A stretch of 58,767 bases of DNA, filler included, from Dugesia japonica (lineage: Eukaryota): NCBI GenBank assembly GCA_001938525.1. It is 5 parts of 5 records of this genome, joined end to end, with 100 filler letters (N's around TTAATTAATTAA, not from the genome) between each part and the next. Parts side by side here need not be neighbours in the genome. Positions count along the whole stretch, not along the records: positions 1 to 16,006 come from MQRL01639995.1; positions 16,107 to 29,382 come from MQRL01638256.1; positions 29,483 to 38,814 come from MQRL01645497.1; positions 38,915 to 49,038 come from MQRL01630116.1; 1 more part is not named here. One strand, 5' to 3'. Below, one piece after another: positions 1 through 58,767 of the stretch. The position numbers were made by a program, and so were the translations under genes. The notes beneath the pieces were generated by a model that was given only the letters and a program-made list of their open reading frames with translations, was not told the origin of the DNA and searched no databases. How positions within the stretch are numbered: position 1 is the first letter of the stretch; every line of letters begins with the position of its first letter.

Positions 1-677
1 TTTTTCGGAATAATATTTTGTAAGTTAATTTGTATATTATCGCATGTCTTGATATAAAAACGTGAAAAGTAGCGATCTTATTATGAACAGGAAATTATAT
101 TTTTTATAATATCAACTTGCTAAATATTTTTATTTTTTTGTTTATTTTACTAATAAATCAGGTATAATTTAATCGAATAGAAGAAATGNNNNNNNNNNNN
201 NNNNNNNNNNNNNNNNNNNNNNNNNNNNNNNNNNNNNNNNNNNNNNNNNNNNNNNNNNNNNNNNNNNNNNNNNNNNNNNNNNNNNNNNNNNNNNNNNNNN
301 NNNNNNNNNNNNNNNNNNNNNNNNNNNNNNNNNNNNNNNNNNNNNNNNNNNNNNNNNNNNNNNNNNNNNNNNNNNNNNNNNNNNNNNNNNNNNNNNNNNN
401 NNNNNNNNNNNNNNNNNNNNNNNNNNNNNNNNNNNNNNNNNNNNNTATTTGAAATTGAAAAACATTTAATTGACTTATTAATGGAATTATTAAATTTTAT
501 TGATAATTCAATATTAAAAAGATCTCAAGTAAAAACATTGCATTATTTTTCATTTGTAAAGATTTAGTTTAAATCAGTAATTTTCAAAAAAAATTAATAA
601 TAAACTAAACTTTGAAAGATGTATTTTAGATGAATTATTTAATTATCGGCCAATTTGGATTAATGGTTAATTTTAAT

Positions 678-852
678 TAATTGTAAAAACAAGTCAATTC
701 CTGACGAAGACAAGGTCGAAATATCGAAATGTTATTAAATATTAATAAAAAAACTAAAAAAATTTTGATCGAAGGTTTTTTTTTAAATGAATTTTGTAAA
801 ACGATCAATGGTTATGTCCAACAATTATTCTCGCAATAATTGCAATTGTAAA
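678..852 (+). ncRNA. Hammerhead-ribozyme repeat, family A (retrozyme/Penelope pLTR-like); best + strand copy, ribozyme at 695-731
   Basis: caattc-CTGACGA-A-GAC(aag)GTC-GAAA-TAT-C^gaaatg: both conserved cores, 3-bp stem II, palindromic ATAT stem III, stem I caattc/gaaatg. Followed by the family body ending caattattctcgcaataattgcaattgtaaa and preceded by a remnant of the previous unit end (aattgtaaaaac). Confidence 0.75.
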
Positions 853-1706
853 GTATAATGGTTTTTTGTTTAGTAAACTATAAATTCGGAGAATATTAAT
901 TTCTATCAAATGTCAAATAATTCTATCTTTGATAAATACGAAGTCTTATTAAATCCCAATCTTTATTATTGTTGAAATACCATTCAATTGTTTTGAACTT
1001 ATAATTGAAAATAGCAAAATAGAAAATTGTTATCTTAATTGTTATGATTTTGCTTAAGAATTAAAGTTTTTAAAAGTTAATTAAATGTGACAATTTTGGT
1101 TATTACATTTTTTGTATTACATATAAAATCCAATAATAATTTCAACAATATAATTTTATGAGAAAAGAAGAATTCATCAAATCTTCTCAATTTTTAGCGT
1201 ACTGAAAACATGTGTGCTCAATAAAAAAAAGTTATTTTTTTAAAATTCTCTTTACTGAACTGATAGTAAGTAATTTGGGATCATTTAGATTGAAAATATT
1301 AGATTGATCAGATAGCTCTGATTACAGGCACTTATATGAACGAAATAATTATAAACAGGTAACAAATAAATAAAATAAACAAACATATATAAAAGGGTGG
1401 AATTAATAATGTTTATGTTTGTTAACATGTTAAAACACTGAGTTTATAAAAAAAACGTTAGATTGTTTTGTTTTTTTTAATTATAAATTTGTTTAATAAT
1501 AAAATCTAAAATTTTAGAATTTGCAACTTTAAATAATTTCATTATTAGATAACGAAGAAAATTATTTTGTATATACATACAATAACGAAGCATAAGTGAT
1601 TGTATAAAGATACTTAAATGTGAGTATGGTCATATATTGAAATTTTATATTTCGATATTATGAAATTTGTTTAAATTTATCATTTTCCACTTTTTTACAA
1701 TTCAAA

Positions 1707-2580
1707 ATGTCCGTTGATTCCTAAATAATTACATCATGTTTGCTATACGAGCTCGGGTCCAAGACCGCATAGTCATTTTGTAAGATATGCCTAGCCTTTG
1801 GAAATAATGTCCTAATAGAAAGAGCCTTACAAAATTGGTTTGCAAAATTTATGAAGGGCAATGAGTTATTTGAATAAGCAACACGTTACGAGAGACCATC
1901 AAAGATCAATAATGATGATTTAATAGAAATTATTGAAAAAATTCAAGTTTAACATGTGAAGAGTTAGCTCGAATACTTGATGTAAAGTGGAACATGTCGT
2001 ACTCATTTGCATACATTGAGAAAACGAGTACCACATTCNTTAACAAATTAAAACAAAATGCAAAGATCAATGCTATGTTCTTCCCTTCTGTCGACAAATA
2101 TCATAATTTTTGGATTGCTTATTTACTTAAGCACTAAAAAAGGACTCATCAGTGGTTAGTAGTAAAAGATGCCACCCATGATTCGTTCTTTGAAGATCAT
2201 GTTTGCGTATGGTCTAATCTAGGTAGTTTTATTTACCACGAATTTCTAGAAAAGTCAATCAGTAACTGCAGACTTGTATATAAAGCAACTAGAACATTCT
2301 GCGCAAAATCAACTGGGTCTTATCAATACAAAGAAAGTTGTGTTGTTCCATTATATTGAAAAGCCTCATATCGAAAAATAATCAAGAAAAAAATTGTGAA
2401 TTAAAATGNNNNNNNNNNNNNNNNNNNNNNNNNNNNNNNNNTATTTATCCTACTGACTTCCATCTTTTATCGACCCTAGACAATCATTTTAATTAAAAGG
2501 TCTTAAAAAGCTCAACAAGAAGTTGAATTAGATGTCTTCAGGTTTCTCGCTTATCTCGTGTAACAGAATGTGAAGGAGAT
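1707..2580 (+). pseudogene. Decayed mariner (DD34D) transposase
   Basis: Manual translation gives LLYELG..ICLAFGNNVLIERALQNWFAKFMKGN..ERPSKINNDDL (mariner HTH), VVLFHYIEKPH (HDNARPH-like) and LSPTDFHL (YSPDLAPSDYHL-like); many stops and frameshifts. Confidence 0.85.
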
Positions 2581-2949
2581 TGTTTTAATGAATAATCTTT
2601 TATTTAGTTTCATTTTTAGCATTCTTATTTGACTTTAGTATTTTGATTTATAAACCGAATGAACTTTCTTGATTATTTAATATTTTNNNNNNNNNNNNNN
2701 NNNNNNNNNNNNNNNNNNNNNNNNNNNNNNNNNNNNNNNNNNNNNNNNNNNNNNNNNNNNNNNNNNNNNNNNNNNNNNNNNNNNNNNNNNNNNNNNNNNN
2801 NNNNNNNNNNNNNNNNNNNNAAACAGATCCAAACGAATTAAAGTAATTTATCACTTGATATGTTAACATAATTAAATAAATAAAAATTTTACAATTTATT
2901 TATTTACTGAAAAAATCTAAAAGGTTTACATTTTTACATTTAATTTAAG

Positions 2950-3345
2950 TAATAAATATATAACGCCATGTAAAACGAGATTTTATTGTAATATATTTCG
3001 ATGGAATAATCGTCACCATCAAGCAAAATCAAAAATATGAGATTATTCAGGCTATATTATTTAAGGAATTATACTGAACACACGATTGCTATAATAAAAC
3101 CTTTAAAAGGTTTTTATGAAATTAAATAAAATTTTCAATATTGGTTTTAATTTCATAAAATCTAATTTATGAATTTTTATTATAGCCAGTATAATTATAT
3201 TATTTTCAATATATTTGCTTAACTCTTTGTTCGAATAATATTGACTGAATAATCTATTATTTTTGAATTTGTCTGATTATGACATTTGATCAGTCGAATT
3301 ATATTACAAGAAAGTTTTATTTTAAATGGCGTTATTTATTTTTTA
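2950..3345. repeat. Imperfect inverted repeat (about 190-bp arms) with a degenerate family-B hammerhead in each arm
   Basis: taacgccat..ttgtaatata..gattattcag on the left mirrors ctgaataatc..tatattacaa..atggcgtta on the right, centre near 3135. Minus arm 2986-3026 reads TTGATGG-TGACGA..CCATC-GAAA; plus arm about 3268-3309 reads CTGATTA-TGAC..GTC-GAAT. Confidence 0.7.
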
Positions 3346-4788
3346 TCAAATAATAAATATATAATAAAATTTTAAAAGTGAGGCAAATAGATAATTATAA
3401 AATGTATTCTGAAAACATGGTTTTCTTTTATTTATACTCTTACAGAATCTTGGTTGATCCGCCCAAATTATATTACAATATTTATTGTTTTTTTTACATA
3501 TACAATAAAATTATTTTTATTATTTAGATTTTGTGCAAAATTTTTTAATAAAAACATTTTCTATGTCTAAATTCGTTTTCCTTTTTCACTAATGATTTTC
3601 ACTCAAAACTATTAATCCAACTTTAGTAGGCTTATATGGCTGTTATTTCTGAAAAACAAAGAAAAAACGAAGCCGTCATTATGAAATCTTTTAACGACTC
3701 TAGTTATATTGAAATCGGTTGCTTTATTTCCAGCTGTTCGTCAAAGACACTACTCAGGCGGTAACTAAATCGATTGTAGAATTGACTCTAGAACTTATCA
3801 ATTGCTGCGAGTAGCTCCAGTCTACGCATGTTTGCACACACTCCAGCCACCGTTTGCGGTTGAATTGTGCTGTGGTGTGTTTTGTCAGTTCGATTAAAAT
3901 AAAAAATGAATAAAATGAGAAGACTGGAATTATAAGAGAAATAAGTTGTTGTAGTGTAGCTGTTTAACCAACTGAATCATAATCACACACTAAGTAACTG
4001 TAAAAAAGTTATATGTATAGTGGTGCGAGCAAAGACGATTTTCGATTTTCTATTCAATACCCCTATTGTAATATCAGCTGTGCTTCATGTTGCCTACTGA
4101 CTCAAGTTGTTTCTGCATGAAGAAACTCGCAATAGTCGGCTGTGTTGCATTATCAGTCCAAAAATCAACTAAAATATTATGTCTGCTTCTACCAATTGAA
4201 CTAATAGATTTTATTTCATAAATAATTATTGTTAATAGCGATATTACAATTAATATTCCACTCAAACCATTCAATTGAATGAAAATATGAGCTTTATATT
4301 TTCATTTATCATAACAATTTTTTATTAATATTTTCGAGCATATATATATATATATATATATATATAATTGTGTTCAAAATTCTGTCATAATTATAACAAA
4401 GGTAAATAAAATATTATTAGTCAGTAAAAATTTAAGATGTTTAAAATTCTATCAGATTATATTGTTATTATAATCTCAAAATTATTTTTCTACATGTTTT
4501 CGTGAGATTGAAAAAAGTTTCATTTCGTAAGAATAAATTCGATTGTTAAAAAATGTCGTTATGTAAATTATAATCAGGTAGCTTATTAAATGAAATTATT
4601 ACATCAACAGTAGAGTTAAGTTACGTAACAAAAATGTATTTCAGATATTAAAAATAATTATTCACTATACCAGTATAATTTTCAAAATGTGTTCTTAATA
4701 TTGATATTAGAAGTCGGTTTTTTATTTTAATCATTTTTGTTTAAATTAACATGCAGAAATATTTTAATTTACATTTATTTTTCTGTAG

Positions 4789-5037
4789 GATTCTGGTCGT
4801 GTTTTATGTCTTACTAATTTGGTTCCTAGTTCTTTTGTTGTTACTACTTCGTGTCCAACACAATCCAATTCCGGCAGTAGTTTCCTTAAAAATATGAATA
4901 TGTCTTTGAATACTCAGGAAACTAACAATACTAATAGTACTAATAACATCAGCAGTAACTCTCAATTTTCCTCAAATCGATCGGCTGTGAAAAGAAAACG
5001 AAAAAAACCAATGTGCATACAAAATACAAATCAATTG
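4789..5037 (+). CDS. Internal exon (phase 0/0) of a host gene; S/N-rich with a KRKRKK NLS-like motif
   Basis: Acceptor ttttctgtag|GAT at 4788/4789 and donor TTG|gtaaat at 5037/5038; 83 open codons DSGRVLCLTNL...AVKRKRKKPMCIQNTNQL, in frame with ORF 4819. Confidence 0.65.
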
Positions 5038-5448
5038 GTAAATACTCCATATTTTTATTTTTACTTATTACAAAAAAAAAACTTTTCACTTCACCCATGA
5101 ATACAAAAATACAGAATGTTGGTTTTAAGAAAACCCGACACACCGATTATTTTTTAGAAATTTTCCAAGATATTATTTGTGCTAATGAAATCAATTAAAT
5201 ATTACTGTCCTTGATTGGAAATATATATATTATTTATAAAAAGAGTAAAATTTAATTAATTCATATCAAAATATCCAGAAGCTTTTTTATGACCTAAAGT
5301 TAATATAAAAATATGAATATTCCAGTCTAAACATTAATTCACATTTTCAGTGATTTTTTTCGGCATGAGATGCTTTTTAATTTATTGAGTTTTAGCTTTT
5401 AATAATAAAATAGATCAAAATTAATACTTCTAAAATTATTTTTTTAAA

Positions 5449-5990
5449 TATTGGTTTGACCGAAAAATCCATGCTGAGTTTTAATGAAAACTCAAAGCAA
5501 CACATTTAAATTTCAAAATATATTTATTCCATTACATAGTTAGCATTTTGTTACAATCTTTCACGCTATTTGAAGATTCCATTTATCAGAATTAATTAGG
5601 TTTTACGGATAAAAATTATCAAAATGATTTTTTTATCGACCAAAGAATTTAACTATCACAGTACAAATCTGTGGGTGCAATGTATGGTGAATAAGGCGGA
5701 TGGAGTAGCACATCTCGACCGAGCTCCAAACACTTTTCTAGTAGCCAGACTTATGAGGTCGCGCAATGTCTTGATGGAACACGACTTCTTTCTTTCAATT
5801 GGTTTGTTTAATATGTGCAATTGTGAAAATACTTTTCAGAATTTATCTTCTGATTAGTTGGTAGAAGCTCACAAAACAAAATTCCTTGCTAATCTGGTAA
5901 GACACAGAACATAACTTCATTCGAATGAAGACCGGCTTCCGTGGTGGTTTATAATGATCCTATTTGCTTTCCCAGGATCCTTTCCGCTCA
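5449..5990 (-). mobile_element. Mariner remnant (3' half of transposase plus TIR-like end)
   Basis: Minus translation gives AGLHSNEVMFCV..GILFCELLPTNQKINSEKY, VVFHQDIARPH and ELGRDVLLHPPYSPYIAPTDLY (YSPDLAP motif); mariner-type TIR-like tattggtttgaccgaaaaatcc at about 5449. Confidence 0.85.
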
Positions 5991-6547
5991 ACATTATTAT
6001 AAATGATCAATTTCTAAACAGTATTTTTAAAATAATATACTTAATATTATTTATTTTTTGCATGCAATTAATATTAATCCCAGATTTTTCTATTTAGTAT
6101 GAAAATAGAGTTTTCGAATCTTATCAGAGAAACATAAAGAAAAAAAATATTTACAAATAACAAACAAGTAGAAATTCAGACCTATTAAAATGAATGTAAA
6201 GTAATCCTTTGAACATCAAGCGAACATAATATATACCGTTAAGATTTCCAGATATTAGTAGGCACAGACTATGAATAAAAATAAACCAATGTTAACAAAG
6301 CAATAAACCAAAAAATAACAATCAATAAAATTAATATATAAAATAATAAAAACAAATAATATATGATTAATAAAAAATTATTATTAAGAAAATAAAATAA
6401 TTTTAAAAAATTATCAATGTATTTTATTAAGTGATTAATATAATATATTTAATTAAATTATTTGGAAATTTTTGGTTGAAAAAATTGAATGCGACTTCAA
6501 CTGAAATTTTAAGAACTAAGAAAAAATTTTGTTTGTTTACCAATAAA

Positions 6548-6625
6548 ATTGTTTTACAATTGCAATTATTGCAAGAATAATTGTTCGACGTAACCATTGA
6601 TCGTTTTGCAGATTCCATTAAAATG
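6548..6625 (-). repeat. 3' part of a family-A hammerhead repeat (no ribozyme core)
   Basis: Reverse complement aacgatcaatggttacgtcgaacaattattcttgcaataattgcaattgtaaaac matches 800-852. Confidence 0.8.
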
Positions 6626-7361
6626 TTCTAAATTACAAATCAATTATCAAATTCACAATTTATAGAAATTACTATGATAATAATATGATAATAATATTAA
6701 ATTTAATTAAAACAATAAATAAAGACAATAATAGTCAAATGACAATAAAGTAAAACTAAATAAAGAACAAATGTTCTAAATTATTAAATAAATAGCAAAT
6801 AATAAGTTATTAGTAATTATTCTAATTTGTAATCTTGTATTTATTAAAAATATAATAAAATAAAAACTCCAGCAGAAAAAAACCAAAAATTTTATAAAAA
6901 ATATATTCTATTACAGTATTTAATTAGGGTTGTCCCGATATCGATTTTTGCAGAAATATCGACCAGCTGACATTTTGGTCAATTATGCCGCTATATCTGC
7001 CGATATATCGGAACCTCAAAACAATTTAATAATATTAACTAAAGAAACTATATATTAAAACCATAATTGGCGTCTATCAAAGGTAATAATGATATTTGGA
7101 ACTTTTTGTACAAAATAAACCATGTTTATCGATAATTCTTTGAGCTTTTGATATTATCAACAGTTAATTAAGTTAATGCTTAAAATTTTAGAAGNNNNNN
7201 NNNNNNNNNNNNNNNNNNNNNNNNNNNNNNNNNATGACTGGTATTTAGGGATGTGCTGATATATTGTTGTGTTCATGATTAAATTAAGTAACACTTTTTG
7301 AAATATTTATTATTATCACAAATATGGTATTTAAACAAATATCATTTAATTTTAATTTTAA

Positions 7362-7727
7362 TGTAGAATTATGAATAATAATTCTACATCACTCCCCGTT
7401 TTAAATTGAGTGCTTCAATAAAATTGCTGCCTTGAACTTTTATATTGAAACGATCTTTGGAGAGCCATCTAAATCGATTTCGAATGTTTTGTTATCATCA
7501 CTACTATTGAGAACCTGGAATGGACCCTCATATAGATTTTTGAGTCTAATAGGAATCTCTACTCTCAACCAAACTTTTTCGCTGTTCAACTGATCTTTGC
7601 TGACTTTCGACTTTCTATTTAAGCTCTGATTGGTTTTTAGTATTTCTAAATTCTTGATACTCTCTTTGATTTTTTTGACGGATGGTTCATGGTCGTTAAA
7701 AATGTCAACTGAAGTTATGATATGCAC
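7362..7727 (-). mobile_element. Ty3/Gypsy integrase C-terminus (GPY/F), polypurine tract and a collapsed LTR
   Basis: ORF 7440-7727 contains VWLR..LKNLYEGPFQV (GPY/F module). Downstream on the minus strand is PPT AAAACGGGGAGTGA followed by TGTAGAATTAT..ATAATTCTACA (7362-7388). Confidence 0.75.
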
Positions 7728-8213
7728 ATCTTAAATTTGATTTTAACGAAATTTTCTTTAGATTCGAGAAGTTTTTACAATTTATTTACGCAGCCAAACA
7801 AACAAAAATAAAATTCATTTCTTGACTAATTGTTTTAATAATAAAAACCTTAAATTTACTTTTAATTTATTATCTTTTATTATAATTCATTATTAAATAA
7901 ATTTAATTTTTAATTTTTCCAAAAATTCTTATGAATAATAGCTGTCCCATTAATGAGGTATATATATATATATATNNNNNNNNNNNNNNNNNNNNNNNNN
8001 NNNNNNNNNNNNNNNNNNNNNNNNNTATATATATATATATATATAGTCATATCTATTTTAAATAATTTATTGTTCTCGCAAATAATCTTACATTCAAACT
8101 AATATTATTAAGCTTGAATTCATACAGAATTTTAGCTGAAAACTGTAGAAAACAGTAACAATAAATCTTTTTCGCATGAACATAATTTAATTCGGACTCT
8201 TCGTGGTTTAATC

Positions 8214-8369
8214 CAGGACTGGCCAACCCAAAGCCTTTGTGCCACATAAGGCCCGCAACATTCACGACGATTTTTAAAAAATGTTTAAATGTTTCTCTTC
8301 ATCCCCAAATTTATATACATTCGTTACATTGAAAGCAGCTCGCCAGATAATTTGGGTTGACAAGGCCTG
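8214..8369. mobile_element. 156-bp hAT (Buster/Charlie-type) MITE
   Basis: Termini CAGGACTGGCCAACCC / GGGTTGACAAGGCCTG (13 of 16 inverted match); perfect 8-bp TSD GTTTAATC at 8206-8213 and 8370-8377 with central TA. Confidence 0.9.
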
Positions 8370-9050
8370 GTTTAATCATTTCCGTATTTACCTTCACATA
8401 TTTGCACAAGTGTACGTATATGTATACATAATTCATTCAAAATTAGCGGATTTTAATTTTTTAACAATAAATATCAAAATCAAAGTGGAATATAAATAAT
8501 TGTTGCAAGCTTAATGATTATCTATTTGATGTATTAATTTCCTAATTATTAATAAAACAATTTTCATACAGTGTTTAATTCTTTTTATTACAATTGATGT
8601 TTAAGACTCTAAAAACATTGATCAGTCATTTCACGAAACTTTTCCCTCAAATCAAGGGAGGTTGATGCCTTATGGAATATTTTGTTTAAAATACCAGCAC
8701 AAAATTTTGTTGCTTACAAATTCCACTTTCAATAGTGCTTTTAAAGGTTTCTGAGTTTATATTAGAATTATATCTTTTAGAAATAAAGAAACACGAATTA
8801 TTCGATTTCAGGTGTTTTCTGTCAAAGTTAATAAAATTTATACACGAGGAATTCATTAAAATGAAGTTGCAGATTTTATTGTATTTCATAAAATATTTCC
8901 CAATAATTTTATAATTACAATTATTNNNNNNNNNNNNNNNNNNNNNNNNNNNNNNNNNNNNNNNNNNNNNNNNNNNNNNNNNNNNNNNNNNNNNNNNNNN
9001 NNNNNNNNNNNNNNNNNNNNNNNNNNNNNNNNNNNNNNNNNNNNNNNNCA

Positions 9051-9465
9051 AAGGTCATTCCTGAAGAAGGCAAATGTGAAAAAATTGAATTTCTTTAAAA
9101 ATACATTTTATTTTGATCGAAGCTTTTTCTTTATTTTAATAAAATTTCCCGATAAATTTCATTAAAATAAGAAAAAGCTTCGATCAAAATAAAATTTATT
9201 TGTAAAAGGTTCAAATTTTCGACAATANNNNNNNNNNNNNNNNNNNNNNNNNNNNNNNNNNNNNNNNNNNNNNNNNNCTTCTTGAGATATTCAATACAAT
9301 AGATCTTTGTTACTCAATTCTTTAAATTTTATCGAAATTTTATTGGTTTAACAAACCAATAAAATTTCGATAAAATTTAAAGAATTGAGTATTTCTTATT
9401 TTAATTAAATCTCAAATGCGATCAATGGTTAAGTCCAACAATTATTCTCACAATAATTGTAATTA
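9051..9465. repeat. Cluster of family-A hammerhead repeat pieces and palindromes
   Basis: Degenerate core CTGAAGAAGGC..GAAA at 9061; inverted repeat of the family body at about 9105-9195; perfect 39-bp-arm palindrome at 9311-9391; family 3' end at 9418-9465. Confidence 0.75.
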
Positions 9466-11666
9466 TTAAATTCCCAAATAAACTTTAATAGATTATGCGT
9501 TTATTATTATTATTAAAAAGTTTTAAAAATAATTTCATATTATTTTTTACGAATAAAATATTTAAGGCACGGATTCATTGATCTCCATAACTTTTCTCTT
9601 TAATAACAGCAGACAACATAATAAACGCATACTGTAAATAAATAACTTAAGGATAATAATTAGACAAGGAATTTGATTAAGTTTTAAAAATAACCGTTTA
9701 TTAGATTCAGGTTATATTATTTTTTGTACTTTCATTTTACTAGAACTCTTTTTAATAAACTTCATGTGACAGTACGAACTAAAGAATTTGAATAAAATTT
9801 TCCCTGTTTAATAAGCTTTGTATTTTTTGTCTATATTTTGTGTTTCACGTTTTAATTTTTTATATTGCACTTTTTTGCACAAAGAATTTCATTTCCGTTA
9901 TTTAAAAGAAAATAAAAGGATATGATTATTTTTTTATTTCAATTTTGTGATATTTATTTCCAACAAAATTGTAAAAAAATGCGTTTTTAATTCAAATCGT
10001 TGAATTTTTCCAAAAACCACCTTAGAGGTCGATTTTTTCAGTTATAAATGGTTGCTTTAGATGGGGCTTCTTCTCCATATACATTTTGAAACTGATTAAT
10101 AATTTTCTTCTTGCCAATTCCATTGATTAGTAAAAATCGGATCACACTGCTAAATTCAACATTAGCGAACATTTTTTAAAATTATTCTAATCTAATGCAA
10201 ACAAAAATTAGTATATTAAAACAAATCGTACATTTCATATCTATATATGATTATTATTTTACGTGCAAAATTTTATTTAAATATCTTNAATATTTCTGAT
10301 AGAGTCTAAGGACTTTTTAGCCTTAAAATGTAATTGTTTTTAATTTAAAATTATTTAAAGTGTTAAATATGCATCACGAAAATTGTTTGTTGAATAAATT
10401 CTAGAGATTAAAATTTCGTGTTTTGAAAAGTTAAGAGATAAAAAAACATAATTAAATTTTTGCCAATTAATACTTGTAGATTGTTGTGACTATTGCTTTC
10501 CGATTGATAGACAGTTTGAATTTAATCAACAGAAATTAGCTTTGACAAGACAATTATAGGTTTACTTTAATTCCATATTTGGTGAATATTTATATATATT
10601 TTTTAATTTCAACAAGGTGGAGCACTAAAACTGATTATTTTTTCATTTTCATGTGAACTATAATTTGAAATTAAACGTTTATAATAATTACCAATGGATT
10701 TAAACAAAAATATTTTTCGAAATTAATAAAGAAAAGTTGATATTTTAATGTTACTTTAAATTTTTAATTGGTTTCATTTGATTCTCGATGAATTATTTTT
10801 GTTTAACTGAAGCATAGATAAAAAATGTTATTCACTACACTGCTCATTCCAATTGTTAATATTTTCAAAATTACTTATTTTTTATCAACGAATTTAATTA
10901 TATAAAAACTTAATTTCTTTTCAATCATGTCTCATAAATTTTGCAATACTTTGGGCTATAAAGAAAATAAATGAAAACTAATATAAAAATGAAAAAATTA
11001 AATTCAGATTTTTATTCACAACGTGTTTTCTTTTGCAAATTTGAAATTACTAGTTATAAAACCTTTTGGAACACGAATTTCTTTGATTATTTATGGATGT
11101 CGTATATAAATATATATATAATTTCTTTTTAATTGGAATATTTCCGAATATTATCATCATAAACTCGACTGAAATTGTTTTAATATTGTGAGGATTTGTT
11201 TTAATCTGGATAACATCAGACTCCTACTTAATCCAGCTTAGAGCGCGAACCTAGCACATTCTTATTATTATCTGTTCAGTTCCACGGCGCATTTCTAGTG
11301 AGGTCGTTAGTTCGAGAATGTTCAGCGGTTTATATCTGGGTTTCGAGAATTTTTCTCTTCTAAAGAGACTCCATAGTATTGCCGTTGAATTTTAGAATTG
11401 GGTGAAAGATGACAAAAGACCATAATGGATTGTATTTTGAATATTAATTATGTTTTTATTTTATAATACAATTTTGTTAATCGTGTCAATAAAGTGTTTA
11501 TTAAACCTATGGGACAGCAATTTTAAATTAATTAACAATACAGAACGATTTACCATTTCAATAGCTTCAAAACGGTATCGATGAAAAGTTTTGTATTAAT
11601 GAAATAGAAAAACAAATTTAATGTACATGATAAAAGTTAATAACTTGTGACTCAACATGGTATTTT

Positions 11667-11805
11667 AGTAAATAAATAATTATATTAATTTTAGTAAGTA
11701 AATAATTATATTAATTTTAGTAAATAAATAATTATATTAATTTTTGTAAATAAATAATTATATTAATTTTTGTAAATAAATAATTATATTAATTTTTGTA
11801 ATTAA
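11667..11805. repeat. Tandem repeat, about 26-bp unit (tagtaaataaataattatattaattt), about 5 copies
   Basis: Directly visible iterations. Confidence 0.9.
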
Positions 11806-12705
11806 TAAAATGTTATATTTCTCAAAAGGATGACTTTTTTGTTTAATTAAATTATTTATTTAATTAATTAATAATTTATATTTATTTTTTTGTACAAATA
11901 CAATGAATGGGTGGATAACACATTGTAATTCATTCTCTAAGTTGTCAATAGTTACCAATTACTCAAATTTATAACAAAAACAAAAAAAGACAAGAATATC
12001 CAAAACAATGCTAAGTTTATTGAAAATGGTTTTTCCAAAATAATTCACTAATATTAGTAAAGAATGTTGGAAATTATTAGAATATGAAAGATTTATTTTC
12101 GTTTTACTATTAATAATAATAATAATNNNNATCATCATCATCAAATTGTTTTGTAACTTTTGATATGTTTCTATTGCGGAAATGCGTTCAATCGGTTATT
12201 TGCGAGGTAATAATGATGACAGTTTCTAAAGTTTCGAATTGTTACACTTGTTTTATTTTATTTTTGGATTAAATTAAAAGTGATTTCATGTTATCAAAAT
12301 TATTTCTTGAAAGCTCTTTCCTTTTTTTTCAATAATATAATAGCATAATTATATCAAACCTTTGTGATAATTTTTGTATTTCTAACGATTGATGTAAGTT
12401 ACCATTTTTCTTGATGTTCATTTTTTATTTTATAAAATAATTTAAATATTTCATATTCAATCTGATATTATTTATGATCCGAAACTGAAATCAATGATTC
12501 ATTCAACAACTTCGTCAATATTTTTAAAGTGCTATTTTGTTATAGAATTTTCAATTCATTTTCAATTGTACAAATTCATTATCAATCAACTATTTATGAA
12601 AAATCTATGACAATTATTAATAAAGCATAGCTAATAGTTTTGTACATTTTATGATGCTATCTGAATAATAATAATTTGAAAAATAAATAACCAATGGTGA
12701 TGATG

Positions 12706-12746
<41 letters not shown>

Positions 12747-12831
12747 NNNNNNNNNNNNNNNNNNNNNNNNNNNNNNNNNNNNNNNNNNNNNNNNNNTAAT
12801 AATAATAATAATAATTAATAATAATAATAAT

Positions 12832-12868
<37 letters not shown>

Positions 12869-12870
12869 TA
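12706..12870. repeat. (AAT)n microsatellite spanning an N gap
   Basis: Direct; similar tracts at 38915-38980, 49139-49225 and 50104-50162. Confidence 0.95.
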
Positions 12871-12944
12871 CTATTTAAAAACTCAAGAAATAATGATAAT
12901 TTTTTTTAATAAATAATTGACAACCATTTTTTTAAAATATTTCT

Positions 12945-12985
12945 TTGTGATCGATTTCGACGGAATAACCGTCATCATCAGACAA
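12945..12985 (-). ncRNA. Minimal type I hammerhead ribozyme, family B, intact core
   Basis: Minus strand TTGT-CTGATGA-T-GACGG(ttatt)CCGTC-GAAA-TCGA-TC^ACAA: perfect 5-bp stem II, palindromic ATCGAT stem III, 4-bp stem I, UC cleavage site. Confidence 0.8.
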
Positions 12986-13525
12986 TAATTATTATTATTT
13001 ATTATAATAATAATAATAATAAATAAAAAGAAGAATGTTAATAATTATAATTGTAAGGTATTTGATAGCTACGAATAATTAATAATATTGCTATAATATT
13101 GTTTTTGAATTTTTATATTTATATTTTGAAATTTTATAAAATAAAAAATTCATGAAATGGATTACAGAAATTAATAAAATTGATTGTAAGTTTTGATTGT
13201 AGATATTTGCTTAATATAAAAAGTGTTGAAGGAGAGACGTTTCATCATCTAATAATGATAAAGAATGATGAAATAATATTTATAAATAAAAATTTCAAAC
13301 AAATTATTTCATTAATTTTGTAAATAATATATTATATGTTATTTTATTACTTTTTTAAAATACCTTTAATTAAATAAGAAACTTCGGAGAATTTTAATTA
13401 CAACTGATAACTTATTAATGTTTAAAATTTAACTAATGAGAATCATCTCAAAACCAGTTAAGAATGAAATTTCTTTAATTCACGCTTTCAATAGTTATTT
13501 TACCAATTTTAAATACAACTAATAT

Positions 13526-13690
13526 TTAATAAAAGCTTCAATAAAAACAAATCAATTCCTGATGAAGACAAAATCGAAAATTCGAAATATCAAAAATCAA
13601 ATTTTGATCGAAGTTTATATTTTAATGAATTCAGTAAAACGATCAATGGTTATGTCCAACAATTATTCTCGCAATAATTGCAATTGTAAA
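13526..13690 (+). ncRNA. Family-A hammerhead repeat with short inverted 5' arm
   Basis: caattc-CTGATGA-A-GAC(aaa)ATC-GAAA-ATT-C^gaaat at 13553-13588, then the family body to caattgtaaa; inverted aataaaagcttcaataaaa upstream. Confidence 0.75.
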
Positions 13691-15626
13691 GAATTATATT
13701 ATTTTATATTTTTAAAAAAGAACTTCCGCAATTATTATTCGTGGATCAAAAATAGATTATTTTATCAAATTTATTTTTACAAATGAATTGTTTGATTTTG
13801 CTACAAATTAACTATAATTATACAAGATTTCATTTGAAAATTCTTGAATATTAAAAACGATCTCAAATCCATCTGATTATTTGATAGAATTTAATTAATT
13901 AATATTTTAAACTTTGCCTTTTTTTGATTTTCACTATTCTAATATTTGATGTTCATAAAACTTTTGATTTCTATATTTTGAGGGGGAAAAATAAAAATAT
14001 TTTTAATTTCTCAATTAAAATATAATAATGAAATTGATGTAAATAAACAAAAAAATAATAACATTAAAAATTGATTAATTTTCTCCAAATCAGATTAAGG
14101 GTTAGAAGAAAAATTTTACAGTAATTTATTTCTTTTTTTTTTATCGAAATATTTATATATTGAAAGGTTAATGTTTAAAGAATATTCCAAAACCAAACTC
14201 CAATTATTACAATAATAAATTTTATTTTATTGTTAATAAAATTTTTAAATTTGGAGCTTTTTATTACAAAAAAAAAATTTTCGGAACTTCTTTCTAATAT
14301 ATTTTTATACTTGAAATGCTAACCTTATAGTTGTTTCTAAAGAAAAAATCAAAATAAATATTAGCTACAATATTTTTAAAAATTACGAAGAAATTTTCAA
14401 CTATGATAATGATTATCCAGTTGAAAAATTAATTTTAAGTTATAAAATTGAAATTCAACAGAAATTTACGTGTCAACGTTTCATTCTTTAAATTTCATTA
14501 TTGGATTTTATTTGTATAGTTTACATTAACTTTAGTATTTCATGTTAATAAACAATTATTTTATGTATTTGGAAACAATGAAAAATAATTCAAAAGTTTG
14601 TTTTAAAGAATAAAACGGTTGGAACTCCTGTATTTTCTGTAACCAATTCTAATATTTAAACATGTCACGTTTACATTTTAGAAATATTTGAAATAATAGA
14701 AATATAATTCATTTCTATCGTGGAATATCCGACTTGTTTATCTGTATAGTGTTACTTAGTAACTATGTAAATCAAAGACAAAATTCAAAAACTAAAATCT
14801 TATAAATCAAAAAGATTACTAATATATTAGTATAAAATAAGAATAATCTTTTCATATTTATTTTAATATTTCATTTATTACAAATTTTTAATTTTATTAT
14901 TATTATATTACAAACCCAGTGGTGTGTGTGTGTGTTTCTTTGTGCGTCATGCTCAAAATTTTAAAAGACAAAAACATCCATAGTGAATATGATCAGGCCA
15001 CTTTCTGAAGTAATTGATGTTCCAAATAAGGTTGGTAGGAATCTGTTCAGCAAATCACATTTGCATGCCACATCGACGATAAGTATGTATCTTTTTATTT
15101 TTTCTTCGACAAATTCGTTTTTCTACGCATTCTTTGATCATAGAGCAACTTGGTGCTCATAAACCACTTAGTAAATTATTTTATTTGATTCCCGAATAAT
15201 AGGTTATGTTTATTTTTTGCATTTTAAACTTTAATAGTATAAACCAATGGTGGGCCAACTTTTTCAAGCCGAAAAACACGTAAGTAAACCTTTTTTTGCG
15301 ACACTAATTAATTTTACACACATTGAAGCGGTACCAAAAACTTTTTTTTAAAATTCTTTTTGAAATGACAGAAAGAATACAAAATAAAATCTTATTATTC
15401 TCTATAAGAATGAAAAATAACGTGATGTGTATAGGCTTAGCGTTGTGAACAGTGTTTTTTTAATTTCTTTGATAATGTATAATAAAATTAAAATTACAAT
15501 AATTAAAAACAATGTTTTACTAATCTAAATCACATAAATTTATATTTATAAATATATTAACACATGTTAAAACTTCTAATTGTTTAAATTAATAAAATTA
15601 TTGATTTTGTAATTGAACATTTTTAG

Positions 15627-16004
15627 AATCTCAATGGATCTCAAAACTTTCCACAAAAACAAATGAAAATCGAATGTCAGAAAACAATAGAAAATTCTGA
15701 TTTGGCACCCATTAATAGTATCAATTCTATGAGTCAGAACACCACTAATATCAATAGTATTCTATGCTCAAATTTCTTGCCAAACAATTTAAATACTACA
15801 ATTTACAATGATAATAATAACAATTCCAGTAGCCCATCATTTTTAGACATGAAAAGTTCACTGTATTCAGGTTTTAATCATCCAAAAAGTCCTGTCAGTT
15901 ACTTGTGTCCAAAATCCAATATTTCAGATTCTGATAAAATTATTGTTTATTGGTTGGTAAAAGACTTGAGACCTTATTCAATATTAGACGAAATAGGAAT
16001 CAAG
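15627..16004 (+). CDS. Internal exon (phase 0/0) ending in a hAT-transposase/ZBED-like motif
   Basis: Acceptor ttttag|AAT at 15626/15627 and donor AAG|gt at 16004/16005; 126 open codons, S/N-rich, ending DKIIVYWLVKDLRPYSILDEIGIK (resembles the hAT D-L-x-P-F-S-I-V-E-D-x-G-F segment). Confidence 0.65.
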
Positions 16005-16006
16005 GT

Positions 16007-16106
16007 NNNNNNNNNNNNNNNNNNNNNNNNNNNNNNNNNNNNNNNNNNNNTTAATTAATTAANNNNNNNNNNNNNNNNNNNNNNNNNNNNNNNNNNNNNN
16101 NNNNNN
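16007..16106. other. Artificial assembly spacer (44 N + TTAATTAATTAA + 44 N)
   Basis: Exactly 100 bp, six-frame stop linker, identical at four places. Confidence 0.97.
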
Positions 16107-17102
16107 AGACATAAAATGGTTTACATGAATTTAGAATTAAATGAAAAATAAAATAAATGAAAATAATATATTAATATTAAATAAATAGTCATATAAAAAT
16201 AAATGTCGCTATCTAAGTTTTGTAATAAATTAATTTTTGTAATAAAATCACTTTCATTTATTATTACAATATTAAAGAAGAAATAATGTACAAAATTTCT
16301 TTATAAATCATAGTTTTATTGAAAAATGTATTTTAAAATTTATTTGAAAATATTTGAAAAGTTATTAAAAGGTTTCCTATTGATTTTTTATTTCTATTAG
16401 TTATTAAATATTAAAAATAAAAGAAAGAAATTATAATTTATGCATATATACAATTTCTATAAATCATTATATAATTAAATTGTAATTTTATTTAAAAAAG
16501 TTTTATATAAAATTTATATAAAACGAAAATAAAAATCAAGTTTTAAAATAATCATTTAATTTATATATATATATAAATAATTTCTGTAAATAAAATAAAG
16601 TTAGTGTATCTAGCTGTGAGTCCATTTGAATGATTGAGGATATTGCTTGTAAATAATAGATTGCCGTATAAATATAATGGGAGATGATGGGCCGAAGGCA
16701 CTTACTAAATTTCAGGGCTTTGCTCTGAGATTTCCGGGGGGGAGCCTCTACCCATCAAAAGCTTCAAAATCATTAACAAATTCAAAAAATAAAGTAAAAA
16801 TCCGAAAAATTTTAAAACTTAATAATATGTAGGAAATTTAAAAAACAATCAAAAAATTCTACCCTTATATTTTTCAAAATATAATATTCTACACTAGTAA
16901 AAAAAATTCTACCCCCCCAGGGGAGGGTTTGGTGTAGTGCACCACTATGTCCCTACTGCCCTGGACTAATTAAAATTTTGCGCCCTTACATAGTATTATT
17001 ATAAAAACTCGATTTTATTATTTAAAATATTCGTAAATTCAAAACTGCGCCATTTAATTACACAAAAGAGAGTTTTTCAGAATTTTTATAATAATGTTCT
17101 AA

Positions 17103-17310
17103 TTTTATTAAAATAAAGCTTCGGTCAAAATTTTTCATTTGTTTTTAATAATAATTCTAATTTTCAACTTTGTCTTTGTCGAAAATTAGAAATATTATCA
17201 AAAGCAAAACAATTTTGGATTGAAGCTTTTATTTTAATGAATACTGAAAAACGATGAATTTGTTACGTTCAACAGTTATTCTCGTAATAATTCTTGCAAT
17301 TGTAAAACAT
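17103..17310. repeat. Family-A repeat in inverted (head-to-head) configuration
   Basis: ttaaaataaagcttcggtcaaaattt..aataattctaattttc mirrors gaaaattagaaatattatc..aattttggattgaagcttttattttaa; ends gcaattgtaaaac. Confidence 0.75.
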
Positions 17311-18062
17311 AAATGTTAATTTAATATTAATTTCTAATTTAAATATTTCTTTTCCGGTATTTTTTCTTGTTATATTTATCTATAATTTACTTATATTATA
17401 ATTTTTTCAAATGGTGGCTTTAGTGTTTTTCTTTCACGTTTTTATATGAAAAATGTCCCGTGATATGCACGACACGGGTTGTTTTTGATTAATTTTCATG
17501 GTACCTATTTTTTACAATTACTAGTAACTTTACTAGTAACTTTTATTAATAAAAATAGATTGACAACACAAATAAATTATTTATATATTTTTTCTGTTGT
17601 TTTTATTTCATTTCTACAATTTTTTTGTTGTATACCGAGCCTAACCAACACAGGCCCTGTGGGACGCCGTAATTCTTTCCTGAAACTATAATTTTTTTGT
17701 AAAAAAATTTCAATAAATGAAAATTGATGTGTTTCTTTGATATAATGGGAAAATATTTAATTTTAATTAATGAAAATTTTTTTTTTGATTTTGGATATTT
17801 ATTACTTTTTATTTAAAATGCAACCAGCTATAAGGTTACAAAATAGAAAAATTAACTGTGAAGACATTTAGGTGGTTCAGTCATGTTGTATACCATACTT
17901 GATTTCTATCTTTTTGTCTTTATGATCATTTTTCTGTTGTTAAGTTGTATTTTAATTAAATTTCGTTAAACATAGCAGTTTATGAATATAAATAAATTCG
18001 AATATGTATGTATGTAATGAAAGGTTACAATTTTACCTATATATTATTTAATAAATTTTTAG

Positions 18063-21000
18063 GAAAATGAGTTCAATGTTTCCGGTCTGGGTAAAGTAAA
18101 AGTTCATTTTTTGATTAAATATGCAACTTTTCGAAATGTCCCATACGAGAATTGTGACGAAGGCTATATTTATCCTGATTATAAATGTGATGTTGCTATT
18201 TCACATAATATCATCATTCCGTTTGAAAATAAGTGAATATTGTTTTATTCTAGCTATAATTTAAATGAATTATTAATTAATGTAGGAAAGAAATTTTATC
18301 ATACTTTTTGATTTAGAAATGAAGAAGAGTTTCTAGCCTTTGCATCCGCTATTAATTCAAAGTTAGATTTAGATTCAATTAAATTTAATTTGAATAAATT
18401 TATTGATGATGGTAATGGTGATGGTGCTGGTGGCTATGATGGAGATAGTGATGGAGATAGTGACGATGATGGAGATAGTGATGAAGAGGCTGATTGTGAT
18501 GGTGATAGTGATGATGATAGTGATGGTGATAGTGATGATGATGGTGATGGTGATGGTGATGGTGATGGTNNNNNNNNNNNNNNNNNNNNNNNNNNNNNNN
18601 NNNNNNNNNNNNNNNNNNNTGATGGTGATGGTGATGGTGATGGTGATGGTGATGGTGATGGTGATGGTGATGTTGATAGTGGTTATGATGGTGATGGAGA
18701 TAAAGAGGTTGAGGGAGATAGTGATAGTGAAGTTGACGATGATGAAGATGGTGATGGTGATGTTTGACGATGGTGGAGATGTTTCCTTCTGAGGTCATGG
18801 TGGAATTTTAAGGTCAAGGTCAACTGGTCTAAACTTTTATTTATGTATTTTTTGTTTAAATTAAGTAAGATTAATGATTAATTAAGTAAGTTTCTTCACA
18901 GGGTATATTAACATTACTCGTGCTGTGTAATATTAGTCCTAACAAAACGAGCACCGGAAAAATAACTCAACAAACATTTCAAAACACGATTGAAAATTAC
19001 ATAATTTATGTTCAAAAAACCTTTGCCAACTAAATACATAGAGAAATTTAAAAACAGTTAATCTTATTACATAAGATTTTACCAATTAAAATAATCTAAT
19101 GACATAATTTGTGTGCAAATGTTAAAGAAATGAAGCATCTTTAGAAAAAATACATTGAGACATTCCTGAGCTACTTTTTTATTTCTTCCACTGATACAAG
19201 TTTCAATTCGAAATCTTCTGGGTCAAAGGTAGCATGATTACGTGCGCCACATATTTAACTTCGAGAACCACGTATGTTTCAAACAATGTAAAGCTTTATA
19301 CGTATACATATTTTTATTTCTAGTTGAATTGTAAATGAATTTTTTTAAAATTATTATTATTTAAATAAATAATTACAATTTATAATTAATAATATAATTA
19401 TATATTATCAACGAAGCATATTTTCACTATAAGTCATTTAGACAATGTATAAATAACTTTCTATTCTGAGTATAATGACACAAGATTCAAAGTCTTACGA
19501 TCATGATCGAATGAGAAATTTCTAAAACAATTTTCGAATGATCCATTTCACAAATACTTTATCTTGGAAACTAAATATACTTATATAACAAATCCTATAT
19601 AACATATATTTAGTTTTTTAATTCTGAGTTCAACGATACCAAATTTGAATGAGTACGAACAAAAATGACCGAATAAAATTACAATAAAAAATTCGAAATT
19701 TCAAAGTTCCCGAGCAAATATTCAACAAGTTAACTTCGAAATCGAAAAATTGTTTACATTTTCGTAATGACCAATCGAATATCTTAAATTTCTAGATAAC
19801 TCAAATCTTTAGATTACTTCATCAGCAAGGGGAGACTGATCCTGTGTGCTATATATATAATTTGTAATTTATGGCATTATATATAATTTGTTTTTAAAAT
19901 TGTAAATAAGTATTTTAAATTGAAAAATGTTTATAAAAAATAAATGAATATTAAATATTAATTTTAAAATATATTTTATTATAAGAATTTCGAATATTTT
20001 AAGCTAATATTTTTTAATTACATAATTTTTTGTATTTTTTGATAAATTAAAATTATAATGGAAATTTCAGCTCAAGTACGATGTTTTTACATTTTTTAAA
20101 AAAAGCAAATTATATTTGATTGTTGTTGTTTTAATGAATCCTTAATTGAATGGGCTTGTTTACTAAATTTTACGATGAGTGTAGCAACCACATCTAATAA
20201 TGATGATTGTTAGACGAATCTGTAACATTCATCTGGGCATTTAAAAAATGAACACTTTTCATTCCGAGATTTTTTCAAGACAAAACAAAAACAGAACATA
20301 TACATTTGTCTTTTCAAACAAATTAAAAATTTTTATAACTGAAACTTGAAACAAAAAATATTAGTTTATCAAAATATTTTTNNNNNNNNNNNNNNAAATT
20401 CCATATCAAAACGTTTTAAAGAAAATTAAATTTATATCAGAAATTTAATAATTTCAAACATATGCATTTTATGAGTAAACATATTATTTATGACTACGAA
20501 TTATAACTTTTAAATATTAACTGTAAATTACATATTTTTAAATTTTTCAACAAATTATAAATTAAAAAATTGCTTTTCTTGAAACATTTGATTAAATAAA
20601 ATAACTAAAATAATATATTTAATTAATTTATTTCATATATTTAATTAATTTTTTTNNNNNNNNNNNNNNNNNNNNNNNNNNNNNNNNNNNNNNNNNNNNN
20701 NTTTTTTTAAACATTTAAATACGTAAAATTTTATGTTCACTAATTTATTTTATGATTTAATAAAAAATATTTAATAAAATAATTTCAATAATTTCGTCTA
20801 AATATACAAAAAATTTTAAATTGCTTTTCAAAACTATTTTTACAATGATGATTTTGATTTCATTAAAATGAAGCTTCGATAAAATTTGTTTTTGTTTTTA
20901 ATAATAATTCTAAAAAGTTAATTTCTGACGAAGACATAGTCGAAAACTATAATTGTTATCATAAACAAAAATAAATTTGATTGAAGCTTTATTTTAATGA

Positions 21001-24000
21001 AATCTCTAAAATAATCAATGGTTACGTCTAACAATTATTCCCACAATAATTATATTGATATAGATATTTATGATGATGAGAATGAAAATGATATTTAAAT
21101 AATAATCATAACAGCAATTATCGTAATTCATAATTTGTTTTAGATTGAGATACGAAAAGAAACCTTTTTCATATAGCAAAGAAGATCAAAAGTAAAAGGA
21201 ACATTAAATTAATAGTAGAACTTGATGAACTTTAATTTCGTAGATTATATTTTGGGTCTGATGTGTCAGAATCGATGGTTTACACTAAAGACAATGTTAA
21301 TGAATTACATTATTTTGCTGTCAGTGGTTATATTACTGATCGCTATTCATTAGTAAACAATTAATAAGTTATAATTTTATTTGGATTATAGATAGTAGGG
21401 TTATGCACTCAGTTATTTGATATTGATGTCTATGGGACACAATATTTAATTAGTTATTGCGGTTATGACTTCTTTCCGAAACCAGGGATTATTCATGAAT
21501 ACACTGGTAGAAATGATGAAACTTATACAATTATTACATATAATGTAGCACCTGCATGCTACTATTATCATTATGATATATCCTGTTGGAGAAAATGCGA
21601 ATCGGTAGAAGGCAGATTTCACTGCGATTCCACTGGGACAGAAATTTGTGAAGGAAGTCAGTATTTGAATAATACTTAGCTTAACGATTTGCATTATTAT
21701 TTTTATTATTATAATTATTATTATTATTAGGTAGATCTTTTAAAAATAATTGATTTTGCAAATCACAACAATTGATTTCACACATATTTATTTTCAAATT
21801 AAAACTGTAATGTTTGTAGAAAAACAATTACAAATAGAAATTAATCATTAATAAAAGTTATTTATCTAAATTTATATTGATTGAAAATATTCCTTTAAAT
21901 CCCCGTTCTTAAGAAACTTAAGAAGGTTTTCCACATTTCTAATTGTTTTCCATTTTCACCTTATACCGAATACCGTCTTTTGTGAATTTTCTCAATTATT
22001 TCATAAAGAGCTTCAAATCAGTTTTGACTTTTATTTCTACCTTAATTAGGACAAATTCTCCTACTTTGAATTCTTTATTAGTAGTATCTTTTGAAATTTA
22101 TTCTTTAATCTTCTCTGAAACTTCCGACTTCTAACATTTTTTTCCACTAAATTTCTTTACAAATACGATCTCATCCAAGCTCTTTCAAGTCATTTTCTGC
22201 TTTTTTGCATTCAATGTAAATTCAATTTCCTGTAAAATGTCTGCCCAATCTGTTTTTTTCTCTCCTAAAGTGTCGCCTTAATTAAATCTCAAATTTTCCT
22301 GAACTGTCTCTCAATTTGTCCGTTTGCATTGTGATAAAAAAGACTCGAAAACCTAAGTCTAATGTTTAGCCTCTGTGCAAACTCTCTCATAATTCTGGAT
22401 TCTAAGTCTTATCCAAAATCTAGTCTTATCTTTCTTAAGCATCCAAATCTAAAATTTCTGATCAAAAAGTGATTTTTGTATTGTTTCCTCTTTTTGTCTA
22501 AGCAATGTTATAAGAACCAGATATTTACTGCATTAGTCTATTATTCCAAGTATACATATTTTTCGTCCACTTGTTCCCCGAATAGCTCACATATATCTTG
22601 CTTAAATTTATATCTTCAGAAATGTTCAATTGTTCTTCTTTGTGAATATGACTTCAAACAAAGTGGTAGCTTATAATCTCTTTGTCTTCTCATTAATTTC
22701 TGTCATCATTATTTTGGTCTTCTGACAAATTTAATAACTACGAACTATCTTCTATATTTGGCTTCACAAATTCTATGCAATATATTTCTTTCTCATATAT
22801 TCGTACACCTTTTCAACTCCTGCATGACATAATAGTTCATGTATTTCTTCTATTGTTTCATGTATTTTGTCATCCGGAATTTTCATTTTCTTGCTTAAAT
22901 TTGTTTACTCAGAAATGTTTAATTGTTATTCTTTTTCCTTTTCAATTATGTTGAGTATTCTCGTTTTAATCTTCCTTTTCTTGGCATCTTCATGTGACAT
23001 TTGACATTGTACACATACCTAGCATCTTGGTCTAGATAATATATCTGCATTAGCATGTTGAATTCCTTTTCTAGTGTCATGTCTTGTCTACTCGGATAAT
23101 TAATCCATATCTGGAATTGTGATTTGATTTGTGTCTTCGTTGTCATCATAAAAGTTAAGGCTTTATAATTTGTTCTAAGAGTAACTCATCTACTGTAAAA
23201 GTTCTAAAAGCAAATTTAAATTTTTTGTATTTTTAAACGAAATCTATTAAAATCAGATTTGTTAAATATTTTAAATCAAATCATTAAAATAACGTGTTAA
23301 ATAAATTTTAAAATTTGTTTTCAGAAAGCCAACTTGAAATTTATAATTTGAATGGAATATAAAATTTTTGCAATTATATTAAATTAATTTATATTAATTT
23401 ATATTAAATTTTATATTATAGTTTTTAAATTTTGATAATTTCTCTGGGATTTGTAAAATTATAAAACTTCCGATTTTCAGCTTAAATATTTTTTATATTA
23501 TTTATTAAAATTTAAAAGAATCTCAATTAATTAAATATTTTTAGAAATGTTGTTATTCTTTTTTGTCGTTTCAAATATATTTTTTTAAATTTGTTTGAAT
23601 AAAAGAAATTTACATTCATAGTTTTGTTTTGTGAATAGATTTTTTGGAAGCTTTTTTTGAATTCGAATCTAGCATTGTGGCAACCGTAAACATCGATGCA
23701 ATCACAAGAGGTTGTTGACACATGAAGAATTATTTATAACACATGAAGAAGGTACAGGAAACAGGAGACAAAACATCGAAAAAGTTACGAAAAGAACTGT
23801 ATCGTCAACTGTATAGAGGAGAAGATTGGAGAGGCCATGAAAAATCTGTATGATTATGGTATCATCCGGAAGTGTAATTCTCAATAGAATAATTTAATAT
23901 TAAATACACTAAAAATAAAATAAAATCAGGAGATTCATTTAATTTTGCCAAATTAATCATATTTGGGTGTCCTAAAAAAGAACATTAAACATTCACATAT

Positions 24001-27000
24001 CAATTTGAATTTTTATATTAAAAACACTAAATAATAAAACCAAAACAAAGTTCCAATTTAAGGTTACATTTTACGGATATGTTAAGTGATTTGTTAAGAG
24101 CTTCCTGTACATTCACTTGCCACGGGTCAAAGGAAAATTTATTAATTTCGAACTCCAAAAAAACCATATCATAAAAACCAAAACCATATCAAGAAAAAAA
24201 CCATAAACCTTTTATCGAGACATTTTCGATTTTGAGATTTTTTTCTTTTTTTAAAACCAAAAATCATCACGCCTGAAAATAGAAAAATTATTATAGAAAG
24301 TTTATTGTTTTAGTTTAAATGGTTTGCGCTCGCAAACTATTCCAATAATTCACGCATTCGCAAATTATTCTCATAAATTATCAATTAAATTATTTTCAAA
24401 AAATTTATTTACTCTATATTGGTAATTTGAACTTTTTTAATTTGTAATTTAATTTGTAATTTAATTTGTAATTCTTTTGAAATAATCAATAATTTTTAAT
24501 TTAGAATTTTTCTTTTTAGACTTTGATACTGTGCTAGTCAAATATTATTACTATCTTCCAATCCAAAACTTTCGAGCATACAAATTATATTCAACGGTTG
24601 TACCAAAATGTATCATATACAATTATTGTTTAACCATTAGTAATGATATTTGCCCACAAACTTCACATAAATGTTATCCATTAGACAATTCATCATACGC
24701 GTGTTGTATGTTAATTTTGATTTTATATTTGATAATTAATAATGATTTTATATTATGCACTTTAATTCTAATTTGAAAGAAATAATAAGTAATTTCTATT
24801 TAAGCTTTTTGTCTAATGATAGTAAATAACGGATATTCCCGAGAAATATCGGTGATATTATATATTGTTTTCATACAATAATTGTTCAATACAGTAAAAC
24901 CCCCAAATTTGGAATCCTGCCTATTTGGAAAATTTCTAATGGGGAAACAATCTCTTAAATAATTTATTTTCTATTGTATTAAGAGAAAAAATCCCGGCCT
25001 ATTCGGAATTTAAAAACGTTAATGTGGAAAGACTTACTTTGTTAATTAAAATTTAATTAAATTGTGCTTTAATTAATTTTACAATGTTAGAAATAATATA
25101 ACTCAAAAATATAGTAATTAAAATCAAAAAATGAAATAAATTTTTAATTTAAGAAAATTCATGAATTTCGGTGCATTTCATTGTTTTTATATATTAAATG
25201 GTTATAAGGAAGCAGAAGAACGTTACAATTTTTAAAATTGAAAGTCGATTTTNACATTCAAGGTATTTTTATTTAAAATTTCTTCGAAATGGAGGGTTCA
25301 TTTTTTATCTTCAAATAATATATCAAATATAACACAACCCTCATAATGTGGAAAACCCGCCCAATTCGGAAAAATATTTTGGGAAAGGATTGTTCCACAT
25401 TAATGGGTTTTACTGTAATTTTATGCTTTAAATTTAGATTTTTATTTTGAATTGTGAAATTTTATTACGAATTTTCTAATTTCTGTTTGATGTGTTATTC
25501 GATTGATTAGGTTTAGGTATTTTGTTGTATTGGTTTTATTGAGTGTATTGGATATATTTTGTTGTATTTGGTATATTTGATTCATTTCAGTTCATTGAGT
25601 TTATCGGGTTTATTGGGTACATATATGTATTTAGTGGATCTATCAAATTAAACAAATATATTAGTTTTAATGAATGTACTGCGTAAATTGACTTTATTGA
25701 ATGAATTTAGTGGATTAGGTTGAATTATTAAAACATTAGTTGCAGTATGAGATGGACTATAATCAAGTTACTGGNCCAACATACCTTGAACTCGGAACTT
25801 TTAAAGTTATGTATCAAAACAAAACTTTCAACAATACATTTTACTGAAACTAAATACTTAGTAAATTTATATAAGACTTAATCAATCAAGTCGATTTTAT
25901 TGACAAATTTGTATGACTTATTGAATTTAACGGATCTAATAACGTTTAATATGTCTTAGGGAAATATATATAAATATCTATCAAATAGATAAATTTGACA
26001 GAATAAAAATGGGATTGCTTTCCAATATTTGTTATAAGTGTTTACGTAAACTACGCTTCCTGTAAAAGTTTAATCCCTTTTTAATTTAGATACGTGGTGA
26101 CAAAAACAATGGATAACTTGAACCCATCTGAATCATGGAAGAGAACTTGTATCACGATGATTCGAGCCGACTATCAAAACAAAGATATTGTGATAGTTGC
26201 TTAATGCTCTCGAACACTGAAAACCATTTGGCCTGAACTGGAGAAGTGCAATAGAGACTTTGAAGATGTGGCTAGAAGAAGGAAACATAAAAGACGATCT
26301 GAATGAGCTCGGATTGCTAATTTCTTGGATAATATGCAGAAGAAAGTGTTGCGGGACCCTGATATTGGTATTCAGGCTTTATCGCATGAATTGAATGTTT
26401 CAGCATCTACCTTGAAGCTTACACTCAATGAAAACCTTCGCTATTATTCATACAAACGCTGCAGAGGTCAGTTTCTTACCCAAAAAACCCGTGAAAATTG
26501 TCTTACAAAGGCAAAGAAACTTATAGCAAATTGAAACATCTTCCTGAAGTATAGTTTAGTGTGATGAACTTTTAATTTATCTAGTTGGTTTGAATTTTCT
26601 GTGTTGACTTAGAAATAAAGCATGTACTTTATCGGGTTAAGTAAAATGTATTGAATTTTATATAGTTCATTGGTTTCATAGATTTTAATGAGTGTATTGA
26701 ATTTAATGGGTTTAAGAAATTCATTTAGAATATTAGGTTGTATTGTTTATATTGAGTATTGTTGGGTTAGAATACAAAATTAATCTAACACAAATATTTT
26801 TTAAAAAGCAATAGTAAAATCTGAAACACTTCTGATTCATTGAAATATATATTGTATTGTATTGGATATGTTAAGTGTAGTGACTACATTGAGTGAATTT
26901 AGTCGATTAATTGGACAAAGTTGATTAAGCAGACCAATGGTTGTTGAATTAAATGGGTTATAGTAGTATACTATGAACTAAGTTTCTTCCCGACAGACTT

Positions 27001-27937
27001 TAGACGCAATAAATGTAGATATTAATGAAAATAGTGTGTATCACTGATACGTTTAAGTGTATTGATATATGAAGTTTCTATAATTCTCAATGCATTGCCT
27101 TATTTTATCAAATGTTATATTTTTTTATATTTGTTATATTTGTAAATAATGTTTGTATTATTCAATGATGTGTAAAACTGATATTATTTTACTGAAATTC
27201 CGTTAAAATTGTATGTCGTTTTGTACGGAGATACTTGCGCACTAAACCACCAATCCTCTACTTCTGTCTGTAAAGTTATTTTGTATTTTTATTGGTCGAC
27301 ACATTTCAGTAGAAAAATATTTTAATTTGCACTTCCATTTATCAGAAAGGAGTCATGAATATTGGTGTAGAATTTCTTTGGACCGGAATTGGTAGATGCT
27401 TTCCTAACTGAGTTTTATTGATTAATATTTTACACAATTAAGTTATCTTTATAAAAAGAACATTTAAAACTCTTATAGAAATTTCTTTGCAACTCAAAAT
27501 TTCTAAACTATTTTGTCGTTTTTATATATTTTCTCATAAATATTAAGTAAATATATAATAAAGGAATATTTATTTTATAATTTAAATTATATATAAATTA
27601 ATAAATTGAACTGATATAGTAGCACTTATACTGAAATTTTATGCATCAAAGTATTCCTCGGACATAAATGCAACTTTTCAATCATTTCTAAACGGAGAAT
27701 ATATTACAGTTTCGTTTGAATTAGATGGTTTTTGGAATTATAGAGTTAAAGAACACAGTAGATGTAGATGGATGATACCGAAATGGAAAAGAAAATATCA
27801 ATACGTTAATATAGTTAACAATGAAACAGTGCTTCAAATCCATTCGAATATTAGAAGTGGTAATTATTATTTTGAGGTGGAATGTACAATTGGGTATTTT
27901 CGCTCTTTCACCTTTGAACGAGATTTCTATTTTTACG
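18063..27937 (+). CDS. Multi-exon host gene (partial) for an extracellular protein with C2/MNNL-like, DSL-like, EGF-like and Ig/PKD-like segments. Exons 18063-18232, 18317-18361, 21144-21191, 21244-21352, 21392-21656, 24520-24705, 27620-27937
   Basis: All seven exons have ag/gt boundaries and compatible phases (2,2,2,0,1,1) with no stops. Motifs: ENCDEG..KCDVAI (N-terminal, Notch-ligand-like), CYYYHYDISCWRKCESVEGRFHCDSTGTEICEG (DSL spacing), CLTISNDICPQTSHKCYPLDNSSYAC (EGF-like), and a 105-aa beta-rich exon with CRW..LQI..GNYYFEVEC. Confidence 0.7.
18404..18770. repeat. (GATGGT)n/(GAT)n low-complexity repeat inside an intron
   Basis: Direct; accounts for the three overlapping D/G, H and M/V ORFs. 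Confidence 0.9.
20859..21050 (+). ncRNA. Family-A hammerhead repeat with inverted 5' arm
   Basis: CTGACGA-A-GAC(ata)GTC-GAAA at 20925-20945. The upstream arm 20859-20912 is the reverse complement of the body and stops at TAGAATT, the predicted cleavage site. Confidence 0.75.
21895..23190 (-). pseudogene. Decayed Ty3/Gypsy pol (RNase H end, integrase) with PPT
   Basis: Minus fragments RTNYKALTFMMTTK..FQIWINY, GIQHANADILSR and IEEIHELLCHAGVEKVYEY; 3' end gtttcttaagaacgggga is shared with 38551-38570. Confidence 0.8.
23676..23810 (+). mobile_element. Internally deleted remnant of the Gypsy family seen at 53020-54150 (PBS/gag start)
   Basis: ttgtggcaaccgtaaacatcgatgcaatcaca matches 53020 tggtggcagcggtaaacaccgatgcaatcaca; aggagacaaaacatcgaaaaagttacgaaaagaac matches 53591. 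Confidence 0.75.
24892..25415. mobile_element. 524-bp Tc1/pogo(Tigger)-type MITE
   Basis: TIRs CAGTAAAACCC / GGGTTTTACTG flanked by TA on both sides; internal repeats of the subterminal motif (aatgtggaaa, attcggaa). Confidence 0.85.
26110..26545 (+). pseudogene. maT/DD37D-like (Tc1/mariner superfamily) transposase N-terminal fragment
   Basis: DPDIGIQALSHELNVSASTLKLTLNENLRYYSYKRCRGQFLT..LTKAKKL (HTH followed by the typical YKxxxGQFL segment); upstream stops. Confidence 0.75.
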
Positions 27938-28380
27938 GTAACTATTAATTTAATTTCGAATTATTAACTAATGAAATAATAAGTTTATTTTATTTGCTGT
28001 AAATGTTATACTATTTTAGAATTCTAAACNATGTATGTAATACTTTATCAATTAAAAAATTTATGTTAATCATTTTTTTCTAAATTTTCAAATTTTTGCA
28101 CTCTTTTGGATTTATTAAGTTTTCATATTTCTAAATTTTACCTATATTTTAATTTCATACACCGGTTGATTTGTGTTCTAACCTTGGTAGATATATAGTA
28201 GCGTAAGGTTACAATTACCCCCCTCCCCAACTATAAATTTGTGGCTTCAATTTGATTGGCCAAAAACATGTTTCCAGCGATTTGATTGGTCAAAAATTTG
28301 TATGATTACTTAGTTTTTGGGTTAACTTTGATTGGTCGAAATTGTCTGTGTTAGTTGCGTAATTTATGGCTTAAATTTGA

Positions 28381-28545
28381 TTGTTTTACAATTGCAATTA
28401 TTGCAAGAATAATTGTTGGACGCAAATCATTTTTCAGAATTCATTTTAAAATAAAAGCTTCCATCAAAATTTGTCTTTTTGGTTTTTGATAACAATTCTG
28501 TATTTTGACTTTGTCTTCGATAGGAATTGACTTTTTGAATTTTAT
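28381..28545 (-). repeat. Family-A hammerhead repeat, core mutated
   Basis: Reverse complement aaaagtcaattc-ctatcga-agac(aaa)gtc-aaaataca-gaattgttatc..caattattcttgcaataattgcaattgtaaaacaa, showing perfect stem I caattc/gaattg. Confidence 0.8.
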
Positions 28546-29382
28546 TAGATTTTATTGATCGAAATTTGTGTGTTTATTGTGTATGGATTATGTCATGATT
28601 ACGCAATAATTATATAATAATTATTATTTGCTTTAATTGATGGATTTTTATGATTTTTGTTTTAATGAGGTGAAATTATTTGGATTTTTTAAAAACAAGT
28701 GAAATTATAATTTTTTTTGTTTAAATTAGGTAAAATTAATGAGTAGAAAAAGTACATTCTCCTCAAGATATATTAATATTGGTCGCACCGGAAAATATTA
28801 ACATTAAGTGCTCCCCTGACAATATTAGCATTTGTTACCCTGGTTCATACTATTAGATGTTCAATGGCTCATACTATTAGATGCTCCGACAATAGATGCT
28901 ACTTAACTCATACTCCGACATTAGATGGTCCCTGAACAAACTATTCAAAGCTCCTGATATTAGATGTTCATGTTTCATTAATATTAGCGGCTCACCAGAA
29001 AAACGATTACTATCCCATGGAAAATTATTTTTAATATTTATGTTTAAGTAAAATTACTCTTTGTCTAAGTATAACTAATGAAATCAGTATATTATTTGTA
29101 TTATTAGTAAAATTATTATCAATAATATCATTAAAAATTATTTTCATACAGTTTTTCTTTAAAAAATAAGATAAAAACAGTTAGTCGTCAACGCCAGTAT
29201 TTTGCTAGACACAGATGCGCAAAATGGTAAAAAATTCCAAGTCAACGGTTATTATATAAATTTTTAAATAAAATCAATACAGAAAATCATAAGTTATTAT
29301 CATTAAAGAAAAGCATTACTAAGAATTTGTTAAGTTAAATCAATTAAAAAAACATTACTGTTTAAATAAAAATTATTACTAT

Positions 29383-29482
29383 NNNNNNNNNNNNNNNNNN
29401 NNNNNNNNNNNNNNNNNNNNNNNNNNTTAATTAATTAANNNNNNNNNNNNNNNNNNNNNNNNNNNNNNNNNNNNNNNNNNNN
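29383..29482. other. Artificial assembly spacer
   Basis: 44 N + TTAATTAATTAA (29427-29438) + 44 N. Confidence 0.97.
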
Positions 29483-32400
29483 TTTCGTATTTACAGTGAC
29501 GGAAGTGAAAAAGCTCACGGAAGGATCAAAGATCGACATCCAAGCAAAGTGAATTTTTCTGCAGAAAAAGCTAAGGGGTGAGATCATCGATTTACAACAC
29601 AAGAATACTCAACTCCGAGGAAAAGTGGGCATACTAAAAGAGCGAGAACTAGCACTGGCTCAGACATGTCGAGCGATNGCCGACATAATAAAATCCTACG
29701 CCGACAAAGAAACCATGCTGATCGCAACGGTGCATACATTGACACGGGTATCAAAATCAATATCAGATGTTTCTAAGGAGAAAGCTAGCGAGGTGGTCGA
29801 GCTGGACGCGTGATCTATAATAATAATGAACAGTGTTGTATCAAATATCCTTTGCTTTATTGGAACAGTAAAATAAATGTATATTGCTTAGTAAATTCTA
29901 AATGTCGAAAGAATGAGAGCCGGATTGAAAGAAATTGAACCTAAGACGGGATACAGCATAGTCCCGCTGAATCCGGGAAAAGGGGGATCGTGTTGCTGGA
30001 GAGAGTAAAACAAATTTCTGTGGTTGTTAAGTGTCATCCCCTAGACGGAAAAGATAATCAGAGAGAAAGTGATAATGCATGAGAGAAAAATGAAGATCAA
30101 CACAAGTATTAATTAAACAACATCCAAAAGCCTAACAACCCAGCAGATTGGGTAAATAAAATCCAGAAGGTCATCAAAGTAAAAAGTAAAAGTAAACAAC
30201 TGATTTCAACCAGAACAGCGGAACTCATCGGAGCTCTACATAATTTTTCAGCAATGATTAGTCAGGAGTACCAAATGTTATTAGAACAGTTTGTATAAAT
30301 CCAAGGTCAAAGGTTATTAGGTTTAAATCAGAATCATTTAAAATAAAAGTTTTATGGCTTTGCAATAAGAAAAAACTTATCATATCTGGAGATTATCGCT
30401 GGTGTGTTTTAGCGGAATTGATTAGAAATAACAACCAAGAATCAAGAGAACCGTTAGACGGAAAAACGGAAAAATTATATTTCGGTTCTACTCTTATTGA
30501 CAGCAAGTCCACGGACCCAATACAATTAGGGGGACTCTGGAAAATGCTAGAATCAATATAATCGTCCAAATAATGAGACGGACGAAATAACCGACATCTA
30601 AACCGATTAAAGATAAGCATAAGGAAGAAAGGCCTCCGAGCATTAACATTATTTAACAAATAGATAGTATCAAAATGGCAGGAGCCAAAATCGGCAAATA
30701 ATAAGAGAATAAAGTATGGATTGAATATGGAAGAAGTATTTTCGCACATATCCAAAAACCTACTACGAACAGTAACTAAGCAAATACAAGAACTAAGCAA
30801 AATAATTCACAAAGTAAACACAATGCATGAAGAATCAGACGAGAAAACCGTATTAGTAACAAGAATACTAACACTCATAGAACGGGAAAGCTACCAGTAT
30901 GCAAAAGTGCAAGAAATGTGAAAAGAAGGGACATATAAAAAGGAGTTGTTCGGCACTCTTGTGGCGAAAAAGGACACATATGGAAAATATTTAGCAATAA
31001 ACGAAAAAAGGTCTAAGAAAGAAACAACACAAATTCGTCACAGTAAGGAAGGAGAACGGGAAAATGCAGTAACAGACTCCATTAAACTCTGCATGCTACA
31101 GGTGAAAACCGCAGAAACAATAGAACCAGACGACTTCATAGAATTAGTGATAAAGAAGAAAAAGGGAAGAATAGAAGTTGGAGAAATGAAAACTAGAAGC
31201 CAGAAATCGGAAGCAGGGACTCTAAATACACGGGAAGTCGAAATAAATCAAACATATAGCCCAAAACAAGTAAACTATATAACAAGGACGGACTCAAATC
31301 AAGAGTCGGAACTATTGTCAAACAACGATCTTACAGATCGGATGGAAGAACTATTATGGGTATTAACATTACAACTAAAGAAGTTGGAAGAGGAAACTAA
31401 TGCAGTACAAAAAAACTGATAGAAACAATAGTAGAAAATATATTAAAATCAAGGCTATCAAAATTCAAAGAACAGGGGAAAAGAACAAAATTTGCATTAC
31501 AAATGTTGTTAAAAAGTTTAAGTGTAACAGAAAAGTTAATAATAAAAACGACAACACCTAAACAAAGAGAAAATTATGAGTGTAGTGAATGTGGTAAACT
31601 TGGGCATTTTGCAACGTGGTGTTGGAAGAATAGACTTTGTGAATATTTTGGGAATCAGATCACCCAAAGAAACTATGTTGGAAAAAATCATTTAAGTTAT
31701 GTGTTGGTTTAGAACATACAGAAAACCAATATAAAAGAGAATCGGATATCGAACTTATCTTTAAAAAAAGGATGCACGAGATGTGGAAAAAATGACCACA
31801 CGCTAGCCACGTGTGAATTAAAATGCAAAAGATGTAGCCGCAAATGACACACCGAAATAGTAAGCCAACCAGACAAACAATTCACTAAGTGTAGAGGAAG
31901 AGGACATCTAGCAGAACAATGTGACATCCATAGATGTTTCAATTGCGGGAGAACCGGACACACCATTAAAAGGTGCTGATTTAAAGTCAGTAGTGAAGAC
32001 TTAGCCGTAATCATAGAGAGATCGAACAAATTATGTATGCTACAAATAACAAATGAAGAAGAAAAAATGAAATCGTCTGATAGCTTCAAAGAAAATCAAC
32101 TAATGACACGTGTAGAACGAGATAATCCCCAGACAGTACCAGAAGACTGGCAGAAAATATTTAATGCATACAATGAGCGGATATCCAGGTTAGAAGAAGC
32201 ATTACATTTGACCCAGGTACAATGTCAAAATTTCAAATATTTGGAAGATAAAGCGATAGAGGATAAGAGAAATGCACTAGTACTGCAAAATATAGTAATG
32301 ACCAATTTGCAAAAAAGAGTAATCTTCAGTCGAATTAATTGGAAAGAGTATTGATCATTAAGAAAACAACAAACAAGAACCGAAGCAGCAAAAATAGGAA

Positions 32401-32600
32401 CTATTCGTCAAGCAAGGATATGGAAAGCAAAATACGAAGAATTAAACAGAAAAATCAATCAAACAGATCAAGCAGATAAATTAAAGAGGAACATTAAGGA
32501 AAACCAAATAGAAATAAAGAATGAACCATTAGATGAAACAGCCAATTGTGAATAGATTATAAAGATGATGACAGAAGAACAGGGAGAAACCAATGAATAA
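29483..32600 (+). pseudogene. Long decayed gag/ORF1-like region with about 6 CCHC zinc knuckles (31580-31980) flanked by coiled-coil-like segments
   Basis: CSECGKLGHFATWC, CTRCGKNDHTLATC, KCRGRGHLAEQC and CFNCGRTGHTIKRC plus degenerate knuckles; higher GC, A-rich coding-like strand; many frameshifts. Confidence 0.65.
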
Positions 32601-35600
32601 TTGTTAATAGTAATTAAAGGTAAAGAGGCCTTTTACGAATAAATAACAGAATAACAACGGAACTGGAAAGCTGGGTTAGACAAGATTCATCAACAGATCA
32701 CAACTGATCAAATTCAACTACCGGAACTAGATGATAACAAAATCTGGGCCATAATAACACCAACAAAACCCATAGCAAGAATAAGCCATATGATGCGAAA
32801 CCAACAAACCAACGATGATGGACAATGATACAATCCAATCACGCCAAGAAAAACCAACGGACATCGTTACTTACTACCTAGAAAATTAACTGAAACTTTT
32901 GTGTGATTCTTTAAATTAAACTGAATAATAAATTACTTACGAAAATGACATTCATTAGTATTAAAGAATACGAATAAATGTAATGATAAATGTGGTATGT
33001 TGAATATGAAGGCCATTGTACAGTTTAAGTCGTATGATTTGTTGAATGACAAATAACTCTTAGCCACCTAATCTATCTGAATCTTGTGCTCTCTTTAAGA
33101 ACTATAAAAAATGTTATGGCAACAAAAGTGCAATTGCGTATGTTTATTTAAATGTTATTTTAATTGTCTTTTATGTTCTATGACCTGGAAATCAATCGGG
33201 GCGGAAAAGCACATAAGCAACCATCAAAGAGTGAATATGAAAATTAATTCAACAAGAATGCTAAATTCCGGTACGGAATTTTTTTCGAAGAGAGAGTTTT
33301 TTGTTGAGGTGAAACACCGGATTACGGAAAATAAAATGGCTTAAGTAAACGCGAAATTTTAAAAATTGTCATAAGAAACGAAAATGTGGTATTCAGATTG
33401 TTTTTGAAGCAGAAAATAAATTTTTTGTCAAAAAATAAGAAAAATGAAGGTTTTTTCTTGAGTTAAAATTGACAGTTAAACAAATGATGGACAAGAAAAA
33501 ATCGGGGAGTTCAAAAATGCAAAATAAAAAATTGTAACAAGATCCAGAAAGAAGTTATAAGTTCCTGAAGGTTGACCAATAGTACTCCAGTAAATTTGGA
33601 ATTCCAAAATTCTAATCAATAAGAAGAAATCATGTGACAAAATTAAAATAATTGACCAGTAAAAACGCCGAAAATGATGGTTAACCAATGAAAAGGTAGA
33701 GAACGTAGAAGAAACCGGTATAAATACCAAAGCGATTTTCATCAGAAGGAGACAAAAAAAATTTTACCAAGTGTAGCAAATTCAAGCAAATTTACCAAAT
33801 TTATCAAATCCAGCAAATTCGTCAAGTTTAACAAACCAATTTAATCTACCAACTTACTGAAATCCAGATTTCATCGGGAAAAGTTTAGAAGTAAAGAATT
33901 GATCCAAAGGTGGATTTAACGGTAATTTCTTGTTGTTAATTACGCGCAACGATTTTCGGCTCGTAAATGGAAGATTATGGGGGACTTTTGGAATCATTAA
34001 TCGTTACCGCCGATACTCCATTACAATTATTGTGCTTGCTCCGGATCGGGATTCAGGTCATGTTTGTTATATTAATAGTCATATTTATGAAATATGTGTA
34101 ACAAGTAAACTTGGACGTATTTAATATAGTTTACGAGTTCAGTTCTTTTGTCGTCTTAATTAAATTCAATCTAAAATCCTACGTTAATGGTTTTTAAGTT
34201 AAAGTGACATAGAAACGTCTTAAGCATGAGTAAAATCAAAATTAATTTAAGGTCGAATCAACTAAATAAATCTAATAATGGACAAGCTAAAAACTACTAA
34301 GTGAGATTTGATATTGAATCATTAAGAGTCAATTTCGAGTGAGAATCATAAGAATCGAAAATGAATCAAAAGAGTGTTAGTCTGTACTCGAATTCCGAGT
34401 CAACGACTCCATTATGAAGATCTGGAATTTTTGGGATACCAAATTAAATTCTTCGCGGGGTTTTACTAGTACAACCACTCTAGACTTAATTTTTAAACAT
34501 TGTCACACCTAGAGAAAACCCCAACACTATAAATACATGTTTTGAATTAATTTTAATAAAAATTATCAATTAATTGTATTAAAATCTTAAATGTCTTCTT
34601 TGAATTTATCTTTTGTGATAAATGTATTCTTTTCAAATTTCCAAAATTTATGATTCGTATTGTTAGGGTCGTAAGCTAAGCTACATTAATTTATTTAATT
34701 TATTAATTTATATTATAAAATTTCTATTTGTATTTGTTTTAATTTGTCAATTTATTAAATTACTCAAGGTTATTAAATAATAAAAAAAAAATTTNNNNNN
34801 NNNNNNNNNNNNNNNNNNNNNNNGTAAATTTCAATATAAATTTTATTTATTTATTCTAGATTAAGAGAAATTTTGATTTTTAAATTAAGTAAATAAAAAT
34901 TAACATTTCAGGTAATTGTTTTGTTTATTCTAGAATTCTGATAATTAACCGCAAACAAAAAATTTGTATATATACTGATTGTAAAATCAGTTTTTTCAGA
35001 CTTAAAGTTTTAGCTAAATCTTAGCAGTAGAAAGATTTATAAAGTTAAAAGGTAATATTTTTGATTTGTAGAACAAATATAAATCTGTTTAGATTATTAT
35101 TTGTTTCGTTTTAAATCATTTAAATTTTTATTAGATAATNNNNNNNNNNNNNNNNNNNNNNNNNNNNNNNNNNNNNNNNNNNNAAAATCACTTATTAAAA
35201 TACACATCTTGAGTTAACACGTGTGGTGAGGAAATTTAGGCCCACCATTCACAACTTATTTTAACGGTAGTGTAATACCGGTATTTATCCTTCAATTAAA
35301 ATTTATATAGAGCGGTTCTCGCTAAATCCGTAAAATNNNNNNNNNNNNNNNNNNNNNNNNNNNNNNNNNNNNNNNNNNNNNNNNNNNNNNNNNNNNNNNN
35401 NNNNNNNNNNNNNNNNNNNNNNNNNNNNNNNNNNNNNNNNNNNNNNNNNNNNNNNNNNNNNNATATAATTTTTCGAAGTAGAATTTGGAGTTATATTAAA
35501 TAAATATTAAATTGCTATTTCTCCCCACAAGGTCTAACAGTATATACAAATCAAATCTTAAATAATTGTTCAATTTTACAAAGGAAAATGTTACAACACT

Positions 35601-36479
35601 TGTATACATTCTATCTAGATCAATACAAATCATTAACCCAAAGGAGTTATTAAACCTATACATTCATTTACGTATTTGAATTACATATTGTATTCGATGC
35701 TTTCATTTATCATAATCTAATCATTCTAATCAATCAATATAGACGCTTAATCCCTTGAATATGCTTAATTTGTTCCATTAGACATAAATCTATAAGTAAT
35801 ATTCACTATTTGCATTTAAATAAACACAAAGCTGATTCTTATACTTACTGATGGTTAACATGATTTTATAATCCTTCATAATTCATGTTCCCTCTAATTT
35901 TTTATGACAATTCCCGGAAAATAAGATACTCTAGAAACTTTTTTAAAGTTTGGGAAAATTTGTGCGCTCATAATTATCTTTTTATTGACATTATATATAG
36001 ACCAGACACTATAACAACTTTATTCAAACCAAAGAACTTTAACATAAAGCATTCAATATCATTATTATGTTTTTGATTATTGTAATTGTGAATAATACAG
36101 GTTTTATGGCTAGAAACTTAGTATTTTTGATAATTATAATTTATAAGACTAATTTGAATTTGCAAATGTTTTTTAGAAAAAACAAAACTTAAATAATATA
36201 GTAAAGTGAGTTAAAAATTATATTTTTATCATACTGTATTATATGCGCGGCAAATATTTTTATTGAGCGGAAGTTTTCCGAAATTTNNNNNNNNNNNNNN
36301 NNNNNNNNNNNNNNNNNNNNNNNNNNNNNNNNNNNNNNNNNNNNNNNNNNNNTGACACAATTAATCAATTTACATAGTCACATATAATTGTAACCAACTA
36401 TGTGTAAATTCTAACCATCTGTACATTGAGGCATTAGTTTCAAATATTCAAGTCATTTAATAATTTCGACAAGACAAAT

Positions 36480-37630
36480 ACAGTAAATTAATTCATTAAT
36501 CAATGGAAATAGCAAACCTAATGAATAGAGTAAGCAAATTAGTACAGTAAGTCAATGTAATAGAATGAAATCGATTTGATACAGTAAAATCAATTGATAG
36601 AGTAAGCAATAAGCAAATGTAATAGAGTTAAACTAGTGTGATACAGTAAGCAAATTTGTCACAGTAAACTAATGTGTAATAGTGGAACCAATGGTCACAG
36701 TAAATGCGATGTGTTACAGTAAAACCTAGTGAAATATAGTAAAGTCAATGAATACTACACATAGTACATTATCGAATCAAATTGTTAAAATAAATTATTT
36801 GACTAACTACAAACTTCTCTAATCAATCAATAATTATCAATTCATCAAGTCCCATTATTCATACATTAATTTCATTAAGTGACTACCTATACATAAATTA
36901 CCACCACCTATGAAATAATTATATATACATATAAGAAAATTATCACTACCTATGTGTAAAATATAGTAAACCATTTACATTTGTACATTGCAAGTTATGT
37001 GTAAATTATAACCACTTATGAATAAATTGTAGACACATATAATTGTAACCAACTATGTGTAAATTCTAACCATCTATTGTACATTGAGACATTAGTTTCA
37101 AATATTCAAGTCTAAATTTTATTTAAATAACTTGATTTTATAAATTTTCATAAAATATTAATAAATATATACTAAGTTCATAAGCAATTTCATTAAAATG
37201 TATAGACCCATGATTAAAATATAGACTAATTTTATTAGGATTTGTTAAATTTCCATTAATTGTTTTAATATTCTTAAATTTGATAAATTTTATTAATTTT
37301 TCTAAATTTATTTCAAATTATTTAATTGCGATAAAATCTATCGAATATAATAGGTTTAATAGATTTATACTGTTTCATAGAGTTCAGCTGTTTTATTTAC
37401 ACAGTAGCATAATGTCTATAGTAAATTAATATAAACAATGAGAGATACAGTAAAACCTATGGATAGAGTAAGTCAATGTGTTACAGTAGAACCATATGAT
37501 ACAGTAAAGTCATTGTGACACAGTAAACCACATGTGTTTCAATTAATTCAATAGACACAGAAAACCAATGAGTATAATAAACTAGTGGGTATNACTTATA
37601 GTATTTTATCACAAAACTCTATCGAATCAG
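36480..37630. repeat. Degenerate 18-20-bp minisatellite (tacagtaaa.caatgtga-like) plus tatgtgtaaatt units; inverse-strand relatives at about 25500-26960
   Basis: Recurrent acagtaaa/atagagtaag units at 36480-36760 and 37430-37630; 36378-36452 is duplicated at 37037-37112. Confidence 0.6.
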
Positions 37631-38358
37631 TAAATTAAAATAAATTATTGTATTTAATTTCAGACTGTTAATAGAATCCAGACTAATTATGAAAAATCAT
37701 AGATACCATTTGATTTGAAATAAATCTTGTAATTTAAATTGTGTATGATTTTAGAAATATTTTAATGTAATTTGAATTATCTCAATGTTTTAAAATTTTA
37801 TAATTCTAATTTTATTAGTAAAATAGCTTTATAATTACAAATAGAATTAATTTTATATAATTTCAAAATTTTAACTAATTAATTATTATTTTTTATGATT
37901 TATAAGTCAACAGATCTATATTCAAAACACCAAAAATATATTTATCCGTAGTTATATATAAAATACTTACATTTACTCATATATACCACAACCACAGTAT
38001 ATTTTACCACAGACACAATATAGTTTAGATAACACAGCACACACACAGTACATAGGAATACCACAGCTACTAGCCGAACATGTTTTGAGAAAAGTAAAAT
38101 TATATTTCAAGACTTTTTAATGGTAGAATGGTATAAAATATTTTAAAAATTATTATTTATTATAATTATAATTAAATATATAATTTAATTTCCTAAACGA
38201 AGCATTTTTGTACAGCAAACCCTATACAAAAGAGGTTCAGCATTTTATTCTATGTTCAACGATACCAAGTATGTTTGATTATCATAAGCATTTCCAGAGT
38301 AAATCCTTTATTTTATCCAGTAATTTTCTATCTTTTATACAGCAAACACTATACAAAA

Positions 38359-38814
38359 TGTTAGGTAAATCTCCAATTGTTAATTCATTTTGCAAATCAG
38401 AATTCAAATTGTTTGATATTTTTTATTTAACTACTACAAACTTTACTTAATAAGAGAAATGATTATTGAATAGTATTTTAAAAATCTTTATCCATAATTA
38501 ACCCAATTTCTATTGGCTCAAAATTATTAAATAATAATTATTTCCTTATATCCCCCTTCTTAAGAAACTTTATAAGTTTTTCCACATTTCTTTCTAAACA
38601 CTGTCCATTTTCTCCTTGTACTGCATACCGCCTTTCATGAATTTTCTCAATTATTTGATAGGGTCCTTGTTCTTGTTTCTACCTTGATGAGTACCATATC
38701 GCCCACTTTGAATTCTCTTTTAGTAATCACGTCTAAAGTCTTTTCTTCAGTTCTTTCTGACACATCTGACTCGTACCACTTTTCTCTGCTAATTTTCTTT
38801 CCAAAAATGATTTT
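38359..38814 (-). mobile_element. Gypsy 3' end: integrase tail, PPT and about 190-bp 3' LTR (38359-38550)
   Basis: Minus strand PPT AAGAAGGGGGA then TATAAGGAAATAATTATTA...CCTAACA, homologous to the solo LTR at 42852-43041; coding tail homologous to 21900-22170. Confidence 0.8.
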
Positions 38815-38914
38815 NNNNNNNNNNNNNNNNNNNNNNNNNNNNNNNNNNNNNNNNNNNNTTAATTAATTAANNNNNNNNNNNNNNNNNNNNNNNNNNNNNN
38901 NNNNNNNNNNNNNN
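38815..38914. other. Artificial assembly spacer
   Basis: 44 N + TTAATTAATTAA (38859-38870) + 44 N. Confidence 0.97.
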
Positions 38915-38981
<67 letters not shown>

Positions 38982-38986
38982 TTTAG

Positions 38987-39388
38987 ATGAAAAAACAAAA
39001 AATGTTAAACCAAATAAAAAATCTTGAGAGTAATTTAACAGAAATTGATTCTCAAATATTTTCAATGAAACAGGAAATTTATGCAAAATCTGATGAAAAG
39101 AATAAAACTCATCAAAGACTTTTGTCAGAGGAAAAGGCATATAATGATGCCAAAAATGATCTTGAATCATACTCACAAAAACTTCATACTTACAAAACAG
39201 AGCTCAACAGTTTACGGCAAAGTTTGTCGGCAATGGAAAGTTTTAAGATTTTAAAAACGAGTCCGGAATTCATAGAAAATATCGTCGTTTCACAAAAACT
39301 TCCTGCACAATCAGTTCAATTGGCACCCTCATTAAAGAATGCTATTGATCGAAAAATAGGATTAATGTCAAATAAAAATTCTATATAA
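38987..39388 (+). CDS. Probable terminal exon of a host coiled-coil protein gene
   Basis: atttag acceptor immediately before 38987; 133 open codons with heptad-like L/I spacing; AATAAA about 100 bp after the stop. Confidence 0.6.
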   Translation: MKKQKMLNQIKNLESNLTEIDSQIFSMKQEIYAKSDEKNKTHQRLLSEEKAYNDAKNDLESYSQKLHTYKTELNSLRQSLSAMESFKILKTSPEFIENIVVSQKLPAQSVQLAPSLKNAIDRKIGLMSNKNSI

Positions 39389-39781
39389 TATTTTGTCTTT
39401 TATAAATTGATCTCATTGAATGAGCTACGATGCGGTGAATTAAATAATTTTAATCTGTTTTTTTTTGTTAATATTTGTTAGTAAGTATAAATAAATGTGA
39501 ACAACCGATTAATTACAAACTAAAAATAAAACCATCATAATGTTTAGAGTTAAACGTCGAATTTCGCAAATTATTTGCATCCATTAAAATAACGTAAGAT
39601 GAATTATGATTATAATTAATACATTCGTATAAAAAACCGAATTGAAAAAATTAAACTTTCTATTTTTTATTATTTTTTGAAAATGAAAATAATCAAATAT
39701 TTTGAAAAAAAAATTTTCGTTATTTAAAATTTATTTTCAATTTCAAAGATCAAAAACGATGTTCTTCTATTTTCATAGATG

Positions 39782-39814
39782 GTTCAATATTTCGGCTATG
39801 CCTTCTTCAGGAAC
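39782..39814 (-). ncRNA. Hammerhead ribozyme, family-A variant with compensatory changes
   Basis: Minus strand gttc-CTGAAGA-A-GGC(ata)GCC-GAAA-TAT-T^gaac: stem II GGC/GCC and stem I gttc/gaac covary with GAC/GTC and attc/gaat of the other copies. Confidence 0.75.
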
Positions 39815-40897
39815 TATTGATCAATAAATTTTAAATAACGAAATCTATTTTTCAAAATATTTGTTTATTATACAGATCAATGATAAAGTTAATTTTTAGA
39901 AAATAAATTTTAAAATTAAAATTTCTGCAAATAAATTTAATTTAAATAATGTTTTTCCGAACAAAATCATAAAAAACCTTTAGTATATTTGTGCAATATT
40001 TTAAATGAATTAATATTTTTAAAGATAAAATATGTTATTCTCTGAAAATTTTTGAATGTTTTATTAATATTTAATAAAATTTAATTTTAATATTTAATAA
40101 TGTTTTAATAATTAATTTTAAAAATATTCTTTTCTGCAATTCGTTAATTTCAACAATTATTTATCAAATAATTTATTTTCCAAATATGAAAATACAAATT
40201 GTTTTCTTCTATTTTACTAGATTGTACAATATTTCGAGATAATTTTCAGCAGTTAATTTCTATGCTTTTACATTTTTTTTGATAATAATTCTGATTTATT
40301 ACTAATTGTCTTATTTAATATCTTTTATTAGCATGTCGGTTAATGACTTTTGGGATTCTCACTATTTATTACTGATTTGCTTTTGTAATGTTTACTAGCA
40401 TAATGGAAAATTTAAAGAATAAAATAAAATAATCAATAGAAAATAATTAATGAAAGTGTAGACTTAATTCTAAATAAAACCTTGATAAATTGAGGTGAAA
40501 ATAATTGATTATTAATTGGTGAAAATAATAGGTGAAGTTTTAAGAGTATCTATAATTTAATTTAATTATTATTCATTATTTTATTCCTTATTAATTTAAA
40601 TGTTCTCTCTAATTTATTAATTGAATTTATTAATTTTTTAAAATTTATTTGTTTAACTTATTTAATTAATTTTACTGATTTATTTGATTCGTTTATTAAA
40701 TTGATTTAATAAACTTATTTAATTAATTTTATTTATTTAATTAATAAATTAAATTATTTAAATTTATTACTTTCATTTATTTTACTCAATTAATTTATAA
40801 TTGTGAGCAGTTCTGGGAGCCCACATAAAGTCTTAAAAAATTAAATAGTTGCCCAAACTCTAGTCTTCTAGAGAATGACTGTGGCTTCCGCCTGTGC

Positions 40898-41880
40898 CAG
40901 TGTTTCCAAATTACCCGAATTACAACTACTCGGGTATTCGAGTAGTGAATTTTCAAACTATCCGGGTAATCCGGGTTAACCGGGTAATTTTAAAAATACA
41001 TATAAATTCGTAAAAACTATTTAAAAAATCTGTAAATAAAAAAAAATTAAAATACAAATTTATAAATAAATTAATATAGTTATTATTTATTTAAAAAATA
41101 GTATTTAAAAAAAACTAGTGCATTTAATATTTTAGGACTCATTCAATTTCTAAATTTATTGCAAAATATCCCAGCAATGGAAAATACACGCTTCGATGCG
41201 GTAGATGTTGGTTTCACCGTCAGTAAAGCTTGCTATAATTTTTCTAATCTGCCTGTTCTATACCCATTATTTGCTTCTAATAGCTTTAATTCTTTCTCAA
41301 CTGTAAGAGTAACACTATTCTCAGGAATTGGATTTGTGAACATAGCAACACATTTTTGTAATACTAAATGTTCACTACCTGAACTTGAATGTCCGTCGGA
41401 TTGTAAGATTAGGCCATCTAATTCATTGGTATTGTTCTGAACAGCTGTTAATTAAAGATGCGATTAATGAAGTTGCCAATTCCTTAATTACAGCTTTCGA
41501 TACGCAGAAAAAATTCGTTGGATTTGGGGCACACTCTATTGTGCAGTAGCATTAACAATGACGTCAAATACTTATTTCTGCGTTGATCAATACGTATTTT
41601 TAACGAATTTTAAAATTCTTTTGCTAAAGATGTATTCACTTTTTTCAATTGTTGAAATATGTAGGTCAACGTAGATCATAAATTCGAACTTTGCTTGCTT
41701 AGTTCGAGCACAGCCAGTTTCACTGGCTCTTAAATCATAAAAACTTCGGTTCGCAGCTTTACGTATCCTTCATTAAATTTTTCTACACCGAGTTCATCTA
41801 AGGCGATGTTAGTCGATTTAATTATTTTTAAAAGTCTTTCAATAGAAATAACGAGCTGCTCCATTGAGTTTTAATATCCA
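40898..41880 (-). mobile_element. hAT transposon 3' part (dimerisation domain) and terminus
   Basis: Minus translation LTVKPTSTASKRVFSIAG (hATC PxTSxxSERxFSxAG); terminus CAGTGTTTCC with subterminal TACCCG/CGGGTA repeats. Confidence 0.8.
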
Positions 41881-42249
41881 ACAACAATTCGTAACGGTTT
41901 ATCTTCTTTTATTAATTATCAAGATCTTAAAATTATCAATATCATAATTATCATTTTGAATTTTATCATTAGTTGAATTGTTTATGAACTCTTTAAGGTT
42001 TACTAATATTTAAAATTATTTTATTTTATTGTTGGGATGCCAGGAGTGTTATTGGTTTTAACTTTTTACTTGATAAATTCTCAATATTAGACTTCTCTTT
42101 CAATTGTCCTCAAATCTCCTGGCTATCTGCAGCATTTAAATTGAGCTTTTGTGGTCTCAACTTTCTAGAATGTTGATGACCTTCATTCGTACTGGCGATA
42201 TTTGCAGACCTATTTTGGTTTGAGTTAATTCGTACTCCTTGATTCTTGC

Positions 42250-43486
42250 TCGTAAGTCATGATGTGTACAACGATTGAAATGCATGAATTCGAAATATAA
42301 GTAATTCTTATTTCACGAAGGAGTAAGACAGCTATCAAGAGAACGAAGTTTGAATAGATTAAAAAATGAAATCATTATATTTTAAATTGAGCAACAAATC
42401 CAATCTTATCGTTCTCATTGCTTTTAAGGCTATAGTGTCTCTGTGACATTTTTGAAAAATTAAACGAGTTCAACCTCTCTTTTCAAGGAAAGTAAACCGA
42501 TATATTTATTTCTAATGATAAAATTAAAAAATTTATCAAAAAAATCAATTTTTGGAAGAATAACGTGAAAAATAATTCCTTCGAAATGTTTCAATCTGTA
42601 AATGATTTTATAATTGAAAAAGTAATAGCTAGAATTTAATTCATTTAAAATAAAAGCTTAGATCAAAATTTGTTTTTATTTGATAATTGCAACAATTGCA
42701 ATTGTAAAACAAGAATTCGAAAGAACTTCACCTCAACATTTAGTCTGAAAGAGATTTACTGGATTCAAAATCCATTTTCAACGAGAATTGATGATATTAA
42801 CTATTAAGTATTTTAAAAAAGCGTAAAATTTTTAATGTTTTAAAATATTTCTGTAAGGAAATAATTATTAACTAATAATTTTAGCCAATAGAAAGTGACT
42901 AAATTCAATATTAGGATTCAATCAATTCTATTCAATTATGATTATCTTATCAAGCATGTGTTGTAGTAGTAAAATAATTGATGTCTAAAAATATTAGTTG
43001 TGATTTGGGAAATGAATTACCAATTGAAGATTTACCTAACAATTTCAATTGTAAAATTTTTATTAAACCCAATGTTTATTTGCATAAGTTTATAAATGGA
43101 AATTTTTAGTAAAAATGGCATTACATGTTCTCTTGCCATATTTATGCGAAATAGCAGATTCAGCTTTAACTGCTATTAAAACCAAATATTATTTAACACT
43201 GAAGAACGTGAAATATGATTTACGTCCAGTGGTTTCAAATATTACACCAAGATTTAAGTGGATATGCAGCAAAATCCGTGCGCATTCATTAAATTGATTT
43301 ATTTTTATATTTTAAATTCATTCTTAAGCTACATTTATTTTAAAAGATAATAGGATTTACATATTCATGTAGAATAACTTAGTAATGTGGCTATTTCTAT
43401 GTTTTCTGTCAAATTTAATAGCTGGGGTCGTGAAAAAAATTATGATGATAATGGGGTCATTAATGCGAAAACATTAAGAAGCACTG
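42250..43486 (+). mobile_element. Decayed Buster/Charlie-type hAT transposase with nested insertions and 3' terminus
   Basis: LFHEGVRQLSRERSLNRL (HTEVRWLSRG-like), WIQNPF and YLCEIADSALTAIKTKY..DLR..SNITPRF..AH; ends aagaagcactg at 43486. Interrupted by a family-A piece (about 42640-42710) and a solo LTR. Confidence 0.85.
42852..43041 (+). mobile_element. 190-bp solo LTR (Gypsy)
   Basis: TGTAAGG...CCTAACA termini; 5-bp TSD ATTTC at 42847-42851 and 43042-43046; homologous to the PPT-adjacent LTR at 38359-38550. Confidence 0.9.
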
Positions 43487-46044
43487 GTTTATATCATAGT
43501 TTTTGTTATTATTACTGCTTATCCAGGTCAGCATCGCTAATATTTTATTAGTATTCTGGTCCTGCCAGTGTTATTATAAAGGAATTTAACGTCATTAGAA
43601 TTTTTAAATTATTTTATTAAAATATTTTTAATAAAAAAACTTATAAATATATTTTTGGATTGTTTCATAAATTTAGAATGTATATTTTAATTTTTAAAAT
43701 ATTTTTGAAAATTATATTGCATATTTGAAATATTTCAACAAATATATTTGGAACTTATCTAACATATTTTAGTTAGTGTTTATTTAAATATTCGAGTTAA
43801 AGGTAAACAAAATATATTTCAAAAAAATTTGTAATAAATAATAAACCTTTTATGGAAGACTTCGAAAGTATTGCTTTAAAAATAGTTATCATACTCTCAT
43901 TGCATTTCGAANTTTATTTNCTTATAGTTTCTAACCCATCTTTTTTTGTTAATCACTGTTATTTTCATATTTCTTTCTAGTTTTCTTCATATACTGCATA
44001 TTCTGTCATTGTTTACAGTACATATCCTTGATGAGTTTATTGTATTCCATCATAAACACCCTTTTCCACCATTATATCTTCATTTTTCATAAACCAATAA
44101 TGTCATCTGGGGAAGTATCCGTTTCGAGTAAAAATGCTGTTCATGTCTTTGAGCTTCTTATGGAATTGATGTTTTCTCACAAACGTATTGCTGAACTTCT
44201 TACATGTTTCAAACTTACACATATGAACTTCCAAAGTAAACACTTAAGTAAGTCAGTTTAAAAGATCACACTTCGCTCGAAATTTATTGATTACTGAATC
44301 TGATCGTTTTGTTGTTTATTTATTATTGTCAGGATAAGAAAATGAATAATTTGAAGTTTAAATTTTTTGGAAATTAATTTTAATAAAGAAGTTGTTTTAC
44401 TATTCAAATTTTTTGGCAGAAGATCGAAAATTAAAAAGAAACAGATAATTATTTAAAAGTGGAATTTATAAATTGTTGTGAAAAAAAATCTTTTAAATCA
44501 TGACGGACTCTTTTCTGAATAAGCATGTATGCTCGGTTTCTAATAATTATAAAATGAAGAAAACAATCTAGGAAAACAAGTGGACTCTAGAAAAAAATTG
44601 TTTAAAATTAGCCAGAGTATTTTACGAGTTTTCAGATCATTTAATTGTTGATAATACTTCTTACCATCCCAAATATGTTAACGATAAATTGTCAAAGTCG
44701 TTTAAGAAAAGTAGAATAAATTTTTTGGACATTTAGAAGTTAACTTTTGTACTCCTTTGAAATCGATAAATATTTCAAGAAAAATTTCAAAAACCAATTT
44801 TCTCATTATTTTATTGTATTAATTTTAATATTATCAAATATTTATTGATTTGTACTAAATTAAAGTTGCGGTGGCATATATTAATCACGAACACACACAC
44901 ACACACACTATTGAATTATTTCGCACTAACATTAAAATCAAAGGATTCTACTACTTTATTAATTGACAGTTAATTATGAGAATAATTGCCATAAAATAGT
45001 CATTGTGATGATATAAATTATGAATAAATTAATAGAATAATTAAACCATGAATGATTTTTGAGTATTTAAAGAGCTCTAGTTCACACTGTTAAATTTTAA
45101 TTAAATGTTAACATAATTTTTATATTATATTGTGTTTGATAATTAATTTTCATTATATAATACCAAATCCGTGATTTNNNNNNNNNNNNNNNNNNNNNNN
45201 NNNNNNNNNNNNNNNNNNNNNNNNNNNNNNNNNNNNNNNNNNNNGCATGCATAAGCTAATAGTTAATTTTATTATTTAAAATATCATTTATAAAATTGTT
45301 TTAATCTTTAAATGGTAAATCTTTTTATCATGACTTATAAATATATTTTTTTTAAATTTTTAACTTTTAAAATTTTAATAAAAATCGGAAATTCTGGATT
45401 AATAATGAAAATCAGAAAAATCTTGAANNNNNNNNNNNNNNNNNNNNNNNNNNNNNNNNNNNNNNNNNNNNNNNNNNNNNNNNNNNNNNNNNNNNATTTC
45501 ATTGTTAATTAAAGTAGATTTGGTAAATTTCTATGATGATATTAAATAAAAAAATTTCAAAAAATTACAAATCATTGAAATCATTTTTATTTTAACGAAA
45601 ATATAATTTAGGGCATGTGAGTATGTTTTGATAATCGATTTGAAATTTTTGTATGGTTGGAGATCATTTTTCTTAAGATCTTTTTATTTAAAAATATTTA
45701 AAATTTTGAATGAAAATTAAAATAAAAAATGAGTATTCTGTTTTGAATTTTAAATGACGATTTAATAATAAAGTAAAAGTTTGTTTAAAATTTAAATATT
45801 TGAAAAATGAAAACCAATTAAAACATGGAATTTTAATTTGTTAAAATAAACAAATAATGATTGATATAGTTTTGTTTTGTGAATAAATCTTTTATGGAAA
45901 CGAGAGTTGAGTTTTATTATCCGACGAGTGTTTCAAACTGGGTAAATTTAAGTAAATTCTCACAAATTATCAATGATTCCTCCTGTTTAATTGAAATACA
46001 ACATTGATTTAAATAATAATTTTAATTCTAATTATAAATTGGTA

Positions 46045-46370
46045 ATGGCTGCTGGAAGTATATGACAAACGCCGAAAAAGCTACTCCGATTGCAATGGTA
46101 GATCAAGCCAATAGTTCTACGAAAATAGCAGGTAATCTATATTGTTAAATATACTAAAATAAAATACAGCATTTTCTTAGAATATCTTGGTAAAGTCTCC
46201 TCAACAATTTCAAGATTGATTGAGAAGTGCATAAATAGAAGCCTGGAATTAAAAAAACTCATGGATTTCCACTAAAAGCTCTTTCCGATAGAGATGAAAG
46301 GCTTTTAGTCCGAAAAGCAAAACTTTGTTCTTCTCTGACATCAAGAGAAATAGCAAATGAATTTCGGAAA
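46045..46370 (+). pseudogene. Tc1-like transposase N-terminal fragment with a 49-nt intron (46132-46180)
   Basis: Splicing g|gtaatc..tcttag|aa gives SSTKIAEYLGKVSSTISRLI (HTH), followed by RDERLLVRKAK..LTSREIA. Confidence 0.7.
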
Positions 46371-49038
46371 AGTAAAAGCATCCAAAGTCGGGAAGATTAA
46401 ATTAATAGCACTGAAAGAAAGAAAGAATTAAACCAAAATAATAAAAAGTAAAAATGATTGTATTGATGCGAGAATTTATGAAAATCTAATGACCATCATA
46501 AATATCATAAAGGGAGGACCCGTGGAATTAAAATGGTACTGTGAATATTGTGTCAATGAAAATTGACAAGCATATCTGGTTTTGAATTAAACGAATACCA
46601 ATACAGAACACGAGGCCCTGACATCCAGGAAAGATTTGATCCAAAACGGGTTACTGCAAAGACCCACTGGATCGGGAGGGGGGAATTAACACGTGTAGTG
46701 CTCAATTCTTGTGACTTCTAAGTTCATTCCTTAGTTACCAAACTGTGAAACAGATAAATGAGAACTGTAATGTCAAATGACATTAGAGAATAAAAATTAA
46801 AAGTCTAGAAGCCCAAAAAATAGTAAATCTTTTTATCATAAGATAAATATTTTTTTCAAAATCTTTAAATTTTCATATGCAATGAATTGCACCTATTATT
46901 TTCAGTTTCATTGCATTACTGTTTTTCTTTTTACATTACCTATAAGGAATTTTGATAGAAAAATGCAGCAATGTTTTAATCGATGATATGATTATTTTAT
47001 ATACAAATTGGAATAAAGTCTATGATAGTTTGAACGTGAAACTGATGCCATCTCGAAGAAGATAAAATCAATCTACAGAATAGATTTCTATTATAATCAT
47101 ATACCGTGCTTTTCAAATAAATTGGATTTCATAGTTATGTGAAATCAGACTTTGCAGAGAATTTTCGCAAACATATAAGGAGAGCCTATTATTTTTGAGG
47201 TTTTACCAAAATTCTGTATATAAATTGTTTCATTTATTTTGTTTAGTTATTTACTGATATTTTCATTTTAAGTCATATTTCATTTTCTTCGTTGTAATGA
47301 TCAAATCATCAATAAATTGTACTAAAATGGATAACTGGTTTAACACTTTAGATATCAATCGAGTTTTACAGCATGCAGTATTTGGCGAGTTTTCTATGTT
47401 TTGGTAAAATATACCTTAGACAGACGTCTAAGTATCAATATGAACTATATGAGGATTGGTTCCTAGCCAAAGAACATATTAAAAGTCAAATAAAAATATT
47501 TTAACAAACTACTGATAAATTAAATGAAGTATTTAAATCAATAAACCACGTTCAGAAATTGTAAATGTAAATATGCTCATTAGAATGCGAGCAAATTGTA
47601 TATGCTTGAAATTCTGAGCTTTGACAAAATCTAAATAAATAAATAAAAAACAAAATCAGTTGATAAAAATTATTTAAAACAAATAATATATTATGGATGC
47701 TCGAAAATTAAAGAAAATTCTGAAAAGAAAAGAGAAGTGGTTGAGAATCAAGATTAGAATTACAAAATAACAAAAAAATTAAAAACAAAATAGCGTTGAC
47801 AGTGTCTATTTCAGCAAATTGTGAAATAATTTCATCTATTTTTAAATTTAATTCAAATTAAAATCTNAACTAAATAATAGGTTAGTCGATATTGAAATAA
47901 ATCTTCTATTACCTACAGAACCATACCATTTGTTGTAAATTAAGATTAAAACCGCTAACTATTCTTGTTATAATACGTATTTATTTAGAAATTATTATAC
48001 AATTTTGATTATGCAATTTCAACGAATTTATTAATATCAATTCAAATTGGATCCTGGAATGGTCGAGTTGAAATATTTAAAAAAATTTTCATATGAATAA
48101 TAAATTTTGATCGGATTGATCGGACATGATTGACATTAGATGAGAAGTAATTATAAGTGCTAATCAAACTTTAATAAATTTTACTAAAAATAATTTCAAT
48201 AATTACTTTAAAGTATTCATATAATATAATTAACAATTATTACAAAGATCACATTACGGATGCACAATAATTGTGAGCTTACTTGGTGAACTAATTAATG
48301 TTTTTCAGGTTCAATTAAAATAATGCTTTTTTAGTGATTCTTTGATTAGCTTCTAATTTTAATTTTCATTTTCTTCTCTAATAAAAACTACAATATATAA
48401 TATATTAAATAATATAATAAATGAGGATTGAGGATCATTTGTAAATATTTTTTAATTTTTTGTGTTGGTAATTTTTTAATTATATGTACAATCGAACCCT
48501 TGTAGTACCACATCAGCTAACATCACGACCTACTTAACATTAAGCTAAAACTAAAAACTAGACACAATATAATTTAACCTGGCTAATGTCACTTCAATTT
48601 ATTTCCATTTTCTTCTTCATATCACGAATAACTTTTTATTTTTTTACTATTACCTACTTTGTACCACGTCTCAATGAATTATGTCATTCCTTGCAAATTT
48701 GTTTCATTTTCACTTCGAATTAAACAAGTTACAAAAAGAAACCAAATAAAATATATTATAAAAAAGAGATTGTTATTTTTGGAAAGTTATTCGTTGTAAT
48801 ATTAAGTTCGTTTGGTAATATAATAGAAAGTGTTGGGTATTACAACTCAACAAAAGATTTTATGGTTCGTATTTACTTAGTGATAAAAATATAATTGAGA
48901 TTTTATGGGTGTTAAGTAGGGGGATAGCGGCACACGGCGCCACTTCGTTTTTAGCAGAACCCCCCCCGGGGGGGGGCTCGGAAACACATTACGCTTGAGC
49001 TGTGTTTTTTTAACTATGATTTTTGTGATGGTTTTTTT

Positions 49039-49138
49039 NNNNNNNNNNNNNNNNNNNNNNNNNNNNNNNNNNNNNNNNNNNNTTAATTAATTAANNNNNN
49101 NNNNNNNNNNNNNNNNNNNNNNNNNNNNNNNNNNNNNN
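49039..49138. other. Artificial assembly spacer
   Basis: 44 N + TTAATTAATTAA (49083-49094) + 44 N. Confidence 0.97.
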
Positions 49139-49192
<54 letters not shown>

Positions 49193-50103
49193 CATTATTA
49201 TAATTATTAATATTATTATTATTATTAATGGCAAACATATTTTTCTCTACATGTATAGAATTCTGCATTATAAAATCATCTTCATCCATTTTGTCTTCTA
49301 CTTGAAAATTGTTCCAATCATTTATATCAGGTTCTGTTGCTGTATTATTTATTTTTTCGTCATCTATGAAATCTTCCTTCCTTTTCTTTATTGCTGGACC
49401 AATTAAATCACTTTCTAATATAGATTTTAATAATGTTTTTATTTACTCTAAATTGTCATATATGGTTTTTATGTGTTCTATAAAAATTTTTATATGACCC
49501 TATTTCTACTGAACTACAAGTCGGGCATAATTAGTACTTTTTCTCATAANNNNNNNNNNNNNNNNNNNNNNNNNNNNNNNNNNNNNNNNNNNNNNNNNNT
49601 TGCTGTATTATTTATTTTTTCGTCAGCTATGAAATCTTCCTTCCTCTTCTTTATTGTTGGACCAATTATACCAATTTTTAATATAGATTTTAATAATGTT
49701 TTTTTATTTACTCTAAATTGTCCTATATGGTTTTTATGTAAAAATTTTTATATGACCCTATTTCTACATAAGTAGTACTTTTTCTCATAAAAACAAATGC
49801 CATAATATTTCTCCATAATAGTATGACAGTCTCCTTTATGTATTGCATTCCCACAATAATATTTGTATAATGAACATTGTTCTAAAATGATAAATACATT
49901 TAATTTTATTACAATATACATGTTAATATAATAATTTAATAAAATAATATTAGGAAAGAATATTATGAAAAGTATATACAAAATTATTAACAAAATAAAA
50001 ACTAACTTTTAACATAATCATTTGTATATCCATCAGAAACATCACATAAAACANNNNNNNNNNNNNNNNNNNNNNNNNNNNNNNNNNNNNNNNNNNNNNN
50101 NNN

Positions 50104-50164
<61 letters not shown>

Positions 50165-50975
50165 GTTATAATTAATAACAAATATATTTTCCTCTCCGTC
50201 TATAGAATTCTGTATTATAAAATCATTTTCATCCATTTTGTCTACTACTTGAAAATTGATCCAATCATTTATATCAGGTTTTGTTGTTGTATTATTTATT
50301 TCTTCATCATGAATGAAATCTTCCTTCGTTTTCTTTATTGCTGGACCAATTATATCACTTTCTAATAAAGATTTTAATAATGTTTTTTTTATTTACTCTA
50401 AATTGTCCTATATGGTTTTTATGTATTCTATAAAAATTTTAATATGACCCTATTTCTACTGAACTACAAATCAGGCATAAGTAGTACTTTTTCTCATAAA
50501 AACAAATGCCATAATATTTCTCCATAATAGTATGACAGTCTCCTTTATGTATTGCATTCCCGCAATAATATTTGTATAATGAACATTGTTCTAAAATGAT
50601 AAATAAATATAATTTATGTACAATATACATGTTAATATTATAATTTAATAAATTAATATTGAAAAAAATATGAAAAATATTTACAAATTGTTAACAAAAT
50701 AAAAACTAACTTTTAACATAATCATTTCTATATCCAACAGGAACGTCACAAACAACATCAACATCATCGCATTTCTGAACTAATAATAATAATTATTAAA
50801 TATTAATAAATTTACAATAATCGAATTATTTCTCTTTACATTGCTTTTTCTTTCATTAGAATTATCATTTACCTAAAATTAGAAATAAATATTATCAAAT
50901 AATAATACATTTACATTAGCCATTGTTATCATATTTACGCAGTTCTTCATTTTCTCCATATTGTTCATATACTAA
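49139..50975 (-). pseudogene. Three tandem, partly truncated copies of a spliced Cys/His-rich (C2H2-like) gene running into (AAT)n
   Basis: Units at about 49210-49550, 49600-50050 and 50165-50975 are near-identical. Short exons with gt/ag give ..KCDDVDVVCDVPVGYRNDYVK|QCSLYKYYCGNAIHKGDCH..CLICSSVEIGSYKIFIEH then an acidic tail; each copy has stops or frameshifts. Confidence 0.55.
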
Positions 50976-51393
50976 ATAAATTATTGATAAATATAAAAAT
51001 AAACAATAAAAAAAACAAACTTACGTACCAAAATTATTCACTTTTAAAAAATAGTTTTATGAAAATTGTGACAAAAGTCATTAAGTAATAGGTTTTATTA
51101 CTGCATTAAGCAACCAATTGTAATGCAGTAAAACTTTAAAATACTGCAACGTAACAATTTCAAAATACCTCAACGTAATATATTGAGTTGTAACAATTTA
51201 TAAAGTCCACAAATTAATATATTTGATAATACCGCAACGTAACATATTAACAATACGATCTTAGTAAAACATGGACTGTAATTGTATGACATTCGTCTTA
51301 CATTTGCATTGCATTATTAGTAATAAAAAACTAATGAAAACCAGATCTTCGATTAAATACATTTATTTTTTATAAATCAACTGCACATAATAT

Positions 51394-51810
51394 TCAACTA
51401 TAATGTTGACTTTTCAACCATAATAAGCAATGTTGTCCGTAGGTTGTTGTAATTGGGTTTTGATAACAAATTCTGTTATATACAATGGGCTTTGATATTC
51501 TTGATAGATGTGATACCAAATTTGATGGATAATAAAATCCGAATGGATCAAATACTAAAATGTCTGTATGTTTATTGTAAACCGCGATCAAATAATCTCC
51601 ACCAAGATTTGATGTATCAGTATTGACAATTAAAGCTTTGTTAACTGCCAAGTATGGTAGTTTGTCAAATGGATATACTCCCAACCACGATGATCCGAAC
51701 AATTTTGATCCAATTTGAATAACCTGAAAAGAACTTATACAGTAAAAAATATTGAAATAAAATAAAAACCTTACTTCATAATTTTGATTATTTGATTTTA
51801 TTAGATAATG
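51394..51810 (-). pseudogene. Maverick/Polinton adenain-like cysteine protease, catalytically dead, with a probable 51-nt intron (51724-51774)
   Basis: WLGVYPFDKLP..IVNTDTSNLGGDYLIAV..FDPFG..YQ..TTTYGQHCL; canonical GxHW is GDYL and CG is YG. Lies directly downstream of the minus-strand MCP stop. Confidence 0.85.
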
Positions 51811-51811
51811 T

Positions 51812-52369
51812 TTACACTAGTACTGTTCTATTACCATTTATTTGGATTTCGCTTTCAAATACTCCATATATTATAACATATGCTGGCGCAGTTAAAGCTT
51901 TAGAAAATTTTATATCCAATATTAAATTTCCTTGTTGAGGCAATTGACTCTGGTTTATATCGAAATCTCGAGAAAGTACAAATGTAAAAAACGGATATTT
52001 GCTTTTAAATTCTTCAAGTATTATTCCACAATTCATATTCTGATCCAAATATCCTATATTTCGAACAACTCTTTGCATATATGTTGTACTATAATCATCG
52101 CTTTCAAAATCTTGGATATATGTCTCTCGATAATCAATGTTTTTCGATAAAGATATGGAAGTAGCATTTTAATGTTGAAATGTTAAAGTAGAGGTTTTAT
52201 AATTACCATTATATTGATCACCATTTTGAAATGCAATTAAAAGAAAGTTGGATAAACGACGATCACCAAATATTTGTTCCTTATAAAATGATGTACTATC
52301 TTTACTAATTGCAAACCTAACAATTTCCTTCTTTCTTAACGGATAAATTGCATTTATCTTATTTAAGCT
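51812..52369 (-). pseudogene. Maverick/Polinton major capsid protein (double jelly-roll), C-terminal half, 5'-truncated
   Basis: NAIYPLRK..QIFGDRRL..YNGNY..FQH and GNLILDIKFSKAL..VIIYGVFESEIQINGNRTVLV*; roughly 90% identical by manual alignment to 55519-55864. Confidence 0.85.
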
Positions 52370-52603
52370 AGACTTCATTGTTAAAAAACAGAATGATTAA
52401 GCAATTCAAACTAAGGCGCTGGAAGCCGAAAACAAGCAGCTGCTGATGAGAAAGATCGATTTTTTAAAGCAGTACATCGCCGATCTTTCTCGTCAAATAG
52501 GCAATCCCACTTGGATTCAGTGGGACGACAACGATGATATTGCTGCTTTTAATTTCTCAGTGATCGATTCCAACCCAATGGTTAGACCCAGGGGTGCTGG
52601 ATT

Positions 52604-53019
52604 TGTTATGAATATTTTATGTATTTATCGAATAAAATGTATATCATTTTTATGTTGTATTTTCTTTCTTTTGTTGATGATATTAGGGAAAACAAAGGTT
52701 TATGGGTGTGTACCTCCCATTAAGAGTGAGGTCAACCGCCATGAACTGAAAACCTACCCTAGGGGCGGTAGGTTAAATTCTTGAACGGGTTCCCCTGAGG
52801 GCTGTTTTTCCCCAGTCACAAACTTTTTCACTCAACTCAGGTGGAACCCCAACAAATATAATAAAATATAAAATTAAATATTTGATTTTTCCGTTTTTGA
52901 TTATAAATTTTTTAATTTGTTTGTTTAATTAACTAATGATGGCATAGTTTTTAAATAAATCGTAATGACTTTGAATTCTGATATTAGTGATTCGATGAGT
53001 TTTCAAAACTTAACTAACA
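52604..53019 (+). mobile_element. Gypsy 5' LTR (416 bp)
   Basis: TGTTA...TAACA termini, immediately followed by a PBS and gag. The 5' boundary is inferred from the terminal inverted match only. Confidence 0.65.
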
Positions 53020-54150
53020 TGGTGGCAGCGGTAAACACCGATGCAATCACAGAAAGATTGTTGCCACAAATATTTTGAAGAGGCGATGATCTAGAGAAGT
53101 TAATCAAACGGTTTGAAATATACTTTAAGGCAAAGAACATATTTGTTTAGAAAGATCAGGACCGTTGGGTAACATGTATGCTTCATGAATATTTAATGGA
53201 AGCATATGTAAAGACATTGAAGAAAGCTGATGGTTATCGAGATAGATTGCTATTAGCTTTAAAGAGCAAATGAGACATGATAAAAGATTAACAGAATCTT
53301 AAAAGCTATCAACGTGGTAATGAAGAAATTGAGGTGTATTTTAAAAAAGTGGAAGATTTGATAGATAGATTTTTAGCAAATGAAGAGCTGGAGAAAGAAA
53401 AACTCTTATCAAAAATGCTAATAATTTGTGAATATAGTAAAAAAGCAGAAAAAAGATTATCATGAAAAAATTTAAGAAAGTAGTAGACATAAAAACAACG
53501 TTATCTTCGGTGGAAATAATAGAAAACAGAGAACCTATTAACGTAGTAAAGAGTTACGCTGGTGTAACATGTGGAGAATGTTTCGGAGAAAGGAGACAAA
53601 ATATTGAGAGAGTTACAAAAAGAACAGAACCACAGTATTGGACATGCCAGAGTTATGGGCATACAAAAAAAGTCCAAAAGTATCCAAAAAATGCTCATGT
53701 GGAATGTTGGACTTGTCACAAAAAAGGACATTTAATTAGAAATTGTCCAGACAAGAAACCATCAAAAGGTTTTATGTGTGGTAAGATTGGTCATGTTAGA
53801 AAGATGTGCACAGAAATTGTATGTGTACGTTGTATGTATGTAAAGAACCGGGTGACAGAGCAAAAGAATGTTATTCGAACATTAATAAACCTAGACTAGA
53901 AGAAGGAAGATACAATTTTAGAAGTGAACAACAAATAAAAGATTGGAGTCGGAAAAAACTAATTCATGCCATTCGAGAAAAATTTGATGATGAGCATGAC
54001 GAGAGATTTTCTGAGAGCATAATAGAAAATGAAGATCCTAGAAGAGAATACCCAAAAGGCAGGGCTCCATCAGTGGAGAAGTTATTCGGAGCCATATATA
54101 GAATCGAAAAAATAATAAAATCGAAAGGAACAAAAAAGAATAAACAATAA
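53019..54150 (+). pseudogene. gag: Ty3/Gypsy gag with about 4 CCHC knuckles, decayed; pol absent
   Basis: MVAAVNTDAITERLLPQIF*RGDDLEKLIKRFEIYF.. with several stops; CWTCHKKGHLIRNC, FMCGKIGHVRKMC and CKEPGDRAKEC. Confidence 0.8.
53020..53032 (+). promoter_or_regulatory. Primer-binding site complementary to the tRNA-Leu 3' end
   Basis: TGGTGGCAGCGGT is the reverse complement of ACCGCUGCCACCA, the 3' end of eukaryotic tRNA-Leu(AAG/UAG); it abuts the LTR-terminal CA. Confidence 0.8.
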
Positions 54151-54343
54151 TGAAATTAAAAAATTTCTATACACCTTTACCTAGTAATAGTTGTCCTCTT
54201 ATTCATCCGAATAATAATGCTAGTAAATTCAATTGTTGAGCTTCAAAATCCGATTTATGGATGGTAGTTGGGAAGTAGCATTGTTGGATTTTACCTTTTT
54301 ATATCAAACATTTTCATTATATAGCAAATCTAAAATTCAATAA
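54150..54343 (+). pseudogene. Maverick minor capsid (penton) N-terminal fragment, LPSN type; not in the ORF track
   Basis: MKLKNFYTPLPSNSCPLIHPNNNASKF /frameshift/ IVELQNPIY /frameshift/ DGSWEVALLDFTF, matching the FYxxLPSN..PxN..F..L..PI.L.G.WEVxL penton start. Confidence 0.8.
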
Positions 54344-54407
54344 ATGACATCGAAAACCATAACGAAAAAAGTGACTATAATAATTAATCATAAAGAAAAG
54401 TTGTTGA

Positions 54408-54710
54408 GTGTCAATCAAAATGATCATGTTGCTATACGCGATAGGACCGTTGAAATCTAATGCATCAGCAGAACTTGGTAATGCAGTGTCTTCGCTACCT
54501 AGTGGAGTAACTGATATGATTCCAATAGTAGCAAACATGTTACCATCTAGTATAATAAATAGGATTCCATCGGAAATAAGTAATATGATAACAAAGCAAC
54601 CGCAAAAAAGTAATAAAAAACTTAAAAAATCAAAAGCAACAGGTATAAACAAACGAATGAGAGGACATGAAACAATTGTTGAAAATGATTTGCAGTATTT
54701 GTATTTTTGA
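54408..54710 (+). pseudogene. Small Maverick protein with basic C-terminal tail upstream of MCP (putative core/DNA-binding protein), partial
   Basis: Position immediately 5' of MCP; amphipathic helical segment followed by KQPQKSNKKLKKSK..KRMR. Confidence 0.45.
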
Positions 54711-55864
54711 TCGTCCTTCACCTCAAGCAGTTATTGAAAATGCTGCATTTGAAGATTTGTTTCCAATGAATTCAATTTCTGATTCAAAAAGCGATGTAGA
54801 ATGTTATATGAATGGATGTCAAACTGAATATTTGGATTTGAATGATAATTTATTGTATATTAAACTTGATAAGGCAGGCAAAGATTTAGTTGAGACTCAT
54901 GATGTAATTCCTAGTAATTATATGTTGCATTCACTTTTTAGGGATGTAATTCTTTTATTTAATAATTACAAAATTGAAGGTGGAAATGGAACATATATTA
55001 AAAAAGTATTGACTGAAACTATATTGAATTATAATGGCGACAGTAAAAATATTTGTCTAGAAGCAATGAGGTGTGGATCAGAAGAAAATAAAAAAGCTTC
55101 TATTAAAAAATCCAAATCATTGTCTCTATGTGGTTCATTGCAACTTGATTTTATGGATCTTATTGTCAATATTCACATTCGATTGAAACGAGCAGAGGCT
55201 AATTCCTGTTTGGAATCTGCAGTAAATCAACCTACATATGTATTGCTAGATGCAAAATTAATGGTTAGAAATGTACGCGTTGAACCGTCAGTATTGGCTG
55301 GTCATCAATTAGGATTAAATAAGAAAAATGCAATTTATCCGATAANNNNNNNNNNNNNNNNNNNNNNNNNNNNNNNNNNNNNNNNNNNNNNNNNNNNNNN
55401 NNNNNNNNNNNNNNNNNNNNNNNNNNNNNNNNNNNNNNNNNNNNNNNNNNNNNNNNNNNNNNNNNNNNNNNNNNNNNNNNNNNNNNNNNNNNNNNNNNNN
55501 NNNNNNNNNNNNNNNNNNCCATATCTTTATCGAAAAACATTGATTATCGAGAGACATATATTCAAGATTTTCAAAACGATGATTATAGTACACCATATAT
55601 GCAAAGTGTTATTCGAAATATGGGATATTTGGATAAGAATATGAATTGTGGAATAACATTTAAAGAATTTAAGCAAATATCCGTTTTTTACAATTGTACT
55701 TTCTCCAGATTTCGATATTAATCAGAGTCAATTGTCTCAACAAGGAAATTTAAGATTGGATATAAAGTTTGCTAAAGCTTTGACTGCGCCAGCATATGTT
55801 ATAATATATGGAGTAATTAAAAGCGAAATCCAAATAAATGCTAATAAAAACCGTACTAGTGTAA
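54667..55864 (+). pseudogene. Maverick/Polinton major capsid protein, near full length, frameshifted
   Basis: IFDRPSPQAVIE..FPMNSI..EYLDLNDNLLYIKL..NYMLHSLFRDV..IHIRLKR..AKLMVRNV..NAIYPI..GNLRLDIKFAKAL..VIIYG; true end is TVLV-TAA at 55862-55864 by comparison with the minus copy. Confidence 0.9.
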
Positions 55865-56300
55865 AGAAAATGAAATTAATTTGTATTATACTGAAAACGA
55901 AGGTAAATCAGTTTTTACTGAAAGATTTATTAGAACTCTAAAAATAAAATGCGGAAATATTTTACATTAACAGGAAATCCAAAATGGAATAATAATTTAT
56001 TACAAAAGATTGTAAATGATTATAAAAACAACTCCAATAGACGCTAGTGAAATTCCTGAAAATATACAAGAAATAATTTAAGATTATAACCATGAAAATG
56101 AATCAATACATTTAAACAGAAATTTAAAATAATATAAATATAAATACAAATAATATAAATACAAATTTGAAAAAAGATTTACAGCTAAAAAGACAAGTGA
56201 AATATTTGTTGAAACAAAAGTATATAAAGCAAAACCATTTACTTATGGAATTAGTGATTTAGAAAATGAAAAAATTTCAGGTAGATTTTATGATAATGAA
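55860..56300 (+). pseudogene. Maverick retroviral-like (c-)integrase, C-terminal half; not in the ORF track
   Basis: CKENEINLYYTENEGKSVFTERFIRTLK /frameshift/ MRKYFTLTGNPKW..LQKIVNDY /frameshift/ TPID.. and KFEKRFTAKKTSEIF..KV..KPFTY.ISDLENEKISGRFYDNE, matching the ERFNRTLK and FEKGYTPNWTxEIF..GxFYxxE motifs. Confidence 0.85.
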
Positions 56301-56591
56301 AGTGAGTTATTAATACCAACTGGTCCCATTAAAACCGATAAACAAATCCAAAGGATTCAAATAAAATGTAAAAAACAAGAATTAGAAAAAAGAAAAAAAC
56401 CAGAAATAGATAAAAGAAAAAAATTAAGAAATCCACCAGAATTTTTTTGGAAGTGGTTATTTATAAGTATTGGTGATAAAAGAATTAAAACCATGAGTGT
56501 TGAAGAAAAAGAAATAATATTAAACTATTTAAAATTTTTAAATTTTGTTAATATGGATCCATTTAGTATGAAAATATTGTTAATAAAATAA
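56301..56591 (+). pseudogene. Unknown K-rich protein segment with FWKWL motif, in frame with the integrase tail
   Basis: Open frame 56154-56591 continues ..KRKKLRNPPEFFWKWLFISIGDKRIKTMSVEEKEIILNYLKFLNFVNMDPFS; paralogous to 57080-57200. Confidence 0.45.
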
Positions 56592-56939
56592 ATAATGAAC
56601 GAAGGAATGGTTCTGCAGATCAAACTGAAATAAAAGAATTCTTTTATGAAAAAATAACTTCTGATTATAAAAAAATAATCCCACAGAACCTGATTGTCCT
56701 CAGCAAGTTTTAGATTATGTTAATAATAAATATAATGATAAAGAAAAGAAGGATAAAGCAATAACAGAAATAAGTAAATTATTAATTTATATTAATGGAA
56801 ATTTTAATGATTATAATTTGGAACCGTTTAGTATATTTGTATTAAATTTTGTAGTATATAATTTTGTTATTGATGGGGATTTTGATCACTTCTGGGAATA
56901 ACAGATTTTTTATAAATTTTAAATTAATAAAAATATAAA

Positions 56940-57374
56940 ATGAGAAAAACACAAAATTCTAAAAACTCTACTGAAAATAATGAAACAATTAAAAAAGAAG
57001 AGCTAACACAAGAAAATAATATTGAAAAAGAAGAGCTAACGCAAGCCGAAGGTGATAAAACCAAAAGGGGCCCACATAAAACATTTTGGAAGTGGTTAAC
57101 TAATGATAATTCTGAATATATGTCAAAAGAGCAAATAGATGAAATTCAATTTTAAAATAACGTAAATTTTATAAATATGGGTATACCAAATTTAGCTCTA
57201 TTAAATATGAGTGTTAGAAAATTAGCTAATGATTATATAATTATTTCAACTGTAAAAGCCGGGCATAATAATTTAGAACAAGAAATTAAATCTGTTTGTA
57301 AATTATTATTAAAACAAGCCCAAGAGGGCCCACTAATTACTCAAGAAAAATATAATGTTTATAAAAATAAATAA
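56940..57374 (+). pseudogene. Single Maverick-associated gene split by one in-frame TAA (57153-57155); FWKWL motif and C-terminal AG[NH]N helical motif
   Basis: ORFs 56940-57155 and 57177-57374 are in the same frame. IISTVKAGHNNLEQEIKSVCKLLLKQ..IT resembles the conserved ..SxxAGNN..EI..I...L...II motif of Maverick small proteins. Confidence 0.55.
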
Positions 57375-57388
57375 TTTACCTAAAGAAA

Positions 57389-58053
57389 ATGTCTCATCAA
57401 TTTTTAGTTNTTGGGAAAAAGTCTGATCCTAAAGTAAATTTAAGATTTCCAATAGAATTAGATTCAGAATATAAAATGGGGTTATTGTGTTTTAGTTTTT
57501 ATAATATTATTTTTAATGTTACTAGTAAAAATAATACTTTCTACTGTAATGATAAATTAATAACTATAGAATCAGGTGCTTATGAAATTAAAGAAATATC
57601 TAATAATTTTTGTCAAAGTATAAAATTGATGTTACAGCAGATCAATCAACAACAAAATGTAATTTAGATATAAAAGAAAATACAATTAAATTTGATGACA
57701 AATCTTTTTTTCATACAATTTTAGGTTTTTTACCTAATCAGTATTCAGTTGGAAAATACTATTCAGAAAAAAAAATTGATATTTTAAATATTAATATGAT
57801 AAATATAACTTGTATTTTAGTTAAAGGTAATTAAATCAATAATTTACAAATGAATTTATTATATTCTTTTCCAGTAAATTCTGTTGGTTTTGGTTTTAAA
57901 ATTATAGAAAGACTTTATCCNNNNNNNNNNNNNNNNNNNNNNNNNNNNNNNNNNNNNNNNNNNNNNNNNNNNNNNNNNNNNNNNNNNNNNNNNNNNATAG
58001 ATTTTAATGGACAAACTATTTCTTTATTAGTTCATATTAGAAAATGTCTTTGA
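57389..58053 (+). pseudogene. Second Maverick minor capsid (penton), PIEL/YN..NV type, near full length, frameshifted
   Basis: FPIELDSEYKMGL..FYNIIFNVTSKNNTF..IESGAYEIKEI..TTKC..ILGF..IDILNINMINITCILVKG..LYSF..GFKIIE..IDFNGQTISLLVHIR. Confidence 0.85.
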
Positions 58054-58208
58054 ATTATACAGTTCTAGACGTTTTAAAAACATTTGGAATAAATACAAAA
58101 ACTCATTTTGATTTGTATTCTATTGCTGATTTTTTAAATTTAGAACTGAAAGTATTAATGAAAAATGAAGTTAAAGATATAGATAATAACACACATACTC
58201 GAATTTGA
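58044..58208 (+). pseudogene. Possible N-terminal fragment of a second Maverick protease overlapping the penton stop
   Basis: MSLNYTVLDVLKTFGINTKTHFDLYSIADFLNLELKVLMKNEVK resembles the xNFDL..A..L.I...VxMRDEL start of Maverick proteases; truncated before the catalytic motifs. Confidence 0.5.
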
Positions 58209-58619
58209 TTGGTTAGATTTGAAACCCTTGGTAAAAATTATTATTCTTCATCACAATTTCAAATTATTTTTAGAAAACCAGTGAACAAATTCAAGAGAGC
58301 TTTAAGTAATTTATTATTATTATTAACATTATTAACTTATTTTTAGAATTATCATGAATTCGTATAAACAAAATGGAAGATTTATTTCAACTATGAATAC
58401 TGTAAGATTAATATTATTTATTATTAATAAATTAATTATGTAATTTAGAATTTCAACGAAATAAGACATGAAGGTGAAGGATCTCGGAGGTTTGTGAATG
58501 GAGAATCACGTGAGTTTTTTTTATTGTTTTTTAATATTTTTTATAAGTTACATTTTATTAATATTTTTTTTAAATTTATTAAATTTTATTAAAATTTTAA
58601 AAAATATTATCAAAAACAG

Positions 58620-58750
58620 ATATTCTATGTCGCGTTCCATGATATGTTCCATGATATGATATTATGAAGACATGATCTATGTTATGAAGAAATGCTCTAT
58701 GTTATGAGGAAAAACTCTATGTTGTTATGAAAAAGAAATTATCTATGTTT
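58620..58750. repeat. Short degenerate tandem repeats (tctatgttatgaagaaa-like, about 19 bp; gttccatgatat x2)
   Basis: Directly visible. Confidence 0.7.
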
Positions 58751-58767
58751 TTTAAATGAAAAAGGTG

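Follow-up and report, generated by a model that had tools for sequence, protein, structure and literature searches.

The hammerheads of metazoan Penelope-like element (PLE) pseudo-LTRs (pLTRs) were described by Cervera and de la Pena (2014, PMC4209133). These hammerheads feature an unpaired base between positions 9 and 10.1, a G10.1-C11.1 pair, and a palindromic 15.2-16.2. They occur mostly as single motifs, and opposite-strand pairs that lie 100-700 bp apart are truncated PLEs. PLE insertions consist of an inverted 5'-truncated copy and a one-sided tail (PMC8557442, PMC3846280), solo pLTRs have been mentioned (PMC3846280), and target-site duplications are short and optional. In a study of PLE insertion, reverse transcription started at two neighbouring internal positions and both strands were extended; the targets were AT-rich, and the main substrate was uncut RNA (PMC11167929).

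The window, which is the whole stretch of 58,767 nucleotides of Dugesia japonica DNA analysed here, contains copies of a ~165-nt repeat (Table 1). The repeat is a real, very abundant, dispersed, non-coding, multi-copy family. A profile made from four copies gave 13 matches in the window at E<=0.0014, nine of them additional (E 1e-23 to 1.4e-3), and the best match in the reversed window, which served as the control, had an E of only 1.1. The first-pass annotation listed nine related pieces, and the profile and alignments confirm eight of these as one family. The ninth piece, 39782-39814, has only the hammerhead in common with the family and is flanked by 54-nt inverted arms of other sequence. 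The piece listed as 9051-9465 is made of family sequence, however, it is a composite interrupted by a 50-N gap (9228-9277) and not a single unit. There are many runs of N within the window. The best reading of the repeat is that it belongs to an already known kind, the hammerhead-bearing Penelope end-pieces, and that this is one more genome with such pieces.

Table 1. Positions of the hammerhead-bearing repeats in the window, counted along the whole stretch.
Feature	Position	Strand	Basis	Particulars
Main family copy 1, full length	686..852	+	Profile, strict descriptor, loose ends piling up before 691 and behind 852	True 5' end within A-run 684-690; A-rich insertion in linker, atypical
Minimal type I hammerhead of copy 1	695..731	+	Descriptor and fold	Predicted cleavage after C725; stem I 695-700/726-731; stem II 709-711/715-717; palindromic AUAU; CUGACGA 701-707, unpaired A708, GAAA 718-721
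3' "tail" of copy 1, ~60 nt	794..852	+	Missing from inverted arms (alignment)	8-bp hairpin with its end ~10 nt short of the 3' end (fold)
5'-truncated copy, 3' 72 nt only, no hammerhead	6553..6624	-	Profile, E 4.7e-20	
Tail-to-tail pair, both tail-less	9049-9146 / 9154-9227	+ / -	Profile; 66-nt arms, 79% complementary	Divergent subfamily, its hammerhead at 9061 degenerate; N gaps at both boundaries
3' part of copy past the 50-N gap	9392..9465	+	Profile	
Full-length copy (from ~13545) behind short inverted piece 13529-13542	13522..13690	+	Profile	Stem II with one mismatch; inverted piece is an exact 14-nt match to a family internal segment
Head-to-head unit	17101..17308	+	Profile, inverted arms; 0/2964 background windows score as high	Tail-less inverted arm 17101-17176 meets 5'-truncated forward tailed copy inside stem II
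Head-to-head unit	20856..21051	+	Inverted arms; 0/3006 background windows as high	57-nt inverted arm 20856-20912, inner end approximately at predicted cut site; forward copy whose core lies at 20925 and whose stem I has lost its first pair
Full-length copy, catalytic core mutated	28385..28537	-	Profile	
Internally deleted unit	42633..42710	+	Profile, alignment	Inverted arm 42633-42686 and last 25 nt of tail
Second family, with an intact minimal hammerhead whose core starts at 39810	39688..39869	-	Descriptor, inverted-repeat search	54-nt inverted arms 39688-39741 / 39816-39869
Third family, complete minimal hammerhead	12943..12987	-	Pattern, descriptor, fold	5-bp stem II; six-base palindromic stem III; AUG at stem II start
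Two decayed third-family hammerhead relatives, opposite strands	2950..3345		Inverted-repeat and pattern search	In 112-nt inverted arms, 172 nt apart

The hammerhead of the main family is located ~10-15 nt inside the 5' end of the unit. A strict hammerhead descriptor matched three sites in the window (701+, 39810-, and 12981-), each with the CUGANGA, GAAA, and UH core elements enclosed by stems I and II, versus a mean of 0.06 in 300 shuffles; loose core patterns occur about twice per shuffled window by chance. All three strict matches have an unpaired base between positions 9 and 10.1 and a G10.1-C11.1 pair. Helix II has 3 bp and a 3-nt loop in the main family, 3 bp in the second family, and 5 bp in the third. 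A consensus hammerhead had been assigned to all nine pieces, and CUGANGA...GAAA is present in five of them (701, 9061, 13559, 20925, and 39810) but not in the rest. The pieces at 6548-6625 and 42640-42710 contain no hammerhead, and the cores at 28381-28545 and 17103-17310 are broken. Only two of the nine pieces pass the strict descriptor (701+ and 39810-), and copy 1 has the sole fully intact hammerhead among the eight main-family pieces in the window. The palindromic stem III is found at 701 and 39810 (AUAU) and at 13559 (AAUU), but not at 20925.

In the public runs, position 729 is changed from A to T in other copies (469,570 of 472,397 summed depth), and stem I therefore forms six perfect pairs in those copies. 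G12 (718) is variable in 3.6% of the public-contig depth, and the hammerhead variants among the 40 of 92 variant rows listed are mostly at N7, loop II, and H17. Folding of copy 1 gave -1.4 kcal/mol for the hammerhead versus -6.9 kcal/mol for the lowest-energy fold, and the AUAU duplex alone is unstable (+1.6 kcal/mol). An Rfam search of the window at E<=1 did not find the hammerhead and returned one chance miRNA match only. Judged by its sequence, the main-family motif would not be a canonical type I hammerhead, as it features no helix III loop, a 3-bp helix II, and no Rfam match. Searches of metagenome and viral contigs with hammerhead patterns gave 0 and 0 matches.

Covariation support for the hammerhead stems is weak. 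Stems I and II had been reported to covary, and A-U to G-C swaps do exist, however, they all come from 39810, which belongs to another family and contributes nearly all of the claimed covariation. In a 7-row alignment 3 of 9 pairs changed on both sides, which was equalled in 14 of 500 shuffles, and the covariation score was equalled in 33 of 500. Column pair 19/27 is G-C in five of the seven rows and G-U in two. The covariance-model scan that had been proposed, made with these seven rows, recovered the seven inputs and five chance-level matches (E 0.55-0.77) and nothing new. The core is 47/50 identical in five window copies, compared with 130/164 elsewhere.

The head-to-head layout of the main family recurs in similar form in two further hammerhead families of the window. 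The second family shares the layout of the main family and differs in sequence. The third-family hammerhead (~12945-12987, minus strand) was overlooked in the first-pass annotation.

Public data, consisting of 23,882 contigs aligned to copy 1 plus RNA runs (four runs altogether), show that the ends of the unit are sharp, at about 690 and 852. Depth from other copies drops from 154,685 at 680-694 to 193 at 665-679. Sequence outside the ends agrees at 0.45-0.49 (193 and 821 contigs; 142 and 629 oligo-dT RNA reads), and behind 852 there is no consensus (agreement 0.47-0.54) and loose ends occur in all four runs. In the public contigs and reads, the copies had no sequence in common beyond either end of the unit. 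Additionally, six window copies share one 3' end. The 3' part is ~3x deeper than the hammerhead, an excess that may partly reflect the likeness filter.

An inverted, 5'-truncated copy lies beside the 5' end in the units that begin at 17101, 20856, and 42633 and, in a short form, at 13529-13542; such inverted 5' segments were absent from the earlier description of the family. Five inverted arms share an outer end near copy-1 position 791-794, ~60 nt short of the 3' end, and their inner ends differ, with lengths of 14 to ~75 nt. The inverted matches that precede copies 1, 2, and 7 are not significant relative to background, and the match of 13529-13542 to the downstream part of its own copy is not significant. 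None of 10 boundary pairs showed a target-site duplication above background, with the boundaries being approximate and the window copies ~15-25% diverged. A MITE was ruled out, as the unit lacks terminal inverted repeats.

A Pfam scan of 292 of the 304 open frames of at least 45 aa in the window revealed no RT and no GIY-YIG, and the best match was a zinc knuckle. The frames omitted are eight that overlap a hexamer repeat at about 18.4-18.8 kb and the four most AT-codon-rich, and the sensitivity of Pfam is weak for short decayed PLE pieces. The earlier description was right in that the ~165-nt family is non-coding and carries a minimal hammerhead of the PLE type, and in that neither an RT nor a GIY-YIG gene was found in the window. 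A 43-codon open frame through the 13562-13690 copy was considered as a PLE N-terminus and rejected, as no homologue was found. The main family features AAG, not AUG, where the anole element has its start, and length changes between copies disrupt the reading frames. Because no RT or GIY-YIG frame was found in the window and the copies share no flank that would link them to an autonomous PLE, the family is not classed as one.

The repeat is likely (probability of roughly 0.75) a solo pLTR or non-autonomous PLE derivative, and a Penelope reverse transcriptase-endonuclease probably inserted it from an uncut RNA. This reading is based on the fixed ends, the unrelated flanks, the 5'-truncated copies, the variable tail-less inverted arms, and the PLE-type hammerhead. 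A PLE pLTR remnant fits the layout better than a retrozyme; the first-pass annotation had PLE pLTRs as background only. The RNA would start near position 685-690, and the PLE protein would nick AT-rich DNA and start reverse transcription at either of two internal sites separated by ~60 nt. The product primed from the distal site (852) would be a forward tailed copy that finishes at the RNA 5' end or earlier, and priming of the other strand at the proximal site (~793) would give an inverted tail-less arm. The template would be an uncut RNA, because in full-length copies the hammerhead is retained on both sides of its cut site. Cleavage by the ribozyme may be slow and occur only as a dimer via the four-base palindrome, and most genomic copies are probably decayed. 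The AAG at the anole start position and the frame-breaking length changes slightly favour a non-coding family that propagates itself; the alternative is that the copies are by-products of the upstream pLTR of an autonomous element.

As a PLE derivative, the repeat would be a natural record of the PLE mechanism. With their fixed 5' end and two fixed 3' ends, its thousands of copies would allow a genome-scale test of the two internal priming sites known from in vitro work on one lizard element, and would predict the transcription start. The full-length copies keep the uncut motif, which bears on what PLE hammerheads are for.

The family had been interpreted as a circular retrozyme monomer derived from tandem units. 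A form of this interpretation, which now appears unlikely, is that a few unseen tandem arrays of a non-LTR retrozyme give multimeric RNA, that self-cleavage of this RNA releases monomers of ~165 nt and circles, and that the dispersed copies are the offspring. The size is inside the 150-450 bp range of retrozymes (PMC7229834), the monomer share is up to 1 in some families, and retrozymes are derived from pLTRs (bioRxiv 10.64898/2026.07.22.740005); published retrozymes, however, carry canonical hammerheads in tandem (PMC7229834). The copies are dispersed singles with fixed ends that are neither permuted nor located at the cut site, and the hammerhead does not define the ends. Arrays collapse in short-read contigs. 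According to Tandem Repeats Finder the unit forms no array in the window; rare arrays may exist elsewhere. Among the listed contigs of 23,882, two join 852 to 691 with different spacers (20 and 21 nt), and two oligo-dT RNA reads likewise pass beyond the 3' end and re-enter the 5' part; these joints are at single-copy depth and have unequal spacers (20, 21, and 12 letters), and there is no consensus behind 852 in the four runs. A head-to-tail junction had been placed at 678-700. This is an AT-rich 14/16 match, equalled by 56 of 2978 background windows (p about 0.02), and the depth collapses there. Neither a pile-up of starts or ends nor a circle joint was seen in 71 RNA reads (6% of the run) or in 2158 reads of the oligo-dT run (25% of the run), both from library types that lose small circles. 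Additionally, 97-99% of the aligned RNA reads continue into unlike sequence, and reads are on both strands (1013 and 1145 mates, respectively, in the oligo-dT run). The sharp ends, unrelated flanks, rare tandem joins, and RNA read pattern thus do not support a tandem or circular retrozyme.

A SINE-like, self-propagating Penelope passenger that was never arrayed, has reduced its hammerhead to a 3-bp stem II, makes up ~2% of the DNA, and cleaves host RNAs in trans is rather improbable. In this reading, copies would be passively read in numerous host transcripts and would fold only with a partner, so that intact copies in different host RNAs could pair through the palindrome and cut in trans. Such a passenger repeat would be a genome-wide RNA-cleavage signal, and a PLE-dependent self-propagating SINE whose 3-bp-stem ribozyme is active within host transcripts would be of greater interest to specialists.

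A non-autonomous Helentron (HINE/DINE-1-like) rolling-circle element, in which the inverted segment is a subterminal repeat and the hammerhead is captured or a mere resemblance, is very doubtful. The partner of the inverted segment lies ~60 nt and the hairpin ~10 nt from the 3' end, which is near the 38-60 and 8-35 bp of HINEs (PMC4067079), no target duplication was found, and a very high copy number is typical of these elements. The arms, however, are 14 to ~75 nt long with shifting inner junctions instead of fixed 12-15 bp subTIRs and are not detected before copies 1 and 7, a T follows 0 of 6 intact 3' ends, one pair is tail-to-tail, and the inverted layout is common to three separate hammerhead families. 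An ordinary short repeat in whose history the hammerhead had no role, being either a chance match or long dead, would agree with the Rfam result, the weak covariation, the single fully intact copy among eight, and the chance frequency of the loose core, but it is highly improbable given the excess of strict descriptor matches, the majority letter at 729 that completes stem I, and traits beyond the core that agree with the published PLE consensus (PMC4209133).

Among known systems, the HINE and DINE-1 Helentrons (Thomas 2014, PMC4067079) resemble the main family in the asymmetric inverted segment, 3' hairpin, and high copy number, as well as in that no target duplication was found here, and differ in that the arms here are long and variable, the ends are not T-flanked, and a hammerhead is present. 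Animal non-LTR retrozymes (Cervera and de la Pena 2020, PMC7229834; Li et al. 2026, bioRxiv 10.64898/2026.07.22.740005) are likewise short and non-coding with a type I hammerhead, and a probable PLE origin and PLE dependence would be in common. In contrast to retrozymes, the main family has no tandem arrays, its hammerhead is minimal and not canonical, and the RNA runs, from libraries poor for small circles, give no sign of monomer or circular RNA. PLE insertions (Arkhipova 2013, PMC3846280; Craig 2021, PMC8557442; Frangieh 2024, PMC11167929) have a tail of 30-40 nt versus ~60 nt in the main family, which also features a sharp 5' end just ahead of stem I and no detected target duplication or coding part. 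The 5' truncation, the tail-less head-to-head copy, the hammerhead ~100-130 nt upstream of the 3' end, and the AT-rich surroundings are shared, and the AUG at the stem II start of the third family is as described for the anole PLE (PMC11167929). In the examples of PMC4209133 helix II has 4-8 bp (7-8 bp in schistosome families) versus 3 bp in the main family; a helix II of at least 4 bp is a typical trait of PLE hammerheads and not a strict requirement. The planarian hammerhead in the supplement of that paper is unlike the main family in sequence, and no ORF is linked here. The metazoan PLE pLTR hammerheads and the main family are alike in the type I core, the unpaired base after position 9, the G10.1-C11.1 pair, the palindromic helix III stub, the mostly single dispersed motifs, the opposite-strand pairs, and the presence of several families per genome.

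The window has a G+C content of 24.6% with numerous N runs and resembles mobile-element DNA in decay from a eukaryote, probably an animal to judge by a zinc-knuckle gag frame and a possible double-jelly-roll capsid. The first-pass annotation, borne out in part, described one related family of ~165-nt repeats, and self-comparison of the window links the pieces at 72-90% identity. A profile built from four copies returned 13 matches across the whole window at E<=0.0014, including the 4 inputs, and two weaker ones at 42687-42711 (E 0.04) and 48255-48328 (-), the latter an old, weak 3' fragment (E 0.032); the best E in the reversed window was only 1.1. This main family is real and covers 1266 of 56,805 N-free bases (2.2% of the window). 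Four public runs were compared with window positions 560-980, which contain copy 1 (686-852), at 80% likeness. From these, 23,882 contigs of X1, 5,014 contigs of X7, 71 RNA reads of X21 and 2,158 oligo-dT RNA reads of X22 were placed, nearly all confined to about 680-855. Summed depth was 1.1-1.4 million over the hammerhead, 2.5-3.9 million over the 3' part and 9-35 over the unique flank. Summed depth is not copy number; with multiple counting of up to about 31-fold allowed for, it suggests genome copies on the order of 10,000 to 100,000.

The main family is observed to be dispersed and to have ends that stay fixed, truncated copies, inverted arms and a defined motif anatomy. Six copies share one 3' end point and two are 3' pieces only. 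In the five long arms the outer end falls at the same place, near copy-1 position 791-794, but the inner end varies, and ~60 nt of 3' tail is left unpaired. Target duplication above background was found at 0 of 10 boundary pairs. The inverted layout recurs in two further families, one at 39688-39869 and one comprising the 12981 motif and a decayed opposite-strand pair at 2950-3345.

Main-family layouts, other hammerhead units and other repeat or mobile-element remnants in the window
Position	Feature	Detail
17101-17308	Inverted arm ahead of forward copy	0/2964 background windows score as high
20856-21051	Inverted arm ahead of forward copy	0/3006 background windows score as high
42633-42710	Deleted version of inverted-arm and forward unit	
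13529-13542	Short inverted piece	
9049-9227	Tail-to-tail pair	
9311-9391	Perfect 39-bp hairpin, 3-nt loop	Directly ahead of family 3' piece, adjoining N gap; could be recent foldback or assembly artefact
28238-28390	Four spaced 28-nt units, CCAAT-box-like core	Directly abut 3' end of 28385-28537 copy
12943-12987 (-)	Complete minimal hammerhead, separate family	Stem II of 5 bp, stem III a six-base palindrome; 31-codon frame opened by AUG at stem II; TAA-rich flanking tracts; best-looking predicted ribozyme in window
2950-3061 / 3234-3345	112-nt inverted arms, 79%	Each with decayed, outward-pointing relative of 12981 hammerhead
39688-39869 (-)	Foldback unit	Intact hammerhead between 54-nt arms
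40170-40236	Weaker direct relative of 39688-39869 unit	442 nt away
51397-58053	Fragmented Polinton/Maverick-like region	
54661-55344	Frame	Double-jelly-roll capsid look-alikes, score 0.82 (lead only)
51397-51816	Frame	Protease-like by eye
51811-52158 / 55519-55865	Inverted duplication	348 nt, 92%
53441-53896	Gag-like remnant, zinc knuckle	Pfam E 1.7e-6
23584-23797	Gag-like pieces near 23.7 kb	Related to 53441-53896 zinc-knuckle frame
30664-31709	Gag-like remnant	Weak gag match at 30664-30918, E 0.009
21885-22169, 38355-38811, 42854-43045	Mutually related decayed pieces, 72-77%	Visually reminiscent of LTR-retrotransposon pol ends; no match in Pfam search
49157-50757	Near-duplicate segments, 84-91%, flanking 50-N gaps	May be side-by-side assembled haplotypes or local tandem repeat
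18404-18781	GC-richer hexamer repeat	Asp/Gly-rich or His-rich open frame across N gap
21392-21676 (+)	Frame	Resembles by eye a Cys-rich DSL-type exon; no match in searches including Pfam
15627-16007 (+)	Frame	Presumed by eye hAT-type transposase piece; no match in searches including Pfam
26307-26531 (+)	Frame	Presumed by eye Tc1-type transposase piece; no match in searches including Pfam

A strict minimal hammerhead descriptor identified 3 window sites (701+, 39810-, 12981-), while 300 shuffles averaged 0.06; an Rfam search of the window detected no hammerhead. All three sites leave one base unpaired after position 9, pair G10.1 with C11.1 and have a palindromic stub in the place of helix III. 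Only 1 of 8 main-family pieces is fully intact. Stem II in the main family is 3 bp, and the predicted hammerhead fold of copy 1 differs from its best predicted fold. Position 729 is T in >99% of depth across the other copies, so their stem I is complete at six pairs. Core identity among five window copies is 47/50 versus 130/164 in other columns. Among the 40 of 92 variants listed, most fall at N7 (705), loop II (712, 714) and H17 (725), and variants make up 3.6% of X1 depth at G12 and 1.4% at position 731. The swaps in stem II and inner stem I that the first-pass annotation emphasized trace to 39810, which has only the hammerhead in common with the main family and carries its own 54-nt inverted arms.

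The main family is probably a solo pLTR (pseudo-LTR) or a non-autonomous derivative of a Penelope-like element (PLE), with a probability of about 0.75. No PLE ORF was found in the 292 of 304 window frames scanned. The RNA would begin near 685-690 and be primed at two sites, about 793 and 852, by a PLE enzyme provided in trans. In PMC11167929, a PLE in vitro nicks and extends both strands where the DNA is AT-rich, the tail is bounded by two neighbouring internal RT starts, and the main substrate is uncut RNA. Hammerhead cleavage would be slow and dimer-dependent; dimer cleavage is described in a review (PMC6765202). The alternative that copies are shed from the upstream pLTR of an autonomous element is somewhat less favored than self-copying, because there is no AUG at the anole start position, length changes break the frame and there is no protein homologue.

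The reading of the main family as a retrozyme that forms circles, as first proposed, is not supported. Animal retrozymes, in PMC7229834 and bioRxiv 10.64898/2026.07.22.740005, have canonical hammerheads in tandem arrays and are expressed as monomers and circles, whereas the units here are dispersed. Tandem joints are rare: among the 15 of 27 joints listed, at least two X1 contigs join 852 back to 691, with unlike spacers and at single-copy depth, and at least two X22 reads join 848 to 710. The head-to-tail junction proposed at 678-700 is equalled by 56/2978 background windows. The copies are not monomers running from one cut to the next, since the hammerhead sits within the 5' end. Loose ends accumulate before 691 and behind 852 (24 of 581 listed); their agreement is 0.45-0.49 in X1, X7 and X22, about the level expected from unrelated AT-rich flanks, and 0.54-0.65 in X21, whose reads are few. 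RNA reads occur on both strands, 97-99% continue into unlike sequence, and X21 and X22, libraries that would miss small circles, have no start or end pile-up anywhere. This pattern fits passive transcription within host RNAs. A HINE-type DNA element (non-autonomous Helentron) resembles the main family in spacing, with subterminal inverted repeats placed 38-60 bp, and a palindrome 8-35 bp, ahead of its 3' end (PMC4067079), but the main-family arms are long, variable and optional, and a T flank is present at 0 of 6 3' ends.

The main family is not described in the published literature surveyed, including PMC6431247; Repbase/Dfam, outside that survey, may contain it. PLE insertions, as PMC8557442 and PMC3846280 describe them, have an inverted copy truncated at its 5' end, a tail of 30-40 bp on one side only and junctions that are palindromic, and solo pLTRs also occur; the main family has the same layout of arm and one-sided tail, the tail here being ~60 nt. 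Opposite-strand hammerhead pairs are noted for PLEs in PMC4209133, and the decayed pair at 2950-3345 matches them. The minimal PLE hammerheads in that same paper feature the unpaired base after 9, G10.1-C11.1 and the palindromic helix III stub, traits common to all three window motifs.

Follow-up and report, generated by a model that had tools for sequence, protein, structure and literature searches.

A probable deletion scar joining fragments of two Maverick capsid lineages

In the 58,767-nucleotide stretch of Dugesia japonica DNA analysed here (the window), the end of a Maverick MCP gene at TGTAAA (55860–55865) abuts the 3′ half of an integrase gene, with no gap between them in the assembly sequence. 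The meeting of two Maverick lineages, A and B, at this site is supported by penton class, by the similarity and architecture of the integrase, by a step in GC content and by the gene order of relatives. The locus is most likely a fairly ordinary scar and not a working hybrid virus; a deletion across adjacent dead Mavericks of two capsid lineages, in a transposon graveyard, probably accounts for it. The term chimeric Maverick, used in the original prediction for this region, overstates the case, as what is present is two broken fragments joined to each other, at a locus that is broken in several other places too, and not an element. The features are listed below with coordinates, strand and basis.

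51400–51738, minus: pseudogene of an adenain-like protease, lineage A, following the inverted MCP copy (similarity to the L001 protease)
51812–52366, minus: inverted copy of the MCP 3′ half, lineage A (79% identical to residues 223–406 of P0001; 92% nucleotide identity to the plus copy)
53020–54149, plus: LTR-retrotransposon gag remnant with CCHC zinc knuckles, adjoining the penton start (zf-CCHC, E = 1.7e-6)
54150–54457, plus: 5′ remnant of an LPSN-class penton (lineage A), frameshifted and truncated (L001/L002 similarity, profile, LPSN and WEVAL motifs)
54408–54710, plus: basic ORF in the PZ position (synteny: before the MCP, as in L001, L002 and L003)
54685–55864, plus: lineage-A MCP pseudogene, putatively double-jelly-roll (MCP relatives; predicted fold of the relative P0001)
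55860–55865, plus: junction TGTAAA (identity to the inverted MCP copy stops, integrase homology starts; GC change-point interval 55301–56123)
55860–56330, plus: 3′ half of an rve integrase, lineage B (homology to integrase relatives)
56331–56591, plus: FWKWL-containing segment that continues the integrase frame (29% identity to 56940–57368 over 62 aa)
56582–56900, plus: ORF pieces (sub-threshold Pfam match to DUF7028 only, E = 0.038)
56940–57371, plus: FWKWL/AGHN ORF with one in-frame stop (ORF call)
57389–58053, plus: PIEL-class penton pseudogene, lineage B (insect-class motifs)
58044–58208, plus: 54-codon ORF overlapping the penton stop, possibly a protease start (position only)

The junction in the assembly

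The junction is real in the assembly. It is spanned by an N-free stretch (55519–57409), and a scaffold gap was rejected as its origin, with no N found within 340 nt. The plus MCP copy (55519–55865) is 92% identical (321/349) to the minus copy (52158–51811) and the identity stops at TGTAAA, while the C-half of the integrase opens in frame at about 55860–55863; MCP identity and open integrase frame overlap across 55860–55865. The inverted sister copy resolves the A-side breakpoint to the nucleotide, and the B side is judged only from the residues of integrase homologs. The switch had been predicted at this hexamer, a position that both the end of identity and the start of the integrase confirm. 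However, the accompanying claim that GTG TAA terminates the plus MCP does not hold, as these codons are out of the MCP frame owing to a 1-nt indel near 55847.

Lineage A left of the junction

An LPSN penton start (54150), a basic ORF and an MCP (from 54685) had been predicted on the left, and all three were located. The left genes match those of two Maverick contigs that supply the normal gene order, L001 (pPolB, ATPase, INT, LPSN penton, PZ, MCP, PRO) and L002 (INT, two LPSN penton-like ORFs, PZ, MCP). The penton remnant has the LPSN...W.V[AG]L start, exhibits 52%, 44% and 45% identity over 22–25 aa to the L001/L002 pentons, and its pieces match an LPSN-penton profile (E = 1.1e-7 and 0.0012). 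The basic ORF showed no significant match to the three PZ-position proteins of L001–L003; judging from synteny, it is probably the C-terminal part of PZ, the N-terminal part having been lost in a deletion. The left penton start lies 535 nt from the MCP start, versus 1352 and 1598 nt in L001 and L002, and at least 800 nt (about 800–1000 nt) is missing between penton and PZ, a loss that the original prediction did not mention.

The N-half of the MCP is up to 71% identical to proteins of about 406 aa (36/37 matches among 884 candidates), among them P0001 (71%). A PDB sequence search with P0001 returned nothing below E = 0.1; its structural model (pLDDT 86) matches iridovirus, PBCV-1 and virophage capsids, and the MCP family is predicted to fold as a double jelly roll. 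Identity to the L001 and L002 MCPs is 45% and 37%, and these proteins, at about 45%, are hence distant stand-ins for parent A. The plus gene is damaged by small in-frame deletions and by frameshifts near 55672 and 55847, and it contains an N gap of 173 (55346–55518) that had also gone unmentioned.

The inverted MCP copy is cut on its 5′ side near 52367, carries one in-frame stop and retains the order MCP, PRO. As predicted, its MCP stop is followed by a protease. This adenain-like sequence is 46–48% identical to the L001 protease (E = 4e-24), gives a weak, sub-threshold Pfam match to Peptidase_C5 (E = 0.069) and lacks the His of the G-x-H-W motif found in L001. The two MCP copies differ by 25 substitutions, split 11/6/8 over codon positions 1/2/3, a pattern of neutral decay. 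Amplification fold-back was rejected as the source of the pair, as the copies are 8% diverged.

Lineage B right of the junction

The integrase half and the PIEL penton predicted on the right were both recovered. The window integrase lacks the second catalytic Asp motif and a chromodomain and has in-frame stops; it has 159 relatives at E ≤ 0.001, with rve in 12 of the 13 scanned. It is 24% identical to the L001 integrase and 23% to that of L002, which are 48% identical to each other, and 39–43% identical to P0097, a PLA2–integrase fusion; in 24 diagnostic columns it follows the PLA2-fused group 10 times, L001/L002 twice and neither 12 times, the identities and column counts being biased towards homologs gathered with the window integrase as query. 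The chromodomain-sized tail of L001/L002 is absent, as in 9 of the first 10 end-motif matches. PLA2 is fused N-terminally in 10 of 150 integrase relatives and in neither of the two lineage-A integrases; Pfam gave no PLA2 match in the region. Taken by itself, the integrase tree did not confirm the original claim of two distinct lineages. The AU test did not reject a grouping of the window integrase with L001/L002 (p-AU 0.404), and a 116-row tree places it on a long unresolved branch; in the 35-row tree only, it groups with PLA2-fused integrases (SH-aLRT 93, unstarred). The large tree used 113 of the 150 matches, after 37 that covered fewer than 125 of 149 columns had been dropped, and the small tree used 32.

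The right penton exhibits all four insect-class motifs (PIEL, NN.FY, G.YEI.EI and GFKII) and none of three LPSN-class motifs from the alignment in PMC4028283, supplement S3, the insect-class motifs having been picked from that printed alignment after the window sequence had been seen. It did not match the L001/L002 pentons, the LPSN profile reached at best E = 0.062 on its longer pieces, and a word-index search with its N-part (18 candidates) gave no match. Atlas placed one piece at 0.97 to viral clusters plus DUF5901 (13% of members), with recognition below threshold and thus a lead only. The right penton fits the other published PX class. The expectation in the original prediction that one element normally has one penton needs qualifying, because L002 has two LPSN-type penton-like ORFs, although both are of one class. 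The right penton is frameshifted near 57610 and interrupted by an N gap (57921–57996).

Between integrase and penton, the segment 56331–56591 resembles the N-part of the next FWKWL ORF and had no Pfam match. No homolog of the FWKWL/AGHN ORF was found in Pfam, by word-index search (131 candidates, 0 matches) or in Atlas (nothing usable), and the AGN motif of P0110, considered as the AGHN counterpart, was rejected because it does not align with this ORF. The ORF at 58044–58208, previously read as a different protease start, matched nothing in Pfam and neither the L001 nor the minus-copy protease; its one match among stored proteins (E = 0.04) is to an integrase. A relative of the whole B module was not obtained by the word-index searches with penton and AGHN ORF. 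The treatment of INT, FWKWL/AGHN and PIEL penton as one element rests on continuity and uniform GC, that of the integrase (0.215) being the same as in the right-hand genes.

Base composition and neighbourhood

GC content is 0.28–0.30 left of the junction versus 0.20–0.23 right of it (about 0.29 to 0.22). The best change point falls at 55794 (interval 55301–56123) and was reached by 0 of 1000 block permutations; its LR is 30.8 here versus 7.8 in L001. Directly upstream of the left penton lies the gag remnant, absent from the original prediction, which includes at 53020–53031 a motif that we take to be primer-binding-site-like. Further breakpoints occur within 7 kb, at gag/penton (about 54150), at penton/PZ and at the 5′ cut of the inverted MCP (about 52367), giving the locus at least three besides the junction. 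The region is repeat-rich, with an inverted repeat, and the window holds 41 N runs.

The absence of a visible pPolB, packaging ATPase or TIR had been noted originally and stands: queries with L001 proteins found no pPolB (tblastn, E ≤ 0.5), ATPase or PW in the window, and no TIR was seen, the MCP pair being the sole long inverted repeat in the region and the window ending 560 nt past 58208. Pfam returned only zf-CCHC families on six- and three-frame read-throughs of 50700–58767 (18 frames), only sub-threshold matches on 15 pieces and relatives, and no host gene among 31 ORFs. Nothing was found by Rfam over 47500–58767 or by ARAGORN over the window.

Origin of the junction

We infer that two Mavericks, A with an LPSN penton and a vertebrate/echinoderm-type module and B with a PIEL penton and an insect/cnidarian-type module, would have integrated side by side or one inside the other, where an AT-rich eukaryote genome is rich in transposons. 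The protease and right end of A, together with B up to mid-integrase, would later have been lost in a deletion, which end joining with 0–6 nt of shared sequence would have repaired. The MCP of A would thereby have come to lie, with its last codon, directly against the 3′ half of the B integrase. The fused product does nothing: polymerase, ATPase and termini are absent, half of the integrase is gone, and those genes that have known relatives are damaged by stops, frameshifts or truncations. That the break coincides exactly with the end of a gene counts against this reading, since a random deletion would seldom stop there.

A sub-case of the deletion reading, microhomology-mediated joining through the full TGTAAA, is possible but doubtful. 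MCP identity and integrase frame do overlap over the hexamer, and by an approximation at least 6 nt would be shared by chance at about 0.5% of junctions; among the 107 homologs with a residue at the column, K is the commonest at 55863 (48/107). At 55860, however, C is found in 11/107 and L in 63/107, including P0097, P0110 and P0116. The overlap may be AAA alone, at least 3 nt being expected by chance at about 9% of junctions, and TGTAAA occurs 104 times in the window, counting both strands. The predicted 6-nt microhomology was not confirmed, and the homolog residues allow a shared sequence of 0–6 nt.

An assembly or library chimera of two repeats from different places would suit the fragmented assembly, with its many N runs, and the inverted repeat. 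We regard it as improbable, since the junction lies inside an N-free stretch, the inverted copies are too diverged for fold-back, and usual assembly k-mers are far longer than the overlap, which is at most 6 nt. It is quite unlikely that the integrase belongs to lineage A, as part of a tandem or permuted copy, with the switch further right, after the integrase: the AU result and a GC interval reaching 56123 would allow this, but identity is 23–24% against 48% within the A relatives, the diagnostic columns run 10 to 2, the chromodomain tail is missing and the integrase has the GC of the right-hand genes. A single natural element bearing both penton classes in this order is very improbable. L002 demonstrates that a single element may contain two penton-like genes, but both have LPSN-class starts, and here the integrase is cut mid-gene, the GC content changes stepwise at the junction and the normal MCP–protease order is seen in the inverted copy.

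A hybrid element, formed by recombination of two active lineages and then spread or inserted as a unit, would explain a break exactly at the MCP stop, and Alpha/Beta module exchange is described in the available parts of published work on adintoviruses (10.1101/697771; PMC8502044). It too is quite unlikely here: the junction destroys the integrase by removing the second catalytic Asp motif, the window has no pPolB, ATPase or TIR, and the hybrids described there swap whole modules, never placing two pentons around half an integrase. We also hold it improbable that recombination between Maverick lineages was caught midway here, with one lineage preferentially integrating into or next to the other and the MCP stop serving as a recurrent joining point through which capsid modules are re-associated. 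Were this so, several loci, or related hosts, would carry the junction, and it would provide a nucleotide-level record of the origin of Alpha/Beta mosaics.

Relation to known Mavericks

The LPSN class of PX comprises, in the consulted part of PMC4028283 (supplement S3), Polinton-1/2_XT, -1_CPB, -1/2/3/5_SP and -1/2_CI, and by inference corresponds to the Terrapene-class (Beta) adintovirus virion module of Starrett et al. Features that these Mavericks have in common with the left part and its inverted counterpart are the LPSN...W.VAL start, a short basic gene, a double-jelly-roll MCP, an adenain-like protease and the L001 order. In contrast to them, only fragments are present here: the penton is cut, the MCP frameshifted, and ATPase, PW, an integrase of its own, pPolB and TIR are missing. 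The insect/cnidarian class in that supplement includes Polinton-3/4/6_NVi, -2_TC and -4_NV and would correspond to the Mayetiola-class (Alpha), PLA2-bearing module. The right part shares its penton motifs and an integrase with PLA2 fusions among its best relatives, but has half an integrase, no chromodomain and two homolog-less FWKWL-type segments, with no MCP of that class in the window.

Mosaic polintons are well documented. Like Alpha/Beta mosaic adintoviruses and pPolB-swapped nematode Polintons (10.1101/2023.08.22.554363), the window carries, on one continuous DNA, genes that come from two polinton lineages; the published mosaics are coherent elements in which the polymerase or a whole virion module is swapped, whereas this is a non-functional capsid-module junction running through a gene. 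The mechanism proposed here, tandem integration followed by deletion, has also been put forward, as accretion and deletion, for tandemly integrated, degraded polisuviruses in the accessible part of a 2026 preprint (10.64898/2026.10.13.758929), in which neighbouring integrated elements are joined by internal deletion. That part deals with replicase turnover and with polinton/PLV cases in tandem; in the window the partners are two Maverick capsid lineages and their fusion is dead, a small fossil that fits the same route.

The locus shows the arrival of two Maverick capsid lineages in one host region, and both likely colonised this host; several polinton lineages in one host lineage are already in print, in the part consulted of PMC11131425. 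A single dead junction in a transposon graveyard changes little, and it would carry more weight if it were multi-copy or if co-integration of the two lineages were non-random. On the practical side, such junctions can yield false two-penton or hybrid entries in element libraries.

Divergence of two inverted MCP copies at the junction

The locus occupies the final 8 kb of the window, surrounded by transposon remnants, in an AT-rich, eukaryote-like scaffold of ~25% GC with 41 N runs. It contains two inverted MCP copies, which were aligned over the following segments:

55519-55865, plus strand: plus copy of MCP
52158-51811, minus strand: minus copy of MCP
55315-55345 (plus) and 52366-52336 (minus): additional 31-nt match, beyond a 173-N gap
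55860-55865: TGTAAA, the junction

The two copies are 92% identical (321/349), and the identity stops at TGTAAA. The original prediction placed the MCP end at this motif, followed in the minus copy by the protease. The sister-copy alignment bears this out: TGTAAA ends MCP in the minus copy, where intact relatives terminate in R-T-[IV]-L-[VILM]-stop, and beyond it lies an adenain-like protease with 46-48% identity to the protease of L001, a Maverick-like locus. In the plus copy, by contrast, the integrase frame follows TGTAAA directly. Compared with the minus copy, the plus MCP has one 2-nt and one 1-nt indel, which put its terminal GTG TAA out of frame. The interval spanning the junction, 55519-57409, is free of N, which rules out a scaffolding join as its source. 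The 25 substitutions between the copies fall 11, 6 and 8 on codon positions 1, 2 and 3, and the absence of a third-position excess fits the expectation of neutral decay.

The left module

A search with the N-terminal half of MCP gave 37 hits among 884 candidates, 36 of which are unnamed proteins of 392-416 aa with 38-71% identity. The predicted model of the best relative (pLDDT 86) matches double-jelly-roll capsids in PDB and BFVD. When the MCP alignment was used to scan contigs from bacterial genomes, 64 pattern matches came down to three loci (L001, L002 and L003), which lie, apparently mis-binned, within bacterial MAG records and are evidently eukaryotic-virus contigs. L001 (136-11215) looks near complete, with the order pPolB(-), ATPase, 121-aa ORF, INT, LPSN penton, 105-aa ORF, MCP, PRO, the gene names being assigned from motifs; its terminal ORFs are putatively TBP-like (150 aa) and exonuclease-like (159 aa), also by motif. 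In L002 the order is INT, two LPSN-type penton-like ORFs, 125-aa ORF, MCP; the tandem penton-like ORFs (1520-2353 and 2750-3907), both with LPSN-class starts, lie between INT and the pre-MCP gene. In L003, an MCP piece is fused to a putative bacterial oxidoreductase-like sequence, which suggests a chimeric contig.

The left penton start of the window matches all three L001/L002 pentons at 44-52% over 22-25 aa. It lies 535 nt from the MCP start, compared with 1352 and 1598 nt in L001/L002, and at least 800 nt have therefore been deleted from the left module. The basic ORF of the window occupies the PZ position and has no significant sequence match to PZ-position proteins.

A probable second lineage to the right of the junction

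GC content is 0.28-0.30 in every piece of the LPSN-penton lineage, on both strands, and 0.20-0.23 in every right-hand piece. The best single change point is at 55794 (interval 55301-56123), with a likelihood ratio of 30.8, a value that none of 1000 block permutations reached; applied to the intact L001 INT-PRO region, the test gave 7.8. The GC step is evidence for two lineages that is independent of sequence homology.

The right penton, with ~200 readable codons, nevertheless shows no match to LPSN pentons: the best E value of this piece against an LPSN-penton profile is 0.062, versus 1.1e-7 for the left piece. The printed PX alignment in PMC4028283 (suppl. S3) holds two motif classes, distinguished by eye: LPSN...W.V[AG]L...PLL in Ciona, sea urchin, Xenopus and turtle, and P[IL][ED]L...NN.F...G.Y[EQ]I.DI...G[YF]KI in Nasonia, Tribolium and Nematostella P-4. 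With motifs picked after the window sequence had been seen, the left piece carries two of three class-1 motifs (the missing one belongs to the deleted stretch) and no class-2 motif, and the right penton all four class-2 motifs and none of class 1. Starrett et al. (10.1101/697771; PMC8502044) describe PLA2 as typical of the Mayetiola class, and we infer that the LPSN class corresponds to the Terrapene (Beta) module and the second class to the Mayetiola (Alpha) module.

A search with the integrase half gave 159 relatives at E<=0.001. Among 13 scanned, rve was found in 12 and an N-terminal PLA2-like domain in 5 (the PLA2-like fusions are P0097, P0099, P0112, P0113 and P0129); a local PLA2 profile was positive in 10 of 150 relatives and in neither L001 nor L002. 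Two further relatives bear other fusions, P0114 a protease-like N terminus (weak match) and P0110 an AGN-motif segment. The window integrase is 24% identical to L001, 23% to L002 and 39% to P0097, against benchmarks of 48% between the L001 and L002 integrases and of 45% and 37% between the window MCP and theirs. At 24 diagnostic columns it sides with the PLA2-fused group in 10, with L001/L002 in 2 and with neither in 12. A chromodomain-sized tail such as L001/L002 possess is absent from it; the same holds for 9 of the first 10 end-motif hits and for 60 of 121 in all. The identity, column and tail comparisons are all biased because homologs were gathered with the window as query. As lineage evidence the integrase trees are weak: with 116 rows the window sits on a long branch without resolved placement, with 35 rows it groups with PLA2-fused integrases (SH-aLRT 93), and an AU test did not reject joining the window integrase to L001/L002 (p 0.404).

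Homologs were sought for the FWKWL/AGHN ORF and for the 54-codon ORF at 58044, and none were found. The observations behind the original prediction are largely real; its protease label for the 58044 ORF is tentative. The FWKWL segments at 56370-56560 and 57010-57180 are 29% similar over 62 aa, and the former shares the integrase reading frame and occupies the place of the L001/L002 tail.

Origin of the junction

Searches of the window with L001 queries found no pPolB, ATPase or PW, and no TIR was seen, in agreement with the original prediction that pPolB, ATPase and TIR are not visible. A gag remnant (zinc knuckles, PBS-like motif) adjoins the left penton start, and the inverted MCP is truncated near 52367; with the left-module deletion counted as well, the junction has at least three other breakpoints beside it within 7 kb. 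Positions 52401-52784, which separate the gag remnant from the inverted MCP, hold a 127-codon ORF without a Pfam match.

We consider it likely that adjacent or nested elements of two lineages were joined by deletion. Elements of the LPSN-penton and PIEL-penton lineages would have lain side by side or one within the other, a deletion from the end of the former's MCP to the middle of the latter's integrase would have joined them, and the product would be inert. Among the alternatives, an assembly chimera is improbable, and a hybrid that propagated as such and a lineage switch located after rather than before the integrase are marginally more so. A natural element with both penton classes is the most improbable of all.

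The original prediction of a microhomology-mediated fusion of two lineages is probably right as to the lineages; its mechanism is only a possibility. The breakpoint on the MCP side is 55865. Of 150 homologs, 107 have a residue at this place; these show C at 55860 in 11 cases and L in 63, and K at 55863 in 48. The shared overlap can accordingly be anything from 0 to 6 nt, and by a rough calculation chance overlaps of at least 3 nt occur in 9% of junctions and of at least 6 nt in 0.5%.

Published work already describes Alpha/Beta module exchange (10.1101/697771; PMC8502044), polymerase swaps among Polintons (10.1101/2023.08.22.554363), phylogenetically distinct polintoviruses in a single coral lineage (PMC11131425) and retention of two gene modules by vertebrate Mavericks (PMC8097293). 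Mosaicism through tandem integration and deletion is proposed in 10.64898/2026.10.13.758929, a mechanism that the present locus illustrates. Broad literature searches listed no paper describing a join of one penton class to the other. The locus is a dead junction within a transposon graveyard, probably produced by a mechanism itself previously proposed, and its significance would be greater only if the junction were multi-copy or co-integration non-random.

Other repeats and spacers in the window

49083-49094: TTAATTAATTAA, flanked by two 44-N runs and likely to be an artificial scaffold spacer; comparable 44N+12+44N runs occur at 16007, 29383 and 38815
49157-50757: ~950-nt tandem segment, partly triplicated (84-91% identity), broken by N gaps and ATT repeats
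23669-23797, 21400-23500 (minus strand) and 30262-33000: further LTR-retrotransposon remnants, taken as such from stretches that match the gag region at 53014-53625 over short lengths, a weak gag match at 30664-30918 (E 0.0094) and minus-strand sequence that looks pol-like, recognised solely by eye
775-867, 9392-9484, 13613-13705 and 20985-21077: four copies of a dispersed 93-nt repeat

An 81-nt repeat family lies immediately upstream of three of the four 93-nt copies, and the 93-nt family is possibly a small non-autonomous element.
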